A DNA stretch of 64,000 nt, from the NCBI GenBank assembly GCA_964596115.1, contig CAZQRW010000001.1:9114-73113 (forward strand), in the 5' to 3' direction. Source of the DNA: an uncultured bacterium (GTDB lineage Bacteria; Hydrothermota; UBA3072; B12-G15). The notes beneath the pieces are model-generated. The model searched no databases. It saw nothing but the letters and a program-made list of their open reading frames with translations, and was not told where the DNA came from. Within the stretch, counting starts at the first letter, position 1. Each line of letters starts with the position of its first letter. The translations under genes were made by a program, and so were the position numbers. This document shows positions 1 through 64,000 of this stretch, in pieces.

Positions 1-354
1 AAAAATGGAGGAGTAAAATCTCCTTTTTGAGAGAGAAGGAATTCTTTTTCTGGGAAGAGCCAGAAGAACCAAATGTGTATATCCTGAGATATTACGATTA
101 AAAGTTTTATTTTTGTATACCATTTCATCATAACGAGCGGGCAAGGGTGAATTTACCCTGAGCCTGTCGAAGGGTAGGATTTAATCTTGTGAGAGCGAAC
201 CTGAGTGCGGAGTAGCAATATCCTCGCTTCTCTTTCTATATTTCTTCTACCTTGTCTTACCGTACAGGAGACCAAAAAGAAAAAAATAAAATAAACTATA
301 CCTTCTTCTACCTTATCTATCGAGGAGACCAAGGAAAAAAATAAAAAAACCTCC

Positions 355-394
355 TTGACAAATTGTATTATTGTATTATTATTTTAATACAATG
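355..394 (+). promoter_or_regulatory. Sigma70-like promoter (TTGACA at 355-360, 16-nt spacer, TATTAT at 377-382) overlapped by the operator-like repeats TTGTATTA TTGTATTA / TAATACAA (363-392). The ATG at 392 lies 9 nt after the -10, so the transcript is probably leaderless.
   Basis: Read directly. Two direct copies and one inverted copy of an 8-mer overlap the -10, TSS and start codon of the GntR gene, which is typical of YtrA-type autoregulation. Confidence 0.5.
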
Positions 395-766
395 TTTAAG
401 AATAATATACCTATATATGTGCAAATATCTGATCTGATAAAAAAAAGGATTGTTCGAAACGAGTACATGCAGGTGCTGCCTACCGTAAGAGAACTTGCAA
501 TGGAGCTGAATGTAAATCCGAATACTGTAGCCCGTGCTTATAGAGAGCTTGAAAGGCAGGGCATTATTAAAACGAGGGTTGGAAGTGGTACTTCTGTGAA
601 CTCCAACAAGAAGGAAAATTTGAAGAAAGAACTTGTAATGGAGGCAGTTGAAAATTTTCTCCTTGCTTTAAGAGAGCTGGGTCTTGGAAGTAAAACAATT
701 AAAAATTTATTGGAGGAGGTATATGATAGAGATAAAGAATCTGAGAAAACAATTTCCAGGGACTGA
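392..766 (+). CDS. GntR-family (YtrA-subfamily-like) transcriptional regulator. The track ORF begins at a TTG at 371. The ATG at 392 (MFKNNIPIYVQISD...) is the more likely start.
   Basis: N-terminal winged HTH (TVRELAMELNVNPNTVARAYRELERQGII), about 125 aa, first gene of an ABC-transporter operon. Confidence 0.8.
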   Translation: MFKNNIPIYVQISDLIKKRIVRNEYMQVLPTVRELAMELNVNPNTVARAYRELERQGIIKTRVGSGTSVNSNKKENLKKELVMEAVENFLLALRELGLGSKTIKNLLEEVYDRDKESEKTISRD

Positions 767-1412
767 TGCTATTGATGGTGTAACCCTGAATATCCCTGAT
801 GGAGTAGTCGTTGGTCTTGCAGGACCGAATGGTAGTGGGAAGACAACACTTCTTAAATTGATATTTGGGTTTCTTAGACCTTCCTATGGCAAGGTCCTTG
901 TGGATGGGGAAAAGCCTGGCTTCTGGACAAAGTCCATTGTTGCCTATACACCTGAAATTGATACACTTTACCACTGGATGGGGGTAAGAGAGATAATCGA
1001 TTGGTATGCCAGTTTTTTTGAGGATTGGAACAATACCAAAGAAAAAGCATTAATTAAGATACTCAATATAGAAGAATGGAAAAAAGTAGGGGAACTTTCA
1101 AAGGGTTTCAGAACTAGACTTAAACTTCTCCTTTCCCTATCGCGGGATGCAAAAATATTCCTTCTCGATGAACCCCTTATGGGTATAGATCCTTCCTCGC
1201 GAGAAAAAATTGAGAAGGCAATTCTTGGTTCGATTTCGGGAAAAGAGATTGTTATTTTTTCTACCCATATTGTTAAAGAGGTTGAGAAGATTTTTGATAA
1301 AGTAATTTTTCTTAAGAAAGGTGAAATAGCTATATATGATGATGCAGATACCCTAAGAGAAAAATATGGAAAAGGGATAGAGGAAATTTTTAAGGAGGTT
1401 TTCAATGATTAA
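723..1412 (+). CDS. ABC transporter ATP-binding protein. The likely start is MIEIKNLRKQF at 723, preceded by GGAGGAGG. The track ORF starts at 684.
   Basis: Walker A GPNGSGKTT, Q-loop, signature-like LSKGFRTRL, Walker B LLDEPLMGID. It overlaps the GntR 3' end by 44 nt. Confidence 0.85.
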   Translation: MIEIKNLRKQFPGTDAIDGVTLNIPDGVVVGLAGPNGSGKTTLLKLIFGFLRPSYGKVLVDGEKPGFWTKSIVAYTPEIDTLYHWMGVREIIDWYASFFEDWNNTKEKALIKILNIEEWKKVGELSKGFRTRLKLLLSLSRDAKIFLLDEPLMGIDPSSREKIEKAILGSISGKEIVIFSTHIVKEVEKIFDKVIFLKKGEIAIYDDADTLREKYGKGIEEIFKEVFND

Positions 1413-2112
1413 ACTTCTATATAAAGAATTCCAGGATGACAGAAATTGGATTATTGGACTTTTTTCTTTTGGTATTGGGATTAATATAATCCTCTTGCTA
1501 ACAAAGGCAAGGCCTATTATAATGGTTCCTGTCTCTTTGTCCTTCACATTTCAACCCGTTTTTCTATACGCTTTTTTAAAGCCCTTTTTTATGTTTAAGG
1601 ATGAATGGAATAGAAATACGATCTATACACTCCTTTCTCTGCCGGTGAAGGGATATGAGATTATCCTCTCAAAGGTAGTTGTTATTATGGCAGAGTTATT
1701 TGTTTATTTACTCGTCATAATGGTCATACCCTACCTTTTTACACTGGCAAAAATGGGTACAATCTATGGCGTTACATTTGCAGAATTGATGAAGATCTGG
1801 ATATACACATCTTTTGTAACAATTATGGTTATTCCTTTTTCAACATTTTCATATATTACTGGAAGGTTAAGTCCTAAACTAAAGGGATTGACGACATTTT
1901 TTGTTTTTATAGGTACAGGAATAATATTTAGATTTGTGTTACCCCTCCTCAATGGAATATTCAGGACAGTACCAAAATTACGGATAAGCATAGAAATGAT
2001 TGGAAATTACGAGAGTCATACGATACCTATGGCATGGTTCTATTCAACACTTCTTTTTGGCGCTATTTTGCTTTGGGCGAGTTCTAAAATAATAGAGAAA
2101 GTGGAGGTATAA
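1405..2112 (+). CDS. Multi-pass membrane protein, probable ABC-2-type permease partner of the upstream ATPase.
   Basis: About six hydrophobic segments, SD AAGGAGG, 8-nt overlap with the ATPase gene. Confidence 0.55.
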   Translation: MIKLLYKEFQDDRNWIIGLFSFGIGINIILLLTKARPIIMVPVSLSFTFQPVFLYAFLKPFFMFKDEWNRNTIYTLLSLPVKGYEIILSKVVVIMAELFVYLLVIMVIPYLFTLAKMGTIYGVTFAELMKIWIYTSFVTIMVIPFSTFSYITGRLSPKLKGLTTFFVFIGTGIIFRFVLPLLNGIFRTVPKLRISIEMIGNYESHTIPMAWFYSTLLFGAILLWASSKIIEKVEV

Positions 2113-2113
2113 G

Positions 2114-2893
2114 ATGAGATTTTTTTTCTTTTTACCTTTTATTCTTATTGGTTCAACTATGAAGGATTGTGATCTTGTTTCAATACGAGTAAATGGTAAC
2201 GAAAAGGGTAGTATAACAGTTGAAAGGTATATTATTTACAAAGAAGACTCTCTTTCGGTGAAGCCATTGAACAACAGAGATTTCTTTGTTCATGTCAAGA
2301 ACATAAATGGAAGGGTAGATATTCAGAAATCAAAGGATGACAGCGTGCGCCTCAAATACGAGGTAAAAAAGAGAAAGAAATCCAAAATTTTTGGGGATAA
2401 ATTTAAGGTAAAACAGTCTGCTTCCAGTAGAGGAATTGACTTTACTGTTGAAAAATCGAAGAACTATGTCGTTAACATCACATTAAAAATCCCAGAAATA
2501 GGGAAATTAGAAACGGAAAGTGTGAATGGTTCTATCAGTTTTGATGGAGATGTGGATAAGTGTAATTTATCTACTACGAATGGCACTATTAGTATCAATG
2601 GCAAGGGGCAGTTTTTTGTCAATACCGTTAACGGTAGTATTTCAGGGGATATTATTCCTACAAATAACTCAGAGTTTAAGACTGTAAATGGGGGTATAGG
2701 TATCTCATTAATTGGTGATGATCTAAGTGTTTCTGCAAGCGTAATAAATGGTGTGCTTCAGATCAGTGGTTTTGACAAGGTCGATAAAAAGGGCAGATGG
2801 ACAATGAAAAAGGCAGAGGCAATCGTAGGGAATGGGAAAATAAATGTTAAAGTTGCATCAACAAATGGAGCGATCTATATTAAAAGGAGGTAA
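2114..2893 (+). CDS. DUF4097 / putative adhesin (LiaG-like) beta-helical repeat protein with an N-terminal signal or lipoprotein sequence.
   Basis: Repeated NG(S/T)IS..G and NGxI motifs (NGSISFDGD, NGTISINGK, NGSISGDII, NGGIGISLIGDD, NGAIYIK). Typical partner of YtrA/LiaF-type envelope-stress modules. Confidence 0.6.
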   Translation: MRFFFFLPFILIGSTMKDCDLVSIRVNGNEKGSITVERYIIYKEDSLSVKPLNNRDFFVHVKNINGRVDIQKSKDDSVRLKYEVKKRKKSKIFGDKFKVKQSASSRGIDFTVEKSKNYVVNITLKIPEIGKLETESVNGSISFDGDVDKCNLSTTNGTISINGKGQFFVNTVNGSISGDIIPTNNSEFKTVNGGIGISLIGDDLSVSASVINGVLQISGFDKVDKKGRWTMKKAEAIVGNGKINVKVASTNGAIYIKRR

Positions 2894-2895
2894 AG

Positions 2896-3396
2896 ATGTT
2901 TCTCTTACTTTTTTCTTTGAGTAATCTTTTCTTGCGCATAAATATCAGTGGTGATAGCACAAATGGTTATATCCAGGTTCCTGTAGAAATGGCTCAGCTT
3001 GGGATCAGTATGACTGATAGTAATGCAGGAAAAGAGATAAAAATTGATACAGATTCCATTGTTAAATTGATAAAAAAATATGGGGAAAATAAGCCTATTC
3101 TAACAATTGAGAATAATAATGAGAAAATTGTAATGATTGGAATCGAAGCGAGTAGCATATGCCTTGGGAATAAAGAGCCAGAAAAGATAATAATCATTGT
3201 AAGGAAGGATAAAGAAGAGACGAAGGTCACAATGCCAATCTGGTTTATGGATGTAGTGACAGATTTTATTGGTCCATTTAATAATGAAGATAAGGATGAA
3301 AATTTTAAGGAAATAATAAAGAACGTAAAAAGGAAATTCGAAATGGTAAACCTTAAAGAAAGGGATGGTGAAAGCATAAGAATTCTGTTTGAATAA
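2896..3396 (+). CDS. Hypothetical protein, last gene of the GntR-ABC-DUF4097 operon.
   Basis: SD AAAGGAGG, 2-nt gap from the upstream gene, no recognizable motifs. Confidence 0.4.
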   Translation: MFLLLFSLSNLFLRINISGDSTNGYIQVPVEMAQLGISMTDSNAGKEIKIDTDSIVKLIKKYGENKPILTIENNNEKIVMIGIEASSICLGNKEPEKIIIIVRKDKEETKVTMPIWFMDVVTDFIGPFNNEDKDENFKEIIKNVKRKFEMVNLKERDGESIRILFE

Positions 3397-3427
3397 TATT
3401 AATTGGATTGATTTTAATAAATGATGT

Positions 3428-4252
3428 CTACTTTTCGATTCTTATGATTCTACTGCCGATAGGATAGGGTGAAAATTTACATTTTGATGGTCTTACCTCA
3501 AGATCTATTATCTTGTATATAATGGAATCAGGTTTAATTTCGCACATAATACCTTCGCCCTTGCCGCTTTCAGAGTAGGTCCCGAAGGAAAAATTTCCCA
3601 GGGAAAAGACGACCAATTTTTTCTTATAGATTTCTTCTCCCTGTAAGGTATGTGGGTGGTGGCCGTACACAAAGTCCGCCCCTGTATCGATTGCCAATTT
3701 TGCAATCCTTTTCTGATAGCTTTTTGCTGAATCAAGAAGCTCTTCTCCCCAATGAAAGGCAACCGCTAAAAAATCGAAAGAGTCCCTGTATGTTTCTATA
3801 TCACTTTTTATATACCTTTCGTTTCCATAGGCAGTACCTGCTTTATTTTTACCTGCCCAGAAAGAAGAAGGAAATGTGAGGGAGTATGCCAATACACCTA
3901 TCCTATATCCATTGATAATAAAATGCATGGGTTCCCTTGCTTTAAATATATTCATTCCAGCGCCTGTGTGTTTTATATTATATCTGTCAAGTAATTGCAG
4001 AGTAGATTTTAATCCTGTAATACCGAAGTCCATAATATGATTATTTGCAATAGTAACCCCTCCAATACCACCTTTTTTTATGTATTTTGTATAGGAGGTA
4101 TCTATATGGAATACATACTTCTTTAACGAATCGGGATTCCCAGTATTCGTAATAGGGGATTCAAGATTTACAATGACAATATCAGCAGAATCAATTAAAG
4201 TTTTAATCCCCAGGAAAGGTTTATAGGGGCTTTTCTTTAGGATGGGTTTCAA
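3428..4252 (-). CDS. CapA/PgsA-family metallophosphatase (poly-gamma-glutamate/capsule synthesis type).
   Basis: Motifs VYGHHPHTLQG, LGNFSFG, GADFV. 70 nt downstream of the TamB-like gene on the same strand. Confidence 0.7.
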   Translation of the reverse strand: MKPILKKSPYKPFLGIKTLIDSADIVIVNLESPITNTGNPDSLKKYVFHIDTSYTKYIKKGGIGGVTIANNHIMDFGITGLKSTLQLLDRYNIKHTGAGMNIFKAREPMHFIINGYRIGVLAYSLTFPSSFWAGKNKAGTAYGNERYIKSDIETYRDSFDFLAVAFHWGEELLDSAKSYQKRIAKLAIDTGADFVYGHHPHTLQGEEIYKKKLVVFSLGNFSFGTYSESGKGEGIMCEIKPDSIIYKIIDLEVRPSKCKFSPYPIGSRIIRIEK

Positions 4253-4322
4253 TCTATGAGCCGGTAAAAAATCCCCCAGAAATAAAATCCTTATAGATTG
4301 TAGGATAAGGAATATTAAAATG

Positions 4323-7300
4323 TTAGTACCTCCATTTAAAATTTAGAAGTACCCTTCTATTGCCAAACATATCCTCACCCGCATATACGCTTCCCCATCG
4401 GGAAAACCTATATTCAAATGTATATTCCATACGTGGATAAGGTGAAACCTCAGTCCCAATTTTCACAAAAATACTCTTTGTAATATATTTTCCAACACTA
4501 AGTCGGTATCCCCTGCTTTTTTCAATATCAAAGACATCAAGTCCAAATTTCTCCTTAAACTTTTCCGCCAGCGCCCTTCGGGCAAAATAATTAAATGCTG
4601 TATTGGTTATAGCATCCTCTACCGAACTCAGGGAAGCAAGTTCATCCCAGGAGAGATTTAAACCCAAAAGGGCAATTATTTCTGATGAAGAGTGAGGTGG
4701 TTTTGAGTATAGTGAAAAATTTGGGTGCCTCATCGTTCCACTAACATTCAAAAAAATAGAATCCCCCTCTGTTGTAACTGTCCTTGAAAGCAAGTCAAGC
4801 TTTGGATCTATTACGGGAGTGTTATTGAATTCGAATGTTCCTCTTAAGACATCAAAATCCTTGTAGTAATAATAAAATTTCCCCCTTTTTGTCTCCATTT
4901 TTCCTGATAGCAAAAGATCACCCCAATTGTAAAATATCTTCATTTTTCCACCCATCTCTAAATTTGCATTTTCATTTTTTAACCAAATATTGTTATTTGT
5001 AGCATCTACTGTAAGATCAAGGTAAAGATTATTTAGGCCTTTGCTTCCAACTGGTTGTGATTTAAACGGTATACTTATTGTTGCTTCCCCAACATTAATA
5101 TTGCCGAATATCATAGTCCCTCGAGTGCCTGATTTTACCGTTAAATTTCCATCTATGATGCTATTTATATAATTATAATTAACAAAAGTATTTTTGAGGT
5201 TTGTTGAAATTTTATACGAATGCTTGGCAAGATTAATAGAACCATTTGCCTCAACCTCTCCTTCCCCTATAATACCTTTAATGCCAATTAGATTTATTTC
5301 CCTTCCTTTAAATGATACAGTACCATTGAGATTCCCTATTTTTATTCCAGTTCTGTTTTCAATTACGGTCATATTTCTAATATTAATGCTTCCATCAAGT
5401 GATGGAAAATTAATTGTATGTTTCACCGTAATATCTCCTGATATGTTACAGGATTTGGGACTCACATATTTATCAAAAAAAGAAATTATCCAAACGCCAG
5501 CCCCTCTTATATGGGCATTCACATTTATTGATTTGTCGATAGGTGAGAAATATCCATAGATTTTAGTTTTATTATTGTTATCGAATATAGTCAAATTATC
5601 TATATTTACCTTTCCTTTTGATATCATAGAAACAAGAAAAATAGAATCCCCATAAGTAAATCTTCCACCAAGCTGTTTTCCTTTTGCAAATAGCCTAAAT
5701 TTAGGAGCAAGAATGCTTCCACTGATGTGACCCACACCGTTGATGTTGCCTGTTAGAGGAGTCCCAAAAAATGTCGAAAATCTTTCCAGCCTAAGGTTAG
5801 TTACAGCTAAGTCCCCATTCAATTGTCCATTTGTTTTTGTTGTTATTGATGCAGAAAAATTAAAATTGTGATTGTCAGACATATTAAAATTCGTCATATT
5901 CAGTTTATTTTTTAAAATTATCCTTGTCGGGGAGGAAAGAATGATCGTATCCCCAGGGATCTCCAGGCTCAATTCCTTTAATGAGAAGGCTAAAGAATCA
6001 AAATCAAAATCTGTAAGGAATCTTAATTTTCCCTTGCCTGATTTTATCAATCCACGTGCTGATAATTGGTTATTGTCTATATCGGCTGAAACATAAGATA
6101 TCGAGGATGATAAATTTTTCCATCTTATATTTTGGAGATAGGTATCGATGTGACCTCGTGGAGGAAACAGAGAGGAAAGTTCGATGTTACCTCCAAGATA
6201 TTCAAAACTAATTGTTTTACTTTTCCCCTTTTCTATCCAGTATATTCCAGACAGCCCTGAAGGCGATAACTTGGCTTCGATTCCAATTAATCCTGAATCA
6301 AGAGGAGCGAATCTACTAAATGGAGGTATTTCAAGATTTTTACAGATGAGCAAACCATTTCCTTTGAAATCTTTTCTGCTTATTACGAGTTTTGACTCAA
6401 TGTTACCGGAAGGTGAGATTATTTTGAAGTTTTTTACATATAGGGACTCTCCTAAACCCTTGACTTCAAGATTTAATTTACTCAAGGGATAATGCTCAAT
6501 AAATCCATTAAGATTTCCTGTAAGGGAAAATTCACTTAATTTTTTATACGAGATGTCTATTTTCCCATATAAATTAGAAGAGGGTAAAGATTTTAATAGG
6601 GCATTGAGATTTAGGTTATCAAGATTTAGAGAAGCATCTACTCTTTTGTTTAAAGAAATTGTACCATTTAAACCATTACTGTCAAAAGAAATAAATGTAG
6701 CAAAGTTTTTATCTGTCTTACCGGAGAATCGAAGTGAATCCAATGAATAATTTTCATATTTTACAAATTTAGAACTACCCTTGAATTCATATTTTTTTCC
6801 GTATTTATTTAATGAAATTAATACATTGCCTTCAAGATTTCTTCCTGTGAAAAAATTAAGTATAGAAAGATCAATATTTCCCATTACGTAGAAACTATCT
6901 ATATTTCCCTTTGCTGAGATAACAGTATTACCTGACCGTATATTATAAATATTAAAAAATGCCGTTGTCTTTGTAAATGATACATCACCTTTAATTTGTT
7001 TAACATTGATAGAATCAAGATAACCATTCATGTTTTTGATGCTGAGATTTAATTCTTTCCCAGTAGAGATAGCAGAAACCATTCCATTAATACGGAGGAT
7101 ATGGGATTCAAATTGTAATTTTCCGTTAACAATGGTTATTTCTCCTATACTAAATTTAGTTGGTAGTGACCAACTTTTTCTTTCCTTCTTTTTATTTTTG
7201 CCTTTGGTATATTTATATTTAATTCCATCAATTGAGATATTCTTGATTTTCCGTTTTACAATAGTCGGAAGATAATGAGCAGAAAAATTATCAATAAAAA

Positions 7301-7502
7301 TGTTATCTCCAATTTTTAGTTCTTTTATGTTAAGTTCTGAAAATATATTCCAATGCAGTTCACCTATAGAACTTTTTGCTGGCAATTTTGATAGAATAAA
7401 GGATGTTAGATTTCTTTCTATTTTTCTATGGATTTTGGGGTAGAATAATGTAATTGAAATAATAAAGCCTAAAAAAACAAGTAAAAGTATAAGTCTTCTC
7501 AT
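4323..7502 (-). CDS. TamB/AsmA-like inner-membrane-anchored envelope-spanning protein (translocation and assembly module family).
   Basis: N-terminal TM anchor (LILLLVFLGFIISITLF), about 1000 aa of beta-rich Asn/Ser/Gly repeats, C-terminal DUF490/TamB-like segment (GKFYYYYKDFDVLRGTFEFNN...LDLLSRTV...). Confidence 0.65.
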   Translation of the reverse strand: MRRLILLLVFLGFIISITLFYPKIHRKIERNLTSFILSKLPAKSSIGELHWNIFSELNIKELKIGDNIFIDNFSAHYLPTIVKRKIKNISIDGIKYKYTKGKNKKKERKSWSLPTKFSIGEITIVNGKLQFESHILRINGMVSAISTGKELNLSIKNMNGYLDSINVKQIKGDVSFTKTTAFFNIYNIRSGNTVISAKGNIDSFYVMGNIDLSILNFFTGRNLEGNVLISLNKYGKKYEFKGSSKFVKYENYSLDSLRFSGKTDKNFATFISFDSNGLNGTISLNKRVDASLNLDNLNLNALLKSLPSSNLYGKIDISYKKLSEFSLTGNLNGFIEHYPLSKLNLEVKGLGESLYVKNFKIISPSGNIESKLVISRKDFKGNGLLICKNLEIPPFSRFAPLDSGLIGIEAKLSPSGLSGIYWIEKGKSKTISFEYLGGNIELSSLFPPRGHIDTYLQNIRWKNLSSSISYVSADIDNNQLSARGLIKSGKGKLRFLTDFDFDSLAFSLKELSLEIPGDTIILSSPTRIILKNKLNMTNFNMSDNHNFNFSASITTKTNGQLNGDLAVTNLRLERFSTFFGTPLTGNINGVGHISGSILAPKFRLFAKGKQLGGRFTYGDSIFLVSMISKGKVNIDNLTIFDNNNKTKIYGYFSPIDKSINVNAHIRGAGVWIISFFDKYVSPKSCNISGDITVKHTINFPSLDGSINIRNMTVIENRTGIKIGNLNGTVSFKGREINLIGIKGIIGEGEVEANGSINLAKHSYKISTNLKNTFVNYNYINSIIDGNLTVKSGTRGTMIFGNINVGEATISIPFKSQPVGSKGLNNLYLDLTVDATNNNIWLKNENANLEMGGKMKIFYNWGDLLLSGKMETKRGKFYYYYKDFDVLRGTFEFNNTPVIDPKLDLLSRTVTTEGDSIFLNVSGTMRHPNFSLYSKPPHSSSEIIALLGLNLSWDELASLSSVEDAITNTAFNYFARRALAEKFKEKFGLDVFDIEKSRGYRLSVGKYITKSIFVKIGTEVSPYPRMEYTFEYRFSRWGSVYAGEDMFGNRRVLLNFKWRY

Positions 7503-7981
7503 TATTCCTGAAGAAGTCTCCCTATAAATTCATAAATCTTTTTTTCGTCTCCTTCTTCACTATGGGTTACTCCTTTAACAGGTTTTGAAGCATTTTGAAG
7601 AATTCGATTAATTTGTTTTGAGACATGTTTTGATTCAGCTTTTACAACACCCAGTAGAATATTTTTTTTGAACAAAGAAGCAAATACCAATTCCTTGGTA
7701 ACCTGCAAATAGTGTATATTCCAGGTCGTGCCTTCAATAAAAAACTCTTTCATTTTTTCTTTAAGTAGTGAAGCCAATTTTTGAGAAGAGTTAAAAACAC
7801 TCGAAATCAAGGCTGCAATTGACAGCACTTTCAATCCACTTGTAAAACCATTTTCGCTTACAAGTTGTCCACTCTTTGAGATCAACAATACGCATCTAAC
7901 ACCTGTATTACTGACATATTCCTTTAAAATCGAGTTAATATTTTCTGAAACTTTTTTTGAGAGTATTATCTCTTCCGCCAC
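7502..7981 (-). CDS. Roadblock/LC7 (MglB-like) domain protein.
   Basis: Robl_LC7-like core (VRCVLLISKSGQLVSENG...), 159 aa, 1-nt overlaps on both sides. Confidence 0.6.
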   Translation of the reverse strand: MAEEIILSKKVSENINSILKEYVSNTGVRCVLLISKSGQLVSENGFTSGLKVLSIAALISSVFNSSQKLASLLKEKMKEFFIEGTTWNIHYLQVTKELVFASLFKKNILLGVVKAESKHVSKQINRILQNASKPVKGVTHSEEGDEKKIYEFIGRLLQE

Positions 7982-8313
7982 TATAAGATACCCTCAAGTA
8001 TTTTGGCTCCTTCCTTCATCTTTATTTTTACATCGCCAATGTTGACATCTGAAGATGTAACAACGCCAACGATAAAGTTTTCTTTTGTCACCATTAATGC
8101 AAATCCACTTGAGCCCTTTATTGTTGTTAGCACATTTTTCTTTATTTCAATTTTATTGATTACATCTTTTGCAATTTTCGCTATTAAGGCAGAGAGCAAC
8201 TCTTCATCCATATCAGTTTTAGACAATGATTTTATTACTATTCCATCGTAAGATATAATTGAACAACTATAAACACCGGGAATAGATATAATTTCTTCAA
8301 TTACTTCATCCAT
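7981..8313 (-). CDS. Roadblock/LC7 domain protein.
   Basis: 110 aa. IPGVYSCSIISYDGIVIKS...GFALMVTKENFIVGVVTSSD matches the Roadblock fold pattern. Confidence 0.6.
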   Translation of the reverse strand: MDEVIEEIISIPGVYSCSIISYDGIVIKSLSKTDMDEELLSALIAKIAKDVINKIEIKKNVLTTIKGSSGFALMVTKENFIVGVVTSSDVNIGDVKIKMKEGAKILEGIL

Positions 8314-9108
8314 TTATACCCCCAGGCTCTCTTTTAAACGCATAAGTGTTTTTTTTGCTTCTAATAAAACGATCCCTTGCTGGATATTTTTTCCAGTAAG
8401 GATAGTTAAAACTAAAGGTGGAGAAGCGAGTACAAAGATTTTACCTTTTGGAAGTTCAAAAATGAGATATTCTAGATCCCCCAGATTTATCTTTTTGATT
8501 GTTTCCATTGTTTCTAATAGGATTGATGAAATAAGGGCACCTGTGCTTTCGGTATCTATTGGGACTTTAACTACCTGTGAAATTAATAAACCCGAGTCAT
8601 CCGAGAGAATTGTTCCGAGAATTTCTTCTATTGAAAATAATGGATTTAAGATCATCTTGATGGGGTCAGCTTCCTTTTCTGTCAATACTTTTTGCCCTTT
8701 TTTAATGGCTTCTTCGGTTGCTTCTTTTTCTTCTTCGTGTCTTTCCTCTAATGGGGGAGTTTCTTTTGCTTTAATTTGCTGAGTTTCTGTAGATAGTTTT
8801 TCGGCAATATTAGAGCTTGTTTCGCCTTGTTCTTTGAATACCTTCTCTTTTATAGTAAGTAGAAGTTTATTTTCTGGATCAATTCTAAGTGCCTTACTAA
8901 GGTGTGATTTCGCCATATTTATATTCCCTTTGAGAAGGTATGACTCTATTAATTTTTGATAGGCAGGAATATAAGAAGGGTTATTTTCTATTGCAGATTT
9001 AAGTAGCTCAACAGCTTGATCAACAAGACCGCTCTGCAAATAAAGGTCAGCAAGAGATGTTAATACAGCAAGAGAACCAGGGGCATTTTTTAAACCATTT
9101 TCATCCAA
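8314..9108 (-). CDS. TPR-like N-terminus plus acidic linker plus C-terminal Roadblock/LC7-like domain.
   Basis: N-terminal TPR helices (AVELLKSAIENNPSYIPAYQKLIESYLLKGN), Glu/Lys-rich linker, C-terminal GLLISQVVKVPIDTESTGALISSILLE...KGKIFVLASPP. Confidence 0.55.
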   Translation of the reverse strand: MDENGLKNAPGSLAVLTSLADLYLQSGLVDQAVELLKSAIENNPSYIPAYQKLIESYLLKGNINMAKSHLSKALRIDPENKLLLTIKEKVFKEQGETSSNIAEKLSTETQQIKAKETPPLEERHEEEKEATEEAIKKGQKVLTEKEADPIKMILNPLFSIEEILGTILSDDSGLLISQVVKVPIDTESTGALISSILLETMETIKKINLGDLEYLIFELPKGKIFVLASPPLVLTILTGKNIQQGIVLLEAKKTLMRLKESLGV

Positions 9109-10096
9109 TGTTTACCTCCCTTTTAATAAGTCGTTTCGAAAGTTCCTTTAATATATTTAATATTTCTCTGATTTCAGCCTTGATTTTTTCATCCTTCGAA
9201 ATTGCTATAAAATTATTCCAGATAGAGATCGCATTATAGAAATTACCTGACATAGTATAGAAGAAGCCAAGATTATACAGAATAGTTGGATCCATTGGGT
9301 GATCTTCCAATAATTTAGAAAGATATTCTATACCTTCAGCATATTTGTTTTCTTTCCATAGAGTGTTAATCTCAGGTAATATATTATTTTCTGACTCTTG
9401 ATGTTTTTCAGTTATTTGTTTTCTTTTTTCCTCTTTCTTTTTAACAACGATTCCTGACATTAACAAACCGTATAGAATTTTTACTGTAGTGAATTCATCT
9501 CCTGTAAGGTTAATTATATCTTTAACAGTGCGATTACCATCTATATATGACATAATTCTCCATTCTTGAGGTTCAAGATGAATATAGGGTTTTTTTTCTA
9601 TCTCCTTTGAAAGACTCAATCTATTTTCAGGGGATATCGCCTCTTCCATTCTTGTAATTTCATCCAGTCTTCTTGCCCCTTCCATTATTAGATTTTCTGC
9701 TTTTAGGCCAAGATTAATTCTTCCAGGAATCTCGAAGTCAGTTTCAACAAAAGAAAAATAGCCATCGCTCAGTTTTAGTAACTCATAGACCTTATTAACA
9801 ACGATATTTTTAAGAAAATCTTTTACTTCCCGTGGAAGAATCCTTTTGTCCGAGAGAACAAAAGAGATGAGATTTTTTTTGCCTACTTCGTTCTCTTTAA
9901 TTATATCTCTCTTTATAAATTCTTGTCTTATTGTATTATCCACATCCATATAAGAGAGATTTCCATTTTTAAAATAGAGTTTGTACTCTTTTTGGGAGTT
10001 ATCTATAACTTTTAGTATTCCAGTTTTTTTTGCAAATGAAATTAGCTGGAATAACTCAAAAAGGCTAAGTTCTTTTATCGGTCCCTCAATAGCCAT
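9101..10096 (-). CDS. PATAN/DUF4388 domain protein with C-terminal TPR repeats.
   Basis: N-terminal GPIKELSLFELFQLISFAKKTGILKV is the PATAN (DUF4388) signature. C-terminal TPR region (ILYNLGFFYTMSGNFYNAISIWNN). Confidence 0.6.
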   Translation of the reverse strand: MAIEGPIKELSLFELFQLISFAKKTGILKVIDNSQKEYKLYFKNGNLSYMDVDNTIRQEFIKRDIIKENEVGKKNLISFVLSDKRILPREVKDFLKNIVVNKVYELLKLSDGYFSFVETDFEIPGRINLGLKAENLIMEGARRLDEITRMEEAISPENRLSLSKEIEKKPYIHLEPQEWRIMSYIDGNRTVKDIINLTGDEFTTVKILYGLLMSGIVVKKKEEKRKQITEKHQESENNILPEINTLWKENKYAEGIEYLSKLLEDHPMDPTILYNLGFFYTMSGNFYNAISIWNNFIAISKDEKIKAEIREILNILKELSKRLIKREVNIG

Positions 10097-12726
10097 TAGG
10101 TTTCTCCTATTACCCTAAGTAATTTCTTTGCAGCATTGATTGCTTCTTTTGCTTCCCTTGCAGCCTTGGAATCGGGCCATTTACTAATAATAGTATTCCA
10201 TACCTCAATGGAATTTTGAAATTGGCCTAATTTTGTTAAAAGTTTAGCGAGAAGACGATAGGCAGTTTCATTTTCTTCGTCTATGCTTATTGCTTTCATA
10301 TATGATCTTATTGCCTCTTTCCCCTTGCCAGTTTTGCTGTTAAGCATACCCTCAAGAACATATATTTCGCTGTCGCCGTATACCTTTTCTTCTAAATTAG
10401 TTAAGAGTTTGATTGCATTTTCATACTCACCAAGTGCATAATGGATTTTTACAAGAAGTTTCATTGCCTTTGGGTAGTCAGGCATTAATTTTAATGATTC
10501 AAGAAGGAAAGATTTACTATCAAGGTAATTTTCTTCCTTTGATAGTATTTCTCCCATTAGATAAAATGCTTCAGCATCTTTTTTTGAATTGATTGCCTCT
10601 TTTAAATAGTCCTTTGCAGAGTTGTATGCCCCTTTTTTAATTAGAAGTTTTGCAAGTTTTTTGAGGGTGTCGGATGTTTTATCATAGTTAAGGAGTTTTT
10701 TTAAGGTTTTTATTGCACCGTTAATTTCACCTACCCTCTCTTGGAGGTTCGCAAGTAATTTATAGCCCTCTATATCATCTGGTGTTTTCTCTATTATTTT
10801 TTGGACAGTCGTTTTTGCTTCAAGGGTATTTTCTTGATCTATGTATAACCTTGCAAGTTCTTTTAGTGATTCAACATTATCTGGATCTATTCTCTTGAGG
10901 ATATCTTTGGCTTCCCCATATAGGCCTTTTATTCTATATATTCTAGCCAGCATTAATGAAGACTTTGTATCTTCGGGGATTACCCTAATGATTTCTTGTA
11001 GTTTTTCCACTGCAGTATCATAATTTTTTGCATTGTAAGCCTCTTCAGCAAGTCTATAATTTTCTTCTATATCGATTTTTGGCTCTTCCTCAGTAAATAT
11101 TTCGTTAAATAGACTTTCTTCGCTTTCAGCGGGTGTACCGGATTCCCGCATTTCCATTTCCTGGGTTAATTCTCTTGATATAAGTATATCAAGCTTTTCG
11201 GAAAAGATATCTATTCCCAATTTGAACCTATTACTTGTATAATAAGGGTTAATCTCAAGTGCTTTTTTAGTTGCTTCAAGGGCTTTATCATATTTACCTA
11301 TACGTGAAAGGGCAAATCCAAGGTTATAGTGCGCCTCAGCAAATTGTGGATCCCTGCTTATAGCTTCTTTAAAGTTGAAAATGGCCTCATCAAACCTTCC
11401 TTCGTTCAAATAAATTAAACCTACATAATTATATGCAAGAGGATAGTCCTCCCTCATTTCAATCACTTTCTTGAAGAGTTTTTCTGCCTCTTCAGACTCT
11501 CCTTCCTGCATTTTAACAAGCCCAAGATTAATATACGCATCAGAGTATTCAGGTGTTATTTCTATTGACCTCTTGAAATTCTTTATTGCCTCCTCTTTTT
11601 TCCCAAGATGATAATAAACTATACCAATATTATTATAAGCAATAGCATAGCCAGGATCAATTTCAATTGCCTTCTTATACCAGGAAAGTGCCTCCTGCAG
11701 TTTGCCAAGTCTATGGCAAGCCACACCTATATCGTTTGGAATCTTCGGAGAATGAGGGTCAGATTTCATTGCCTCAGTATATTCTGCTATTGCCTTATTA
11801 TTTTCATTCTTCAGTAAATATATTTCGCCCATTTGTTTCTTTACCAGTATATTTCCAGGTTCAATTTCTAATGATTTTTCAAATTCTCTTAGAGCCTCAC
11901 TGAATAATCCTTTATTACGAAAAGCAATACCTAAGGAATAATGGGAAAGGAAGGGATTTTTACTTACTTTTTTTTGTTGCACATCGATGAACTCCTTGTA
12001 TCCTTTCTGTTTGTAAAAATCAATTCCAAGGTTTGCCTGGGTCTTTGCATAGATAGGATTTAACTTTATAGCAAGTTTGGTCTCCTTTTTTGCCTTTTCA
12101 ATATCACCTTTTTCACCATAGACAAAAGCAAGAAGAAAATGACATTCTGCACAATCAGGGTTAATCTTAATGGATTTTCGAAACTCGCTGATCGCTCTAT
12201 TGAGTATTCCTAAATTATAGTAGACTTCCCCCAGATGCTTGTGTATTTCAAAATTATTTTTATCAATATTTAACGCCCTTCTGAATACTTCAACAGCTTC
12301 ATCATATAAGCCGATTGCCTTGAGTGATATACCAAGATTTTTCAGTGTTTCAACATCTCCTGGAATTTTTGATAGATAGCCTTTAAAGTATTGGATAGAT
12401 TTAAAATATTCACCTGAATTTTTATATGCCTCTGCAATTTCTTTAAAAAGGTAATAGTTCTCTGGTTCATCTTTCAATTTTTTTTCGAGTTTTTGTATTG
12501 TTTTATCATAATAACCACTATTCTTTAGCACATATTCCAGATTGTTTTTTGCAAGGGTGAAATGAGGATCGATCTGAAGGGCTTTTTTTAATTCTTCAAT
12601 AGCCTCATCATATAGCCCCTTATTAAAGTAAACCACTGCAAGGTTGTTGTGGGCACCAGGATCATCTTGGTTTATTTTTTTTGCAAAGAGTTTCAGTATC
12701 TGCTTTTCTTCATCGCTTATTGGCAT
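10096..12726 (-). CDS. Large tetratricopeptide-repeat protein (about 20 TPR units).
   Basis: Repeated W-LG-Y-A-F-A-P TPR signature throughout (AHNNLAVVYFNKGLYDEAIEELKKALQIDP etc.). Confidence 0.8.
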   Translation of the reverse strand: MPISDEEKQILKLFAKKINQDDPGAHNNLAVVYFNKGLYDEAIEELKKALQIDPHFTLAKNNLEYVLKNSGYYDKTIQKLEKKLKDEPENYYLFKEIAEAYKNSGEYFKSIQYFKGYLSKIPGDVETLKNLGISLKAIGLYDEAVEVFRRALNIDKNNFEIHKHLGEVYYNLGILNRAISEFRKSIKINPDCAECHFLLAFVYGEKGDIEKAKKETKLAIKLNPIYAKTQANLGIDFYKQKGYKEFIDVQQKKVSKNPFLSHYSLGIAFRNKGLFSEALREFEKSLEIEPGNILVKKQMGEIYLLKNENNKAIAEYTEAMKSDPHSPKIPNDIGVACHRLGKLQEALSWYKKAIEIDPGYAIAYNNIGIVYYHLGKKEEAIKNFKRSIEITPEYSDAYINLGLVKMQEGESEEAEKLFKKVIEMREDYPLAYNYVGLIYLNEGRFDEAIFNFKEAISRDPQFAEAHYNLGFALSRIGKYDKALEATKKALEINPYYTSNRFKLGIDIFSEKLDILISRELTQEMEMRESGTPAESEESLFNEIFTEEEPKIDIEENYRLAEEAYNAKNYDTAVEKLQEIIRVIPEDTKSSLMLARIYRIKGLYGEAKDILKRIDPDNVESLKELARLYIDQENTLEAKTTVQKIIEKTPDDIEGYKLLANLQERVGEINGAIKTLKKLLNYDKTSDTLKKLAKLLIKKGAYNSAKDYLKEAINSKKDAEAFYLMGEILSKEENYLDSKSFLLESLKLMPDYPKAMKLLVKIHYALGEYENAIKLLTNLEEKVYGDSEIYVLEGMLNSKTGKGKEAIRSYMKAISIDEENETAYRLLAKLLTKLGQFQNSIEVWNTIISKWPDSKAAREAKEAINAAKKLLRVIGET

Positions 12727-12727
12727 A

Positions 12728-13345
12728 TTATATAAGCCCCATATTTTTTAGCATTGTCTCTAATCCATTTTTATCTGGGATCATTAGGAGAAACCCGTCC
12801 AGTTTCAAATCTTCTTTAGTAAAATAGAAATTTGTTTCTACACAGAATCCATATTCTCTCCCATCAGCAAATTCGAGATAGGCAGAAGAAGTAATAGCTC
12901 CTACATCATCAAGAACAAAGGAAGGAACGGATGGCAATACCATAATCTTCAGAAATTCAGAAATTGCACCAAGGTAAGAACTTGTAATAATATTAGCGAC
13001 TTCTTTTATTGAGGATATTTCCATTTCTCCAAATGTCTTTGTCTCACCAGGCTTTTTATTAAGGAGAACATCAATTATTAATCTCGCATTTTTTTCTGGA
13101 AATATGAGTAAATTTCTACCAGTAATGTCACCAAAGAAATTCGTCAGCGTTGCCGCAACGATTGGTGGTTTTTCACCAAGAATATAAGCAAACTCTTCGA
13201 TCTTTAAAATTTTGACTTCGGGAACTTTTATAAAGACGTTTTTACCTATCATCTGAGAAAGAGCAGTTGCAGCGTGTCCACTCCCAATGGTTACGGCTTC
13301 TTTAATTCCATCAAGATGATAATACTCTAACTCATTTAGTTCCAA
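12728..13345 (-). CDS. cheC: CheC-family (CheC/CheX/FliY) CheY-P phosphatase.
   Basis: Two copies of the CheC active-site pattern: S-x3-E-x2-N-x22-P is intact near the C-terminus (SSIKEVAN...x22...P). The first copy is D-x3-E-x2-T-x22-P (N replaced by T). Confidence 0.7.
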   Translation of the reverse strand: MELNELEYYHLDGIKEAVTIGSGHAATALSQMIGKNVFIKVPEVKILKIEEFAYILGEKPPIVAATLTNFFGDITGRNLLIFPEKNARLIIDVLLNKKPGETKTFGEMEISSIKEVANIITSSYLGAISEFLKIMVLPSVPSFVLDDVGAITSSAYLEFADGREYGFCVETNFYFTKEDLKLDGFLLMIPDKNGLETMLKNMGLI

Positions 13346-13358
13346 TTTTTCCCCCTTT

Positions 13359-15107
13359 CTATACCAGATTTGGAACGTCTAAAATCATACAAGGTTTGCC
13401 ATCACCTAATATTGTGACCCCTGTATACTCTTTTATTCTTCTTAATATAAACGGTACAGGTTTTACCACAATATCTGAAGATCCTATTAATTTGTCAACA
13501 ACCAACACTAAATTTTTCCCTTCAAGATTTATTATTAATGATTGGTAAGAGTCTTTCTTTATACCATTTTCTTCACCGAATAGCTTACTTAAAAAGTAAA
13601 CAGGTAAGACTTTTTTTCTTAGAATGAAAACAGGTTTATTATGTATATAAGAAATTGCATCTCCAGAAAAATTTGCTGTTTCCTCTAAAAATGTCATAGG
13701 AATTGCGAAAAGATCCTTACCTGATTGAACAATATACGCCTTAATTATTGCCATAGTAAGAGGAATTCTAGTAATTACTGTGGTCCCAATGCCTTTTTTA
13801 GAAGAAAGTTCTACTGTCCCTCCAATCTTTCTGATGGTATTTTTTACGACATCCAGCCCAACCCCTCTTCCTGAAACCTTACTTACATCTTCCCTGGTAG
13901 AAAAACCGGGTAGAAATAGAAATGAAAAGGCCTTAGCCTGCGGAATATCCTCCCTTTCAGAATTTTTTATTATTCCTATTTTGACCGCTTTGTCAAGAAT
14001 ACTATCAGTATCTATCCCGCGACCATCATCAATGATTGATATTTTTATATATCCCTTTTCCCTTTCTGCCTTCAATTGTAATTTTCCAGCGGGTGATTTA
14101 CCTTGTTTTTTTCTTTCTTCAGGAGACTCAATACCATGATCTATGGAATTCCTCAAGATATGTATCATTGGATCCGATATACTTTCAATTAAAGATCGAT
14201 CAAGTTCTATATCTCCTCCAATTATTTCAAAGTGAACTTGCTTTTTTAAATTTTCCGCAAGATCTCGAACGTATCTGGGGAGTCTATCAAAGAGGGTAGA
14301 AAGAGGTACCATTCTGATCTTCATTATAACATCCTTGAGTTGAGTAATATTTTTCGAGTGATTTTCTATTGCATCTTGAAGCGCTTCATTCCTATATTCA
14401 ACTGCTAAGTTATAGATTCGTTCTTTAGAGATAATCGATTCAGAAATAATATTTTGTAATTTGTCCAATTCTTCAACCTCAACTCTTATTTCTTTTAGTT
14501 TTTTGGATGTAAGCGTTTCCTCCTCTTTAGGGGTTACATCTGAAAGGATCTCCACATCCGATATATTTGATAATATTTCTTTGGCTAAATTTACATCCTC
14601 AACTATGATGGAATATTCAAAGTAATCGTCAGTTTTGCTTTTTAGATCGGCTATAGATGGAGATGATGAGTTCAATTTTGTTTTTTTTGAAATTAGATTG
14701 AGTATTACCATTCCTCTTGCATTAGGCATCGGTGTAGTATTTTTCAACCTGAATTTAATTTCTTGGGTACTTTTTACTGATTCATTTTTGCTTATTAGTG
14801 CAATTTCTTTTTCTATTATATCTACACCTTGTAGTATCTTATTTACAATGTTTCTTTCAGGGGTTATTTTACCTTCTTTAATTTTATATAAAATATTTTC
14901 GAGGGAGTGAGCAGTATCAACCATCTTTTTATAACCCATACTGGCCGCCATTCCTTTTATTGTATGAAAAATTCTAAACAACTCTTCAATAATTTGAGGC
15001 GAATGTGATTTTTTCTCCAGAGAGATGGCATAATTGTTAAGCTTCTCAATATATGAGCTAACCTCGCTGATGAATAATTTTTTGTAAGAATCTAAGGAAT
15101 CCTTCAT
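13359..15107 (-). CDS. cheA: Chemotaxis histidine kinase CheA.
   Basis: Hpt domain with HTIKGMAASMGY, HATPase (IRNSIDHGIE, DDGRGID, GRGVGLDVV), C-terminal CheW-like domain. Confidence 0.9.
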   Translation of the reverse strand: MKDSLDSYKKLFISEVSSYIEKLNNYAISLEKKSHSPQIIEELFRIFHTIKGMAASMGYKKMVDTAHSLENILYKIKEGKITPERNIVNKILQGVDIIEKEIALISKNESVKSTQEIKFRLKNTTPMPNARGMVILNLISKKTKLNSSSPSIADLKSKTDDYFEYSIIVEDVNLAKEILSNISDVEILSDVTPKEEETLTSKKLKEIRVEVEELDKLQNIISESIISKERIYNLAVEYRNEALQDAIENHSKNITQLKDVIMKIRMVPLSTLFDRLPRYVRDLAENLKKQVHFEIIGGDIELDRSLIESISDPMIHILRNSIDHGIESPEERKKQGKSPAGKLQLKAEREKGYIKISIIDDGRGIDTDSILDKAVKIGIIKNSEREDIPQAKAFSFLFLPGFSTREDVSKVSGRGVGLDVVKNTIRKIGGTVELSSKKGIGTTVITRIPLTMAIIKAYIVQSGKDLFAIPMTFLEETANFSGDAISYIHNKPVFILRKKVLPVYFLSKLFGEENGIKKDSYQSLIINLEGKNLVLVVDKLIGSSDIVVKPVPFILRRIKEYTGVTILGDGKPCMILDVPNLV

Positions 15108-15108
15108 A

Positions 15109-15474
15109 TTATAATTTCAACACCCTCTGCACTGCTTCCAATACCCTTGAGGGTTGGAAAGGTTTTACCACATAATCTTTTGCACCTGCCTGAATAGCTT
15201 CTATGACTAAAGTCTGATGTCCCATCGCACTGACCATTATTATTTTCGCATTTGGATCTATTTTTATAATCTCTTTTACAGCGTCAATTCCACTCATATC
15301 CGGCATAATTATGTCCATTGTAATAAGATCAGGTTTATACTCTTTAAATTTTTCTACAGCATCCTGTCCATCCTCTGCTTCAGCAACAATTTCATATCCC
15401 TCTTTTTTAAGTATATCACTTAACATTTTTCTCATAAACATTGCATCATCTACAATTAGTACCTTAGCAGCCAT
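15109..15474 (-). CDS. cheY: CheY-like single-domain response regulator.
   Basis: KVLIVDDAMFMRKML, phospho-acceptor context ITMDIIMPDMSG, KPF motif. 121 aa. Confidence 0.85.
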   Translation of the reverse strand: MAAKVLIVDDAMFMRKMLSDILKKEGYEIVAEAEDGQDAVEKFKEYKPDLITMDIIMPDMSGIDAVKEIIKIDPNAKIIMVSAMGHQTLVIEAIQAGAKDYVVKPFQPSRVLEAVQRVLKL

Positions 15475-15888
15475 TTATCCTCCTTTATCTATTAATTTTC
15501 TTGTATTTATTATAAGATAGGTCTTTTTGTCTACTTTTGCAATGCCTTTCAAATATTCTACATTTGTTAGTTCTTTCATAGAGGCCCTGGACGTTTTGAT
15601 TTTTTTCTCTGGAATATCTTCTATCCCTATTATTTCTTTTACAAGCAAACCTATTGGTCCTTCTTCTGACTCCAAAATTAATGCAAGGCTATATTCGTCG
15701 TTCTTTAAGTTAAATCTTTTTGCGAGATTGAACAAAGGAATAATTTCGCCTCTTATGTTTGTCAATCCTTCAACATAGGATGGTGCCAGAGGAACATGCA
15801 CAATTTTGAAATCTTCAACAATCTCCTTGACTTTTTTTAATTCTACACCAAAGCTTTCCCTGTTAAGTGAAAAAATTAATATTTCCAT
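15475..15888 (-). CDS. cheW: CheW coupling protein.
   Basis: CheW-like domain (FSLNRESFGVELKKVKEIV...VEGLTNIRGEIIPLFNL), 137 aa. Confidence 0.8.
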   Translation of the reverse strand: MEILIFSLNRESFGVELKKVKEIVEDFKIVHVPLAPSYVEGLTNIRGEIIPLFNLAKRFNLKNDEYSLALILESEEGPIGLLVKEIIGIEDIPEKKIKTSRASMKELTNVEYLKGIAKVDKKTYLIINTRKLIDKGG

Positions 15889-15889
15889 T

Positions 15890-18800
15890 TTACTTTACCC
15901 TTACGTAGTTATACCTATCAAATCCAAGAGGATGAGGAATAAATCCTTGCACATTTTTTCTTACAAGGAATATATTCACCCCATGATATAAGAAAACCCA
16001 GGGTGCATCTTCCACAATTTTTTCTTCTGCCTTCCGGTATATTTCGATTCTTCTCTTAGGATTTATCTCCCTCATTCCTTCCTCTATCAGTTTATCCACT
16101 TCTGCGTTATTATAGAAGGTGTTGTTCCCAGGATCACCTGCATTTTTTGAATGAAATAAAGGATATAGGAAATTATCAGGATCACCATTGTCAGAAGACC
16201 ATCCAAGAATAAATAATTGATGTTTTCCTTTATGTATTCTTTCTAAAAACTCCTTCCAGGGGAAAACATTTAATTCAATATTTATTCCGATTTTTTTGAA
16301 TTCTTCTATTAAATATTCCCCTCTTTTTATATTAGCATTAGTATCACTTATATCAAGAAGATATGTATCTGGAAGACCGTTAGGATACCCTGCATCGTTG
16401 AGTAAATCCATAGCTTTTTCAGGGTTAAAAGAGTAAATGTCCAGATGTGGATTATACACATCCATAGCAGGGGGGAATATTCCATTTGCAGGTGTGCCAA
16501 GTCCATTGTCAAGATTTTTGATCATTCTATTCCTATCTACTGCAAAGTTCATTGCTTGTCTCACTCTTTTGTCTGAGAAGGGCAAATCTTTCTTTTGAAA
16601 ATTAAAACCGAGGTATTGAATGTCAAGTAAACTACCCTCAGTTAAAAATGGAGAAAGTTCTGGATTTTTCCTTGCTTCTACAACACTTGAAAGGGAAATA
16701 TTAGCAATATCAACAATCCCTTCCCTAAAAAGGTCAATACTTCTCTGGGTTTTGTCTGTAATGATAAATTCGAGTCTTTCAAGGAAAGGAGAACCAAGCA
16801 CGTACTCCTCAAATGGTTCAAATACAATTTTCTTAGTCCTTTCCCATGACAAAAGACGAAATGGACCTGTTCCAACAGGGCTTGATATAAAATCTTTTGA
16901 GTATTCAGGTAATATAGAGCCTCCGATTGTTGCGAGGTTTGCAAAAATTGGTATATAAGGATATTTGAGTTCTATCTCAATGAACTGATTTTCTGCAGCC
17001 TCTATACTTTTGACCGCATCAAAGAAAAAAGCATTAGACGCAGAAAGAACTCTTTTGAGTGAGTAAACCACTTCATCTACACCTATATTCCTTCCAGAAT
17101 GGTCTTTGATCCCCCTTTTAATCTTTAGCTGGAGTCTAGTAGTGTTATCCGACAATTTCATTTCTTCAATGAGGGAAGGAAAAACAGAAGTGCCAAGGCC
17201 AAACTCGAATAGACCTCTATAAATTTGGTGAGCTACTTTATTAGAGGTGGTGTCTCCAATTTGAGCTGGATCTAATGTTATAGGATCACCCCCTAAATCG
17301 ACTTTTAATACTCCACTATGTTTTTTTTCTAATAGTGCAAACGATTTTATCTCATCGATGATTCCAAAAGTCACTTTTTTCTCTTCATCTATTTGTTTAA
17401 CGACATCTTTAAAATTGTAAGCAATGCCAACAATTATCTCCGAGAATTCCCTAACAGTACTGGATATTATCTGGATCAGATCTCTTTGAGTACTCATAGA
17501 CTGTCTTAATTCTTCAGTAATTTGGATCATATAGTTTAGGTTCTCTTTATTTTCCTTAAGGGTCATTGATGATTTTTCTACGTTCTCTTTCCCTTTTGCA
17601 GCTGCATTTTTTAAAATGTTTAGATATTGTGAAGCTTTTCTGAACTCTCTGTTTATAATTTTAACGAAGTTATTAAGTTTAACGGACATACCCTTAAATT
17701 TATCTGTAAGGTTCTCCATCTGTTCCACAATAACCATAAGTGAGTTTTGTCCCGCCCTTGCTGCTTCAAGTTTGGCATATAAAGAGAGAATTCTAAGATT
17801 TTCCACAATATTTAAGATATTTATATTCATTTTTTTTAGAGATGACAGTGTATCGTTAGTCTCCTCTGTTTTTATCCGAATCTCTTTAAGGAATATTTCT
17901 AAATCATCAATAATTGAACTTAAAGCAATTATGAATTTTTCAATATTTTCATTATTTTTCATAGAATTTTCAGAGTATTGCTTCAGGTTTGCTACCATTT
18001 CATCCAGATTTCTTAGCACAATCTCCAGGTTTTCTACAGGTTCTGATTCAATAACCTTTTTCATCTTTAAAATTTCCAAGGTTTTTATCTCACCTTCAAT
18101 GTTTTTCAATATAATTATAAAATTTTCCATACTCTTTTGTAGCTGTTCTATCGCAATATCATTAGTGCCAAATTCATCAGCCGCACTGGGCAATATGTTT
18201 TTACCATATTTCATAAGAATTTCTACCATTGACTCCTTCTGGGAGGCAACAAAGTTTGCTCGATTTGAATTTAATAGTAATTTTTGAGATATAGCAATCA
18301 AGTTTTCTATCATACCTGAAATATCTGTGCGTATTTTTTCTTCATTTTCGCCCTGTTTTTTTATGCTTGAAGTGGTGTTTTCCATATTTTTGAAATTCTC
18401 ATTTAAAAGGTTTATTTCATCATTTACGCCTGCAAAAATTTCTTGAATGTTTTCTACTGGTGCATTAATTTTCTCAATGGATTCATTGATAGACTTAGAA
18501 AGTTCATCTATACTATTAATATTTGACATTATTTTGTTTACAATGTCTGAAGATGTGCTAGTAAACTTGGAGAGTTCCATTGCGACAATCTCAAATCCTT
18601 TACCATGAATTCCCGAATGATAAGCTTTTATTTCTGCATTTCTTGCAGTATCGAGACTAACACTATTTAATTTTTCCAGAGAGCCTAAAAGCGATGTAAT
18701 TTTTTCACTCTCATCCTTTAAGTTTCCAATGCTTTTTGTTGTTTCTATAGCTGTTCCTGAGATGTTTTTTATAATTTCAACTACCTCCTTGAGTTGGCTT

Positions 18801-19045
18801 AATACTTTATATATAGTAATTTTACTTTTTTGTGCAGTGGATGATATAGCCCCCATGGCTTCATTTAGCAGCTGCAACGATACAAATAGACTGTTGAGTT
18901 TATCCTTTAAGTTTTGAGCAAGTGAAGAACTTTTAAAACCAGTTGAAGAAACCTCTGAAAGAAAATTGATAATTGCATTTGTAATAATATTTACCCTTTC
19001 GAGACTGTTACCGAGGGTCTCTGTCATAATTATATCTTTTCCCAT
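15890..19045 (-). CDS. Soluble MCP-like chemoreceptor fused to a C-terminal family-5 periplasmic-type solute-binding domain (OppA/DppA-like). No TM segments are visible.
   Basis: Two segments resemble the MCP signalling tip (NAEIKAYHSGIHGKGFEIVAMELSKF and ILSLYAKLEAARAGQNSLMVIVEQMENL versus the consensus [27 protein letters not shown]). About 480 C-terminal residues have SBP_bac_5 hallmarks (LGGDPITLDPAQ...YRGLFEF, GWSSDNGDPDNFLYPLF). Confidence 0.75.
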   Translation of the reverse strand: MGKDIIMTETLGNSLERVNIITNAIINFLSEVSSTGFKSSSLAQNLKDKLNSLFVSLQLLNEAMGAISSTAQKSKITIYKVLSQLKEVVEIIKNISGTAIETTKSIGNLKDESEKITSLLGSLEKLNSVSLDTARNAEIKAYHSGIHGKGFEIVAMELSKFTSTSSDIVNKIMSNINSIDELSKSINESIEKINAPVENIQEIFAGVNDEINLLNENFKNMENTTSSIKKQGENEEKIRTDISGMIENLIAISQKLLLNSNRANFVASQKESMVEILMKYGKNILPSAADEFGTNDIAIEQLQKSMENFIIILKNIEGEIKTLEILKMKKVIESEPVENLEIVLRNLDEMVANLKQYSENSMKNNENIEKFIIALSSIIDDLEIFLKEIRIKTEETNDTLSSLKKMNINILNIVENLRILSLYAKLEAARAGQNSLMVIVEQMENLTDKFKGMSVKLNNFVKIINREFRKASQYLNILKNAAAKGKENVEKSSMTLKENKENLNYMIQITEELRQSMSTQRDLIQIISSTVREFSEIIVGIAYNFKDVVKQIDEEKKVTFGIIDEIKSFALLEKKHSGVLKVDLGGDPITLDPAQIGDTTSNKVAHQIYRGLFEFGLGTSVFPSLIEEMKLSDNTTRLQLKIKRGIKDHSGRNIGVDEVVYSLKRVLSASNAFFFDAVKSIEAAENQFIEIELKYPYIPIFANLATIGGSILPEYSKDFISSPVGTGPFRLLSWERTKKIVFEPFEEYVLGSPFLERLEFIITDKTQRSIDLFREGIVDIANISLSSVVEARKNPELSPFLTEGSLLDIQYLGFNFQKKDLPFSDKRVRQAMNFAVDRNRMIKNLDNGLGTPANGIFPPAMDVYNPHLDIYSFNPEKAMDLLNDAGYPNGLPDTYLLDISDTNANIKRGEYLIEEFKKIGINIELNVFPWKEFLERIHKGKHQLFILGWSSDNGDPDNFLYPLFHSKNAGDPGNNTFYNNAEVDKLIEEGMREINPKRRIEIYRKAEEKIVEDAPWVFLYHGVNIFLVRKNVQGFIPHPLGFDRYNYVRVK

Positions 19046-19098
19046 ATCTTAATAATTACCATAGTTCAAAGCCAATGTCAATAGACAAAAATATGTCT
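19046..19098 (-). promoter_or_regulatory. Promoter of the chemosensory operon. In minus orientation: TTGACA (plus-strand 19076-19081), 17-nt spacer, TAATTA (19053-19058), start codon 7 nt later (leaderless). Palindrome AGACA-N6-TGTCT (19083-19098) sits 1 nt upstream of the -35.
   Basis: Read directly from the sequence. Confidence 0.5.
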
Positions 19099-19174
19099 GT
19101 CTTCATCACACTACAGAATTTTAGACTTGACTTTTGGAACATAAAAAATAAATTACAGTAAAAAAGGAGGCTAT

Positions 19175-20230
19175 ATGCGAAGGAATATTTTGTTGTTAGT
19201 CACAGTTATTTTCATTGGTTTTTTATTCGTTGGTGGAGGTTGTGAGAGCCAGTACCTTACTGCAGGGAAAGTGTATAGGCAATCTGGTCAGTATGATAAG
19301 GCGATTGAGCAGTTTAAACTGGCAATAAAAGCAGAACCTCAGAATGCAAAGGCTTACCTCTGGTTAGGGAGAACCTACGGAGATAAAAATATGTGGAAGG
19401 AAGCAGCAGAGAATTTTGATAAGGCTTATAAGCTCAATAAAGAAGAAACTGCGAAAGAAATTAAAGCGGAGAAATCTATACCAAATCCATATTGGATTGC
19501 ATATTATAATGCAGGTCTAATGTGCTTTAAAGAAAAAGATTATGAAAATTCTAAGAAATATGTGGAGGATGCTCTCAAAATTGCAAGCAATAAAAAAGAA
19601 AAAACTGATACATATCTTCTCTATGGTTCCATTTTGAACGCTATGGGTGATGAGAAGGGAGCAATGGAAAAATATAAGGAAGTATTAAAGATTGACCCAA
19701 AAAATGCCCTGGCATATCAAAAAATAGGAGGTTATTATATTAATAATAACAAAATTAAAGAGAGTATTCCATACTTAGAAAAAGCAACGGAACTCGATTC
19801 AACGAATTCAAGTTTCTTTTTTATTCTTGGTTATGGTTATTTAAGAAATGGTGAAATGGAAAAGGCTGTGAATGCATTCAAACGCTCAATCGAAATTGAT
19901 TCTACGAATGCTTCTGCATACCATGATCTGGCAATAACATATTTCAATATGAAAAAAATCAAGGAAGGAATAGAGCCACTTAAAAAGGCTATTGAACTTT
20001 ACAATAAAAATGGTGTCCCCAATGATGATGCATATAACAGGCTTGGATTAGCTTATTACCAACTAAAGGATTATACTAATGCGATAAGTGTATCAAAAGA
20101 GGCACTGGAGAAAAACCCAAATAATTGTGAGGCGATAAAGATAATTGTTCAGTGTTATAGCGACCAGGGTCAGAGAAAATTGGGGGAGAAATACTACAAG
20201 ATATTAAAAGAAAGATGTCCAAATCAATAA
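19175..20230 (+). CDS. TPR-repeat lipoprotein.
   Basis: Signal peptide with lipobox-like FVGGGC, multiple TPR units, strong SD AAGGAGG. Confidence 0.75.
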   Translation: MRRNILLLVTVIFIGFLFVGGGCESQYLTAGKVYRQSGQYDKAIEQFKLAIKAEPQNAKAYLWLGRTYGDKNMWKEAAENFDKAYKLNKEETAKEIKAEKSIPNPYWIAYYNAGLMCFKEKDYENSKKYVEDALKIASNKKEKTDTYLLYGSILNAMGDEKGAMEKYKEVLKIDPKNALAYQKIGGYYINNNKIKESIPYLEKATELDSTNSSFFFILGYGYLRNGEMEKAVNAFKRSIEIDSTNASAYHDLAITYFNMKKIKEGIEPLKKAIELYNKNGVPNDDAYNRLGLAYYQLKDYTNAISVSKEALEKNPNNCEAIKIIVQCYSDQGQRKLGEKYYKILKERCPNQ

Positions 20231-20234
20231 GACA

Positions 20235-20264
20235 ATAGGGGGCTTTTGCCCCCTATTTTATATT
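20235..20264 (+). terminator. Rho-independent terminator-like hairpin (ATAGGGGG-CTTTTG-CCCCCTAT) followed by a T-rich run.
   Basis: Perfect 8-bp GC-rich stem plus TTTTATATT. It ends 1 nt before the ATG of the next ORF. Confidence 0.6.
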
Positions 20265-20918
20265 ATGTTTTTTTTACCTCTCTCGATAATAGTATTCATT
20301 CTCTTTGTGCTTCTTTTCCCCATTTTTCTTATAATGCTGCAGTTTGGGATAGCAGGTGCAGTATTTTCCAAGCTTGGTCTCTCTCCTTCTATGGGAATTT
20401 TAATATACGCAATTTCTCTAATTGGGAGTGGTATAAACATCCCTATCGTAAAAAAATACAATGTGATTTCAAATAATACTGATTATTTTATCAAAAAATA
20501 CCTGGGTTTTCCAAAATCAATAAGTTATAGTGTGATTGCTATCAATGTAGGTGGAGCAATAATACCTATGCTATTGTCAATATACTTATTCAGATTTGTC
20601 CCTGTCTGGAGAATTATAGTTGCAACAGGGATTATAACAGCCATTGCTTACTTTATAGCAAAGCCTGTAACAGGAATAGGGATAACACTACCTGCACTGG
20701 TCCCGCCAATATTCAGTGCAATTATTAGCCTTCTTTTGTTCCCCCAGAATCCTGCTCCCCTTGCATATATTAGTGGCGTGATAGGAACATTGATTGGTGC
20801 AGATCTTTTACATCTCAAAGATGTCACAAAAATGGGAGTAGGTGTTATGAGTATAGGAGGAGCTGGGGTGTTCGACGGTATTTTTCTTGTAGGCATAATT
20901 GCAGTACTTCTTGCGTAG
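20265..20918 (+). CDS. Integral membrane protein (possibly DUF1614-like).
   Basis: Six or more hydrophobic helices. Family assignment is from memory only. Confidence 0.45.
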   Translation: MFFLPLSIIVFILFVLLFPIFLIMLQFGIAGAVFSKLGLSPSMGILIYAISLIGSGINIPIVKKYNVISNNTDYFIKKYLGFPKSISYSVIAINVGGAIIPMLLSIYLFRFVPVWRIIVATGIITAIAYFIAKPVTGIGITLPALVPPIFSAIISLLLFPQNPAPLAYISGVIGTLIGADLLHLKDVTKMGVGVMSIGGAGVFDGIFLVGIIAVLLA

Positions 20919-20923
20919 AGTGA

Positions 20924-22297
20924 TCAAGATTTTGAGAGAAATCGACGCGGTAGTTTTATCAGTTTTTGTGGATAATTGCGGAGTGTCCAGATAAGTCTAT
21001 GTTTTTTTATTGCCCTAAAAATTTCTTTTGTGAGCCATGATGGCCTCAGATAAAATAATGCGTAGGCTTTGGAGGTCAAATAACTGAGGTCCCTTGGTGT
21101 GAGATAATCTGTCTTAAAAACACTGTGCATACCATCAAATAGATGCCAATCCTTTATAAAAATTCTATCCTTTACGAAGTCGTAAAGCGCAGTTCCTGGA
21201 TACGGTGTAAGAACTGAAAATTGTGCAGCATCCGCCTTGAGCTTTCTTGCAAAGGAAATCGTTTTATTAATCATCTTCTTTGTCTCTGAAACAGCCCCAA
21301 ACATGAATGATGCCCAAACTCTTATACCATATTTTTTTAGTAACCTGACTGCCTTTATAAAGATTTCTTTACCTTCTTTTTTATGATAGAATTTCAGAAT
21401 TGTATCATCTGGGCTCTCCATACCTATAAATATCATATAAGCACCTGATTTTGCCATTTTTTTCACCATATCCTCGTTTCTAACAATAATATCTGCCCTA
21501 GACAATGCCCACCAGGATATATTCAGTTTTCTTTTTATTATCTCTTCACTTATAGCAATAGTTCTTTCAGGGCTAAGTGTAAAATTATCATCCATGAAGT
21601 CCACTGCTTTATAGCCATACACATATTTTAATTGTTCAATTTCATCTACAACTGACCCTGGAGAGCGTGCCCTCCATCTTCTCCCCCCGAATAGAGAAGA
21701 AGAGCAGAAAAAACAATTAAATGGACAACCCCTTGAAGTTATCATTGTTGTCATAGGCATTTCATTTAAGTGCGTGTGGTACTTATCTAGCTTTAGCAAT
21801 TCTCTTGCAGGAAAGGGAAGATCATCAATTGGATTTGGCGGTAACGCATTAGGAGTCCTTAAGATTTTACCATTGGATCTATAAGAAATACCATTGATTT
21901 CTTCTATTGGCTTTTTCTTTTCAATGTGTTTGACTAAATCGCGGAAGACATATTCGCCTTCGCCTCTGACTACGTAATCTATCAATCCTGTATTAAGCAC
22001 ATCTTCGTCCAGGAAGGTAGCATGGTAGCCACCCATAACTGTAGTAGCACCACTCATCTTTGCCTCTTTTGCTATTTTTAATGCCTCGGGATATGTTGGA
22101 GTTAAAGATGAAATTCCAACGATAGAGTAGTCGGAGTAGTTTATAGGAGTAGTATCAACATTTTTATCGAGAATTTCAACATCATAATTATCATTTTTGA
22201 GAACTGCGGCAATATATGCAAGTCCAAGAGGGGGCATATCTGCACCGACTTCTGAATAAAGATCAAATGTAGGAGGATTTATCAATAATATCTTCAT
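20924..22297 (-). CDS. B12-binding radical SAM protein.
   Basis: N-terminal B12-binding Rossmann-like region (MKILLINPP...LGLAYIAAVL) and CxxxCxxC (TSRGCPFNCFFCSS). Confidence 0.8.
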   Translation of the reverse strand: MKILLINPPTFDLYSEVGADMPPLGLAYIAAVLKNDNYDVEILDKNVDTTPINYSDYSIVGISSLTPTYPEALKIAKEAKMSGATTVMGGYHATFLDEDVLNTGLIDYVVRGEGEYVFRDLVKHIEKKKPIEEINGISYRSNGKILRTPNALPPNPIDDLPFPARELLKLDKYHTHLNEMPMTTMITSRGCPFNCFFCSSSLFGGRRWRARSPGSVVDEIEQLKYVYGYKAVDFMDDNFTLSPERTIAISEEIIKRKLNISWWALSRADIIVRNEDMVKKMAKSGAYMIFIGMESPDDTILKFYHKKEGKEIFIKAVRLLKKYGIRVWASFMFGAVSETKKMINKTISFARKLKADAAQFSVLTPYPGTALYDFVKDRIFIKDWHLFDGMHSVFKTDYLTPRDLSYLTSKAYALFYLRPSWLTKEIFRAIKKHRLIWTLRNYPQKLIKLPRRFLSKS

Positions 22298-22373
22298 TTA
22301 TCTTCCTTTGTGTATTATATATGTAAATATGATATTGTCAATAATAGATTTTATGCATACTTATCGGAAACGT

Positions 22374-24527
22374 CTATAATGATTGGAGAATAAATGACTC
22401 TGGTGGAATGGATAATTGTATGGGATGCTTTCCAAGGAATTCTGGGAATTTTACATCTTCTTTTATCTCATTTTTACTCTTGTTAATTCCTACTATTACC
22501 ATATCACTAAAATATTTTTTTAGATATATGATGTAATTATCGTCTGTCTTTAGAAGGAAGAATCTTCCCCTTGAAAGCGAGGGATGAAGTTCTCTCGCCT
22601 TGCCGAGTTTTTTTACTGAGGAGAATAATTTTATTTCGTTATCACTAAGGCGATTGAATTTCATCATTCTCCTATTATCTGGATCTCCAGCACCAGGAAG
22701 TCCAATTTCGTCTCCATAGTATATTAGCGGATTGCCTGATTGTGTAAGTAGAAAAGCAAAAGCAAGTTCAGTCATCCTATAAGCCTTTTTTTTCGGTATA
22801 CCCGGGGGATTGGAAAAGGCAATTTTCTTCTCATTCCCATTAAGGTCTCCATTGGCAAGGCTTATAAACCTACCAAAATCGTGAGTGCCCATAAGAGGTG
22901 CCCAAATACCCGTAGAAAATTTGTTTATTGATTCCATAGTTTCCTGTGCCAAGTATTTAAAACTTTTATTATTACCAAAACAATCTCTAATTACCCAATA
23001 GAGAGGAAAATCAAATTGTCCATCAAGTTCTGCAGGCGAAATCCAATCCAATATTTTATCTCTTGAAGAGATCGTTTCACCTATGAACCATACCCTCTTC
23101 TTAAATTTTTTCTGAATGGCACACCTTAAATCTCTCCAGAATTTATGGGGGATATGTTTTACAGCATCGAGTCTGAACCCATCTGCGTTCGTTTTTGTAA
23201 TCCAATATACTCCATACTTTACCATATATTGAATAGCACTATCTGAATTTTCGTAGTCAAAGGATGGAAGAAAAATATCAAACCATGTTGTGTACGGATA
23301 TTTATCAAACTGTCTAATATTTTTGGTCCCATCAGGTAAAATCAGGGAAGTAAACCAATTTTTGTGTTTTTTGTAAATGGGGTTTTCAATATGAGTATGG
23401 TTAAAAACCATGTCAAGAAACACAAGGATTTTATGTTTATGTGCAGTTTTTACCAGTTTTTGTAATTCTGTCATTGTTCCAAATCTATCGTCAATGTTGT
23501 AAAAATCTACAGGCCAATATCCGTGGTAACCAGTAAATTTTCTATGTGGTGGAAGGACATCCTTGTATGCCTTATCAGTATTTTTAATAGTTGGAGATAT
23601 CCAGAGTAAACCTACGCCTAAAGAATCGAAATATCCACTCTCTATTTTCTTTGTAATTCCAACAAAATCCCCACCCATAAAATTTGCCCTGGGGTCAACT
23701 TCAGCATCCCTCACGGGTCTATCATTATCTTTTTTTCCATCAAAAAATCTATCCGTCATCGCAAAATAGATAATTCTTCCTTTGAAATCATTTTTGGGAA
23801 ACGCAAAGGCAAATGGGAGAGACGGATTGCCTGCATTGTCTATGCCGATTATTCGAAAGAAATGTTTACCAATTCCAATTTTTAGTTTCAAGACGCCACT
23901 TTTTAAGGAGTATTTCTCTCGTGTAAGAATTTTGTCTCCATCAATTACAATAGCGTCTGTAACTGGTTTAGAAAAAGCAAAGGTAGACTCATTGATATCA
24001 TTAACGAAAAAGTTATCACCTTTAACCTCTACAACCGAGTTAAACCCTCCAAAACCGTCAGGAGACATTTTTGGGTTTTCAGGGTCTTGAACCCAATTTC
24101 CATCTATAACAAATTTATACTGATAGGTTCCAGGGATAAGTTCTATCTGTTTCTCAAAATATTCCCCCATTTGTTCCATTTTGATGCTATGGGGATTAAA
24201 ACTATTGAAGCTTCCTGCAAGATAGACGTTTTTTTCGTTGCCCTTTGATTTATATTTGAAGAGGACTTTTTTAGCCTTGCTGACTAATAACAAAATACTC
24301 TTAACAGAACTACCACCCGAAGTAAAGACAAATTTTAATTTTGCTTTTCCGATATTTTTTCTTAATAGAAAGAATACATTCCCTGATGACAGAGGAGATA
24401 TATTTACGTTTGAGGAATCTAATACATATATATCTGAGATAGGTTCTATAAAATATTTTGAGAAATTGACAATTGTTGGTTCACCTACTGGAAGATTTAA
24501 AATTGGCAAAAAAAGGAGGCTATACAT
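22374..24527 (-). CDS. GH13 alpha-amylase-family enzyme with an N-terminal CBM48/E-set glycogen-binding module (debranching or pullulanase-type candidate).
   Basis: CBM48-like YQYKFVIDGNWVQDPENP. GH13 regions I-IV: VFLDMVFNHT, GFRLDAVKHI, FIGETI, MGTHDFGRF. Confidence 0.85.
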   Translation of the reverse strand: MYSLLFLPILNLPVGEPTIVNFSKYFIEPISDIYVLDSSNVNISPLSSGNVFFLLRKNIGKAKLKFVFTSGGSSVKSILLLVSKAKKVLFKYKSKGNEKNVYLAGSFNSFNPHSIKMEQMGEYFEKQIELIPGTYQYKFVIDGNWVQDPENPKMSPDGFGGFNSVVEVKGDNFFVNDINESTFAFSKPVTDAIVIDGDKILTREKYSLKSGVLKLKIGIGKHFFRIIGIDNAGNPSLPFAFAFPKNDFKGRIIYFAMTDRFFDGKKDNDRPVRDAEVDPRANFMGGDFVGITKKIESGYFDSLGVGLLWISPTIKNTDKAYKDVLPPHRKFTGYHGYWPVDFYNIDDRFGTMTELQKLVKTAHKHKILVFLDMVFNHTHIENPIYKKHKNWFTSLILPDGTKNIRQFDKYPYTTWFDIFLPSFDYENSDSAIQYMVKYGVYWITKTNADGFRLDAVKHIPHKFWRDLRCAIQKKFKKRVWFIGETISSRDKILDWISPAELDGQFDFPLYWVIRDCFGNNKSFKYLAQETMESINKFSTGIWAPLMGTHDFGRFISLANGDLNGNEKKIAFSNPPGIPKKKAYRMTELAFAFLLTQSGNPLIYYGDEIGLPGAGDPDNRRMMKFNRLSDNEIKLFSSVKKLGKARELHPSLSRGRFFLLKTDDNYIIYLKKYFSDMVIVGINKSKNEIKEDVKFPEFLGKHPIQLSIPPESFILQSL

Positions 24528-26136
24528 AATATTTTGATGTTAAAAATTCAAATATTTTGTTCCTATCTTCAAGTTCCTTTAGGAATATTCTGTCACCTTC
24601 ATTGTGTTTTTTCTTATCCAGCATTAATTTTAGCTTGTTGAAGTTTTCGTAATGTTCAGAGATCCTATTCTCTGCATAATCTTTGGCACTTAATGTACTA
24701 ATTAGGAATTCCCAGTCCGAAGACTCAAGAAGTAACAATTCCCTTGCCATTAGATCCTTTACTTTATCATTTCCTTGTTTTTTAGCAACATTAAGCATAA
24801 TTTTTTCCGCATCATATATCTTTTTCCAAACCCATTTTGTCGAATCGTTTAACCAAATCCAGTGGAATCCTCCCTTTCCCCAAGAACCTTCAGGAAGTTT
24901 TATTACCTCTTCAGGCTGATTATTTTTAAGGTAATTAGCAGGGGTGTTCAAATCAACAAAAGAATTCTTGAATCCTTCAATTAATCTTTTTAAAAACTGA
25001 GGTCCTTCAAACCACCAGTGGCCAAAAAGTTCAGTATCATATGGGGCAGCTATGAAAATATTGTTATCTTTCTTGAGGATTTCTTCAACCAGACCTTTAA
25101 AGTGGGATGAGTGGCTGAGGAGTCTCTCTTCAACTCTTTCAGGTTCGTAAATTTTTTTGTCGGCAAGGTCATATTTAGGGTTCGTTACCCTCCAATACCT
25201 ATGACCACTTGGGAATTTCTTTTTGTGAAATTCAAGATACCATTCGTCCCCAGGATATCCGTGTTCTCCACTCCAAACCTGGAGTCCAGTCTTTTTATCC
25301 CTCCCAAATACGAATAAAGGCCTCTCTTCTGAATCCAGTCGATAAGGCTGATAGATGTTCAAGGGTTTTTTATTTGGTATTAATTCATTTTTCATTCTAT
25401 CGTAAATTATTCTTAATCCTTCAAATTTCTCTAAATAAACCCCAATTGCTTCACCACCTTCAATAAGATGAGAGTCAACAAAAAAGAATTTTAAGTCGTA
25501 CTTTGATAGAAAATACTCTATTCCTTTTCTTTTACTCTCTTCTCCCGTTATAGGGTTTTTCCATCTATAACCTGGTCTATAGGCGGATTCAGGCAGCCAA
25601 ATCCCTTGAGGCTTTTTACCAAAAAACCTCTCGTATGCCTCCACGCCTACCCTGATTTGAACATCTATACATTTGTCGTATCCTAAAAGAGGTAGGTAGC
25701 CATGCGTAGCAGCTGAAGTGATAATATCAATTTTCTCGTCATGTAAGAGTTGTTTAAATCTGGTGGCTATATCAAGGTTTGAATTTAATTGATGAGAATA
25801 AAAAGTTACCCAAAAATTCGCAACCTTCTTATACATTATCTGATTAGACTTATTAAAATAATTTAAGTCCTCCTTTGCTGAAAGCAATCTCTCTTTGAGG
25901 TAATTTCTAAAGATATTTATAAAGCGTTGAGACCTCAACTGTTCCAATAGGACAGGTGTTACAGAAAATGTAAGTATATTTTTACCTTCGGATTTCTCGA
26001 GGACATCTAAAAGTGGCAGGTAAGATTCTGAAGCAGCTTCGAGTAGATATATCAATCCATGAGGCCATTTTCCGTAACCAATTACATATGGAATATGGGA
26101 ATGGAGAACAATTCCAAGGTTCTTCCCCAATGTCAT
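24520..26136 (-). CDS. GH57-family enzyme, probable GH57-type 1,4-alpha-glucan branching enzyme.
   Basis: N-terminal GH57 motif [19 protein letters not shown], about 540 aa, overlaps the GH13 gene by 8 nt. Confidence 0.75.
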
Positions 26137-28568
26137 ACCTCAGTAGATATAGCTTCCGAAGAGAGAAATATTAGCTTATCGCCCTGCCTTGAAACGATGA
26201 TTTTCTTACCCTTCTGCCATTTTCCTCTTAGGATCTCTTCTGCCAATGGATCCTCAAGATACCTCTGAAGTGTCCTATAAAGAGGACGTGCCCCATATAC
26301 AGGATCGAATCCTCTCTCTATGATGAGCTCTTTTGCTTCTTCAGTAAGAGAAATTTCATAGCCCTTTTCTTTAATGCGAGCTGCGATTTCCTGAAAGAGG
26401 ATTTCAACTATTTTTTTCATTGTTTCTTTTTCGAGTGAATGAAATACAACAATCTCATCGACTCTGTTGAGAAATTCTGGATTAAATGTTCTTTTAAGTT
26501 CTTCTATTAGATACTCCTTCATCTTATCATAAGAGACATCGGTCTCACTTTCTCTTCTGAACCCAAGCGTGCCTCCCTTGCCAATATTCTTAGTTCCTAT
26601 GTTTGAAGTCATAATAATAACACAATTTTTAAAGCTGACCTTTCTTCCATATGCATCAGTAAGAATACCATCATCAAGAATTTGAAGGAGTAAGTTAAAG
26701 ACCTCAGGATGGGCCTTTTCAATTTCATCAAAGAGAACAACACTGTATGGCCTTCGCCTTACTTTTTCTGTCAATTGTCCACCTTCATCGTATCCCACAT
26801 AACCTGGAGGAGCACCAATTAACTTTGAAACATTAAATTTTTCCATATATTCACTCATGTCTAACCTGACAAGGGAGTTCTCACTATTGAAGAGGAACAT
26901 TGCCAGCTGTCTTGCAAGTTCTGTTTTGCCTACACCGGTTGGGCCAAGAAATATAAAAGAGCCAATAGGTTTTCTTGGATCCTTCAACCCTGTTCTACCT
27001 CTTCTTATTGCCTTTGCAACGAATTCAATTGCTTCATCCTGTCCCACTATCCTCTTCTTTAATTCTTCTTCCATTCGTAGAAGTTTTTCCGCTTCTTTTT
27101 CTTCAAGTTTAAGTAGTGGAATACCAGTCCACATAGAGATAATGTACCTTATATCTTCCTCGCTGACATTTCCGACGAACTCTGCTTTCGAGGATCTCCA
27201 CTTTTCTGTTTTTTCGTTTATTTTTTTCTCGAGTTCTTCTTTTTTATCCCGTAATTGAATTGCCTTTTCATAGTTACCCTTGTCCCTTGCATCTTTTAAT
27301 TTTAGCTTTACATCTCTCAATTTTTCCTCAAGGTTCAGAACTTCTTCAGGCATCTTAAGGTTTGCAAGTTTAACTCGTGCCCCTGCCTCATCAAGAACAT
27401 CAATTGCCTTATCCGGAAGATATCTATCATTTATATATCTATCAGAGAGCTTTGCAGCAGCCTCAAGCGCTTCTTGCGAGTACTTTACTCTATGATGTTC
27501 TTCATATCGAGGCTTTAATCCTATAAGAATTTTTAAGGTGTCTTTTACAGTAGGTGGATCTACAATTATAATCTGGAATCTTCTTTCCAGGGCGCCATCT
27601 TTCTCAATATATTTTCTATATTCCTCCATAGTTGTTGCTCCAATACATTGAATTTCTCCTCTTGCAAGAGCAGGTTTTAACATATTTGACGCATCAATTG
27701 CTCCCTCAGCGGCTCCCGCACCTACTATCGTATGAAGTTCGTCTATAAAAAGAATTATATTGGAGGATTCTTCTATTTCATTTAGGATTGCTTTTAATCT
27801 TTCTTCAAACTGCCCTCTATATTTTGTTCCAGCAATCACTGCGGCGAGGTCAAGACTCAATACCCTTTTGTTTAATAAGGGATCTGGAACATCGTTCCGT
27901 GATATTTTTTGGGCAAGTCCCTCCACAATGGCAGTCTTGCCAACGCCTGCTTCACCTATTAAAACAGGATTATTTTTCTTTCTCCTTGAAAGTATTTGTA
28001 TTACCCTTTCTATTTCTGTTTTTCTCCCTATAATAGGATCAAGTTTCCCATTGGCGGCAAGCTGAGTTAAATCTCTGGTATAATAATCAAGGGCTGTCGT
28101 TCTCTGAGACCTTCCTTTTCCTCTTTTTCTATTCAGAATGGTGAGGAGGATGTTTCTGGCTTTCATTATATCAAGACCGAACTCTAATAAAACTTCACTT
28201 GCCAGTGAATCCTGAATGCCAATAATACCAAGGAGTAAATGCTCTACACCAATGATATTTTGCCCAAGTTGCCTTGCCTCTCTTTTTGCTAATTCCATAG
28301 CATCTAGTGCATCCTTAGAAAAATCAATTCTTGAACCGGGTATTACAAGCTCTTCATTTCCAACATTTTGTTCTAATTCTCTCCTTAGTGATATGATATC
28401 AACATCCCCATCCTTCATAATAGAAACACCCAGGTTTTGTCCCTCATAAATAATACCAAGTAAGAGTATCTCCGGGGTTATTTTATCAAGATTCCTCTTT
28501 CTTGCCTCAACCTCAGCAAGACTTAATACTCTATGTAGCTGTTCGCTAAACCTTGGATCCCTAAACAT
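26133..28568 (-). CDS. clpC: ATP-dependent Clp protease ATP-binding subunit ClpC.
   Basis: Clp_N repeats, two AAA+ modules ([27 protein letters not shown]), UVR-like linker. 811 aa. Confidence 0.9.
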
Positions 28569-28569
28569 A

Positions 28570-29613
28570 CTACCTCCCTATTCTATTACTAATTATTGTA
28601 GCTCTTTTTTGATTTTCAAGGGTAGGATTAATTTTTTTGTCAGAGGAAAATCTTATGTGAAAGGGTTGGGTAAAAAACTGTAGTCTATTTATTTCTTGTA
28701 TATCTATACCCTTTATTATTCCATAACCGATGCCCAATCTAATAGCGGAGAGGAGATTTAGGCATTCTCCCATTTCTAATAATTTTGCATTTGTCAGGAT
28801 GCCGTAGGCTCTTTTTACCCTATCCTCTATTTCGAGAGGAAGGTTATCCATTAAAAATGCGCGTGCATTGTATTCCTTTTTCACGATGTCTTCAGCATTT
28901 TTTCTTACAATCTCTATAATATCTTCTTCGCTAATACCAAGTGTTTGTTTATTCCTCAGATAAAAAAGACTACCTAATGCCTTATCGCGTTCCTCAAATG
29001 CAGGCAAAATAGACAATCTCTTTTTTGTGAGAGACTCTGACAGTTCCCTTATTCCTTCTGCTATTACGAGACCAGGTATATGAAGCAGAACGGAAATAGT
29101 CAAACCTGATCCAGTGTAATTAGAAGATGCAGTAAGATAACCAAATTCTTTGTCAAAACCAATTTTGAACTCCTTAGAAATTTTAAGATGAGCCCCCAAA
29201 CACTTTTCAAAGGAGTCTTCAAAATTCAGCCCTGGTGATATATAATATATCTTTATATGTTCAACGTCATTTATTATTATACCTGAATTTTCCTCATTAT
29301 TTATCATTATAGCCTTATTGGAAGGCTCTGAGATGAAACCCAGACCAACGTGGTTTCGCTCATAAAGGAGCTCCCTCTCATCCGCGATCAATTCATCTGC
29401 CTTGTAAAAATGACTGAAGTCTTCTCTTAAACTATCAAAATTTTCAAAACAATTTATGATTTCTTTTAATTGTGGTTGATCTGCTTTATTGACAAATTTG
29501 TACGTGTCAATATTTCTCCTGAGTGTAATTCTCGTTGAAAGGACAACATCATTGAATTTTCCTACTTCAGAAAGATAAAAGGGAATATTCGAAAGGAATT
29601 CTTTAACTTCCAT
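28570..29613 (-). CDS. mcsB: Protein arginine kinase McsB (ATP:guanido phosphotransferase family).
   Basis: [25 protein letters not shown] matches the phosphagen-kinase active-site loop. 347 aa. Positioned between mcsA and clpC. Confidence 0.8.
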
Positions 29614-30073
29614 TGGCTTTTAATTCCTTTTCAAACTTCTCTATTTCGTTTCTTATTTTTATTGCATCCTCATATTTTTCATCCTCTACGTATTGCTCGA
29701 GTTTTTTTCTTAATATTCTTAGATTCTTTTTTATAGTGAGAATGCGTTCATCCTGCTTAATTCCAGTCCCTTTGTAATAGTCGCTGCCGTGAATCTCTTT
29801 AAAAATAGTGTATAGCTTTGGTCTAAATGCATTATAGCAGGTAGTACACCCAAATATATGGGTATCTTCAAATTCCTCAAATGTAAGGCCGCACACAGGA
29901 CACTGAGGAATAAAGTTCTCATCGATTTCTTTTTTTTCTTCATCAATATGGGGCTTTAAGATTCCCATTTCTCTCGCACAATCTTTACAGAGGTGAATAA
30001 TCCTTGTGCCATCTTTTGTGACCTCTACAAAGTTTATTTCTGCTTTTCTCTTACCGCACCTATCGCATTTCAT
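29603..30073 (-). CDS. mcsA: McsA, activator of protein arginine kinase (zinc-finger plus UVR domain).
   Basis: Four CxxC pairs (CDRCG, CKDC, CPVCG, CTTC) and C-terminal UVR motif EKYEDAIKIRNEIEKFEKEL. Alignable to Bacillus McsA. Confidence 0.75.
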   Translation of the reverse strand: MKCDRCGKRKAEINFVEVTKDGTRIIHLCKDCAREMGILKPHIDEEKKEIDENFIPQCPVCGLTFEEFEDTHIFGCTTCYNAFRPKLYTIFKEIHGSDYYKGTGIKQDERILTIKKNLRILRKKLEQYVEDEKYEDAIKIRNEIEKFEKELKANGS

Positions 30074-30737
30074 ATTCCTTTAATTCTCCCTGTTCTAAAT
30101 TATACTTCCTTTTAGCTATTTTTGCAACCTCATAATTGTGAGTGACAAGTATAAATGTAATATTTTCTAGTGATTCTATAAGTTCTATGACTTCATCCGA
30201 ATGATCTGGATCAAGATTTCCCGTTGGCTCATCCAGAAATAAAATATCAGGGTTATTTATGAGGGCTCTTGCAACTGCTACTCGTTGTCTCTCTCCTCCT
30301 GAGAGTTTATTTGGTTTATGGTTGAGTCTGTGGCTTAATTCAAGATCTTTTAGAATTTTTTCTCCTCTGGAGAGAGCTTTTGAGTATTCAATGCCACTTA
30401 TCAATAAGGGAATAATAACGTTCTCAAGGGCAGTAAAATCCGATAAAAGATGATGGAATTGAAAAACAAAACCGAAATGTTTGTTTCTGAATTCGGCAAT
30501 TCTCTCATCAGAGCCCTTATAGATTGACTGGTTATTAAAATAAACACTGCCCTCCGAAGGTTTTTCAAGACCTCCTAAAATATGAAGTAAGGTGGATTTA
30601 CCTGCTCCACTGGGGCCAGTAATTGATATTGTATCACCATTATAGACCACAAGATTTATATTTTTCAGAACCTCAATATTATCTTCTCCAGATTTGTATG
30701 TTTTTTTAATATCCTTACAGAGGAGTAACTCATTCAT
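30060..30737 (-). CDS. lolD: Lipoprotein-release ABC transporter ATP-binding protein LolD-like.
   Basis: Walker A GPSGAGKST, signature LSGGERQRVAVARAL, Walker B ILFLDEPTGNLD. Adjacent to a LolC/E-type permease. Confidence 0.8.
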   Translation of the reverse strand: MNELLLCKDIKKTYKSGEDNIEVLKNINLVVYNGDTISITGPSGAGKSTLLHILGGLEKPSEGSVYFNNQSIYKGSDERIAEFRNKHFGFVFQFHHLLSDFTALENVIIPLLISGIEYSKALSRGEKILKDLELSHRLNHKPNKLSGGERQRVAVARALINNPDILFLDEPTGNLDPDHSDEVIELIESLENITFILVTHNYEVAKIAKRKYNLEQGELKEYEMR

Positions 30738-31944
30738 TTCTGATTGCCTCTACAGGATCAAGTTTGGATGCCCTTCTGGCTGGATAGATCGTTGCTATAA
30801 ATGAAAGTAAAAATGCAGATATACCAACAATGATAAAATCTGATATCTGCATATGCACGGGCAGTTTATCTATAAAGTAAACATCTGAAGGTAGAGAAAT
30901 GAATTTGTACTTACCCAATGCCCAACATAGGGCATACCCAATGGAAAGACCAAGGGAGGTTCCAAACCCTCCAACAAAGATGCCATCAAGGAGAAAAATC
31001 CCCATTATTTTTTTACCAGTGGCGCCCAGTGCTTTTAATATTCCAATCTCTCTGGTTTTTTCAGAAACAATCATTATAAGAATACTGGTTATGTTAAATG
31101 CAGCCACTAAGACAATTAGGGTGAGTATAATAAACATTGTTACTTTTTCCAGTTTTAACGCGGCAAAAAGATTCTTGTTCATATTTATCCAGTTTCTAAC
31201 CCTGTATGGATACCCAAGTGTAAGTATAAATTCTTTTGATAGTTGTTGAGCCTTGTAAATGTTCTTTATGTTGAATTCAATACCAGTAACACCCTTTATA
31301 TGTAAGAGATTTCTCGCTGTATTAAGAGAAACAATTGCTATCGTGGCATTTATTTCGTACATACCTGCATCAAATATCCCCCGAACAATACATTCTTTTC
31401 TTGAGGGAATAAGGCCAAAGGGTGTTTTTATGCCGCTATAGGGCGAAGAAATTTCAATTGTATCACCAATGTGTGCTCCAAGGCCATCTGCAAGGTAGTT
31501 ACCTAAAACAACACCATTTTCACCAAGTTCAAATTTTCCAGAAATTATCTTTTTGGGTATTATATTCACCTCTTTAAATGTCTTAGGATCCACCCCACGG
31601 AGTATAATCCCATCTGTAGCATTGTTATGTTTTATAAGAATTTTTGTATATATAAAAGGTGTATAACCGACTATGGCAGAGGTAACTTTCTTTAATGTAT
31701 CTACAACCCAGTCAGGATTATCGATAGTCTCTCCATAAAATTTTGTTACTATAATATGGCCACTTGCGCCAAGTATTTTGTTTCTGAGATCGTCTTCCAT
31801 ACCATTCATTACTGAAAGCACTACTACAAGAGTGGCTACGCCAATTGTTATACCAGAAATAGAAAAAACCGTAGTAAGGGAACGAAAAAATTCTCTTCTC
31901 TTCACCCTTATAAATCTTTTTGCTACAAATGGAATAAATCTCAT
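30730..31944 (-). CDS. LolC/LolE-family (FtsX/MacB-like) lipoprotein-release permease.
   Basis: N-terminal TM, large periplasmic domain, C-terminal FtsX-like 3-TM bundle ending PVEAIRNE. Confidence 0.8.
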   Translation of the reverse strand: MRFIPFVAKRFIRVKRREFFRSLTTVFSISGITIGVATLVVVLSVMNGMEDDLRNKILGASGHIIVTKFYGETIDNPDWVVDTLKKVTSAIVGYTPFIYTKILIKHNNATDGIILRGVDPKTFKEVNIIPKKIISGKFELGENGVVLGNYLADGLGAHIGDTIEISSPYSGIKTPFGLIPSRKECIVRGIFDAGMYEINATIAIVSLNTARNLLHIKGVTGIEFNIKNIYKAQQLSKEFILTLGYPYRVRNWINMNKNLFAALKLEKVTMFIILTLIVLVAAFNITSILIMIVSEKTREIGILKALGATGKKIMGIFLLDGIFVGGFGTSLGLSIGYALCWALGKYKFISLPSDVYFIDKLPVHMQISDFIIVGISAFLLSFIATIYPARRASKLDPVEAIRNE

Positions 31945-33392
31945 TCTTTTAATTGAGGGAATAAGATTACATCTCTTATGGATGGAGCATCAGTGAAAAG
32001 CATAATTATCCTGTCAATGCCAATTCCGAGACCACCGGTCGGAGGCATACCATATGAAAGGGCATTAAGAAAGTCTTTATCAAAACTCTCTGTTTCAAAA
32101 TCACCTTTTTTTCTCATTTTCATCTGTTCTTCGAATCTTTTTCTCTGTTCAATAGGATCATTTAACTCAGAATATGCATTTCCAATTTCAAAAGCAGAAA
32201 CGAAGGGTTCAAATCTTTCTACCAGGTTCTTATCACCCCTTTTTTCCTTTGCAAGTGGGGATATATCCCTTGGATAATCTATTATAAAAGTAGGCTGGAC
32301 AAGGTTCGGTTGGACAAATTTATCAAATATTGCTTCAAGGATCTTACCTCTACTTAGCTTTTCCTTTACATCAACACCTAATTTATTTGCTTTATTTTTT
32401 GTTTTTTCATAATCAAGGGAATAAAAATCCACATCAGTATATTTTTTAAGCGCTTCAAAGTAAGGAATCCTTTGCCACGGTGTTCGGAAAGATATATGGT
32501 TGCCCTGATAATCAATGTAATCTGAGTCACAGGTGACATTGGCAAGTTTCAGAAACAGATTTTCAACAAGTTCCATTATATCAAAGTAGTCGCAATAGGC
32601 ACAATACGCTTCAAGCATTGTAAATTCAGGATTGTGAAACCTGTCTACACCTTCATTTCTGAAATCCTTCCCAATCTCAAAAACCCTTTCGAATCCTCCG
32701 ATTATGAGTCTTTTGAGGTATAACTCATCAGCAATTCTAAGGTATAATTCTCTATTAAGAACATTGTGATATGTCTTAAATGGTTTTGCGAATGCCCCAC
32801 CATAAACAGGTTGAAGGATGGGCGTTTCTACCTCTAAGAATCCATTTCCCTTAAAGAATTCTCTTATAATATCAATGATTAGCGATCTTTTTATGAATAT
32901 TTCTTTTACCTTTGGGTTTGCAATAAGGTCAAGATATCTATATCTATATCTTAATTCGATATCCTTGAGTCCATGCCATTTTTCGGGTAAAGGATGGATT
33001 GATTTTGCAAGAATCTCTAAATGTTTTACCCATATTGTTACTTCTCCTGTATGTGTTTTAAAAACTTTACCTTTTACACCGATAAAATCGCCTATATCAA
33101 TGAGCTTAACTATATCAAATTTTTCGCCGAGTGTATCATATTTAAAGTACACCTGTATTTTTCCAGACATATCTTCAATGTGGGAGAAACCAGCCTTTCC
33201 ATGTATTCTTTTTGAGACTAATCTTCCACAGGAAGAAACCTCTTTTCCCTCATAACGTTCAAAATTATTCCTTATATCCTTGATTGAGTTAGTAGTTTCA
33301 AATTTATATGGATAAGGATCTATTCCCAGACTTTTTAATTTTTTTACTTTTTCCTTTCTTTGTTTGACTTGATCAAGTTCTTTTTCTTCCAT
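31941..33392 (-). CDS. lysS: Lysine--tRNA ligase, class II.
   Basis: OB-fold anticodon-binding N-terminus, class-II motifs (FRNEG, GGLGIGIDR), 483 aa. Confidence 0.9.
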   Translation of the reverse strand: MEEKELDQVKQRKEKVKKLKSLGIDPYPYKFETTNSIKDIRNNFERYEGKEVSSCGRLVSKRIHGKAGFSHIEDMSGKIQVYFKYDTLGEKFDIVKLIDIGDFIGVKGKVFKTHTGEVTIWVKHLEILAKSIHPLPEKWHGLKDIELRYRYRYLDLIANPKVKEIFIKRSLIIDIIREFFKGNGFLEVETPILQPVYGGAFAKPFKTYHNVLNRELYLRIADELYLKRLIIGGFERVFEIGKDFRNEGVDRFHNPEFTMLEAYCAYCDYFDIMELVENLFLKLANVTCDSDYIDYQGNHISFRTPWQRIPYFEALKKYTDVDFYSLDYEKTKNKANKLGVDVKEKLSRGKILEAIFDKFVQPNLVQPTFIIDYPRDISPLAKEKRGDKNLVERFEPFVSAFEIGNAYSELNDPIEQRKRFEEQMKMRKKGDFETESFDKDFLNALSYGMPPTGGLGIGIDRIIMLFTDAPSIRDVILFPQLKE

Positions 33393-33483
33393 AATGGAAG
33401 TATATGTAAAAACTAAAGAATGTCAATAAAGTGAGAAAATATCAGATCAGGCAAATGCAACATAGTGTATTAAATTGGAACAG

Positions 33484-36400
33484 TTATTCAGACTTTGAAT
33501 GGGACTCGATTGTAGCCTTTATTGCCCTGACAAGATCCTTATATCTATAAGGTTTCTTGATAATAGCACTAAATCCATATTTTTTATAATTAGACAAAAC
33601 AGCGTCATTTGAATATCCGCTTGATACAATAGCATTGACATTAGGGTCTATTTTCTTTAGTTCCTCAATTGTTTCTAATCCTCCTTTACCACCTGGGATT
33701 GTTAGGTCAAGGATAACAATGTCAAAAGGATTGTCTCTTTTGATGGCTTCTTTGTATAGCTCTATTGCTGTATCTCCATCCTTTGCTCCTGTAACCTTGA
33801 ATCCTGATTTTTTAAGCATTCGAGAGGCAGAATCAATTATTATCTGTTCATCATCCATTATGAGTACCTTTCCGTTACCTTCAAGAATAAATTCACTCTC
33901 TTTTTTCTCATTTCTCCTTTTTCTTTTTTGTGGAGAAGCAGGAAGATAAATATAAAAAGAAGTACCTAACCACTGCTTTGAAACAGCAGTAATATATCCA
34001 TTATGCCTCTTGATAATTGAGTAGACAGTAGAAAGGCCGAGCCCACTACCCTTCTGTTTCGTTGTAAAGAATGGATCAAATATTTGTGACAGGTACTTTT
34101 CAGGTATCCCAATTCCATTGTCTTCTATTCCGATTTTGATATAATTACCATTTTTTAACGGCAAATTTTCGTCTCCATTTAAATGTATGTTTTCGGCTTT
34201 TATTGTTATAATTCCACCTTCAGGCATAGCCTGATCGGCATTAAGAATCAGGTTATTAATTACCTGGCTCATCTGGTCTATATCTACCTCTACCTGCCAT
34301 AAATCATCCGGAATATGAAAATTGCATTTGACATTTGAACCACTCAAGATGAATTTTGCTGATTCTTCTATTAATTCCTTCATTGATGCAAGTTCCTTTA
34401 TAGGTGCTCCCCCTTTTGAGAAAGTCAAAAGTTGTTGTGTTAAACCTCTCGCCCTCTGGGATGCATTTTCGGCTTCAGTTAATAAATCATAGATCCCTTC
34501 ACCGGGATTCACCTCCATTTTTGCAAGAGAGATGTTACCAATGATGCCTGTTAGTATGTTGTTAAAATCGTGGGCGAGTCCTCCTGCAAAGATACCAAGT
34601 GATTCTAATTTTTCAATTTTTTGTTTCTCTCTTTCCATTAACCTATATTCTGTGATATCGCGTACTACTCCCATGGCTGCATACCTGCCATCAAAAATTA
34701 TTCTTCGAACAGAAAAATCACAATATCTTATCTTTCCTTCCTTCGTTATTACCCTTGCAGTATAAAATTCGGGTGTTTTGATTCCTTTCTGTCTTTTTTC
34801 TGCTATGCCAAATATTTTTTTCCTATCTTCAGGATGTATTAAATCCCATACATTTATCTGATAGAGTTCTTCTTTGGTAAAACCAGTAATTTTACTGAGA
34901 CTTTCATTAACAAAGAGGAAATTGTTCCCTCTATAGATATAAATTCCATCATAGATTTGTTCTACAAGATTTCTGTATTTTTCTTCAGATTCTTTTAATG
35001 CACGTTCCGCCTTTTTTCTTTCAGTTATATCTGTATAAACTGCTACGACACCCACAAACTTGCCTTCAACCATTATAGGAGATCCTGAAAGGATAACATT
35101 TACTGGTGAGCCATCCTTTCGGAAGCGGATACTCTCCAGAGGTTTTATTTCTTTTCCCTCGAGTGTTGCCTGAGTAAATGTATTTGCCTCTTTAAATACC
35201 TTTGAATTGGTTATTAAGGGGTCAAGCTCTTTTCCTATTACCTCCTCTTTTGTGTATCCGAACAATTTTTCTGCCCCTAGATTCCAATCCACAATATGCT
35301 GCTGGGGGTCAAGGGTAATAATAGCGTCAGGGGCAGAAGTCATAACGCTTTCCAGGTATCTTTGGCGCTTTTCTATTTCTTGTTTTACTTTCTCTTTTTC
35401 AGTAATGTCATGAATAACGGTTAAAACCCTTACAACCTTATTGTTAACAAATATTGGTATTTTTTCTGTTTTAGTAATCAATTCTTTTTTTCCTACTTTA
35501 GTTTTTTCTTCTGTGATGAGGATTTTCCCGGTTTCAAACACATCTTTATATTCATTGATAACCTTTTTGTGCAAAAATGGAAAAACCTCCAGGATATGTT
35601 TGCCAATGGCGTCTGCTTTTAGCCCGAGTTCCCTATTCCATTTTTTGAAGGCATCGTTAAAAAGTACAATTCTTAGTTTTCTATTCACTACATGTATTGG
35701 ATTATATATAGAAGCGAGTGTAGTGCGATATTGAAATTCAGATTGTTTAAGTGACTCTTCCATTCTTTCTCTTTCAGTAATATTTTCAGCGAATCCACAT
35801 AATCCTATAACATTTCCTTCTGCATCAAAAAGTGGGACTTTTGTTGTTTTGAATATTTGGGTTTTGCCATTTACGGTAATAGTATTTCTACTTCTATGCT
35901 TTTTTTTTCTTTTTATGACATAGTTATCAGATTTTTTCAATTTCTTGGTTTCATCTGGAGAAAAAAGGTCTTCATCTGTCTTTCCAATTATTTTTTCTGT
36001 TGACATTTTAAAGGCTTTAGAGAAAGCAGGGTTAATATTTATATAATGCCCTTCTTTGTCCTTTAAAAATATGATTTCATCAGATGCATTCAGTATTGCC
36101 TTAAGCTGCTCCTCTGATTTTTCCAATTTTTGTTTTATTTTTGATTGTCTATTTGTAACGTATGATAAAATAATTGTCCCGAGATAATTTCCATTATTAC
36201 CAAGTATTGGTTTTGCAGCTATATGTATCCGTTTTTTACCAAGATTCTCGTTTATCGTATCAATTTCAAAAATTTTTTTGTCACCAGTTTTCCAATTTGC
36301 TATTTGTTTTTTTAATGTCCTGGCGGCATCAGGACACACAAAATTAATGAAATTTTTCTCTTCTAATCGTCCATTTGGCACATCGAAAATTTTTTTTAGA

Positions 36401-36555
36401 GTAGAATTTACATAAACAAAATTACCTCTTGTATCAAGGAGTGCAATTCCTACCGCCATTTTCTCAAGTAACGGATCATCTATCCTCAGACTTATATTTT
36501 CCACTTCTTTTAAAGGACGCTTCATTGATTTAACCCACCTGTATCCAGAGGGCAC
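33484..36555 (-). CDS. Multi-PAS hybrid sensor histidine kinase with a C-terminal receiver domain. The track start is a GTG. An ATG about 30 nt downstream (MKRPLKEV) preceded by AGGTGG is an alternative.
   Basis: Several PAS/PAC modules, H-box [12 protein letters not shown], HATPase GSGLGLS, REC domain (VLIMDDEQ...[11 protein letters not shown]). Confidence 0.85.
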
Positions 36556-36589
36556 ATTTCAAAAATATATACATTTATTTATATGAATT

Positions 36590-36634
36590 TATTATAGATA
36601 TAAAAAAATTTTTGTCAAGAAGACGAATTGTCTT
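36590..36634 (-). promoter_or_regulatory. Promoter of the PAS-kinase operon. In minus orientation: TTGACA (36613-36618), 16-nt spacer, TATAAT (36591-36596). Palindrome AAGAC-AATTC-GTCTT (36620-36634) sits 1 nt upstream of the -35.
   Basis: Read directly. Consensus hexamers with ideal spacing. Confidence 0.55.
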
Positions 36635-36837
36635 ACAAAGCTTCCAATTTAGCTTTCGAGCCATCGCTAACCAGCTGAGATACGCATTTTTCTAATACCA
36701 GGTCTTCAGTTTTTTCTCCTGCGCATTTCTCTTCTTTATTTCTTTTCCTCGTTCACCGTAAGGGAATATTATTCCTTTATTAGGTGCTAATGGTATTTTT
36801 TTACTTGAAATTTATCAGTTATTTGTATTATTGTGTT

Positions 36838-37284
36838 ATGGATTGGCTGAAAAAGCTTAAAAAAGGCAAAACTATTTTCTGTGGATTAGGGAACGATCTA
36901 AGAGAAGATGATGGTGTGGGTAACTATATTGCACGAGCCCTTTCAAAGCATTTTACTGTATTTGTAATGGAAGAAGACCCAGAGTTGTATATTGATAGTA
37001 TTGTAAAGATGCACCCTGATACAGTAATTTTGTTTGATGCTGCAGATTTTAAAGGTGAACCAGGTGATATCTCCATTATTCCTATTGAGAAGATTGATAG
37101 ATTCACTTTTTCCACCCATAGACTACCGCTTTCCATCTTTGTTTATATGCTAAAGAGAAAACTTGATGTTTCCATCCATTTAATTGGTATTGAACCATTC
37201 TCCCTTCGGTATAGAGAGGGGATATCAGACAAAATGAAGAAAGTAGCAGACAAAATTATCGCTTCTTTTTATTTATCTTCTTGA
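36838..37284 (+). CDS. Hydrogenase maturation protease-family (HycI/HyaD/FrhD, peptidase A31) protein. The likely start is MDWLKKL at 36838. The track ORF starts at 36784.
   Basis: Hallmark FCGLGNDLREDDGVGNYIA (GxGNxLxxDDGxG), about 150 aa. Confidence 0.55.
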   Translation: MDWLKKLKKGKTIFCGLGNDLREDDGVGNYIARALSKHFTVFVMEEDPELYIDSIVKMHPDTVILFDAADFKGEPGDISIIPIEKIDRFTFSTHRLPLSIFVYMLKRKLDVSIHLIGIEPFSLRYREGISDKMKKVADKIIASFYLSS

Positions 37285-38581
37285 ATCTTGTAGCAAATAT
37301 TTTCATTTCTCTCGGTAGATATGATACAGTAATATCCCATTCTTTCTTTTTCAATAACACTTTTTTTAATATTTCTGAAACAAATATTAAATGTTCGTCT
37401 GTATATGTTCTTCTTGGTATAGCAAGTCTGAGATATTCTTCTGTCCCTGCATTTGAGAGGACACCTCCCAGAATACTTCCTCTAATCCCTCCTTCAATAA
37501 ATAAATCACCGGCGAGAAGAAAAGCAGGAAAATCTGCGTCCTGATAGATTTCCTTTGCTCTTATATAAACTGCATGCCCCCCAATAGGTTCAAGAATAGG
37601 TATACCCAGATCCTTGAGAATTTCACCAAACATATGAACCTGTGTCACTCTATAGGTTATATAGGATTCGTCGATAGATTCCTCTATTCCTCTCGAGAGT
37701 ACCCTTATATCCCTATCAGAAAGACCACCGTGAGAGGGGAAACCCTCTCTTAGTGTTGTAATATCAATAAGCCTATTGTATATTTTTCTTGACCTGGTCA
37801 TAAGTAGACCGCCCATTGTTGAAAGGGCATCTTTTTTGCCACTCATATAAGCAAGATCGGAATAGGAAAAAAACTCTCTTACAACATCTCTTAATTTTCT
37901 TTTTTTCATTTCATATTTCCAATTGAAATAAATGTTTTCTGCATATCGAGATCCATCGATAAAAATAGGAATATTAAACCTCCTTAAAATACCTCTTACC
38001 TGTTTGAGATTTTTTATACTCAGGGGGAGCCCCCCTCTACTATTATTGGTTATAGTAAGTAAAACAAAGGGAATATTCTCATTTGATGCCTTAACTATAT
38101 TGTCTAATTTTTGAATATCAATATCCCCTCCAAAAGTCCCTCTCTTATCGGCAGGGATATCCAGACCTTCCCCTCCGTTCATTTCAATATTTGCCCTTGT
38201 TGTTTCAAATAATGTATTTGAAGGGATGATATTTCCTTTTTTTATAAGTACGGTGAATAGACAGGATTCAATTCCCCTGCCTTGATGAAATGGGAGAACA
38301 TATGGAAACCCAAATATTTCCCTTACCTTCTGTTTAAGTTCAAAGTAACCATTTTGGTATGAAAAGGACTCATCCCCAATAAGCCCTCTGGAAAGCTGCT
38401 CAACACTTAGTGCAGAGGTACCACTATCTGAAACAAGATCAATGTATACGTATCTTGCAGGTATAAGGTAAGGATTGTAACCTGCCTCACCAAGGATTTT
38501 TCTTCTTTCTTCAGGTGGGATCAATTTTATTGGTTCGATTAACCTGATTTTGAAAGGGGGCGGTAGGTTTTTCTCTTTCAT
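37256..38581 (-). CDS. Tryptophanase / tyrosine phenol-lyase family (beta-eliminating lyase, PLP-dependent).
   Basis: Alignable along its length to E. coli TnaA: FKIRLIEPIK, DLVSDSGTSALS, HQGRGIESCLF, TITNNSRGGLPLS, SGKKDALSTMGGLL, RLAIPRRTYTDEHL. Confidence 0.8.
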   Translation of the reverse strand: MKEKNLPPPFKIRLIEPIKLIPPEERRKILGEAGYNPYLIPARYVYIDLVSDSGTSALSVEQLSRGLIGDESFSYQNGYFELKQKVREIFGFPYVLPFHQGRGIESCLFTVLIKKGNIIPSNTLFETTRANIEMNGGEGLDIPADKRGTFGGDIDIQKLDNIVKASNENIPFVLLTITNNSRGGLPLSIKNLKQVRGILRRFNIPIFIDGSRYAENIYFNWKYEMKKRKLRDVVREFFSYSDLAYMSGKKDALSTMGGLLMTRSRKIYNRLIDITTLREGFPSHGGLSDRDIRVLSRGIEESIDESYITYRVTQVHMFGEILKDLGIPILEPIGGHAVYIRAKEIYQDADFPAFLLAGDLFIEGGIRGSILGGVLSNAGTEEYLRLAIPRRTYTDEHLIFVSEILKKVLLKKKEWDITVSYLPREMKIFATRFKKINKKKR

Positions 38582-39063
38582 ATAAGTACCCTCCTTAATT
38601 CAAAATAGAAGCCTGGTTTTTGGATTATCCTATTGTACTCAACACCTAATGAAAAGAGATAGTTATAGTAGTAATGACCTACAAAGAAAAGCATGCCGGA
38701 TGAGTTATATCTGACGGGGGTTTTCATAGTTATACTTTCATTTTTTTCAGTAATCACCTGAGTTAGTAGAAATAAAAAAAATCTTGTACCTATTGCAAAG
38801 TCCTTAAATCTATGACCGTAGCCAATACCAATCCTTATATATGACGAGTAAACATTTAGAGAAGAGTTTTGCAGGTTTGGTTTATAGTAAAGAACCTTCA
38901 TAGTATAAATTCTTCCTGCAGAGGCGAAAATGTCCCCGATAAATCCAGTCCTATCACTTAACTGGGCGCCCGACGTAATACCTATAAGCTTTTCAGGGGA
39001 TGGAAATATTCCATCCCCCGAAATAAAAAAAGTAGAGAAAGAAAAAAGAGTAAGTATCATCAT
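38578..39063 (-). CDS. Hypothetical secreted beta-rich protein, possibly a small outer-membrane beta-barrel.
   Basis: N-terminal signal-like segment, alternating hydrophobic/aromatic pattern, 4-nt overlaps with both neighbours. Confidence 0.35.
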   Translation of the reverse strand: MMILTLFSFSTFFISGDGIFPSPEKLIGITSGAQLSDRTGFIGDIFASAGRIYTMKVLYYKPNLQNSSLNVYSSYIRIGIGYGHRFKDFAIGTRFFLFLLTQVITEKNESITMKTPVRYNSSGMLFFVGHYYYNYLFSLGVEYNRIIQKPGFYFELRRVLI

Positions 39064-40556
39064 TTATTAGTATCTACATCTATTTGGGCCTTCTGAAGTT
39101 TTCCTGAATAATCAATGTATACAGTTTTAATCTCGCTAAAAATCTCATAGGCCCATCTTCCACCTTCTCTATGTCCGTTTCCTGTGTTTTTTACCCCTCC
39201 GAATGGAAGATGACATTCGGCTCCAATTGTTGGTGCATTAACGTAAGTAATACCTGCTTCAAGTTTTTCAACCGCCTTCATTGCATTTCTGAGATTGGTG
39301 GTATAAATAGATGATGATAAACCATAGACGACGTTATTTGCAATCCCCACTGCCTCATCAAAATCCTTTGCCTTTAGAATGGAGAGAACAGGACCGAAAA
39401 TTTCTTCCTGTGCAATACGCATTTGAGGATTTACATCAATAAAAATTGTCGGTTCAATAAACCAGCCCTTTGCACATTCACCTTCTACATATCGCTTACC
39501 GCCCAATACGAGTCTTGCTCCCTCATTTTTACCTATTTCTATATAATTCATTATTTTTGTCATTTGTGCCTCATTAATTACTGGGCCAATATCGGTAGAT
39601 TCATCAAGCCCATTACCAAGCTGAAGCTGTTTCGCTCTCTCCATCAGCATCTCAATAAATTTATTGTAAATTGGTTCGTGAAGAATCAATCTTGAAGTAG
39701 CTGTGCATCTCTGTCCAGTAGTCCCAAATGCTCCCCAGAGGGCACCTTCAAGTGCAAGTTCGAGGTCAGCATCGTCCATAACAATCTGTGGATTTTTTCC
39801 ACCAAGCTCGAGGGAAACCCTTTTTAAAGACTTTCCTGCAACCTCTGCAATTCTTGAGCCTACAGCAGATGAACCTGTAAATGAAATCACTCCAATATCA
39901 GGGTGTTTTATAATTGCTTCCCCAACTTTTCCTCCAGTTCCGTGTACAAGATTTACTACACCCTTTGGCATACCAGCATCTTCAAATATACGGATCAGCA
40001 TTGTTGCAGTTGCTGGTGTATCACTTGCAGGCTTGAAAACGACACTGTTCCCCACTAAAAGTGCTGGAAAGGATTTCCAGCAGGGGATTGCCATCGGAAA
40101 ATTCCATGGTGTAATGAGGCCAGCAACACCAATGGGCTTTACAGTAGTATATGCTATTTTGTCATTTAATTCTGATGGTGTAGTTATGCCGTATAATCTT
40201 CTCGCCTCACCATATGCATAAAAGGCAGTATCAATACCTTCCTGGGTGTCTCCCCTTGTTTCCTTGAGAATTTTGCCCATTTCTCTTGTCATAAGGCGCG
40301 AGATTTCTTCCTTTTTTTCAACCATTATATCCCCTGCCTTACCAAGAATCTTAGCCCTATCCGTAACTGTTAATTCTGCCCAAATTTTCTGGGCATTTTT
40401 TGCTGCTTCCACTGCCCTTGCAACATCCCTTTCATCCGAACTGGGAAATATTCCAACGATTTCATCCCAGTTAGCAGGATTTCTATTCTCAAAGGTCTCA
40501 CCCGAAACTGCATCTACCCATTCACCATTAATGTAGTTTTGAAACTTTTCAGACAT
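39060..40556 (-). CDS. NAD(P)-dependent aldehyde dehydrogenase.
   Basis: ALDH motifs ELGGKNPQIVMDDADL and GQRCTATSRL, 498 aa, SD AAGGAGG. Confidence 0.9.
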   Translation of the reverse strand: MSEKFQNYINGEWVDAVSGETFENRNPANWDEIVGIFPSSDERDVARAVEAAKNAQKIWAELTVTDRAKILGKAGDIMVEKKEEISRLMTREMGKILKETRGDTQEGIDTAFYAYGEARRLYGITTPSELNDKIAYTTVKPIGVAGLITPWNFPMAIPCWKSFPALLVGNSVVFKPASDTPATATMLIRIFEDAGMPKGVVNLVHGTGGKVGEAIIKHPDIGVISFTGSSAVGSRIAEVAGKSLKRVSLELGGKNPQIVMDDADLELALEGALWGAFGTTGQRCTATSRLILHEPIYNKFIEMLMERAKQLQLGNGLDESTDIGPVINEAQMTKIMNYIEIGKNEGARLVLGGKRYVEGECAKGWFIEPTIFIDVNPQMRIAQEEIFGPVLSILKAKDFDEAVGIANNVVYGLSSSIYTTNLRNAMKAVEKLEAGITYVNAPTIGAECHLPFGGVKNTGNGHREGGRWAYEIFSEIKTVYIDYSGKLQKAQIDVDTNK

Positions 40557-41109
40557 ATTACCTCCTTATTTTTTAAAGAGAATAGCATTATTAATTTTAT
40601 AGTCAATATGAAAAAAATTTGGCTTGGTATATTTTTCTTTATAATATTAGATTTTATAAGCTATCGTTATTTTCAAAATCGTGGTCAGAGTAACCTTATT
40701 TTGTTTTTTAATCTGAATTGTACAGATATTTTAATCCAGACATTAACTGGTTTTCTATCTATCTTCGCTGGTATAAATTTAAGTTTTTCTGCAAAATATA
40801 TGGCTGTATTGTTCAGTATAGAATTGTCTGTATAAACCACCTCCACTTTTTTTACATTTCCTGTCGAATTTACCAGGATGTGGAGTATTACTTTTCCCTC
40901 GATTCTCTATAATCTGGCAACAGATGGGTATTTTATGGTTTTAACTATAGATTGATAGTTAAGAGCAACGGGGGTACTCTTAGAGTGTATAGTTTTTGGG
41001 CGCGGAGTAAAATGTTACTTGATGTCTTCATCCTTTTTAATTATCTGTTTAGTGTACCCTATAAGAATAATAACAATGCCCCCCAAAAAAACTCAAGTCA
41101 CCTTACTCC

Positions 41110-41421
41110 TTAACTATCCTTATCTTTTACCTTTTCAATAACCGATTTTTTCTTGTATTCCATTGTTATATCCTTATCCCTTCTGTCATCGATCTTTATC
41201 ATAGTAACAACCCTTTTTATACCTCTCTTAAAGGGGGATTCATGCACCTTTTGTGCGATCTCAAAAAGCTCACCAATATCACCCTCTATCACAGTTGCAG
41301 TGGGCGTTAACTCAAATGGAAGTCCAGAATTCTTTATTATTCTATATGCATCTGCAACATATTTGCTGGCAGATGTAGAGCCAGTCCCAAGTGGAATAAT
41401 TGTAATTTCAAGCATTGCCAT
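41110..41421 (-). CDS. MTH1187/YkoF-family (DUF77) small ligand-binding protein.
   Basis: 103 aa. MAMLEITIIPLGTGSTSASKYVADAYRII... fits the YkoF/MTH1187 fold family. Confidence 0.6.
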   Translation of the reverse strand: MAMLEITIIPLGTGSTSASKYVADAYRIIKNSGLPFELTPTATVIEGDIGELFEIAQKVHESPFKRGIKRVVTMIKIDDRRDKDITMEYKKKSVIEKVKDKDS

Positions 41422-41431
41422 AATCCCTCCT

Positions 41432-43453
41432 CTACTTTTCTAAAATAATCCATCTGTTGGGGATTTCAGCCATTTTCATTAAGCATTCTCTATAGTCAGG
41501 GTATTTCTCAACAGGAATTAAACCCATTTGAACAGTGTAGGTATCGTTGTATTCAACATACCTTTTTGTTTTTTTCAAAGAGGATTCAAACGCTACTGGT
41601 TTGCTTTTATATGTAAACCCGGCTGGGATGTATCTAACTCTGTAACCCCTGGGAAGATAGATTACGACCCTATTTTTATCAAGGCTAAGGTGTTTATGAT
41701 AAACAGGGTATGGCCTTTTTGGTGCACCGACATAATAGGCAGAATAATTTATTCCAGGTATGTGTAGTAGTAAATATCTTCCTTCCTTCGTTGCAATGTT
41801 GGGGACTGTATAATTAAGGGTAATTTTCATTTCAGGATTCAGATCATCAAGGTGTTCAATTGTATAATCTTTTAACAAGGCGTTGGATAGAATGGAATTG
41901 ATATAAGACTCAAGTTGTTTTTTTCGCTCTTCAGTTCTCATATATTTCCAGTTTCGGAAGAAAAGAACATTATTTCCCTTAAATGAAAGAATTTCTTTCA
42001 CCTTTCCACTTCCATCCTTGGAAAGATGAATTATCCTGTCTGTTAAGGAAGATTCATTGTCTAAACTTAAATAAGGAATATCAACGATCTCTCCCTTACC
42101 AGTTGATAAACCCTTTGTTCCCTGATATTTTGGTCTTACATACCCAAATGGAATACTTTCGTTTGCAGGATCAAGAAGCGTATTTTCACATTTTACCAGT
42201 GCACCATCAAATTGTGAGAGAACCGGAATTCCATCTGCAAGGGGGCCTGAAAATTTTGAGCGAACGAGTATAAGATCGGCATTAAATCCGTTTTCCCTTA
42301 AAGCGGTATATAATACAAAGGCCTTATCAAGACAATTTCCATATTTGTTATTTATAGTTTCTGTGGGATTTTTTGGTATAACAGAGTATGTATTGGAAGG
42401 GACTTCAACGTATTTTATTCCCCTGAGAACCTTGCTATATATCTCTTTTGGATTTTTGCCTGAAATGTTGGTTTTACCGGGATGCAAACTTTTTTTGAAT
42501 GTATATGAAATATTCTTCCATTTATCTTCAAGTCCAACAACTACCCTGGGTGAGAAATAGCTTTCCGGAGGCATCATAGGGATTTTAAAAACGGGGTTGA
42601 TGTTATTCACCTCAAATGTTAATACCTTATAACTATACCCATTCAACATCAGTGATGATATTGTAGGATTCCCAATTCTTTTATAAAATATATCAACATT
42701 TAGGTTTTCGGGATATTGAACTATTATTTTTCCAGTCAATGTAGGTCCTTTATCCGCAATGATTTTGTCAAATAATAAAGGGAGATTGTCCGCATATTTT
42801 CCTTCAATTCTCACCTGATAATCAAGGAAATTACCGGGTTTTACCTCCCTCATCGCAAATTTTCTACTGTGTAGGTTATCATAGGAAGGAAACTGTGAAA
42901 ATGTGGAAGCGTCCTCTATAGCTATTTCTCTTATATGCAGCACCCTGCCTTCGGACGTAATAGTCCTTGCAAAATCTATAAACAAATTTTCGTTGTTGTG
43001 CGAGTAGGTAAAGGAAAGATTTCCTGCTATTCTCCCTTTATCATCAACAATTCCTTTTATTCCTCGTATAATAATAGTATAGGTAGAATCTGAATTTATA
43101 ACCAACTTTTTTTCAATGATGATATTTATATATCCCATACCTTTGAATTTAGAAAGATCTGTTTTTAATGCCTTGATTAATACAGGGTCATCAATATCAT
43201 TTACATTTTTCCATTGGTATCCTTTTCTTCTCTTCTGTAGATCCAGGGACATAACCGCTGAAATAGGAAGCTTCTTCAAACCCTGTGCCGTTTCAATGAT
43301 GACGTATTTATCATTTATTTCTTTTACAAAACAGTGGTATTCTTCCCCACTATTGAGGTAAATCATATCCCCGAGATAAACAGGGGCTTTTTTTGTGAAA
43401 GGCAATGTGCAGGAACCAATGAATAACAGAACTATAACAGATATCTTCTTCAT
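41432..43453 (-). CDS. Transglutaminase-like cysteine-protease-superfamily lipoprotein with an N-terminal DUF3857-like region.
   Basis: Lipobox IGSC. TGase core Cys context KYGNCLDKAFVLYTALRENGFNADLILV. Confidence 0.7.
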   Translation of the reverse strand: MKKISVIVLLFIGSCTLPFTKKAPVYLGDMIYLNSGEEYHCFVKEINDKYVIIETAQGLKKLPISAVMSLDLQKRRKGYQWKNVNDIDDPVLIKALKTDLSKFKGMGYINIIIEKKLVINSDSTYTIIIRGIKGIVDDKGRIAGNLSFTYSHNNENLFIDFARTITSEGRVLHIREIAIEDASTFSQFPSYDNLHSRKFAMREVKPGNFLDYQVRIEGKYADNLPLLFDKIIADKGPTLTGKIIVQYPENLNVDIFYKRIGNPTISSLMLNGYSYKVLTFEVNNINPVFKIPMMPPESYFSPRVVVGLEDKWKNISYTFKKSLHPGKTNISGKNPKEIYSKVLRGIKYVEVPSNTYSVIPKNPTETINNKYGNCLDKAFVLYTALRENGFNADLILVRSKFSGPLADGIPVLSQFDGALVKCENTLLDPANESIPFGYVRPKYQGTKGLSTGKGEIVDIPYLSLDNESSLTDRIIHLSKDGSGKVKEILSFKGNNVLFFRNWKYMRTEERKKQLESYINSILSNALLKDYTIEHLDDLNPEMKITLNYTVPNIATKEGRYLLLHIPGINYSAYYVGAPKRPYPVYHKHLSLDKNRVVIYLPRGYRVRYIPAGFTYKSKPVAFESSLKKTKRYVEYNDTYTVQMGLIPVEKYPDYRECLMKMAEIPNRWIILEK

Positions 43454-45507
43454 CCTTCACCCCCAAGTTCTTTTATTAAAATGGGCTTTTTTACATAGTC
43501 AGAAATCTCACCCATAAACTTTCTATACTTTTTATAATCCTCTGGAGGAATCTTTCTTCCATACCTTTCGAACCTATCTTTATAAATAAGCGTGTCACCA
43601 CTTATGGAATAACTGCCGCTGTAATGGAGATCCTTCATATTTTTTGTTATACTATCCGGGAAGTAAGAAACCTCCATTCCTTTTGGTAAAACAATATCGA
43701 ATGTGTGATTTATGCCCTCTGATGTCATATAAACAAGTGGATATCTTCTATTCGCAAGCCCAAGTCCTCTCATCGTATACCTTCTGTTTATCTCAGGCAA
43801 TCTTAAAATAAACATATCACCAGCCTGTTCGAGAAAGTTATCAATCTTGTATACTATTTTCATTTTTAATGGTTTTGAAATATCAGTCAGGTTTTTTAGA
43901 CTATAATCAACAAGAATTGCATTTGGGGATGTTTCCTTTACCATTTGAGAAAATTGGAGTTTTTTCTCCTCTGGTTTCAATCTTTCCCAGTATGCACGGA
44001 TTGCTGCCTCAATATCTCCGGTATATTGCGAATGGAAAGCAATTTTAGCGGTGCCTTTACGGTCAATATCTATAATATATGAATAATTTCTCTGATTTAA
44101 CGTTGGGGGAGGGACATCTATAAAATCGATTCTTTTCTTCATAGCACAAATAGCCCATACCCCATGATCCATTGAGGCAAAAGATGGATACCTATCGTAT
44201 GTAGAAACAGGATCAAGGAAATAATGGCCTCCTTTTTTGGGAAAAATCTCTGTTATACAATGATCCCCATAGAATGAGGGTATTGATTTTACAAGTGTGG
44301 GTCCGTCGTTAGTTTGTACGTAAACAGGATATGCTTCTACACCAGCCGCATGCAGCATAGTTGAAAATAGTATAGATTTATCTGTGCAATCTCCATAGCC
44401 ATTCTTAAGGGTCACAGATGCTGGATGACCAGATACACCACTTGAGACAGCACCCTTTATGGAGATGTATCTAATATTCCTTTGTACCCAGTGATAAAGG
44501 ACTGCTGTCTTTTCTTCCTCAGTTTTAAGCCCTTCTGTAAGGCTATCGACAAGGGATTGAATTTCCGGTGTGATTTTCATTCTTTCCGTCTGAAATCTTG
44601 CATACCAGTCAAATATGTAATCCCATTTTTTAAAGGTTGAGGTATGAAGAGAGGGTAGAATATCACCCATAGGGGGCATTTGGGGTTCTTTTATGGGAGG
44701 CATCACATTTTCCATTTTAAAAATATAGGTATTGCCAGAATCAGTGTTTGTTGATTCAACAAGGGCATTTTTTGCATTCATCAGTTTAAAATTTAAATGT
44801 TTTCCGACAGGCAAAGTTATATAATCAATCGATGTTAGGACAGGGTCCTCTCCACCAAAAAACCAGGAGGTCCCATATATTTTTTTATTCCATGGATTAA
44901 ATATGTTGTCAGTATATACGTACTCTACTATGTCTCCTACCTCAACATCAGGGAGACTAAATGAAACTGCCTTCCCTTTACCAAAGTATACCATTTCTCT
45001 TTTTGGTTTCGAAATCTTTATTTTGCTCCTATCAAGATTTATGATTCTTCCGTCTGGCTTTATTACACGTGCCATTTCAATGTTCATTTTTTCCATATCT
45101 TCATTAAAGTATCTTGAGAAAGTCCCCCAGCTTCTCTTATTGTCCTTTAGTATAAGTCCCTGAAAATGGTATCTATAAGATCTTGTACCGTCAGCAAATA
45201 ATCTATTATGCCCTTTATCGAGTATGATAACACCTGCATAGTCACCATATTTTTTAATGAGTTTATTTCGGAGGTTGAGCAATTTTTTTACATCCTCGGG
45301 CAAATTTTTGGACTCTAAGAGTACAGTTCCTGATTTAAATGAAATAGACTTTACATTATCCCTTGGTAGGGTTGTGTCACTCAATATTACTTTGTTTCCC
45401 TTCAATACAATTTTGTCTGTGTTAATAACGGTTCCGTCAAAAAGCTCCACCCTGTGCGGAAAGACAAAGAGTGGTAAGACCAACAGGAACAAACCATACA
45501 TTTTCAT
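43450..45507 (-). CDS. Paralogous transglutaminase-like/DUF3857 secreted protein.
   Basis: Signal peptide. TGase core GYGDCTDKSILFSTMLHAAGVEAYPV. 4-nt overlap with its downstream paralog. Confidence 0.7.
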   Translation of the reverse strand: MKMYGLFLLVLPLFVFPHRVELFDGTVINTDKIVLKGNKVILSDTTLPRDNVKSISFKSGTVLLESKNLPEDVKKLLNLRNKLIKKYGDYAGVIILDKGHNRLFADGTRSYRYHFQGLILKDNKRSWGTFSRYFNEDMEKMNIEMARVIKPDGRIINLDRSKIKISKPKREMVYFGKGKAVSFSLPDVEVGDIVEYVYTDNIFNPWNKKIYGTSWFFGGEDPVLTSIDYITLPVGKHLNFKLMNAKNALVESTNTDSGNTYIFKMENVMPPIKEPQMPPMGDILPSLHTSTFKKWDYIFDWYARFQTERMKITPEIQSLVDSLTEGLKTEEEKTAVLYHWVQRNIRYISIKGAVSSGVSGHPASVTLKNGYGDCTDKSILFSTMLHAAGVEAYPVYVQTNDGPTLVKSIPSFYGDHCITEIFPKKGGHYFLDPVSTYDRYPSFASMDHGVWAICAMKKRIDFIDVPPPTLNQRNYSYIIDIDRKGTAKIAFHSQYTGDIEAAIRAYWERLKPEEKKLQFSQMVKETSPNAILVDYSLKNLTDISKPLKMKIVYKIDNFLEQAGDMFILRLPEINRRYTMRGLGLANRRYPLVYMTSEGINHTFDIVLPKGMEVSYFPDSITKNMKDLHYSGSYSISGDTLIYKDRFERYGRKIPPEDYKKYRKFMGEISDYVKKPILIKELGGEG

Positions 45508-45674
45508 AGAGCCTCCTTGTTTATGTAAAATTTACTTCAAGTTAAAAATTTGTCAAATTAAAAAACTTTCAAAGAATTTGATGTGAAATGAGGGTATTTG
45601 TTAATTTGATAGTCTGAATTTCCCTTTAATTATAGAGGATGCATTTCAGATTGCTGTTAACCCTTTACCTGACT

Positions 45675-47021
45675 TCAAACATGTAAAATAAGCTTTGCAA
45701 TGTAGAAGTAAATAAACAGACCAGAAGCATCAACAATAGACGTTATAAATGGGCCGCTCACAACTGCAGGGTCAATCCTGAATTTAGAGAGTGCCAATGG
45801 AAGCATCGAACCGATAAGATTTGCCCAGATCACAAGTACAATCATTGATAACCCAATAACAAAAGCTACCTCGGTATTACCCTTCCAAAAATATCCTCTG
45901 AGAAATACAATGAACCCAAGCGTGATACCCAGAAGAAGACCAACGCCAATTTCCTTCAATAGGATTTTCCACCATTGCTTAAAATCAATCTCTCCTAATG
46001 CCAATCCTCTTATGATTAATGTAGCGGACTGCGTTCCAGTATTTCCTCCACTGTCTATAAGCACAGGTATGAAGAAAGAAAGAACTATAAAAGCCTGAAG
46101 AACACCTGAGAAGGCTGCTATGACACCTGAGGAGAGAAAATCTGCAAGAAGAAGAACGAGAAGCCATATCACCCTTTTTCTGTAAAGTAAAAAAGGTGAT
46201 GACTTTGTATAACTTATCTCAAGTGGTTCAATTGATGCACTTTTCTGTATATCTTCCGTTGCCTCTTCCTGGGCAACATCAAGTACATCATCTGCGGTAA
46301 CTATGCCCAATAATACGCCATCAGAACCAACAACAGGTAAGACAAAAACATCTACCTTTTGCATTAACTGCACTGCCTTTTCTCTGTCGTCGTAGGGAGA
46401 AAGAGAAACATAATGATAATCCATAATAGTTTCTATTTGCTGCATTGGATCTGACAGGATAATCTTTTTCAAATTTATACAGTCAACGAGCTTATTATTT
46501 TCATCTACCACATATATAACATCAATTGTTTCTGCATCCTTCCCATATTTTCTTATATGTTTCAGTGCCATTTCAACAGTCCATTTTTGGCCTATTTTGA
46601 CATAATCCGGGGTCATAAGTCTTCCAACACTATCCTCTGGATAACCCAATAATTTCAGTGTATCTTTTCTTTCCTTTGGGGATAGGAGATTGAGCAGTTT
46701 TAACATTACAGGGGAGGGAATTTCTTCAAAGAAGGCAGTTCTATCATCTGGATCCATTTCATTCAGAACAACCTTTACTTTTTCCTCCTTTAACTTCTCA
46801 ATTATTCCCATCTGATCATCAGGATCAAGAAGAGAAAAAACGTCTGCTGCTTGTTGTTTTGGGAGTAATCTAAAAAAAATAATCTGTTCTTCATCCGGGA
46901 GGCTTGTCAATAAATCAAGGATTTCTCCGGGTTGCCAATCAGATATCGCCTCCTTTATACTTTTATAATCCTTATTCCTGATAAGATTAATTATTTCTGG
47001 TTTTAATAGGTTTATTACCAT
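45675..47021 (-). CDS. mgtE: Magnesium transporter MgtE.
   Basis: MgtE N domain, CBS pair, C-terminal 5-TM MgtE domain. 448 aa. Confidence 0.85.
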   Translation of the reverse strand: MVINLLKPEIINLIRNKDYKSIKEAISDWQPGEILDLLTSLPDEEQIIFFRLLPKQQAADVFSLLDPDDQMGIIEKLKEEKVKVVLNEMDPDDRTAFFEEIPSPVMLKLLNLLSPKERKDTLKLLGYPEDSVGRLMTPDYVKIGQKWTVEMALKHIRKYGKDAETIDVIYVVDENNKLVDCINLKKIILSDPMQQIETIMDYHYVSLSPYDDREKAVQLMQKVDVFVLPVVGSDGVLLGIVTADDVLDVAQEEATEDIQKSASIEPLEISYTKSSPFLLYRKRVIWLLVLLLADFLSSGVIAAFSGVLQAFIVLSFFIPVLIDSGGNTGTQSATLIIRGLALGEIDFKQWWKILLKEIGVGLLLGITLGFIVFLRGYFWKGNTEVAFVIGLSMIVLVIWANLIGSMLPLALSKFRIDPAVVSGPFITSIVDASGLFIYFYIAKLILHV

Positions 47022-47292
47022 ATTGGCCTCCAGGTTCCTAATTTATTTGTTTTGTAATCTGATGAATTTAACATATTCTAATGGAAAATCAAGAAAAAGA
47101 AAAAAAATTGAAATTTTCAGAATGTTAATTTCCTACATCTTAATTCTCTTCCATATATGTCTTTATTCTTTTTAGGTTTCTGTACAATGATACAGTCAAT
47201 ATCCATAGATTTTGTTTTATAATAACTACAGAAAGACAAAATTCACTTGAAAAATAAATTAAATTGTATAAAATAAAAAAAAGGAGGTAGAT

Positions 47293-48234
47293 ATGCGTAG
47301 AAAAGTTTTTGTCGCAATTATCCTTGTGTTATTTGGATTTACCCTTAGTGCTGCTCCTGTTATAGATGGTATAATAAATAGTAGTGAGGGATGGCACTTC
47401 CTGGTCGCAAATCCAGCAATACAGGATTCACTGGTTGGTGCCGATCTTGATTCTCTTTTTTATTGTGAGTCAGCAGAAAGTTTCTACATTGCAATAAACA
47501 CACAGAATCAGGCGAGCTGGAGTGTCGCATATGGATTTGCCATTGATGTCGATTTCATCTCTGGTTCTGGGTATCAAACTAGTAGCGATGCCTGGGGAAG
47601 GCATATTACATTCGGTGCCGATATTGTCCCATCATTTAATGTTGATTATGAACTGTACTTCTGGTGGGATGAAAATACAGATAGTATTACCTCTGCCGAT
47701 TTCTGCACCTGGAACGGAAGCAGTTGGGATTACAATCATAACTTTGGTCATTGGGCATATACTGGTGATTCATTTATTGGTCTTCAGACAATGGAAGTTG
47801 CAATCCCCTGGGGTTTATTTGGAACACTACCCGATTCGATGAGATTTGTTGCATATATCACTGGTGGAGATAACTCCTCCGCAGTGGATGTCCTTCCACT
47901 CAATCCGTCCGTTGCCTTTCCTGCCCGGAATGCTGAATGGTCAGATGAGGATACATTGGCAACTGCTACAAAGATAACGGTATCAGGTATAAATGAACAT
48001 ATTCTACCTGGTGTTTCCATAAAGAAAGAATGGAATAAGGTTGTTTTTCTCTGCAATGGAAGAAAAACGATTAATATTTCATTGTTTGACATCAGCGGGA
48101 GAAATCTTATGAGGAAGAAACTTGTCGTTGATGGTAAGACAGAATTATCGATGCCGTTCAAAACAGGTATTTATTTCCTCAAAGCAGAATACAGAGGAAA
48201 AGAGGTTGTAAGGAAAGTCACCATTATAAGATGA
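47293..48234 (+). CDS. Secreted protein with a T9SS-type C-terminal sorting domain. The N-terminal region is possibly carbohydrate-binding (CBM9/DOMON-like).
   Basis: Signal peptide. C-terminal about 70 aa (ISLFDISGRNLMRKKLVVDGKTELSMPFKTGIYFLKAEYRGKEVVRKVTII) matches the type-A Por C-terminal domain pattern. SD AAGGAGG. Confidence 0.55.
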   Translation: MRRKVFVAIILVLFGFTLSAAPVIDGIINSSEGWHFLVANPAIQDSLVGADLDSLFYCESAESFYIAINTQNQASWSVAYGFAIDVDFISGSGYQTSSDAWGRHITFGADIVPSFNVDYELYFWWDENTDSITSADFCTWNGSSWDYNHNFGHWAYTGDSFIGLQTMEVAIPWGLFGTLPDSMRFVAYITGGDNSSAVDVLPLNPSVAFPARNAEWSDEDTLATATKITVSGINEHILPGVSIKKEWNKVVFLCNGRKTINISLFDISGRNLMRKKLVVDGKTELSMPFKTGIYFLKAEYRGKEVVRKVTIIR

Positions 48235-49121
48235 AAAAATATATAGGGGACTATATTTTTATAGCCCCCTTCCTCTTTATCTTTCTGATATTTCTTGCCT
48301 TTCCTGTTTTTTATGCACTTTATTTAAGTTTTTATAAGGTAACGGATCTCTACAATGTATTTGGTGGTCTCCGTTTTGTTGGGCTAAAAAATTATTTTTT
48401 ACTTTTCAAGGATGGTAGATTCTGGTGGTCACTTCTTATGACATTTTACTATGCAGTGCTATCCATACCTGCTGGTATTCTTTTCTCTCTTATCCTTGCG
48501 AACCTTTTAAACAATAGATTGAAAGGGATTACTATCTTTAGAGGTGCATTTTTTCTTCCCTATATACTTGATGTATTTGTGGTTGGAATCGTGTGGACCT
48601 TTTTATATAGTTCCCCTTATGGAATAGTAACGCAACTTCTTTTAAAATTGGGTATTCATACAGGCGGTCTTTTATCTACCTCCAAGACTGCTATGCCATC
48701 TATTGTCCTCGCAATGATGTTGAAGAACTCTGGATTTGGGATGATCCTCTTTCTTGCCACAATGCAGAATATACCTCCTTCTCTCTATGAGGCAGCTATT
48801 ATTGATGGTGCTGGTCCCCTAACAAGATTTAAGAATATTACAATTCCTATGCTAAAACCCCTGATACTGTTTATGGTTATTATTGGTTTTATAGGGGCAT
48901 TATCTGCCTTTGCAGAGTTTTATGCAATGACAGGAGGGGGACCAAGTGTTGTTGTGGGGGGGAGGAGTCTTGGTGCGACAGAGGTGACAGGACTTTATCT
49001 CTATAGAAATTTCGAAGCACTGAAGCTTGGTTATGCAGCAGCCATTTCTTTTGTTCTACTCATTTTTACTTTGATTTTTTCCTTCTTCAGTTCTAAGATA
49101 ATGAAGGAAGGGATAGGATGA
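48231..49121 (+). CDS. Carbohydrate ABC transporter permease (MalF/UgpA-like).
   Basis: Six TM segments, EAA-loop region, 4-nt overlap with the upstream gene. Confidence 0.8.
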   Translation: MKKYIGDYIFIAPFLFIFLIFLAFPVFYALYLSFYKVTDLYNVFGGLRFVGLKNYFLLFKDGRFWWSLLMTFYYAVLSIPAGILFSLILANLLNNRLKGITIFRGAFFLPYILDVFVVGIVWTFLYSSPYGIVTQLLLKLGIHTGGLLSTSKTAMPSIVLAMMLKNSGFGMILFLATMQNIPPSLYEAAIIDGAGPLTRFKNITIPMLKPLILFMVIIGFIGALSAFAEFYAMTGGGPSVVVGGRSLGATEVTGLYLYRNFEALKLGYAAAISFVLLIFTLIFSFFSSKIMKEGIG

Positions 49122-49921
49122 AAAAGTTCTTTTTGTATCTATTCCTGACGATTCTCGCTATAATAGTCCTCTTTCCATTTATATGGATGTTTATGACTTC
49201 TTTTAAACCTGAATCCGAGGCACTATCACTTTCATTTCTCCCTTCTCATTTTACACTGGAAAATTTTAAAAAGATAATAACAGGATATAGATTTGGTAGA
49301 TATTTTATTAATAGTTTGATCGTTTCCTTTTCCGCAGCAATCTTTGCCACATTTTTTGGCTCTCTTGCTGCATATCCATTCGCAAAGAAAGATTTTCCAT
49401 TTAAGAAATACATTCTTGGAATGTTTCTTGCTTCAATGATGATACCGGGTCTTATGTTTATGATACCACAATTTGCTATTGTGAGTAAACTTGGCTGGAT
49501 TAATACATATAAAGCAATGGTTATTCCACATCTTGCCAATGTCTTTGGACTTTTCTTGCTGATACAATATATGAAGACACTTCCTGATGCTTTGATAGAA
49601 GCTGCAAGGATTGATGGAGCAAGTGAACTTAGAATATTCTGGGCAATTATATTTCCACTATCATTGCCCATTATAGTAACAATATTCCTTTTAACATTTC
49701 AGTTCCACTGGAACAATTTTCTATGGCAGTTGATAGTAACGACAAAGGAAAGTATGTATACAGTACCTGTAGGTTTAGCAATGTTCAGGAGCGCCCATGA
49801 GGAACTATATGCGATGAAAATGGCGGCTTCAACAGTATCAATTTTGCCCATTTCTATCATATTCTTACTCTCACAAAGATATTTTATTCAAGGCATAACA
49901 AAGGGGGCGGTAAAAGAATGA
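49118..49921 (+). CDS. Carbohydrate ABC transporter permease (MalG/UgpE-like).
   Basis: EAA motif context EAARIDGAS, six TM segments, 4-nt overlap. Confidence 0.8.
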   Translation: MKKFFLYLFLTILAIIVLFPFIWMFMTSFKPESEALSLSFLPSHFTLENFKKIITGYRFGRYFINSLIVSFSAAIFATFFGSLAAYPFAKKDFPFKKYILGMFLASMMIPGLMFMIPQFAIVSKLGWINTYKAMVIPHLANVFGLFLLIQYMKTLPDALIEAARIDGASELRIFWAIIFPLSLPIIVTIFLLTFQFHWNNFLWQLIVTTKESMYTVPVGLAMFRSAHEELYAMKMAASTVSILPISIIFLLSQRYFIQGITKGAVKE

Positions 49922-50745
49922 AACAATTAAAGGCTCTTTTGTTGACACACGGAATAAAGATTATAGCTATCCTGATCATCTGGTTGGTGCTCCATTACTT
50001 TACCCGGAAGCTTTTATCAAAATTCTTCTCATTTAAGGAAAAAGGTAAATCATCTGAGGGGCTTAAGAGGGTACACACCATTTATAAGTTTTCGGCAACG
50101 ATTGCAGATATCTTTTACTTTTTGATATTTGCTATCGTTCTATTGAAGGAGTTTGGGATAGAAATCGGACCTATGCTTGCAGGTCTCGGTGTCGCTGGCG
50201 TTGCTGCAGGTATTGGTGCACAGGATCTCATAAAGGACATCATTGGCGGATTTTTTATCATTACAGAGGATATCTATAGAATAGGGGACTCGATTGAGAT
50301 TGAGGGCAATGTTGGAACAGTGGAAAGTATAACAATGAGAATAACAAGATTGAGGAATTTTGACGGTGGTCTTATTACAATACCCAACGGCCAGATAAGG
50401 GCGGTGAAGAATAATACAAGGGGGTGGTCAAGGGTAATTCTAAAGGTTTCTGTTGCATATCGTGAAAATCTTGATAGGGTAATAGAAGTAACGAAAAGCA
50501 TCCTTCTTAATATATGGAAGAGCGAACATCTCAATAATAAAATCCTCGAACAGCCAGAGGTTCTTGGTGTGAATGACCTGCAGAATTCAGGGGTTGAAAT
50601 TATGTCTGTAATAAAGACCTTGCCAGGTGAACAATGGTCTATAGGTAGGGAGGCAAGAAAGAGGATAAAAGAAGGATTTGACAGGGCGGGTATTGAGATA
50701 CCATTTCCTCAGATTACAATACACTTTAAAAAAGAAGGCACATAA
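49918..50745 (+). CDS. Small-conductance mechanosensitive channel (MscS family).
   Basis: Three TM helices followed by the MscS beta-domain (GDSIEIEGNVGTVESITMRITRLRNFDGGLITIPNG). Confidence 0.75.
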   Translation: MKQLKALLLTHGIKIIAILIIWLVLHYFTRKLLSKFFSFKEKGKSSEGLKRVHTIYKFSATIADIFYFLIFAIVLLKEFGIEIGPMLAGLGVAGVAAGIGAQDLIKDIIGGFFIITEDIYRIGDSIEIEGNVGTVESITMRITRLRNFDGGLITIPNGQIRAVKNNTRGWSRVILKVSVAYRENLDRVIEVTKSILLNIWKSEHLNNKILEQPEVLGVNDLQNSGVEIMSVIKTLPGEQWSIGREARKRIKEGFDRAGIEIPFPQITIHFKKEGT

Positions 50746-50906
50746 TACGGAAGTAAAAGACCGTAAATCGTGAATCGTGAGAAGTGGGGAACCAATAACA
50801 AAGATAACAGGAGAGAATTAGGATATAGTAAAGGCAAAAAAAAGAGAAGTATAGTAGAAAGGGGGGAAGGCATAATAGTGTGGTTTGTGATATGTTACTT
50901 GTGTGC

Positions 50907-50940
50907 TTGACAAATCAGGTGTGTAAAGTAATATTTCTCT
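50907..50940 (+). promoter_or_regulatory. Promoter of pdaD: TTGACA (50907-50912), 16-nt spacer, TAATAT (50929-50934), ATG 6 nt later (leaderless).
   Basis: Read directly. There is no SD between the -10 and the ATG. Confidence 0.5.
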
Positions 50941-51486
50941 ATGTTATTACCAAAAAGGGTTTTTCTGACAAAAGGAGTGGGTGTAGAGAAAGAGAAACTT
51001 GCCTCCCTTGAGGGCGCCTTGAGGGATGCCGATATAGCAGGATATAATCTTGTAAAAGTCTCCAGTATCTTTCCTCCACACTGCCAATTAATTCAAAAAG
51101 AAGAGGGTCTCAAGCTTCTCAAGAAGGGTCAGATCGTTTTTACTATAATGGCTGAGAATGCAACAAATGAGCCCGAACGCCTGATATCTGCTTCTGTAGG
51201 GCTTGCAATCCCACGTGATCCTGATCAGTATGGTTATCTCTCTGAACATTATGCATTTGGTGAAACTGCCTCTAAATCAGGTGAATATGCAGAGGACCTT
51301 GCTGCCAGCATGCTTGCAACTATCCTTGGGGTTGATTTTAATCCAGATGCTAACTGGGATGAAAAAAGAGAAATCTGGAAAATAAGCGGAAAGATATATA
51401 CGACTACGAATATTACTGCTACTGCAAAGGGCGATCCTAAAAAAAGGTGGACAACAGCAGTAGCTGCGGCTGTATTTGTACTATGA
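50941..51486 (+). CDS. pdaD: Pyruvoyl-dependent arginine decarboxylase PdaD.
   Basis: N-terminal PKRVFLTKGVGV and the self-cleavage Ser-Ser site in NLVKVSSIFPP. 181 aa. Confidence 0.8.
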   Translation: MLLPKRVFLTKGVGVEKEKLASLEGALRDADIAGYNLVKVSSIFPPHCQLIQKEEGLKLLKKGQIVFTIMAENATNEPERLISASVGLAIPRDPDQYGYLSEHYAFGETASKSGEYAEDLAASMLATILGVDFNPDANWDEKREIWKISGKIYTTTNITATAKGDPKKRWTTAVAAAVFVL

Positions 51487-52286
51487 GAACATTTCTTGAT
51501 CTACATCCAAATTATTCTAAATCGAGATATACCATTTTACCTGTCCCATTTGATGGAACGACCTCCTTTCTTCCGGGAACAAGATTTGGTCCTGACTATC
51601 TACTCCTTGCCTCTACCGGTCTTGAGGAGTTTGACCTAAATACATTAACATACATTCCTGAAGATATCTATACCCATCAGATTGTGGAAATGCCGTCTTT
51701 GCCTGAGAAGGTAATAGATTTTGTTGAAAAATCTATATATAAGGATATAAAGAAAGATAAATTCCCTGTAGTAATAGGGGGTGAACATACAATAACCTTT
51801 GGGGCAATAAAAGCAATAAATAAAAAGGTTGATTTTACATTAATATCTATTGATGCACATTTTGATTTACGAGATAAGTATGGAGGAACAAAACTAAATC
51901 ATGCTACAATTATGAGGAGAATTTCTGAAATAATTCCTGTAAGATTTATTGGTCAAAGGGTTGCGGATAAGGAGGAAATTGATTATCTTAGTACAAATAA
52001 ATATGTTGGTAGAGGTATTGAGGGAATTGAGACAGATAATGTATATATTTCTATTGATCTGGATGTGTTCGATCCCTCAGTAGAACCTGCAGTTAGCAAT
52101 CCGGAAGTGAATGGGTTATTTTGGGGTGATATAATGAAAATGCTGAACGAGATCTATGACAGGTTTAATGTTGTAGGATTTGATATTGTTGAGCTGCAAC
52201 CAATTGGCAACCCTTTTTTTGGAAATGTAGTTGCAGCGAACTTATTAAAAAATATGATAATTTTGAAGGAAAAAGAGAGGAGGTAG
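51483..52286 (+). CDS. speB: Agmatinase (arginase/ureohydrolase family). The likely start is the ATG at 51483 (MRTFLDL), overlapping the pdaD stop as ATGA. The track ORF starts at 51447.
   Basis: Mn-binding motifs GGEHTIT, SIDAHFDLRD, SIDLDVFDPS. Confidence 0.85.
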   Translation: MRTFLDLHPNYSKSRYTILPVPFDGTTSFLPGTRFGPDYLLLASTGLEEFDLNTLTYIPEDIYTHQIVEMPSLPEKVIDFVEKSIYKDIKKDKFPVVIGGEHTITFGAIKAINKKVDFTLISIDAHFDLRDKYGGTKLNHATIMRRISEIIPVRFIGQRVADKEEIDYLSTNKYVGRGIEGIETDNVYISIDLDVFDPSVEPAVSNPEVNGLFWGDIMKMLNEIYDRFNVVGFDIVELQPIGNPFFGNVVAANLLKNMIILKEKERR

Positions 52287-52287
52287 A

Positions 52288-52566
52288 ATGCCGATTATTA
52301 AATCAGCAATAAAGAGAAATAGACAAAATGAAAAAAGAAGATTGAGAAATAAATCAGTCAAAACAAGAATAAAGACCGAGACGAAGAAGTTTCTTTCATT
52401 ATTGGGTGATAAAGAGAAAGCTGCGGAACAACTAAAACTCATATATTCACTCTACGACAAAGCCGTTAAAAAGGGTGTCATTCATAAGAACACAGCTTCA
52501 AGAAAAAAATCAAGGCTTGCCAAGATGATTACAACGCAAGGGCAAGAGCAAGCCCAAGAGTCCTGA
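52288..52566 (+). CDS. rpsT: 30S ribosomal protein S20.
   Basis: MPIIKSAIKRNRQNEKRRLRNKS is the canonical S20 N-terminus. 92 aa. Confidence 0.9.
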   Translation: MPIIKSAIKRNRQNEKRRLRNKSVKTRIKTETKKFLSLLGDKEKAAEQLKLIYSLYDKAVKKGVIHKNTASRKKSRLAKMITTQGQEQAQES

Positions 52567-53239
52567 GTGTTCCTCCTTCCTTTAATGCCTTAGCGCAATT
52601 ATCGAAAGTAGCACCAGTAGTTGTAACATCATCGATTAACAGTATGGTGCCTTCAATTTTTTCCTTTAGTCTGAAGGCACTCTCTACATTTTTTAATCTT
52701 TTTAAAGGTGAAAGTCCTGTTTGCGAAGGGGTATTCCTAATTCTTTGAATGGGCTCTATTATGGGGATGCCGACACTTTTTGATAATTCCCTTGAGAGAA
52801 TCAAAGATTGATTATAGCCCCTTTCTCTCAGCTTTACTCTATGCAATGGTACAGGAATAATGTAGTCTATTTTCTCATTTTTATAGTAATTAAGGAATGA
52901 AATATGTAGTAGAGTTGATAATCTCTTTGCAAGAGAAAGCCTGCCTTTGTACTTAAAAAGATAGATAATTTCCTTCATGGGTGATGAAAAAGATGCATAG
53001 GCTCTGATTTTATCAATATATCTCAGGGAGTTTTTACAACTAACATATTCAGAGGGCCTACCTGTTTTCTCGCATAAGGGAGGAATAATTGGGGCTATCT
53101 GAGAGAGGCAATCATTGCATACTACCTTTTCCCTATAGAGCCTTTTTCCACATACCTCACACACTGGAGGATATATAAAATCTATTAGTGGCTTAAATAT
53201 ATTCATAATTGTTGACATTAATGTTAAAAAGTAGACCAA
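52529..53239 (-). CDS. comF: ComF-family protein (phosphoribosyltransferase domain with N-terminal zinc finger).
   Basis: CxxC..CxxC N-terminus. PRTase motif ILLIDDVTTTGATF. Confidence 0.7.
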   Translation of the reverse strand: MVYFLTLMSTIMNIFKPLIDFIYPPVCEVCGKRLYREKVVCNDCLSQIAPIIPPLCEKTGRPSEYVSCKNSLRYIDKIRAYASFSSPMKEIIYLFKYKGRLSLAKRLSTLLHISFLNYYKNEKIDYIIPVPLHRVKLRERGYNQSLILSRELSKSVGIPIIEPIQRIRNTPSQTGLSPLKRLKNVESAFRLKEKIEGTILLIDDVTTTGATFDNCAKALKEGGTLRTLGLALALAL

Positions 53240-54425
53240 CTAATATAAAAGATACAAGTAAAGAACTACCGCCGTATGTTAAGAATGGGAGAGGAATACC
53301 TACCACAGGCAAAATTCCCATTGCCATACCAATATTTATTGTAAATTGGGAAAAGAAATAAAAAAAGATTCCGTACCCCAGATATCTCAAAAATTTACTC
53401 CTTGCTCTGCTTGAAATATAGAGAATTCTGTAAAGAAATAGAAGGTAGGCTATAATTAATAATAGAGAACCGATGAATCCAAATTCCTCTGCAATAACGG
53501 AAAAAATAAAATCTGTATTTTTCATAGGGATAAATCCTAGAGATTTTAGACTGCCATGTAAAAAGCCTTTTCCTATAAATCCACCTGACCCAATGGTGAT
53601 TTTTGATTGAATAATATGCCATCCTACCCCTGTAGGATCTCTATATGGATTTAAGAAAGCAGAAACTCTTGCCTTTTGATATGGCTGCATATAATTCCAT
53701 ATAAGAGGAGTAAAGGCACCAACGAAGAAATTGATAAAAACAACGATTAAGGAATTTTTAAATCTCATTCCAGAAAAATATAATATCAAAAGTAAAGCAA
53801 AAAAGAAAATAATCCAGGAGATTATATGTAAGGATGCAAAAATCCCCAAAATAGGTGAAATAAAGATTAGAAAATGTAAACCAGAGATTGGGGTTACCCA
53901 CAGTAAACCAAGTGCAATTATGATATAAAGAATGGATGTACCGAAGTCAGGTTCCAGGAGTACTAATACGATGGGCAACAGAGAAAGCACGGTGGGGATC
54001 AATACTTCCTTTGAGCTCATTTTTCTAAATTTCATATCAGAAAAAAGACGAGAAACAATGATTATTAAGCCTATTTTGCCAAATTCTGAGGGTTGAAATT
54101 GGAATCCGCCTATATATATCCATCTGTGTATACTATTTTTAAAGAAAAAAACGCTGATGAGAAGGATAATAGAGAAGACATACACAATTAAAGAGTAATT
54201 GAAAACTGACTTCATAGATATAAAAATAGCGAAGAAAAAGAAGGGAAGAGACACTGCAATCCAGAGGAGATGTTTATAAAATATACCTATAGTACCAGGA
54301 CAGTTTGCCGAAAATTGAGCAATAATCCCTACAAAAACAAGAAAAATAAATTCAGAAAGAAGTATATAGTCAAATTTTATTTTTTCTTTCAAGCTGTAAT
54401 AGAAAACTCTTCCACTTGGTCCCAC
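53193..54425 (-). CDS. SEDS-family peptidoglycan glycosyltransferase (RodA/FtsW).
   Basis: Ten TM helices. Conserved C-terminal MAMGILPVVGIPLPFLTYGGSS. Confidence 0.8.
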   Translation of the reverse strand: MGPSGRVFYYSLKEKIKFDYILLSEFIFLVFVGIIAQFSANCPGTIGIFYKHLLWIAVSLPFFFFAIFISMKSVFNYSLIVYVFSIILLISVFFFKNSIHRWIYIGGFQFQPSEFGKIGLIIIVSRLFSDMKFRKMSSKEVLIPTVLSLLPIVLVLLEPDFGTSILYIIIALGLLWVTPISGLHFLIFISPILGIFASLHIISWIIFFFALLLILYFSGMRFKNSLIVVFINFFVGAFTPLIWNYMQPYQKARVSAFLNPYRDPTGVGWHIIQSKITIGSGGFIGKGFLHGSLKSLGFIPMKNTDFIFSVIAEEFGFIGSLLLIIAYLLFLYRILYISSRARSKFLRYLGYGIFFYFFSQFTINIGMAMGILPVVGIPLPFLTYGGSSLLVSFILVGLLFNINVNNYEYI

Positions 54426-54855
54426 CAGTAAAACCTCCTAATTTACCATCCTTCATAATGACCCTGTGACAGGGGATTATTATAGGTACTGGATTTTTGG
54501 AGAGGTATAACCCTACAGCCCTTGGGTGTAGTTTCGTTTTTAAACCAAGAGATGCATAACTTTCTACTTCTCCATATGGTATTTGTCTAACATAGATAAG
54601 AAAATTACTAATAGTCTTTTTTATATTTAGGAAGACAGGGATTTCTTTAAACTCTACTTTTTCACCATTGAAATATCTTATCATCATATTTTTTACCCAT
54701 TCTATTAATGGATAAGGTTTCTCCTTATCGTATACCCCAAGAAGAATTCGATGTATACCTTGCTCATCTCCCTTTATTGTTACAGGACCAAGGGGAGAAT
54801 TAACAGTTTCACTATACAGGGATTTCCCATCTAAGTACATTAAATTTTTCTCCAT
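54370..54855 (-). CDS. ogt: Methylated-DNA--protein-cysteine methyltransferase (Ogt). The start is probably an internal Met (about 54855 or 54840). The track ORF extends to 54969.
   Basis: Active-site PCHRVI...GKLGGFTGG. Confidence 0.7.
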   Translation of the reverse strand: MEKNLMYLDGKSLYSETVNSPLGPVTIKGDEQGIHRILLGVYDKEKPYPLIEWVKNMMIRYFNGEKVEFKEIPVFLNIKKTISNFLIYVRQIPYGEVESYASLGLKTKLHPRAVGLYLSKNPVPIIIPCHRVIMKDGKLGGFTGGTKWKSFLLQLERKNKI

Positions 54856-56323
54856 CAGAATAAATGTAAATGTCATAAATTCCTGTGGGGGGGAGGGGAG
54901 AAGTAAATTGAACATTGTATTTAGCACCTTTAATTTTTCTATTGTCACCGTAAGGGATAATCTGAGCATTTTTTAAAAGAAAAATGGGCGGTTCATTTCC
55001 TTTTCCAAAGGGTTTCATCATTGAAATAAGTCTGAGATTTTCGGCGTTGATATCTTCTTTTTCAATTATTGAATCGTAATGGATCTGTGGTTTATATTTA
55101 GCTATCATTTTATTAGCAATAGAAAGAAAATCTCTCACCCTTTCTTTTTTTAGTTTGAATCCACAAGCGGGCTTATGTCCCCCGTAATTTATGAACATAT
55201 CTTTTGTCTTTTCCAAAACATCCAGAAGATTAAAATCTTCAGGTCCTCTTCCTTCCCCAATTATTTCACCTTGACCATCACTTAATACGAAAATGGGCAT
55301 TCCAGTAAGTTCCCTTGCTTTTGATGCACAGGTGCCGAGAAATTCCTGTTTTATTCCAGGTTTATAAACAGCATAGTATCCCTTTAAAATTTCCGGTTTT
55401 ATATTCTGATAAGTATCCTCTGCCAGTAATTGCCAGGTATTCATTTTTTCATTCAGTTCGGAATATATTTTTTTTGTCTCAGTTAAATCCTTTGAGAGAA
55501 AGAATTGGATAGTTTCCCCCTGCCTTCCTGATAATAAAGGCCTGATAGATTCATCAATCGCTTTTTCCTGTTCAGAAAGAACTATAAAAGCAGGTCTTTG
55601 AGATTTATGAAGGATCTTTATTCCTTCGACTAGTATGATCCTATTCTCATCAATTCGTGGCACTCTATCAGAAACAGTTCCTATCATTGCAAAAACAATT
55701 GAATCCTGGAATGTATTGATAACATTGCTGGAATCAAGTGAAAAAATTTCTTTCATAATGGATAGAAAAAATTTAAAGGCCACTCCTACTCCAGCAAGAT
55801 ATTTAAATCCTATATCTGTAATTTTAGGATTTACTATGTGTGCTTTTGGAAGAGGATACCTTGGTTCATGATGATCCGTAATGATGATGTCAAGACCTAT
55901 ACTTTTAGCAAATTCTACCTCTTCATAGCATGTTATGCCTGTATCGACCGTTATAACAAGATCAACATTTTTATTCCTCAAAGTTTGTAACCCGCTTTTA
56001 TTAAGTCCGTATCCTTCTTCTTGTCTTGATGGAATGATCCAATCAACATTGGCATTTATATTCTTAAGTCCCTCGTATAGCAAAATTGTTGATGTAAAGC
56101 CATCAACATCTTCATCCCCCCAGATAAAAATACTTTTTCCATTTTTTATGTAATTATTTATATATCGTGCTACCTCCATTGACTTTGGCCCAGGTGGTGT
56201 AAGATATTTTATATCAGGATTTATAAATTTATTAAGCGTTTCTTGATCATTAATACCTCTTTTGTTTAGATATTCTTTTATTCCTGTAGAGAGGAAATTA
56301 TACTTTATTTCTTCGACACCCAT
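54812..56323 (-). CDS. recJ: DHH-DHHA1 phosphoesterase, RecJ-like single-stranded-DNA exonuclease.
   Basis: DHH motifs (VDLVITVDTG, ITDHHEP) and DHHA1 GGHKPACG. 503 aa. Confidence 0.7.
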   Translation of the reverse strand: MGVEEIKYNFLSTGIKEYLNKRGINDQETLNKFINPDIKYLTPPGPKSMEVARYINNYIKNGKSIFIWGDEDVDGFTSTILLYEGLKNINANVDWIIPSRQEEGYGLNKSGLQTLRNKNVDLVITVDTGITCYEEVEFAKSIGLDIIITDHHEPRYPLPKAHIVNPKITDIGFKYLAGVGVAFKFFLSIMKEIFSLDSSNVINTFQDSIVFAMIGTVSDRVPRIDENRIILVEGIKILHKSQRPAFIVLSEQEKAIDESIRPLLSGRQGETIQFFLSKDLTETKKIYSELNEKMNTWQLLAEDTYQNIKPEILKGYYAVYKPGIKQEFLGTCASKARELTGMPIFVLSDGQGEIIGEGRGPEDFNLLDVLEKTKDMFINYGGHKPACGFKLKKERVRDFLSIANKMIAKYKPQIHYDSIIEKEDINAENLRLISMMKPFGKGNEPPIFLLKNAQIIPYGDNRKIKGAKYNVQFTSPLPPTGIYDIYIYSDGEKFNVLRWEIPV

Positions 56324-56973
56324 ATTTCCTGAAAATCTTCCTTCTGATCTGCCCTTGCAAATCCCATTCTCAGTAATTCGAGAAGTGCAAAGAATGCGCC
56401 TATCTTTTCTTTATAAGGTGCTTCATTAAAGGACTGGAAGAAATTGAATTCTTCAAATTCTTCAAATTTTTTCTTTAATCTTTCAATAAGCCGCTCAATA
56501 TGCCAGATAATAGACGTGGGTGGCGTAAAACCTTTTGACTTTGTTATACCTTCACCAATAAATTTTATCTCCATTATACTGTGTTTAAATCTATTTTTTT
56601 GCTGGAAGAACGGCCTACCAAACATCCTAAAAGTCCTAAGTTCTTTGTCCTTTAAAAACAAAGCAATATTCCGGTATTTATTGTATATTTTTAATCTACG
56701 AACCAATTCTTTCTTTCCTTCTATCTCGATGTTTTCTGATCTCTCACCCTCTATAAGAGAAGAAGCCTTAATTGAGACGAGTAGTGATGCATATTTTATA
56801 AAGTCGCCAGCAAGGTCAAAATCAACCCTTCTAAGCTCATTGATAAAATCTAAATAGGCTGATGTTATTTTTGAAACAGGAAAATTTTTGATATCAACCT
56901 TTTCTTTTTTAATAAGATAGAGAAGAAGATCCAATGGGCCTTCATACTCTTCGATATCAACACGATAATCCAT
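56305..56973 (-). CDS. scpA: Segregation and condensation protein A (ScpA).
   Basis: N-terminal EEYEGPLDLLLYLIKKEKVDI is characteristic of ScpA. Confidence 0.8.
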   Translation of the reverse strand: MDYRVDIEEYEGPLDLLLYLIKKEKVDIKNFPVSKITSAYLDFINELRRVDFDLAGDFIKYASLLVSIKASSLIEGERSENIEIEGKKELVRRLKIYNKYRNIALFLKDKELRTFRMFGRPFFQQKNRFKHSIMEIKFIGEGITKSKGFTPPTSIIWHIERLIERLKKKFEEFEEFNFFQSFNEAPYKEKIGAFFALLELLRMGFARADQKEDFQEIWVSKK

Positions 56974-56986
56974 TATTTATACCTAG

Positions 56987-57568
56987 TCATTTTAATTCAT
57001 ATATTACTTTTACTACACCTTTTTGCTCTTTTGCAGAATTGAGTGGTATAAATCTCCATTCGCGAACTGCCTGTAGTGCGCTTTCATCGAATTTATATCC
57101 ACCTGTTTTTATAATTCTTGCATTCTTTATATATCCAGTTGAATCTACAACCACCGCAATCCATACTACGCTCCTTTCGTTTTCTCCCTCAGGATATACA
57201 GGTTTAACAAAATTTATTAATTTTCTTTTAGCAATTTCGCCACTTATTTCGAAACCCTCCCTTTTGCCTTCACCTTTCTCAAAAGATTCCCCAATTAACC
57301 CAGGTTTTTTCATTGGTGTAAGTCCCTTTGGTTTTTCCTTTACTGGCACAGTTATTTCTCCCTCTTTTGTGGATATTTCTCCCTTAGGCGCTGAGAAATT
57401 TCCTGTTACACCGCCAGATTCCTGTGTTTTGCTCACTTCAGTGATAAAACCAAGCGTTATAAATTCCTCACTCTTTTTTAGAATATTTATTTTTATGAAG
57501 TAAAACGTGATAATCAAGATCGCGTATATTATGCAGGCTAAAATGAAAGACCTTATCCTTTCTCCCAT
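56987..57568 (-). CDS. tonB: TonB-family energy transducer.
   Basis: N-terminal TM anchor, Pro/Lys/Glu-rich linker, C-terminal TonB_C-like domain. Confidence 0.7.
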   Translation of the reverse strand: MGERIRSFILACIIYAILIITFYFIKINILKKSEEFITLGFITEVSKTQESGGVTGNFSAPKGEISTKEGEITVPVKEKPKGLTPMKKPGLIGESFEKGEGKREGFEISGEIAKRKLINFVKPVYPEGENERSVVWIAVVVDSTGYIKNARIIKTGGYKFDESALQAVREWRFIPLNSAKEQKGVVKVIYELK

Positions 57569-57570
57569 TA

Positions 57571-57960
57571 CTACTCACCTGGGGTTGTTGCAATAACAAA
57601 CTTCTCAGCCCCTGCTTTTTTTAATGCGTCCATTACTTTTACTGTCATATCAATTGTGACATTCCTGTCAGCCCTGATAAGGATAATTTTATTTTTTGCA
57701 CCTTTTACTGTGAACATAAGCTCTTCGAGACTAACAGGTTTATTCTCTAAGAATATAGCTCCTTCCCTCGTTATCGTTACATTTATTCTATTTTCTGAAA
57801 GTGCTTCTTTGGTTGTAGCCCTTGGAAGTCTCACCCTCAATCCAGGTTGAATCACATATGCTGATGTTAAAAGAAAGAAAATAAGAAGCAGGAGAACTAT
57901 ATCTGCCATTGATATTACTGCAAAATCTTTCTTTCTCTTAAAATTACTATTTATAGCCAT
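57571..57960 (-). CDS. exbD: Biopolymer transport protein ExbD/TolR.
   Basis: Single N-terminal TM plus ExbD periplasmic domain, 129 aa. Confidence 0.8.
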   Translation of the reverse strand: MAINSNFKRKKDFAVISMADIVLLLLIFFLLTSAYVIQPGLRVRLPRATTKEALSENRINVTITREGAIFLENKPVSLEELMFTVKGAKNKIILIRADRNVTIDMTVKVMDALKKAGAEKFVIATTPGE

Positions 57961-58553
57961 TATTCTTTCTCCAAATATTCACCTATTTCATCCATAATTA
58001 TATTTATATTAGTGACGACATAATTCTCTCTTTCGACAAAGATATTGTAAAAGATAAGAAATACAATGGCAACGGCAAGACCCGCAGCGGTTGTAATAAG
58101 GGCTTCCCAGATTCCGCCAGCAAGCCTTGATGGATTTACGCTTCCGCCCAGTGCTTCAATCTGCATAAATGCCCTTATCATTCCAACGACAGTACCAAAG
58201 AATCCAAGCATAGGTGAGACAGCAACAACAGAAGATAATGGACCAAGACCCTTCTCAAGGTTACGCACCTCTCCCCTTGCTGCACCTTCCATAGATGCCT
58301 TCGATCTGTTCAGAAGCCCTTTTATCACAATTCTTGCATACGGCGAATCATTCCCTCTTAAGTGATTAATAGCAGCAGTAAAATCACTCTCTTCAAGGTA
58401 AGGTTTTACAGATTTTAAAATTTCATCAATGTCAGTTCTAATATGTCTATAATATATGTATCGCTCAACAGTAATCCATATACCAATAAAGGCCGCAATT
58501 CCAATAAAGATCATTGTATATCCACCCTTTACAAGTAAACTCAGTATGCTCAT
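57960..58553 (-). CDS. exbB: MotA/TolQ/ExbB proton-channel protein.
   Basis: Three TM helices, conserved GLLGTV-like segment (MLGFFGTVVGMIRAF). Confidence 0.8.
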   Translation of the reverse strand: MSILSLLVKGGYTMIFIGIAAFIGIWITVERYIYYRHIRTDIDEILKSVKPYLEESDFTAAINHLRGNDSPYARIVIKGLLNRSKASMEGAARGEVRNLEKGLGPLSSVVAVSPMLGFFGTVVGMIRAFMQIEALGGSVNPSRLAGGIWEALITTAAGLAVAIVFLIFYNIFVERENYVVTNINIIMDEIGEYLEKE

Positions 58554-58572
58554 TTCACCTCCTTATTTTTGT

Positions 58573-60225
58573 TTACCAGGCACCGCCTCCGCCGCCTCCA
58601 CCACCTCCTCCAGAAAATCCACCACCCCCTGAAAACCCACTGGAACTACTGCTTGGGGCAGTCATTGAAGCAGACATTGTTCCCATCATATCACCAATTG
58701 AACTATTGATTGCTGAGACACTAATTATATTCGCGGTTACAATGGGGGAAACATACCAGTCAGGTGCTTGAACAGTGAGACCTTCAAATCTTTCTGCCCA
58801 TTTATCTACAACTCCGAGGGCAATAGCATATGGCAAAAAATCAAAGAAGAGTGTTGGATTCTCTTCAAGCATTAATTTCAACTTTGGTTGTTCAACGCGC
58901 ATAAGAAATTCTCTAAAACCAAGAATTTTCCTTAGAGCCCTGATACCTTTTGGGGTTCTCTTTGGCATTCCTCTACTGAAGATTACAAGAATAATTCCCA
59001 TAATAATAAGCGTGATTGCCCACTTTGGCGAGAACATAAATAAGAAACCTCCTCCAACAAAGAAGAAAATTCCAAAGGATATATAGCCTGCCCTTACCCC
59101 TTCTGGATTTCCATAAAAATAACCATTCTTTGTGAGGATACTATAGAGTGATGATTTTACCTTTTTAACAGTAGGATAAAATTCACCCTTAAGCTCGCTT
59201 AATTTAAACTCGTTGCCAAATTTCATAAGACCATTCAAAAAATCTGCTTCATGTTTTTTAAGGTTACTTGTATCCATTTTTGTAATTGTTATTTTGTAAT
59301 CCTTGTTTTTGAGAAAGAACAAAACCTTTGTTTCTATTTCTTCAATCTTCAGATAGCCTTTTGTAGCGAGATCAAATAATAATGATACAAGATCTTTATT
59401 ATCTGCCCTTTCATCAAGAATTATTCCCTGTTCAGCAGATGTGAGCTCCTTTATTGGCTCATACTGTGTCGCAACGGGACCTACCCTAAATTCTTTTCCT
59501 GAATTCCACCATCTGACAAACATAAAAATAAAGAAAAGGAATGCAATGAAATAAGGAAAATTATTCTTCAATCTAAGAAAGAGAAGGAATGCGCCTGAAG
59601 GTTTAGTAAGAAAACCTTTTGGCAATTTAATATCGATAGTAACCCCAGAACCTGGATATACGTTTCCTGAAATGATTTCTACGCCTCTCTTTGATATTGA
59701 CACAGAACCATTCTTCCCCTTTTCTCCTCTCCTCCCCGTATAGAACTTTACATCGGATGGATTCAACTTCAACTCCTTGTACAGGGTGAGAATTCCATGA
59801 ACTGAATCAATAGCTGCCTCCCATTCATCACCTGTTATATTCCAGTACAACTCATCGTAATTTCTGAAGTATCTGGCAGCAAGGAGAACATTATATTTTA
59901 TTTCGTATTTATGAACCCCTGAAATATAGACGTTTGGGTTTCCTATCTTTAACCTTAAATACTTTCTTCCGTAAGCCCTTCTATATAACTTTCTTACCCT
60001 TATTTTCTCTCCATCCATTTTGATATCATCTATTCTGAAACCAAGCTCAAAATTACCGAACTTTCCGCCGAGATCTATAGGAATATCCCTGAAAATTCCA
60101 TGGTGCCTCTCTTGCCTAAAATCAACTGTAATATTCTCAGTTATTGTTAGGGAACCATCTTTATGTAGATTCATTAATGAATTGAAATCTTTTATATGCC
60201 ACGAGAACAACAATAAGATTATCAT
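58573..60225 (-). CDS. DUF2207-family membrane protein with a C-terminal Ser/Gly-rich tail.
   Basis: N-terminal signal, DUF2207-like extracytoplasmic domain, TM helices, tail SSSSSGFSGGGGFSGGGGGGGGGGAW. Confidence 0.65.
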   Translation of the reverse strand: MIILLLFSWHIKDFNSLMNLHKDGSLTITENITVDFRQERHHGIFRDIPIDLGGKFGNFELGFRIDDIKMDGEKIRVRKLYRRAYGRKYLRLKIGNPNVYISGVHKYEIKYNVLLAARYFRNYDELYWNITGDEWEAAIDSVHGILTLYKELKLNPSDVKFYTGRRGEKGKNGSVSISKRGVEIISGNVYPGSGVTIDIKLPKGFLTKPSGAFLLFLRLKNNFPYFIAFLFFIFMFVRWWNSGKEFRVGPVATQYEPIKELTSAEQGIILDERADNKDLVSLLFDLATKGYLKIEEIETKVLFFLKNKDYKITITKMDTSNLKKHEADFLNGLMKFGNEFKLSELKGEFYPTVKKVKSSLYSILTKNGYFYGNPEGVRAGYISFGIFFFVGGGFLFMFSPKWAITLIIMGIILVIFSRGMPKRTPKGIRALRKILGFREFLMRVEQPKLKLMLEENPTLFFDFLPYAIALGVVDKWAERFEGLTVQAPDWYVSPIVTANIISVSAINSSIGDMMGTMSASMTAPSSSSSGFSGGGGFSGGGGGGGGGGAW

Positions 60226-60776
60226 CAGAATTTTACCTCTGGAACTGCCCTTTCTCTCTCTTCAATTTCAAAGAACTCCCTCTTGTTGAAATTAAAAATC
60301 CTCGCTATGATATTTGAAGGAAAAGATTCTACCTTTATATCAAGTTCTCTTACTACTGCGTTGTAGTATCTCCTTGCATTTTGTATTGCTTCCTCTATCT
60401 GATTCAATGTGTTCTGGAGTTCGAGAAAATTTTGATTTGCCTTGAGCTCAGGATAATTTTCAGCAACAGCGAAAAGTTGTCTTAGTGCAGCAGTTAGTGT
60501 ATTTTCTGCTTTTGCCCTCTCGCCTGGTGATTTAGCAGTAGTGGCTTCTGCCCTTGCCTTTGTCACATTTTCGAATACCTCTCTTTCGTGTTTTGCATAA
60601 CCCTTCACAGTATTTACAATATTGGGTATGAGGTCATATCTTCTTTTCAATTGGACATCCACATCACTCCAGGCGTTATCTGTAAGATTTCTCAATCTTA
60701 TAAATCCGTTGTAGACAGCAATGACCCAGATAATAATTAGTGCGGCAACTATTATAATAATCCATAGTCCTACCAT
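60225..60776 (-). CDS. lemA: LemA-family protein.
   Basis: N-terminal TM plus conserved AVYNGFIRLRNLTDNAWSDVDVQLKRRYDLIPN. Confidence 0.8.
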   Translation of the reverse strand: MVGLWIIIIVAALIIIWVIAVYNGFIRLRNLTDNAWSDVDVQLKRRYDLIPNIVNTVKGYAKHEREVFENVTKARAEATTAKSPGERAKAENTLTAALRQLFAVAENYPELKANQNFLELQNTLNQIEEAIQNARRYYNAVVRELDIKVESFPSNIIARIFNFNKREFFEIEERERAVPEVKF

Positions 60777-60926
60777 ACTCTCCTCCTTGTGAAAGTTGGT
60801 ATTATAATACTGGATTTTTTAAATTTTGACAAGTGTTTTTTTTGCCCACGATTACGGGTATGTATTTTCCTGTTTTAACCCGTTACAATTAAAAAATGCA
60901 GATAACTACAATGTGAATTTTTTTTC

Positions 60927-60954
60927 TTGACAGAGAAGAGTTATATATTAAAAT
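60927..60954 (+). promoter_or_regulatory. Putative pckA promoter: TTGACA (about 60927-60932), 16-nt spacer, TAAAAT (about 60949-60954).
   Basis: Read directly. Confidence 0.4.
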
Positions 60955-60967
60955 TGGAAAAAAGGAG

Positions 60968-62758
60968 ATGAATATGGGAATTCGAACAAGACCCGAAAAG
61001 GCACTGAAGCCTTATAATGTTAAGTATTTAGAAAATCCTTCACAACAGGTATTGCGTGAAATGGCATTGAAGTATACCCCTGCAATACTCGTGAGTGCCT
61101 ATGGCAATCTTGATAAAATCACAATTAAGAAGGCAAGGGAGGCGAGATATACCTACATCGTAGCACCGGAATCCGATGCTGATAAATATTCCAGTAAGGT
61201 AATTTCAGCTGATAGGGCAGAAAAAATCATTGAGATTCAAAAAAAGTATATCGAAGACAGCGGTGAATTAATCCAGGTCGATGGTTATATTGGTCTTGAT
61301 CCTGAATATACTGTAAAAGTACAATGGCTATATACGAGGGAAGCATCAAATCTTGCTGGTATGCAACAGATTCTTTCCTTCAGAAGAGAGATGATGGAAG
61401 ACGAAAAACAATTGAAAGAGACCTTTGTACCATCTATGAGGGTTGTTATGACCCCCGGTCTCTTCCTCGAGGATATGCCTGGAAGGATGGCAGTAATCGT
61501 TGACCTTGAAAACTGGACGACCTACGTAATAGGTTCAGACTACTTTGGGGAGAGTAAAAAGGGAATGCTTAGAATGTTGAATGAATGGGTTTATCAAAGA
61601 GGTGGTCTGGTTCTCCATGCTGGTGCAAAAATAGTTAAAATAGGTGAGAAACGTGTAACCTTGGGTGTGATGGGTCTATCCGGCACAGGAAAGACAACCA
61701 CTACATTTTCAAAACAGGGAGAATTGACTCAGCCGCTTCAGGATGATATGGTCTGCTTCTGGCCTGGAGGCAAATTTACTATTACTGAGAATGGTTGCTT
61801 TGCAAAGACTTTTGGGCTGAAAAAGGAATCTGAACCCATAATTTATAAAGGAACGATTGCGCCATCAGCCTGGGTCGAAAATGGTTATATGGACGAGAAT
61901 GGCTACTTTGATTTTTCAAAACAGATTTTGAACCCAGTAGAGGTTAAAAGATACAGAGATATATTTATTCAAACAGGTTCTGACCCCAGGAATGTAGATG
62001 CATATATAAGTGGAAGGGTAAAAGTTGAAGAGGTTGTGGATGAGTATAATATTCCCAAAGATGGGTGGGATTTTGTTGTCTGGACACAGAACGGAAGATC
62101 AATCATTCCAATGAAAGATATAGAAGGAGCAGCAGATCCACATGATGTGCCTCCAGTAAAGTTTATGGGTATGTTAAATAGAGATGAGGGAAGAGATGCA
62201 GCCACACCGGGTATAATAAAATTTAAAAATCCTGAGCAAGCTGCTGGGTATTTTATGCTTGGTGAGACCTCCAAGACATCAGCTGCAGGGAAAGAAAGGG
62301 GAAAAACGAGATCCCCATTCACTCAACCATTCTTCCCCAGGGCATTTGGTCTTCAGCCAGAGAGATTTTCTGAGCTTGCCGCCCAGGTTCCTGACCTGGT
62401 AAACTGGTTAATGAATACAGGGTATATTGGTGGAGACCAGAATGATGAAAAGGAAGGGAAGGCACTTAAAGTAAAGATAATGCATTCATCTGCAATGCTG
62501 GAGGCAATGCTTTCAGGAAATGTCAAATGGAAAGAAGATCCAGATTTTCATTATTTGATAGTTGATGTTGATGCCCCAGAAAATAAAGGACTTCTCAATA
62601 AAGTCCCCCCTGAAATATTGAACCCTGTCCTTTACTATAAAAAAGTGGGAAGGATAGAGGAATATAGGGATTGGGTTAAGAGGATGAAGATCGAGAGAAA
62701 AGAATTTCTTGAAAAATATAAGGTTGATCCAAAGGTAATAAGAGAAATATCTGGATAG
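60968..62758 (+). CDS. pckA: Phosphoenolpyruvate carboxykinase (ATP). The start may be the second ATG (+6 nt), which has ideal spacing from AAGGAG.
   Basis: Kinase-1a loop GLSGTGKTT. ITENGCFAKTFGLKKESEPIIY resembles the E. coli PckA segment [20 protein letters not shown]. Confidence 0.8.
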   Translation: MNMGIRTRPEKALKPYNVKYLENPSQQVLREMALKYTPAILVSAYGNLDKITIKKAREARYTYIVAPESDADKYSSKVISADRAEKIIEIQKKYIEDSGELIQVDGYIGLDPEYTVKVQWLYTREASNLAGMQQILSFRREMMEDEKQLKETFVPSMRVVMTPGLFLEDMPGRMAVIVDLENWTTYVIGSDYFGESKKGMLRMLNEWVYQRGGLVLHAGAKIVKIGEKRVTLGVMGLSGTGKTTTTFSKQGELTQPLQDDMVCFWPGGKFTITENGCFAKTFGLKKESEPIIYKGTIAPSAWVENGYMDENGYFDFSKQILNPVEVKRYRDIFIQTGSDPRNVDAYISGRVKVEEVVDEYNIPKDGWDFVVWTQNGRSIIPMKDIEGAADPHDVPPVKFMGMLNRDEGRDAATPGIIKFKNPEQAAGYFMLGETSKTSAAGKERGKTRSPFTQPFFPRAFGLQPERFSELAAQVPDLVNWLMNTGYIGGDQNDEKEGKALKVKIMHSSAMLEAMLSGNVKWKEDPDFHYLIVDVDAPENKGLLNKVPPEILNPVLYYKKVGRIEEYRDWVKRMKIERKEFLEKYKVDPKVIREISG

Positions 62759-62766
62759 AGGGATCA

Positions 62767-62798
62767 AAGGGGGCGTTTGCCCCCTTCTAAATTTTTCT
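62767..62798 (+). terminator. Rho-independent terminator after pckA (GGGGGC-GTTT-GCCCCC plus a T-rich run).
   Basis: 6-bp GC stem followed by TTCTAAATTTTTCT. Confidence 0.7.
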
Positions 62799-62800
62799 AC

Positions 62801-62828
62801 TTGACAAACATATATAAATTGTTACATT
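62801..62828 (+). promoter_or_regulatory. Promoter of the cold-shock gene: TTGACA, 16-nt spacer, TACATT. About 30-nt leader with SD AAGGAGG.
   Basis: Read directly. Confidence 0.5.
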
Positions 62829-62860
62829 CATTAAACAATTAAAAAGGAGGTTTCAGAAGT

Positions 62861-63061
62861 ATGGCACGTGGCAAGGTTAAATGGTTTAATGACAAGAAGG
62901 GTTATGGCTTTATCGCCATGGAAGATGGAACAGATGTTTTTGTCCACTATTCTTCAATTCAAGGTGATGGTTACAAAACTTTGAAAGAAGGCGATGATGT
63001 TGAGTTTGACATTATTCAAGGAGAAAAAGGTCCGAAAGCAGATAATGTAGTTAAAATTTAA
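62861..63061 (+). CDS. Cold-shock protein (CspA family).
   Basis: [21 protein letters not shown]1/RNP2 motifs, 66 aa. Confidence 0.9.
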
Positions 63062-63083
63062 TAAAGCCATAGCAGAACCTGAA

Positions 63084-63110
63084 CCCCGGGTTTCCCCCGG
63101 GGTTTTTTAT
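63084..63110 (+). terminator. Rho-independent terminator after csp (CCCCGGG-TTTCC-CCCGGGG plus TTTTTTTAT).
   Basis: 7-bp perfect GC stem plus a U-run. The next -35 (TTGACA at 63111) abuts it directly. Confidence 0.8.
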
Positions 63111-63145
63111 TTGACAGAAAATAGATAATCAATTATATTGGGACT
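63111..63145 (+). promoter_or_regulatory. Promoter: TTGACA (63111-63116), 17-nt spacer, TATATT (63134-63139), ATG at 63146 (leaderless).
   Basis: Read directly. Confidence 0.5.
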
Positions 63146-63877
63146 ATGATAAATATCAGGAAAGGTGTACTTACAGAAATAAGAAAGATAATGGTAGTCC
63201 CCTCATTAAATGAAGGAGAAACGTTGTTCTCAATACCACTTGTAAATGCAATCAGTAAGCACTTTTATATATCAGTAATTCTTCCTGAAAAGCTAATGGA
63301 ACTGAGAAGATTTTTTGAAGTGCCCCTTGTTTTTATTCCTGACAATATATCTATAGTAAAATTTATTAAAATAAAAGGCCAGTATCATTATAATAAACCT
63401 GATCTTCTAATCTTATTTGATTATAAATATCTCTGGGCATTAAAAAGGATATTCTCTCCTCGGTTTACCCTTGGTGTTAATGGGGAGGAAAAAATAAATA
63501 TAGTGTTTAAGATAGGGCTTCAACCATTGAACCAGAAGTTTGAGAGGATCGTTGAACTATTGGGAATAAATGCGAAAGAAATAAGATTTCCTATCAATAG
63601 AAAGAGGAAGACTGTATTTGGGATTTCACTTAATGATAACGCAATAAGTGTTGATGGTGTAAAGGAGATTCATACACCCAATGACCTTGGAAAAATATCC
63701 CATCTTATTGCTACAAAGGGAAGAATGGCTGAGATAGCATACGTAGAAGGTAAAAAATTGATTCTCCTGTTAAGAAGGGAGGACAAATTTATCCCCCCCG
63801 AGGATGTGAGGATTGTAAGATATACTGGCAATCTTGAAACAAAGACAATAGAAAGACTTATTTCTGAATTTGAATAA
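63146..63877 (+). CDS. Hypothetical protein. Weak resemblance to the N-terminal Rossmann half of GT9-type glycosyltransferases.
   Basis: KIMVVPSLNEGETLFSIPLVNAISKHF...ISVILPEKLMELRR pattern. Otherwise no motifs. Confidence 0.35.
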   Translation: MINIRKGVLTEIRKIMVVPSLNEGETLFSIPLVNAISKHFYISVILPEKLMELRRFFEVPLVFIPDNISIVKFIKIKGQYHYNKPDLLILFDYKYLWALKRIFSPRFTLGVNGEEKINIVFKIGLQPLNQKFERIVELLGINAKEIRFPINRKRKTVFGISLNDNAISVDGVKEIHTPNDLGKISHLIATKGRMAEIAYVEGKKLILLLRREDKFIPPEDVRIVRYTGNLETKTIERLISEFE

Positions 63878-64000
63878 TGAGGATATTACACATTTCTTCT
63901 GAGAACACTGCGGGGGTGCCTTTAACCCTTGTAAGGGTTGAAAAAGAGAAAGGTTTTTATTCGAGACTTATGACATATTTTAAAAGCCCTCACAGTCATG

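Follow-up and report, generated by a model that had tools for sequence, protein, structure and literature searches.

Layout of the operon

The window, by which we mean the whole stretch of 64,000 nucleotides that was analyzed, carries on its minus strand, between positions 3428 and 19045, twelve open reading frames, every one of which was found at the span given in an earlier note on this DNA. With the promoter, in operon order, they are as follows.

19046..19098, minus strand: putative sigma-70-type promoter of the operon (consensus match and comparative conservation)
15890..19045, minus strand: soluble chemoreceptor MCP-SBP, 1051 aa (Pfam MCPsignal and SBP_bac_5)
15475..15888, minus strand: CheW coupling protein, 137 aa (Pfam CheW, 98.6 bits)
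15109..15474, minus strand: CheY single-domain response regulator, 121 aa (Pfam Response_reg, 115.5 bits)
13359..15107, minus strand: CheA histidine kinase, 582 aa, P1 to P5 (Pfam)
12728..13345, minus strand: CheC-type CheY-P phosphatase, 205 aa (Pfam CheC, 55.7 bits)
10096..12726, minus strand: large cytoplasmic TPR protein, 876 aa (Pfam TPR families)
9101..10096, minus strand: PATAN-TPR (DUF4388) protein, 331 aa (Pfam DUF4388, 76.3 bits)
8314..9108, minus strand: TPR-Roadblock fusion, 264 aa (Pfam TPR families and Robl_LC7, 33.7 bits)
7981..8313, minus strand: small Roadblock/LC7 protein, 110 aa (Robl_LC7, 21.5 bits; cut-off, 23)
7502..7981, minus strand: MglB-like Roadblock protein, 159 aa (Pfam Robl_LC7, 28.0 bits)
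4323..7502, minus strand: TamB/AsmA-like protein, 1059 aa (Pfam TamB, 121.8 bits, aa 746-1059)
3428..4252, minus strand: CapA/PGA_cap-family protein, 274 aa (Pfam PGA_cap, 201.9 bits)

The Pfam search proposed in the earlier note confirmed each of its domain calls, the small Roadblock protein scoring just under the cut-off of its family. Successive gaps along the operon are +1, 0, +1, +13, +1, -1, -8, 0, -1, and -1 nt, with the PATAN-TPR start overlapping the stop of the 876-aa TPR gene by 1 nt and the TPR-Roadblock gene overlapping the PATAN gene by 8 nt, and internal starts are preceded by good Shine-Dalgarno motifs; the Che genes are translationally coupled to the five genes for the TPR, PATAN-TPR, TPR-Roadblock, small Roadblock, and MglB-like Roadblock proteins. 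The range of -8 to +13 nt previously ascribed to the entire operon is true of these ten junctions, that is, of eleven genes, but the eleventh junction, between TamB and CapA, measures 70 nt with the longest possible CapA frame, which starts with TTG and lacks a Shine-Dalgarno motif. No terminator was seen when one was looked for in this spacer (z = +1.7), and CapA, the last gene in the direction of the operon, is probably co-transcribed by read-through.

The putative promoter comprises TTGACA at 19081-19076, an 18-nt spacer, and AATTAT extending to 19052, and the end of this -10 element lies 6 nt from the ATG at 19045. Two orthologous loci, L001 and L039, whose PATAN proteins are 44-45% identical to that of the window, also have TTGACA at 29-31 nt before the ATG. 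No Shine-Dalgarno motif was found between the promoter and the first ATG, and a leaderless start, or a very short leader, is plausible for the operon mRNA. The MCP-SBP gene has a second ATG six codons downstream of the first.

A soluble receptor and its Che core

The receptor is a soluble protein in which a pair of MCP hairpins in tandem precedes a DppA-like binding domain at the C terminus. Neither a transmembrane segment nor a HAMP domain was found in it; its maximum 19-residue hydropathy is 1.38, and values lie below the 1.6 used as the cut-off for a membrane segment both in the window protein and in 11/11 orthologues. MCPsignal matches two stretches (50.3 bits), and the DppA/GsiB-like SBP_bac_5 domain (246.7 bits) occupies aa ~590-1050, after the hairpins; in NCBIfam it matches DppA and GsiB best and, weakly, the cytoplasmic regulator SgrR. 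The hairpins, with tips near aa 134-160 and 421-440, are homologous to each other (hhalign 96%, E 4e-9), and 12 orthologues keep the two tip motifs. The tip-to-tip spacing is 286-287 or 300-301 aa, a difference between clades of exactly two heptads. Possession of two MCP hairpins is a feature shared with DosM of Vibrio. Lacking a membrane segment and carrying a DppA-like binding domain, the receptor probably senses a cytoplasmic ligand. Its solubility and paired signaling hairpins had escaped the earlier note.

Judged from their sequences, CheW, CheA, CheY, and CheC have intact catalytic motifs, save that Thr replaces Asn in the first active-site motif of CheC; the second (S111-x3-E-x2-N-x22-P) is intact. 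CheA contains five Pfam domains (Hpt, P2, H-kinase_dim, HATPase_c, and CheW) and the phospho-histidine motif H48-TIKG (HxxKG), and the phospho-acceptor residues of CheY are complete (DD pair, phospho-accepting Asp, Ser/Thr, and Lys) when it is aligned to the CheY sequences of E. coli and T. maritima. The best NCBIfam models are CheA families for CheA, with scores under the equivalog cut-offs, and Thermotogales CheC for CheC (156 bits against a cut-off of 250).

The closest resemblance of CheY, CheC, and CheA is to the flagellum- or archaellum-linked type of Thermotoga and archaea, and there may be a flagellar target elsewhere in the genome. The locus would then be an ordinary chemotaxis operon of the Thermotoga/Firmicutes/archaea class, CheY-P acting on a distant flagellar switch and the TPR/PATAN/Roadblock proteins serving as accessories, for example in positioning or partitioning the receptor array, rather than as output. 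We consider this unlikely, although CheY aligns closely with the T. maritima sequence, Thermotogales CheC and archaeal CheA are the best models, and cytoplasmic arrays in other bacteria require dedicated positioning proteins. Pfam searches of the main ORFs in the 64 kb revealed no CheR, CheB methylesterase, CheD, MglA, or flagellar genes, nor any genes for type IV pili, gliding, or other forms of motility; tblastn of the same window did not find CheR, CheB, CheD, or MglA, and neither these four nor flagellar genes were found within ~8 kb beyond each end. The local absence of CheR/CheB and of flagellar genes that had been proposed therefore extends over ~80 kb around the operon, and the lack of flagellar genes over this distance argues against a flagellar target.

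The TPR/PATAN/Roadblock module and its relatives

The gene for the 876-aa TPR protein, in which hydropathy analysis found no hydrophobic segment, is the first of a conserved five-gene TPR/PATAN/Roadblock module. The PATAN-TPR protein has a small alpha/beta domain between PATAN and three C-terminal TPRs, and no receiver domain; its AlphaFold model has a mean pLDDT of 84.5 and matches solved structures in the TPR part only, and 68 homologues were found. The TPR-Roadblock fusion matches the Roadblock structure 7f8f_A and is kept in relatives. The small Roadblock protein matches another, 7f8m_A (E 1.3e-5), and more weakly MglC, and its orthologues exceed the Robl_LC7 threshold; it is a candidate for a second, MglC-like Roadblock subunit. 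The last Roadblock protein has as its best solved relatives, over its whole length, the MglB proteins of M. xanthus and T. thermophilus (E 2e-8), and it scores 38.7 bits against the NCBIfam MglB model, far under the cut-off of 200. Its core is followed by a linker of ~15 residues and an acidic amphipathic C-terminal segment, both shared with MglB proteins adjoining MglA, and its gene is syntenic with the MglB gene directly upstream of MglA in other phyla. The layout of this segment matches that of the Ct-helix of M. xanthus MglB, which binds MglA (PMC6785124). The earlier note had overlooked both the MglB character of this protein and the MglA genes of homologous clusters in other phyla.

The conserved unit comprises MCP-SBP, CheW, CheY, CheA, and CheC, followed by the 876-aa TPR, PATAN-TPR, TPR-Roadblock, Roadblock, and MglB-like Roadblock proteins, and its order is kept in 13/13 WOR-3/TA06-type loci, one of them truncated at CheA. 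As the order recurs in independent genomes with differing flanking genes, it is more than chance. The block CheA-CheC-TPR-PATAN-Roadblock recurs in WOR-3, TA06, Zixibacteria, and Gemmatimonadota, so that the joining of a Che core to TPR/PATAN/Roadblock genes is upheld by the neighborhood comparison suggested in the earlier note; in 44/50 loci with enough upstream sequence the PATAN gene is preceded by CheA and a large TPR gene, and in 60/65 with enough downstream sequence it is followed by Roadblock genes. Zixibacteria and Gemmatimonadota have the order CheW-CheY-CheA-CheC-TPR-PATAN-TPR/Roadblock-Roadblock-MglB, then MglA and, past it, a DnaA-like ATPase, a second PATAN-TPR gene, and CheR/CheD/CheB. 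The block is thus conserved over several phyla of the FCB group, in most of which the Ras-like GTPase MglA comes next; tblastn found MglA in 56/88 loci. Because these clusters run on past MglB, with MglA and methylation genes that the window lacks, the window locus is a reduced variant.

The fuller clusters bear on the flagellar alternative in both directions. Their CheR, CheD, and CheB are typical of that chemotaxis class, but locus L007, which has no Che core at all, still carries the TPR/PATAN/Roadblock/MglA block, and this argues that the block is autonomous rather than an accessory of the array, and in studied cases MglA, MglB, and PATAN are tied to pili or gliding, never to flagella. The supercluster often occurs in MAGs bearing the name SMAG, presumably a soil MAG catalog. 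Soil genomes of Gemmatimonadota rarely contain flagellar genes, although some members of the phylum are flagellated (PMC10581226).

In no WOR-3/TA06-type locus did tblastn find MglA closer than 10 kb to the PATAN-TPR gene, and 13/13 lack not only MglA but also the DnaA-like ATPase and the second PATAN gene. The GTPase may accordingly have been lost from this lineage, leaving the Roadblock/PATAN/TPR complex as the output under CheY-P control, in direct contact with its target. Many MglB homologues are orphans (328/749, none characterized [PMC4316618]), and Krumholzibacteriota-type loci, with the Che core, TPR, and PATAN but neither Roadblock nor MglA, suggest that PATAN-TPR can be an output alone. 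We nonetheless hold such a loss to be rather unlikely: the MglB-like protein is well conserved and keeps the segment that binds MglA in Myxococcus, and MglA paralogues are often encoded at a distance from the proteins they work with, SofG and Bdellovibrio MglA being examples (PMC4316618).

The earlier note had tied the pathway to envelope genes, a link that proved weak. CapA lies outside the conserved unit as a species-specific neighbor, seen only in contigs of the window's own species and not found downstream of TamB in L001, L003, or other relatives; that it is 70 nt away without a Shine-Dalgarno motif counts further against envelope control. TamB, which has an N-terminal membrane anchor (hydrophobic segment, aa 1-25), follows the MglB-like gene in 8/8 loci of one WOR-3 sub-clade at 28-34% TamB identity, with an overlap between its start and the MglB-like stop of 1 nt in the window and 1-4 nt in L001 and L003. 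Its slot is occupied by a 359-aa TPR protein in the other WOR-3/TA06 clade, by an NHL-repeat protein in the more distant locus L004, and by MglA in the Zixibacteria and Gemmatimonadota clusters, which all lack TamB. A Che signal relayed through the Roadblock/PATAN/TPR proteins to inner-membrane-anchored TamB, and perhaps CapA, could make the capsule, or the insertion of lipids or proteins into the outer membrane, respond to a metabolite; the kept overlap, the terminator-free TamB/CapA spacer, and an Omp85 gene five genes downstream of the MglB-like gene in L004 favor this weak reading, which we regard as distinctly unlikely. TamB is a general outer membrane biogenesis factor of diderm bacteria, so its presence needs no special explanation, but as the overlap is kept across a whole sub-clade in which PATAN is only 39-46% identical to that of the window, TamB may be more than a passenger.

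A proposed polarity-type output

To call this architecture undescribed, as the earlier note did, is an overstatement, since its pieces are known associations. Cyanobacteria are known to have Che-like systems in which PATAN is the output, and in Myxococcus Frz acts on MglA/MglB. PATAN genes beside MglA/MglB were reportedly noted by Makarova et al. in 2006. Their recurrence there was documented by Wuichet and Sogaard-Andersen in 2014, Gemmatimonas GAU_1409 being listed as PATAN>MglA>-PATAN in their Table S2 (PMC4316618). What stands of the claim is that our literature search found no paper on an operon-level Che-to-Mgl supercluster, nor on a GTPase-free variant.

We see about an even chance that CheA/CheY acts on a TPR/PATAN/Roadblock complex controlling polarity or type IV pilus-type motility, probably via an MglA encoded elsewhere. 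The ligand of the SBP domain would be a small molecule inside the cell, and the likeness of this domain to DppA and GsiB makes a peptide possible; the receptor, CheW, and CheA would form a cytoplasmic array, the double-hairpin receptor possibly working as DosM does. Ligand binding would alter CheA autophosphorylation, and CheY would be phosphorylated and CheY-P reset by CheC, with no adaptation by methylation. PatA-type regulators are fusions of PATAN with a receiver, so interaction would be expected between a CheY that stands alone and a PATAN protein without a receiver when one operon encodes both; CheY-P might thus dock on the PATAN-TPR and TPR proteins, which the PATAN-TPR and TPR-Roadblock fusions would link with the Roadblock proteins into one complex. 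This complex would modulate the MglB-like protein as a GAP for an MglA-type GTPase from a gene at another site in the genome, setting the pole or site of the active surface machine, and TamB would be a clade-specific passenger, at most accessory. The GTPase step in this lineage is one that we purely infer, since no MglA lies in the window, its ~8-kb flanks, or the WOR-3/TA06 loci.

By analogy, type IV pili would be the likeliest surface machine, with the Myxococcus MglA-SgmX-PilB and cyanobacterial PATAN-PilB1 systems as models. The lack of pilus, gliding, and other motility genes in the window and the low NCBIfam MglB score count against this reading. SgmX, a 14-TPR protein recruited by MglA, brings PilB to the pole, and its candidate partners include PATAN proteins (PMC11580455); we propose that the 876-aa TPR protein may be a scaffold or effector after the fashion of this MglA effector. 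As an output domain, PATAN binds PilC and the pilus ATPase PilB1 (bioRxiv 2021.06.11.447907), and type IV pilus genes occur in Gemmatimonadota genomes of all environments except marine (PMC10581226). The operon of this WOR-3-like bacterium joins a soluble chemoreceptor pathway to relatives of the MglB, PATAN, and TPR proteins by which other bacteria determine polarity for surface motility, without a local MglA, and its output is best explained as a polarity-type protein complex, neither a flagellar switch nor envelope synthesis.

Architecture of the operon and its receptor

Twelve ORFs lie in succession on the minus strand between positions 3428 and 19045, and every domain assigned to them in an earlier note was borne out by Pfam, as listed below; the small Roadblock protein that falls short of its Pfam cut-off (21.5 bits against 23) matches a Roadblock structure in the PDB at an E value of 1.3e-5.

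Genes of the operon, in operon order, with domains assigned by Pfam
Gene 1, minus strand: MCPsignal (above the gathering threshold) plus SBP_bac_5 protein (MCP-SBP), 1051 aa
Gene 2, minus strand: CheW, above the gathering threshold
Gene 3, minus strand: single-domain response regulator (CheY)
Gene 4, minus strand: CheA with five domains (P1-P5), above the gathering threshold
Gene 5, minus strand: CheC
Gene 6, minus strand: TPR protein, 876 aa
Gene 7, 9101-10096, minus strand: DUF4388/PATAN protein with TPRs at the C terminus, 331 aa
Gene 8, 8314-9108, minus strand: TPR-Roadblock fusion, 264 aa
Genes 9 and 10, minus strand: two small Roadblock proteins, one below the cut-off; gene 10 (7502-7981) is MglB-like
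Gene 11, minus strand: TamB-family protein, 1059 aa (TamB, 121.8 bits)
Gene 12, minus strand: PGA_cap protein (CapA), 274 aa (201.9 bits)

The junctions measure, in operon order, +1, 0, +1, +13, +1, -1, -8, 0, -1 and -1 nt, followed by +70 nt between TamB and CapA; the spacing of -8 to +13 nt previously ascribed to the whole series therefore holds at ten junctions and breaks down at the last. Shine-Dalgarno motifs are clear at the internal starts, CapA has a TTG start with no Shine-Dalgarno motif, and a search of the 70-nt spacer for a terminator or structured element found none. The first gene is preceded by TTGACA-18-AATTAT, whose end is 6 nt from the ATG, and has no Shine-Dalgarno motif. 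The leaderless promoter proposed for this site retains its promoter-like match, and two orthologous loci (PATAN identity, 44 to 45%) also have a TTGACA 29 to 31 nt 5' of the ATG, but the arrangement gives way to an AAGGA ribosome site in more distant loci; on sequence grounds, a leaderless transcript is plausible. Promoter-like matches inside the operon were set aside as evidence, as their number (85, against 65 +/- 8 expected) is about that given by chance in AT-rich sequence. Divergently from the operon promoter runs a gene for a 351-aa TPR protein (19175-20230, plus strand) whose N terminus is hydrophobic and signal-like; it shares with the operon a 129-nt intergenic region, and this adjacency is not kept in relatives.

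The signaling core appears to be intact. The CheY pocket is complete, with the DD pair, Asp, Ser and Lys aligning with those of E. coli and T. maritima CheY; CheA carries H48 within an HTIKG motif; and of the two active-site motifs of CheC, one is intact and the other degenerate. In the 64 kb, tblastn detected neither CheR nor CheD nor the catalytic domain of CheB, and none of these was found in flanks of about 8 kb on each side, reached via identical proteins on public contigs, or in any WOR-3/TA06-type locus, which upholds, at the level of the locus, the earlier description of the pathway as methylation free. The other large sensory protein of the window is a 1023-aa hybrid histidine kinase (33484-36555, minus strand) in which at least four PAS domains are combined with a receiver at the C terminus.

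The receptor is unusual in being both soluble and internally repeated. Its hydropathy over 19 residues peaks at 1.38 (the TamB anchor reaches 2.56), and this measure revealed no membrane-crossing segment in the window protein or in any of 11 orthologues. Residues ~10 to 295 are homologous to residues ~296 to 580 (hhalign 96%, E value of 4e-9, 228 columns), with the hairpin-tip motifs ARNAEIKAYHAG-x-GKGFEVVA in the first half and LSLYAKLEAARAG in the second, both of which are kept in 12 orthologues; the tips are 286 to 287 residues apart in one clade and 300 to 301 in the other, and the 14-residue difference equals two heptads and so fits coiled-coil hairpins. A single-sequence AlphaFold model of residues 1 to 600 consisted entirely of helices and, with a mean pLDDT of 43, was too unreliable for use in fold searches or geometry, and the coiled-coil half used as a protein query returned zero matches, its low-complexity words having probably filled the candidate list. 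The C-terminal domain is similar to DppA and GsiB, with a weaker likeness to the cytoplasmic sensor domain of SgrR; since the receptor is soluble, the ligand that it reads is most likely intracellular, and its fusion to a binding domain of the peptide-transporter type suggests that an intracellular metabolite is sensed. A known counterpart is DosM of Vibrio cholerae, a soluble receptor with two MCP signaling domains per chain that bridges two baseplates of a cytoplasmic array (PMC7534058), although DosM lacks an SBP-type ligand domain and belongs to the F9 array, apparently a different Che cluster class.

Several other genes in and near the window deserve mention. A ClpC-like double AAA+ protein (811 aa), an McsB-like ATP:guanido phosphotransferase (347 aa) and an McsA-like UVR-motif protein (156 aa) are encoded in a row (26133-30073, minus strand); the ClpC/McsB/McsA module of arginine phosphorylation and Clp degradation is best known from Firmicutes and here occurs, as a module of that type, in a WOR-3-like genome. 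Genes for an alpha-amylase with a CBM48-type module and a GH57 branching enzyme (22374-26136, minus strand) point to glycogen metabolism, and those for a pyruvoyl-dependent arginine decarboxylase and an agmatinase-family enzyme (50941-52286, plus strand) point to a polyamine route. Two adjoining paralogues of ~680 aa contain DUF3857, one with a transglutaminase-like core in addition (41432-45507, minus strand). L089, a public contig that extends past the window's right end, carries a ComFB-family gene (16044-16307, ~6 kb beyond that end) in the vicinity of YchF and glycosyltransferase genes. At least four metagenome assemblies contain this region in identical form, indicating that the organism has been sampled repeatedly; proteins identical to those of the window are present in ERZ23491060, ERZ27248458, JGI 3300021503 and SRR7051285.

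Conservation across loci and the locally missing GTPase

Neighborhoods were compared for five homologues and 80 genome loci, with genes labeled by phmmer against reference proteins; the PATAN-TPR homologues came from uncultured bacteria, the closest named being candidate division WOR-3. A large TPR gene and CheA lie 5' of PATAN in 44 of the 50 loci with sufficient sequence, and Roadblock genes lie 3' of it in 60 of 65. Three patterns emerged. In the 13 WOR-3/TA06-type loci, one of which (L012) is truncated at CheA, the genes from MCP-SBP through the MglB-like Roadblock keep a constant order between unrelated flanks. In Zixibacteria, Gemmatimonadota and related bacteria, CheW, CheY, CheA, CheC, TPR, PATAN-TPR, TPR-Roadblock, Roadblock and MglB genes are followed by those for a ~200-aa GTPase, a DnaA-like AAA+ ATPase, a second PATAN-TPR protein, CheR, CheD, CheB, a TPR protein, CheW and a membrane MCP. 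In Krumholzibacteriota-type loci, which lack both Roadblock genes and MglA, a full Che set precedes genes for a ~600-aa TPR protein and PATAN; five of these loci (L037, L046, L050, L051 and L083) read CheR-MCP-CheW-CheD-CheB-CheA-CheC-CheY, ~600-aa TPR, PATAN-TPR, and in loci of this type PATAN-TPR may alone be the Che output.

The GTPase of the second pattern is MglA: its Pfam match is Arf, NCBI and JGI annotate its close relatives as gliding-motility protein MglA, and it bears the conserved motifs of the MglA family. When the Zixibacteria MglA was used as a protein query, all 8,000 candidates were scored, and the best 120, from Zixibacteria, Edwardsbacteria and Longimicrobiales, upheld its identity as MglA and were uninformative on WOR-3. 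In most Gemmatimonadota and Zixibacteria loci (L005, L015, L017 and L028 among them), as in locus L007, in which the Bac_DnaA domain is duplicated, a DnaA-like AAA+ ATPase (445 to 670 aa; Bac_DnaA) always lies between MglA and the second PATAN-TPR gene; to our knowledge, nothing about MglA systems explains a DnaA-family ATPase beside MglA.

Locus L007 also bears on what the pathway might act upon. In gene content (CheC, and a CheA that includes P2) the Che core is akin to the Thermotoga/archaeal type, and this likeness, which extends to CheY, CheC and CheA themselves, would favor an output to a flagellum. This reading is weakened by the absence of nearby flagellar genes and by L007 itself, where the TPR/PATAN/Roadblock/MglA block occurs without a Che core and so constitutes a module in its own right.

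Of 88 loci searched by tblastn, 56 gave an MglA match, whereas all 13 WOR-3/TA06-type loci were without one. Two MglA queries likewise found none in the window, and the ~8-kb extension at either end yielded no MglA, CheR, CheB, pilus or flagellar genes. A spurious tblastn match of MglA, at 37 to 40%, to 58747-58881 falls inside a DUF2207 gene; this and a LemA gene, both encoding membrane proteins, lie upstream of genes for ExbB, ExbD and a TonB-like protein (56987-60776, minus strand). The MglB-like protein occupies by synteny the position directly 5' of MglA in the fuller clusters, and its best PDB matches are the MglB proteins of M. xanthus and T. thermophilus (E value of 2e-8, aa 4 to 133), but its score of 38.7 bits against the NCBIfam MglB equivalog, for which the cut-off is 200, means that it is no close MglB orthologue. 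Its Roadblock core is followed by a linker of ~15 residues and an acidic amphipathic segment, a C-terminal arrangement common to MglB-like proteins with and without an adjoining MglA (examples are FKEEVESLIDDMFK, FERDLNRNLAVLFGRA and EKKIYEFIGRLLQE, from the window gene at 7502-7981, minus strand, and the MglB-like genes of the 80 genome loci). A test for loss, in MglB-like proteins without an adjoining MglA, of the helix-2 residues required for MglA binding (A64/G68 in M. xanthus MglB) proved non-discriminating, these positions being equally variable in MglB proteins encoded beside MglA. In M. xanthus, a C-terminal helix of such a layout binds an allosteric MglA pocket (PMC6785124), and the shared layout is a hint that a GTPase partner for the MglB-like protein may still exist; less probably, the Roadblock/PATAN/TPR complex would provide an output free of any GTPase. 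Because the defining GTPase is missing locally, the window operon is only a putative member of the MglA/MglB modules.

Candidate outputs of the pathway

Besides DosM, four known systems invite comparison. In Myxococcus xanthus, the Frz chemosensory system acts on a polarity module of MglA/MglB with MglC, RomR and SgmX; the pairing of a Che-type pathway with a Roadblock-domain module, additional Roadblock paralogues and a large TPR protein recurs in the window, where a GAP function would be the counterpart of that of MglB. The soluble window receptor recalls cytoplasmic FrzCD, and the MglB-like protein is similar along its entire length to solved MglB; the window, however, lacks RomR, a FrzZ-type regulator, a local MglA and CheR/CheB, has PATAN-TPR and TPR-Roadblock fusions, and holds in one operon the counterparts of genes (Frz, mglBA, romR and sgmX) that are scattered in Myxococcus (PMC4316618). 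The supercluster of Zixibacteria and Gemmatimonadota (L005, L015, L017, L028 and others) has nine orthologous genes from CheW to MglB in identical order and PATAN proteins 23 to 30% identical to that of the window; the window is without the MglA, DnaA-like ATPase, second PATAN-TPR, CheR/CheD/CheB, second CheW and membrane MCP of the supercluster and has in addition the soluble double-hairpin MCP-SBP receptor upstream and TamB downstream. Cyanobacterial Tax/Pix systems with PatA-type (PATAN-receiver) regulators place PATAN in the output of a Che-like kinase pathway, as proposed here, whereas in the window PATAN is fused to TPRs, CheY is separate, Roadblock proteins are present, pilus genes are not nearby and the receptor is no photoreceptor. 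Actinobacterial conservons resemble the operon in combining a histidine-kinase sensor with a Roadblock/MglB homologue (PMC4316618), but only the Roadblock element of the set (CvnA membrane kinase, CvnB Roadblock, CvnC DUF742 and CvnD GTPase) is present, and a conservon was discounted for want of the other three.

The PATAN domain of gene 7 is N-terminal (aa 4 to 146; PF14332, 76.3 bits against a cut-off of 25); the protein gave no Response_reg match, and its C terminus consists of three TPRs. A Foldseek search of the PDB with its AlphaFold model (mean pLDDT, 84.5) returned TPR proteins only, none at an E value of 1e-3, and no match for the PATAN part. Three domain fusions argue that the TPR, PATAN, Roadblock and CheY proteins work together: gene 7 joins PATAN to TPRs, gene 8 joins TPRs to Roadblock, and PatA-type regulators, in which PATAN is fused to a receiver, link PATAN with CheY. 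We suggest that MCP-SBP, CheW and CheA would form a cytoplasmic array governing CheY phosphorylation, that CheC would reset the signal with methylation adaptation absent, and that a TPR/PATAN/Roadblock complex would constitute the output; for the window, we infer an MglA GTPase step and a type IV pilus target. We put the chances of this model as a whole at about even. Precedents exist for its parts: in Synechocystis, the isolated PATAN domain suffices to bind PilB1 and PilC and to switch direction (bioRxiv 2021.06.11.447907), while in Myxococcus, the 14-TPR protein SgmX is recruited by MglA, takes PilB to the leading pole and has PATAN proteins among its candidate partners (PMC11580455), and MglC is a second Roadblock protein of the polarity module. 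PATAN genes are known neighbors of MglA/MglB (PMC4316618). Soil genomes of Gemmatimonadota seldom carry flagellar genes, while pilus genes occur in genomes of this phylum from all environments but marine (PMC10581226), a distribution that fits a non-flagellar output for the supercluster.

The earlier note had a sensory system controlling envelope, surface or polarity functions, and the envelope reading is weakened by what lies 3' of the MglB-like gene. TamB is found there in 8 WOR-3/TA06-type loci, at only 28 to 34% identity to that of the window. In favor of the envelope reading, the overlap of 1 to 4 nt between the MglB-like and TamB genes is conserved in one sub-clade; against it, TamB is replaced in sister clades by an NHL-repeat protein (L004) or a 359-aa TPR protein (L013, L018, L021 and L023), and CapA follows TamB on same-species contigs only. 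The TamB-like protein has an N-terminal hydrophobic segment (aa 1 to 25) as well as the Pfam TamB domain, and its 47 bits against the NCBIfam TamB equivalog (cut-off, 825) mark it as a distant TamB/AsmA-like member; its neighbors are the MglB-like gene and CapA, and no match to an Omp85-family partner (TamA/BamA) was found among the scanned window ORFs. CapA is short, at 274 aa, without a membrane anchor, and a poly-gamma-glutamate capsule locus (CapBCA) was discounted, there being no CapB- or CapC-like genes in the window. We consider it improbable that, in a WOR-3/TA06 Che pathway devoid of methylation and MglA, the Roadblock/PATAN/TPR proteins would be a direct CheY-P-gated output coupled, in the sub-clade of the window, to a periplasm-spanning TamB-like bridge for lipid and protein transport, such that a cytoplasmic metabolite signal would direct where or when outer membrane is built. 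If true, envelope biogenesis would for the first time be the output of a chemosensory pathway, and a function would for the first time be assigned to an orphan MglB, none of which has been characterized according to Wuichet and Sogaard-Andersen (PMC4316618); a functional TamB linkage would represent a new class of chemosensory output.

Significance for chemosensory signaling

The elements of the operon and their pairwise associations are already known. In the literature, we found no paper on a one-operon Che-to-Mgl supercluster in FCB-group phyla, nor one on the reduced WOR-3/TA06 form with its double-hairpin MCP-SBP, orphan MglB-like gene and TamB; for Gemmatimonas, Wuichet and Sogaard-Andersen give only 'PATAN>MglA>-PATAN' (GAU_1409; PMC4316618, Table S2). 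Chemosensory routes to non-flagellar outputs are understood in few model species, and the link from Frz to MglA/MglB in Myxococcus had to be assembled by genetics because the genes are scattered. Here, a sensor, kinase, CheY, phosphatase, TPR scaffold, PATAN protein and three Roadblock proteins are encoded in one translationally coupled operon, joined by the GTPase in Zixibacteria and Gemmatimonadota. The oddities of the WOR-3 form, an MglB-like protein without a GTPase neighbor and a soluble double-hairpin receptor with a peptide-transporter-type domain, are testable, and such operons provide a parts list and an interaction hypothesis for Che-to-polarity signaling in phyla that are abundant and poorly studied.
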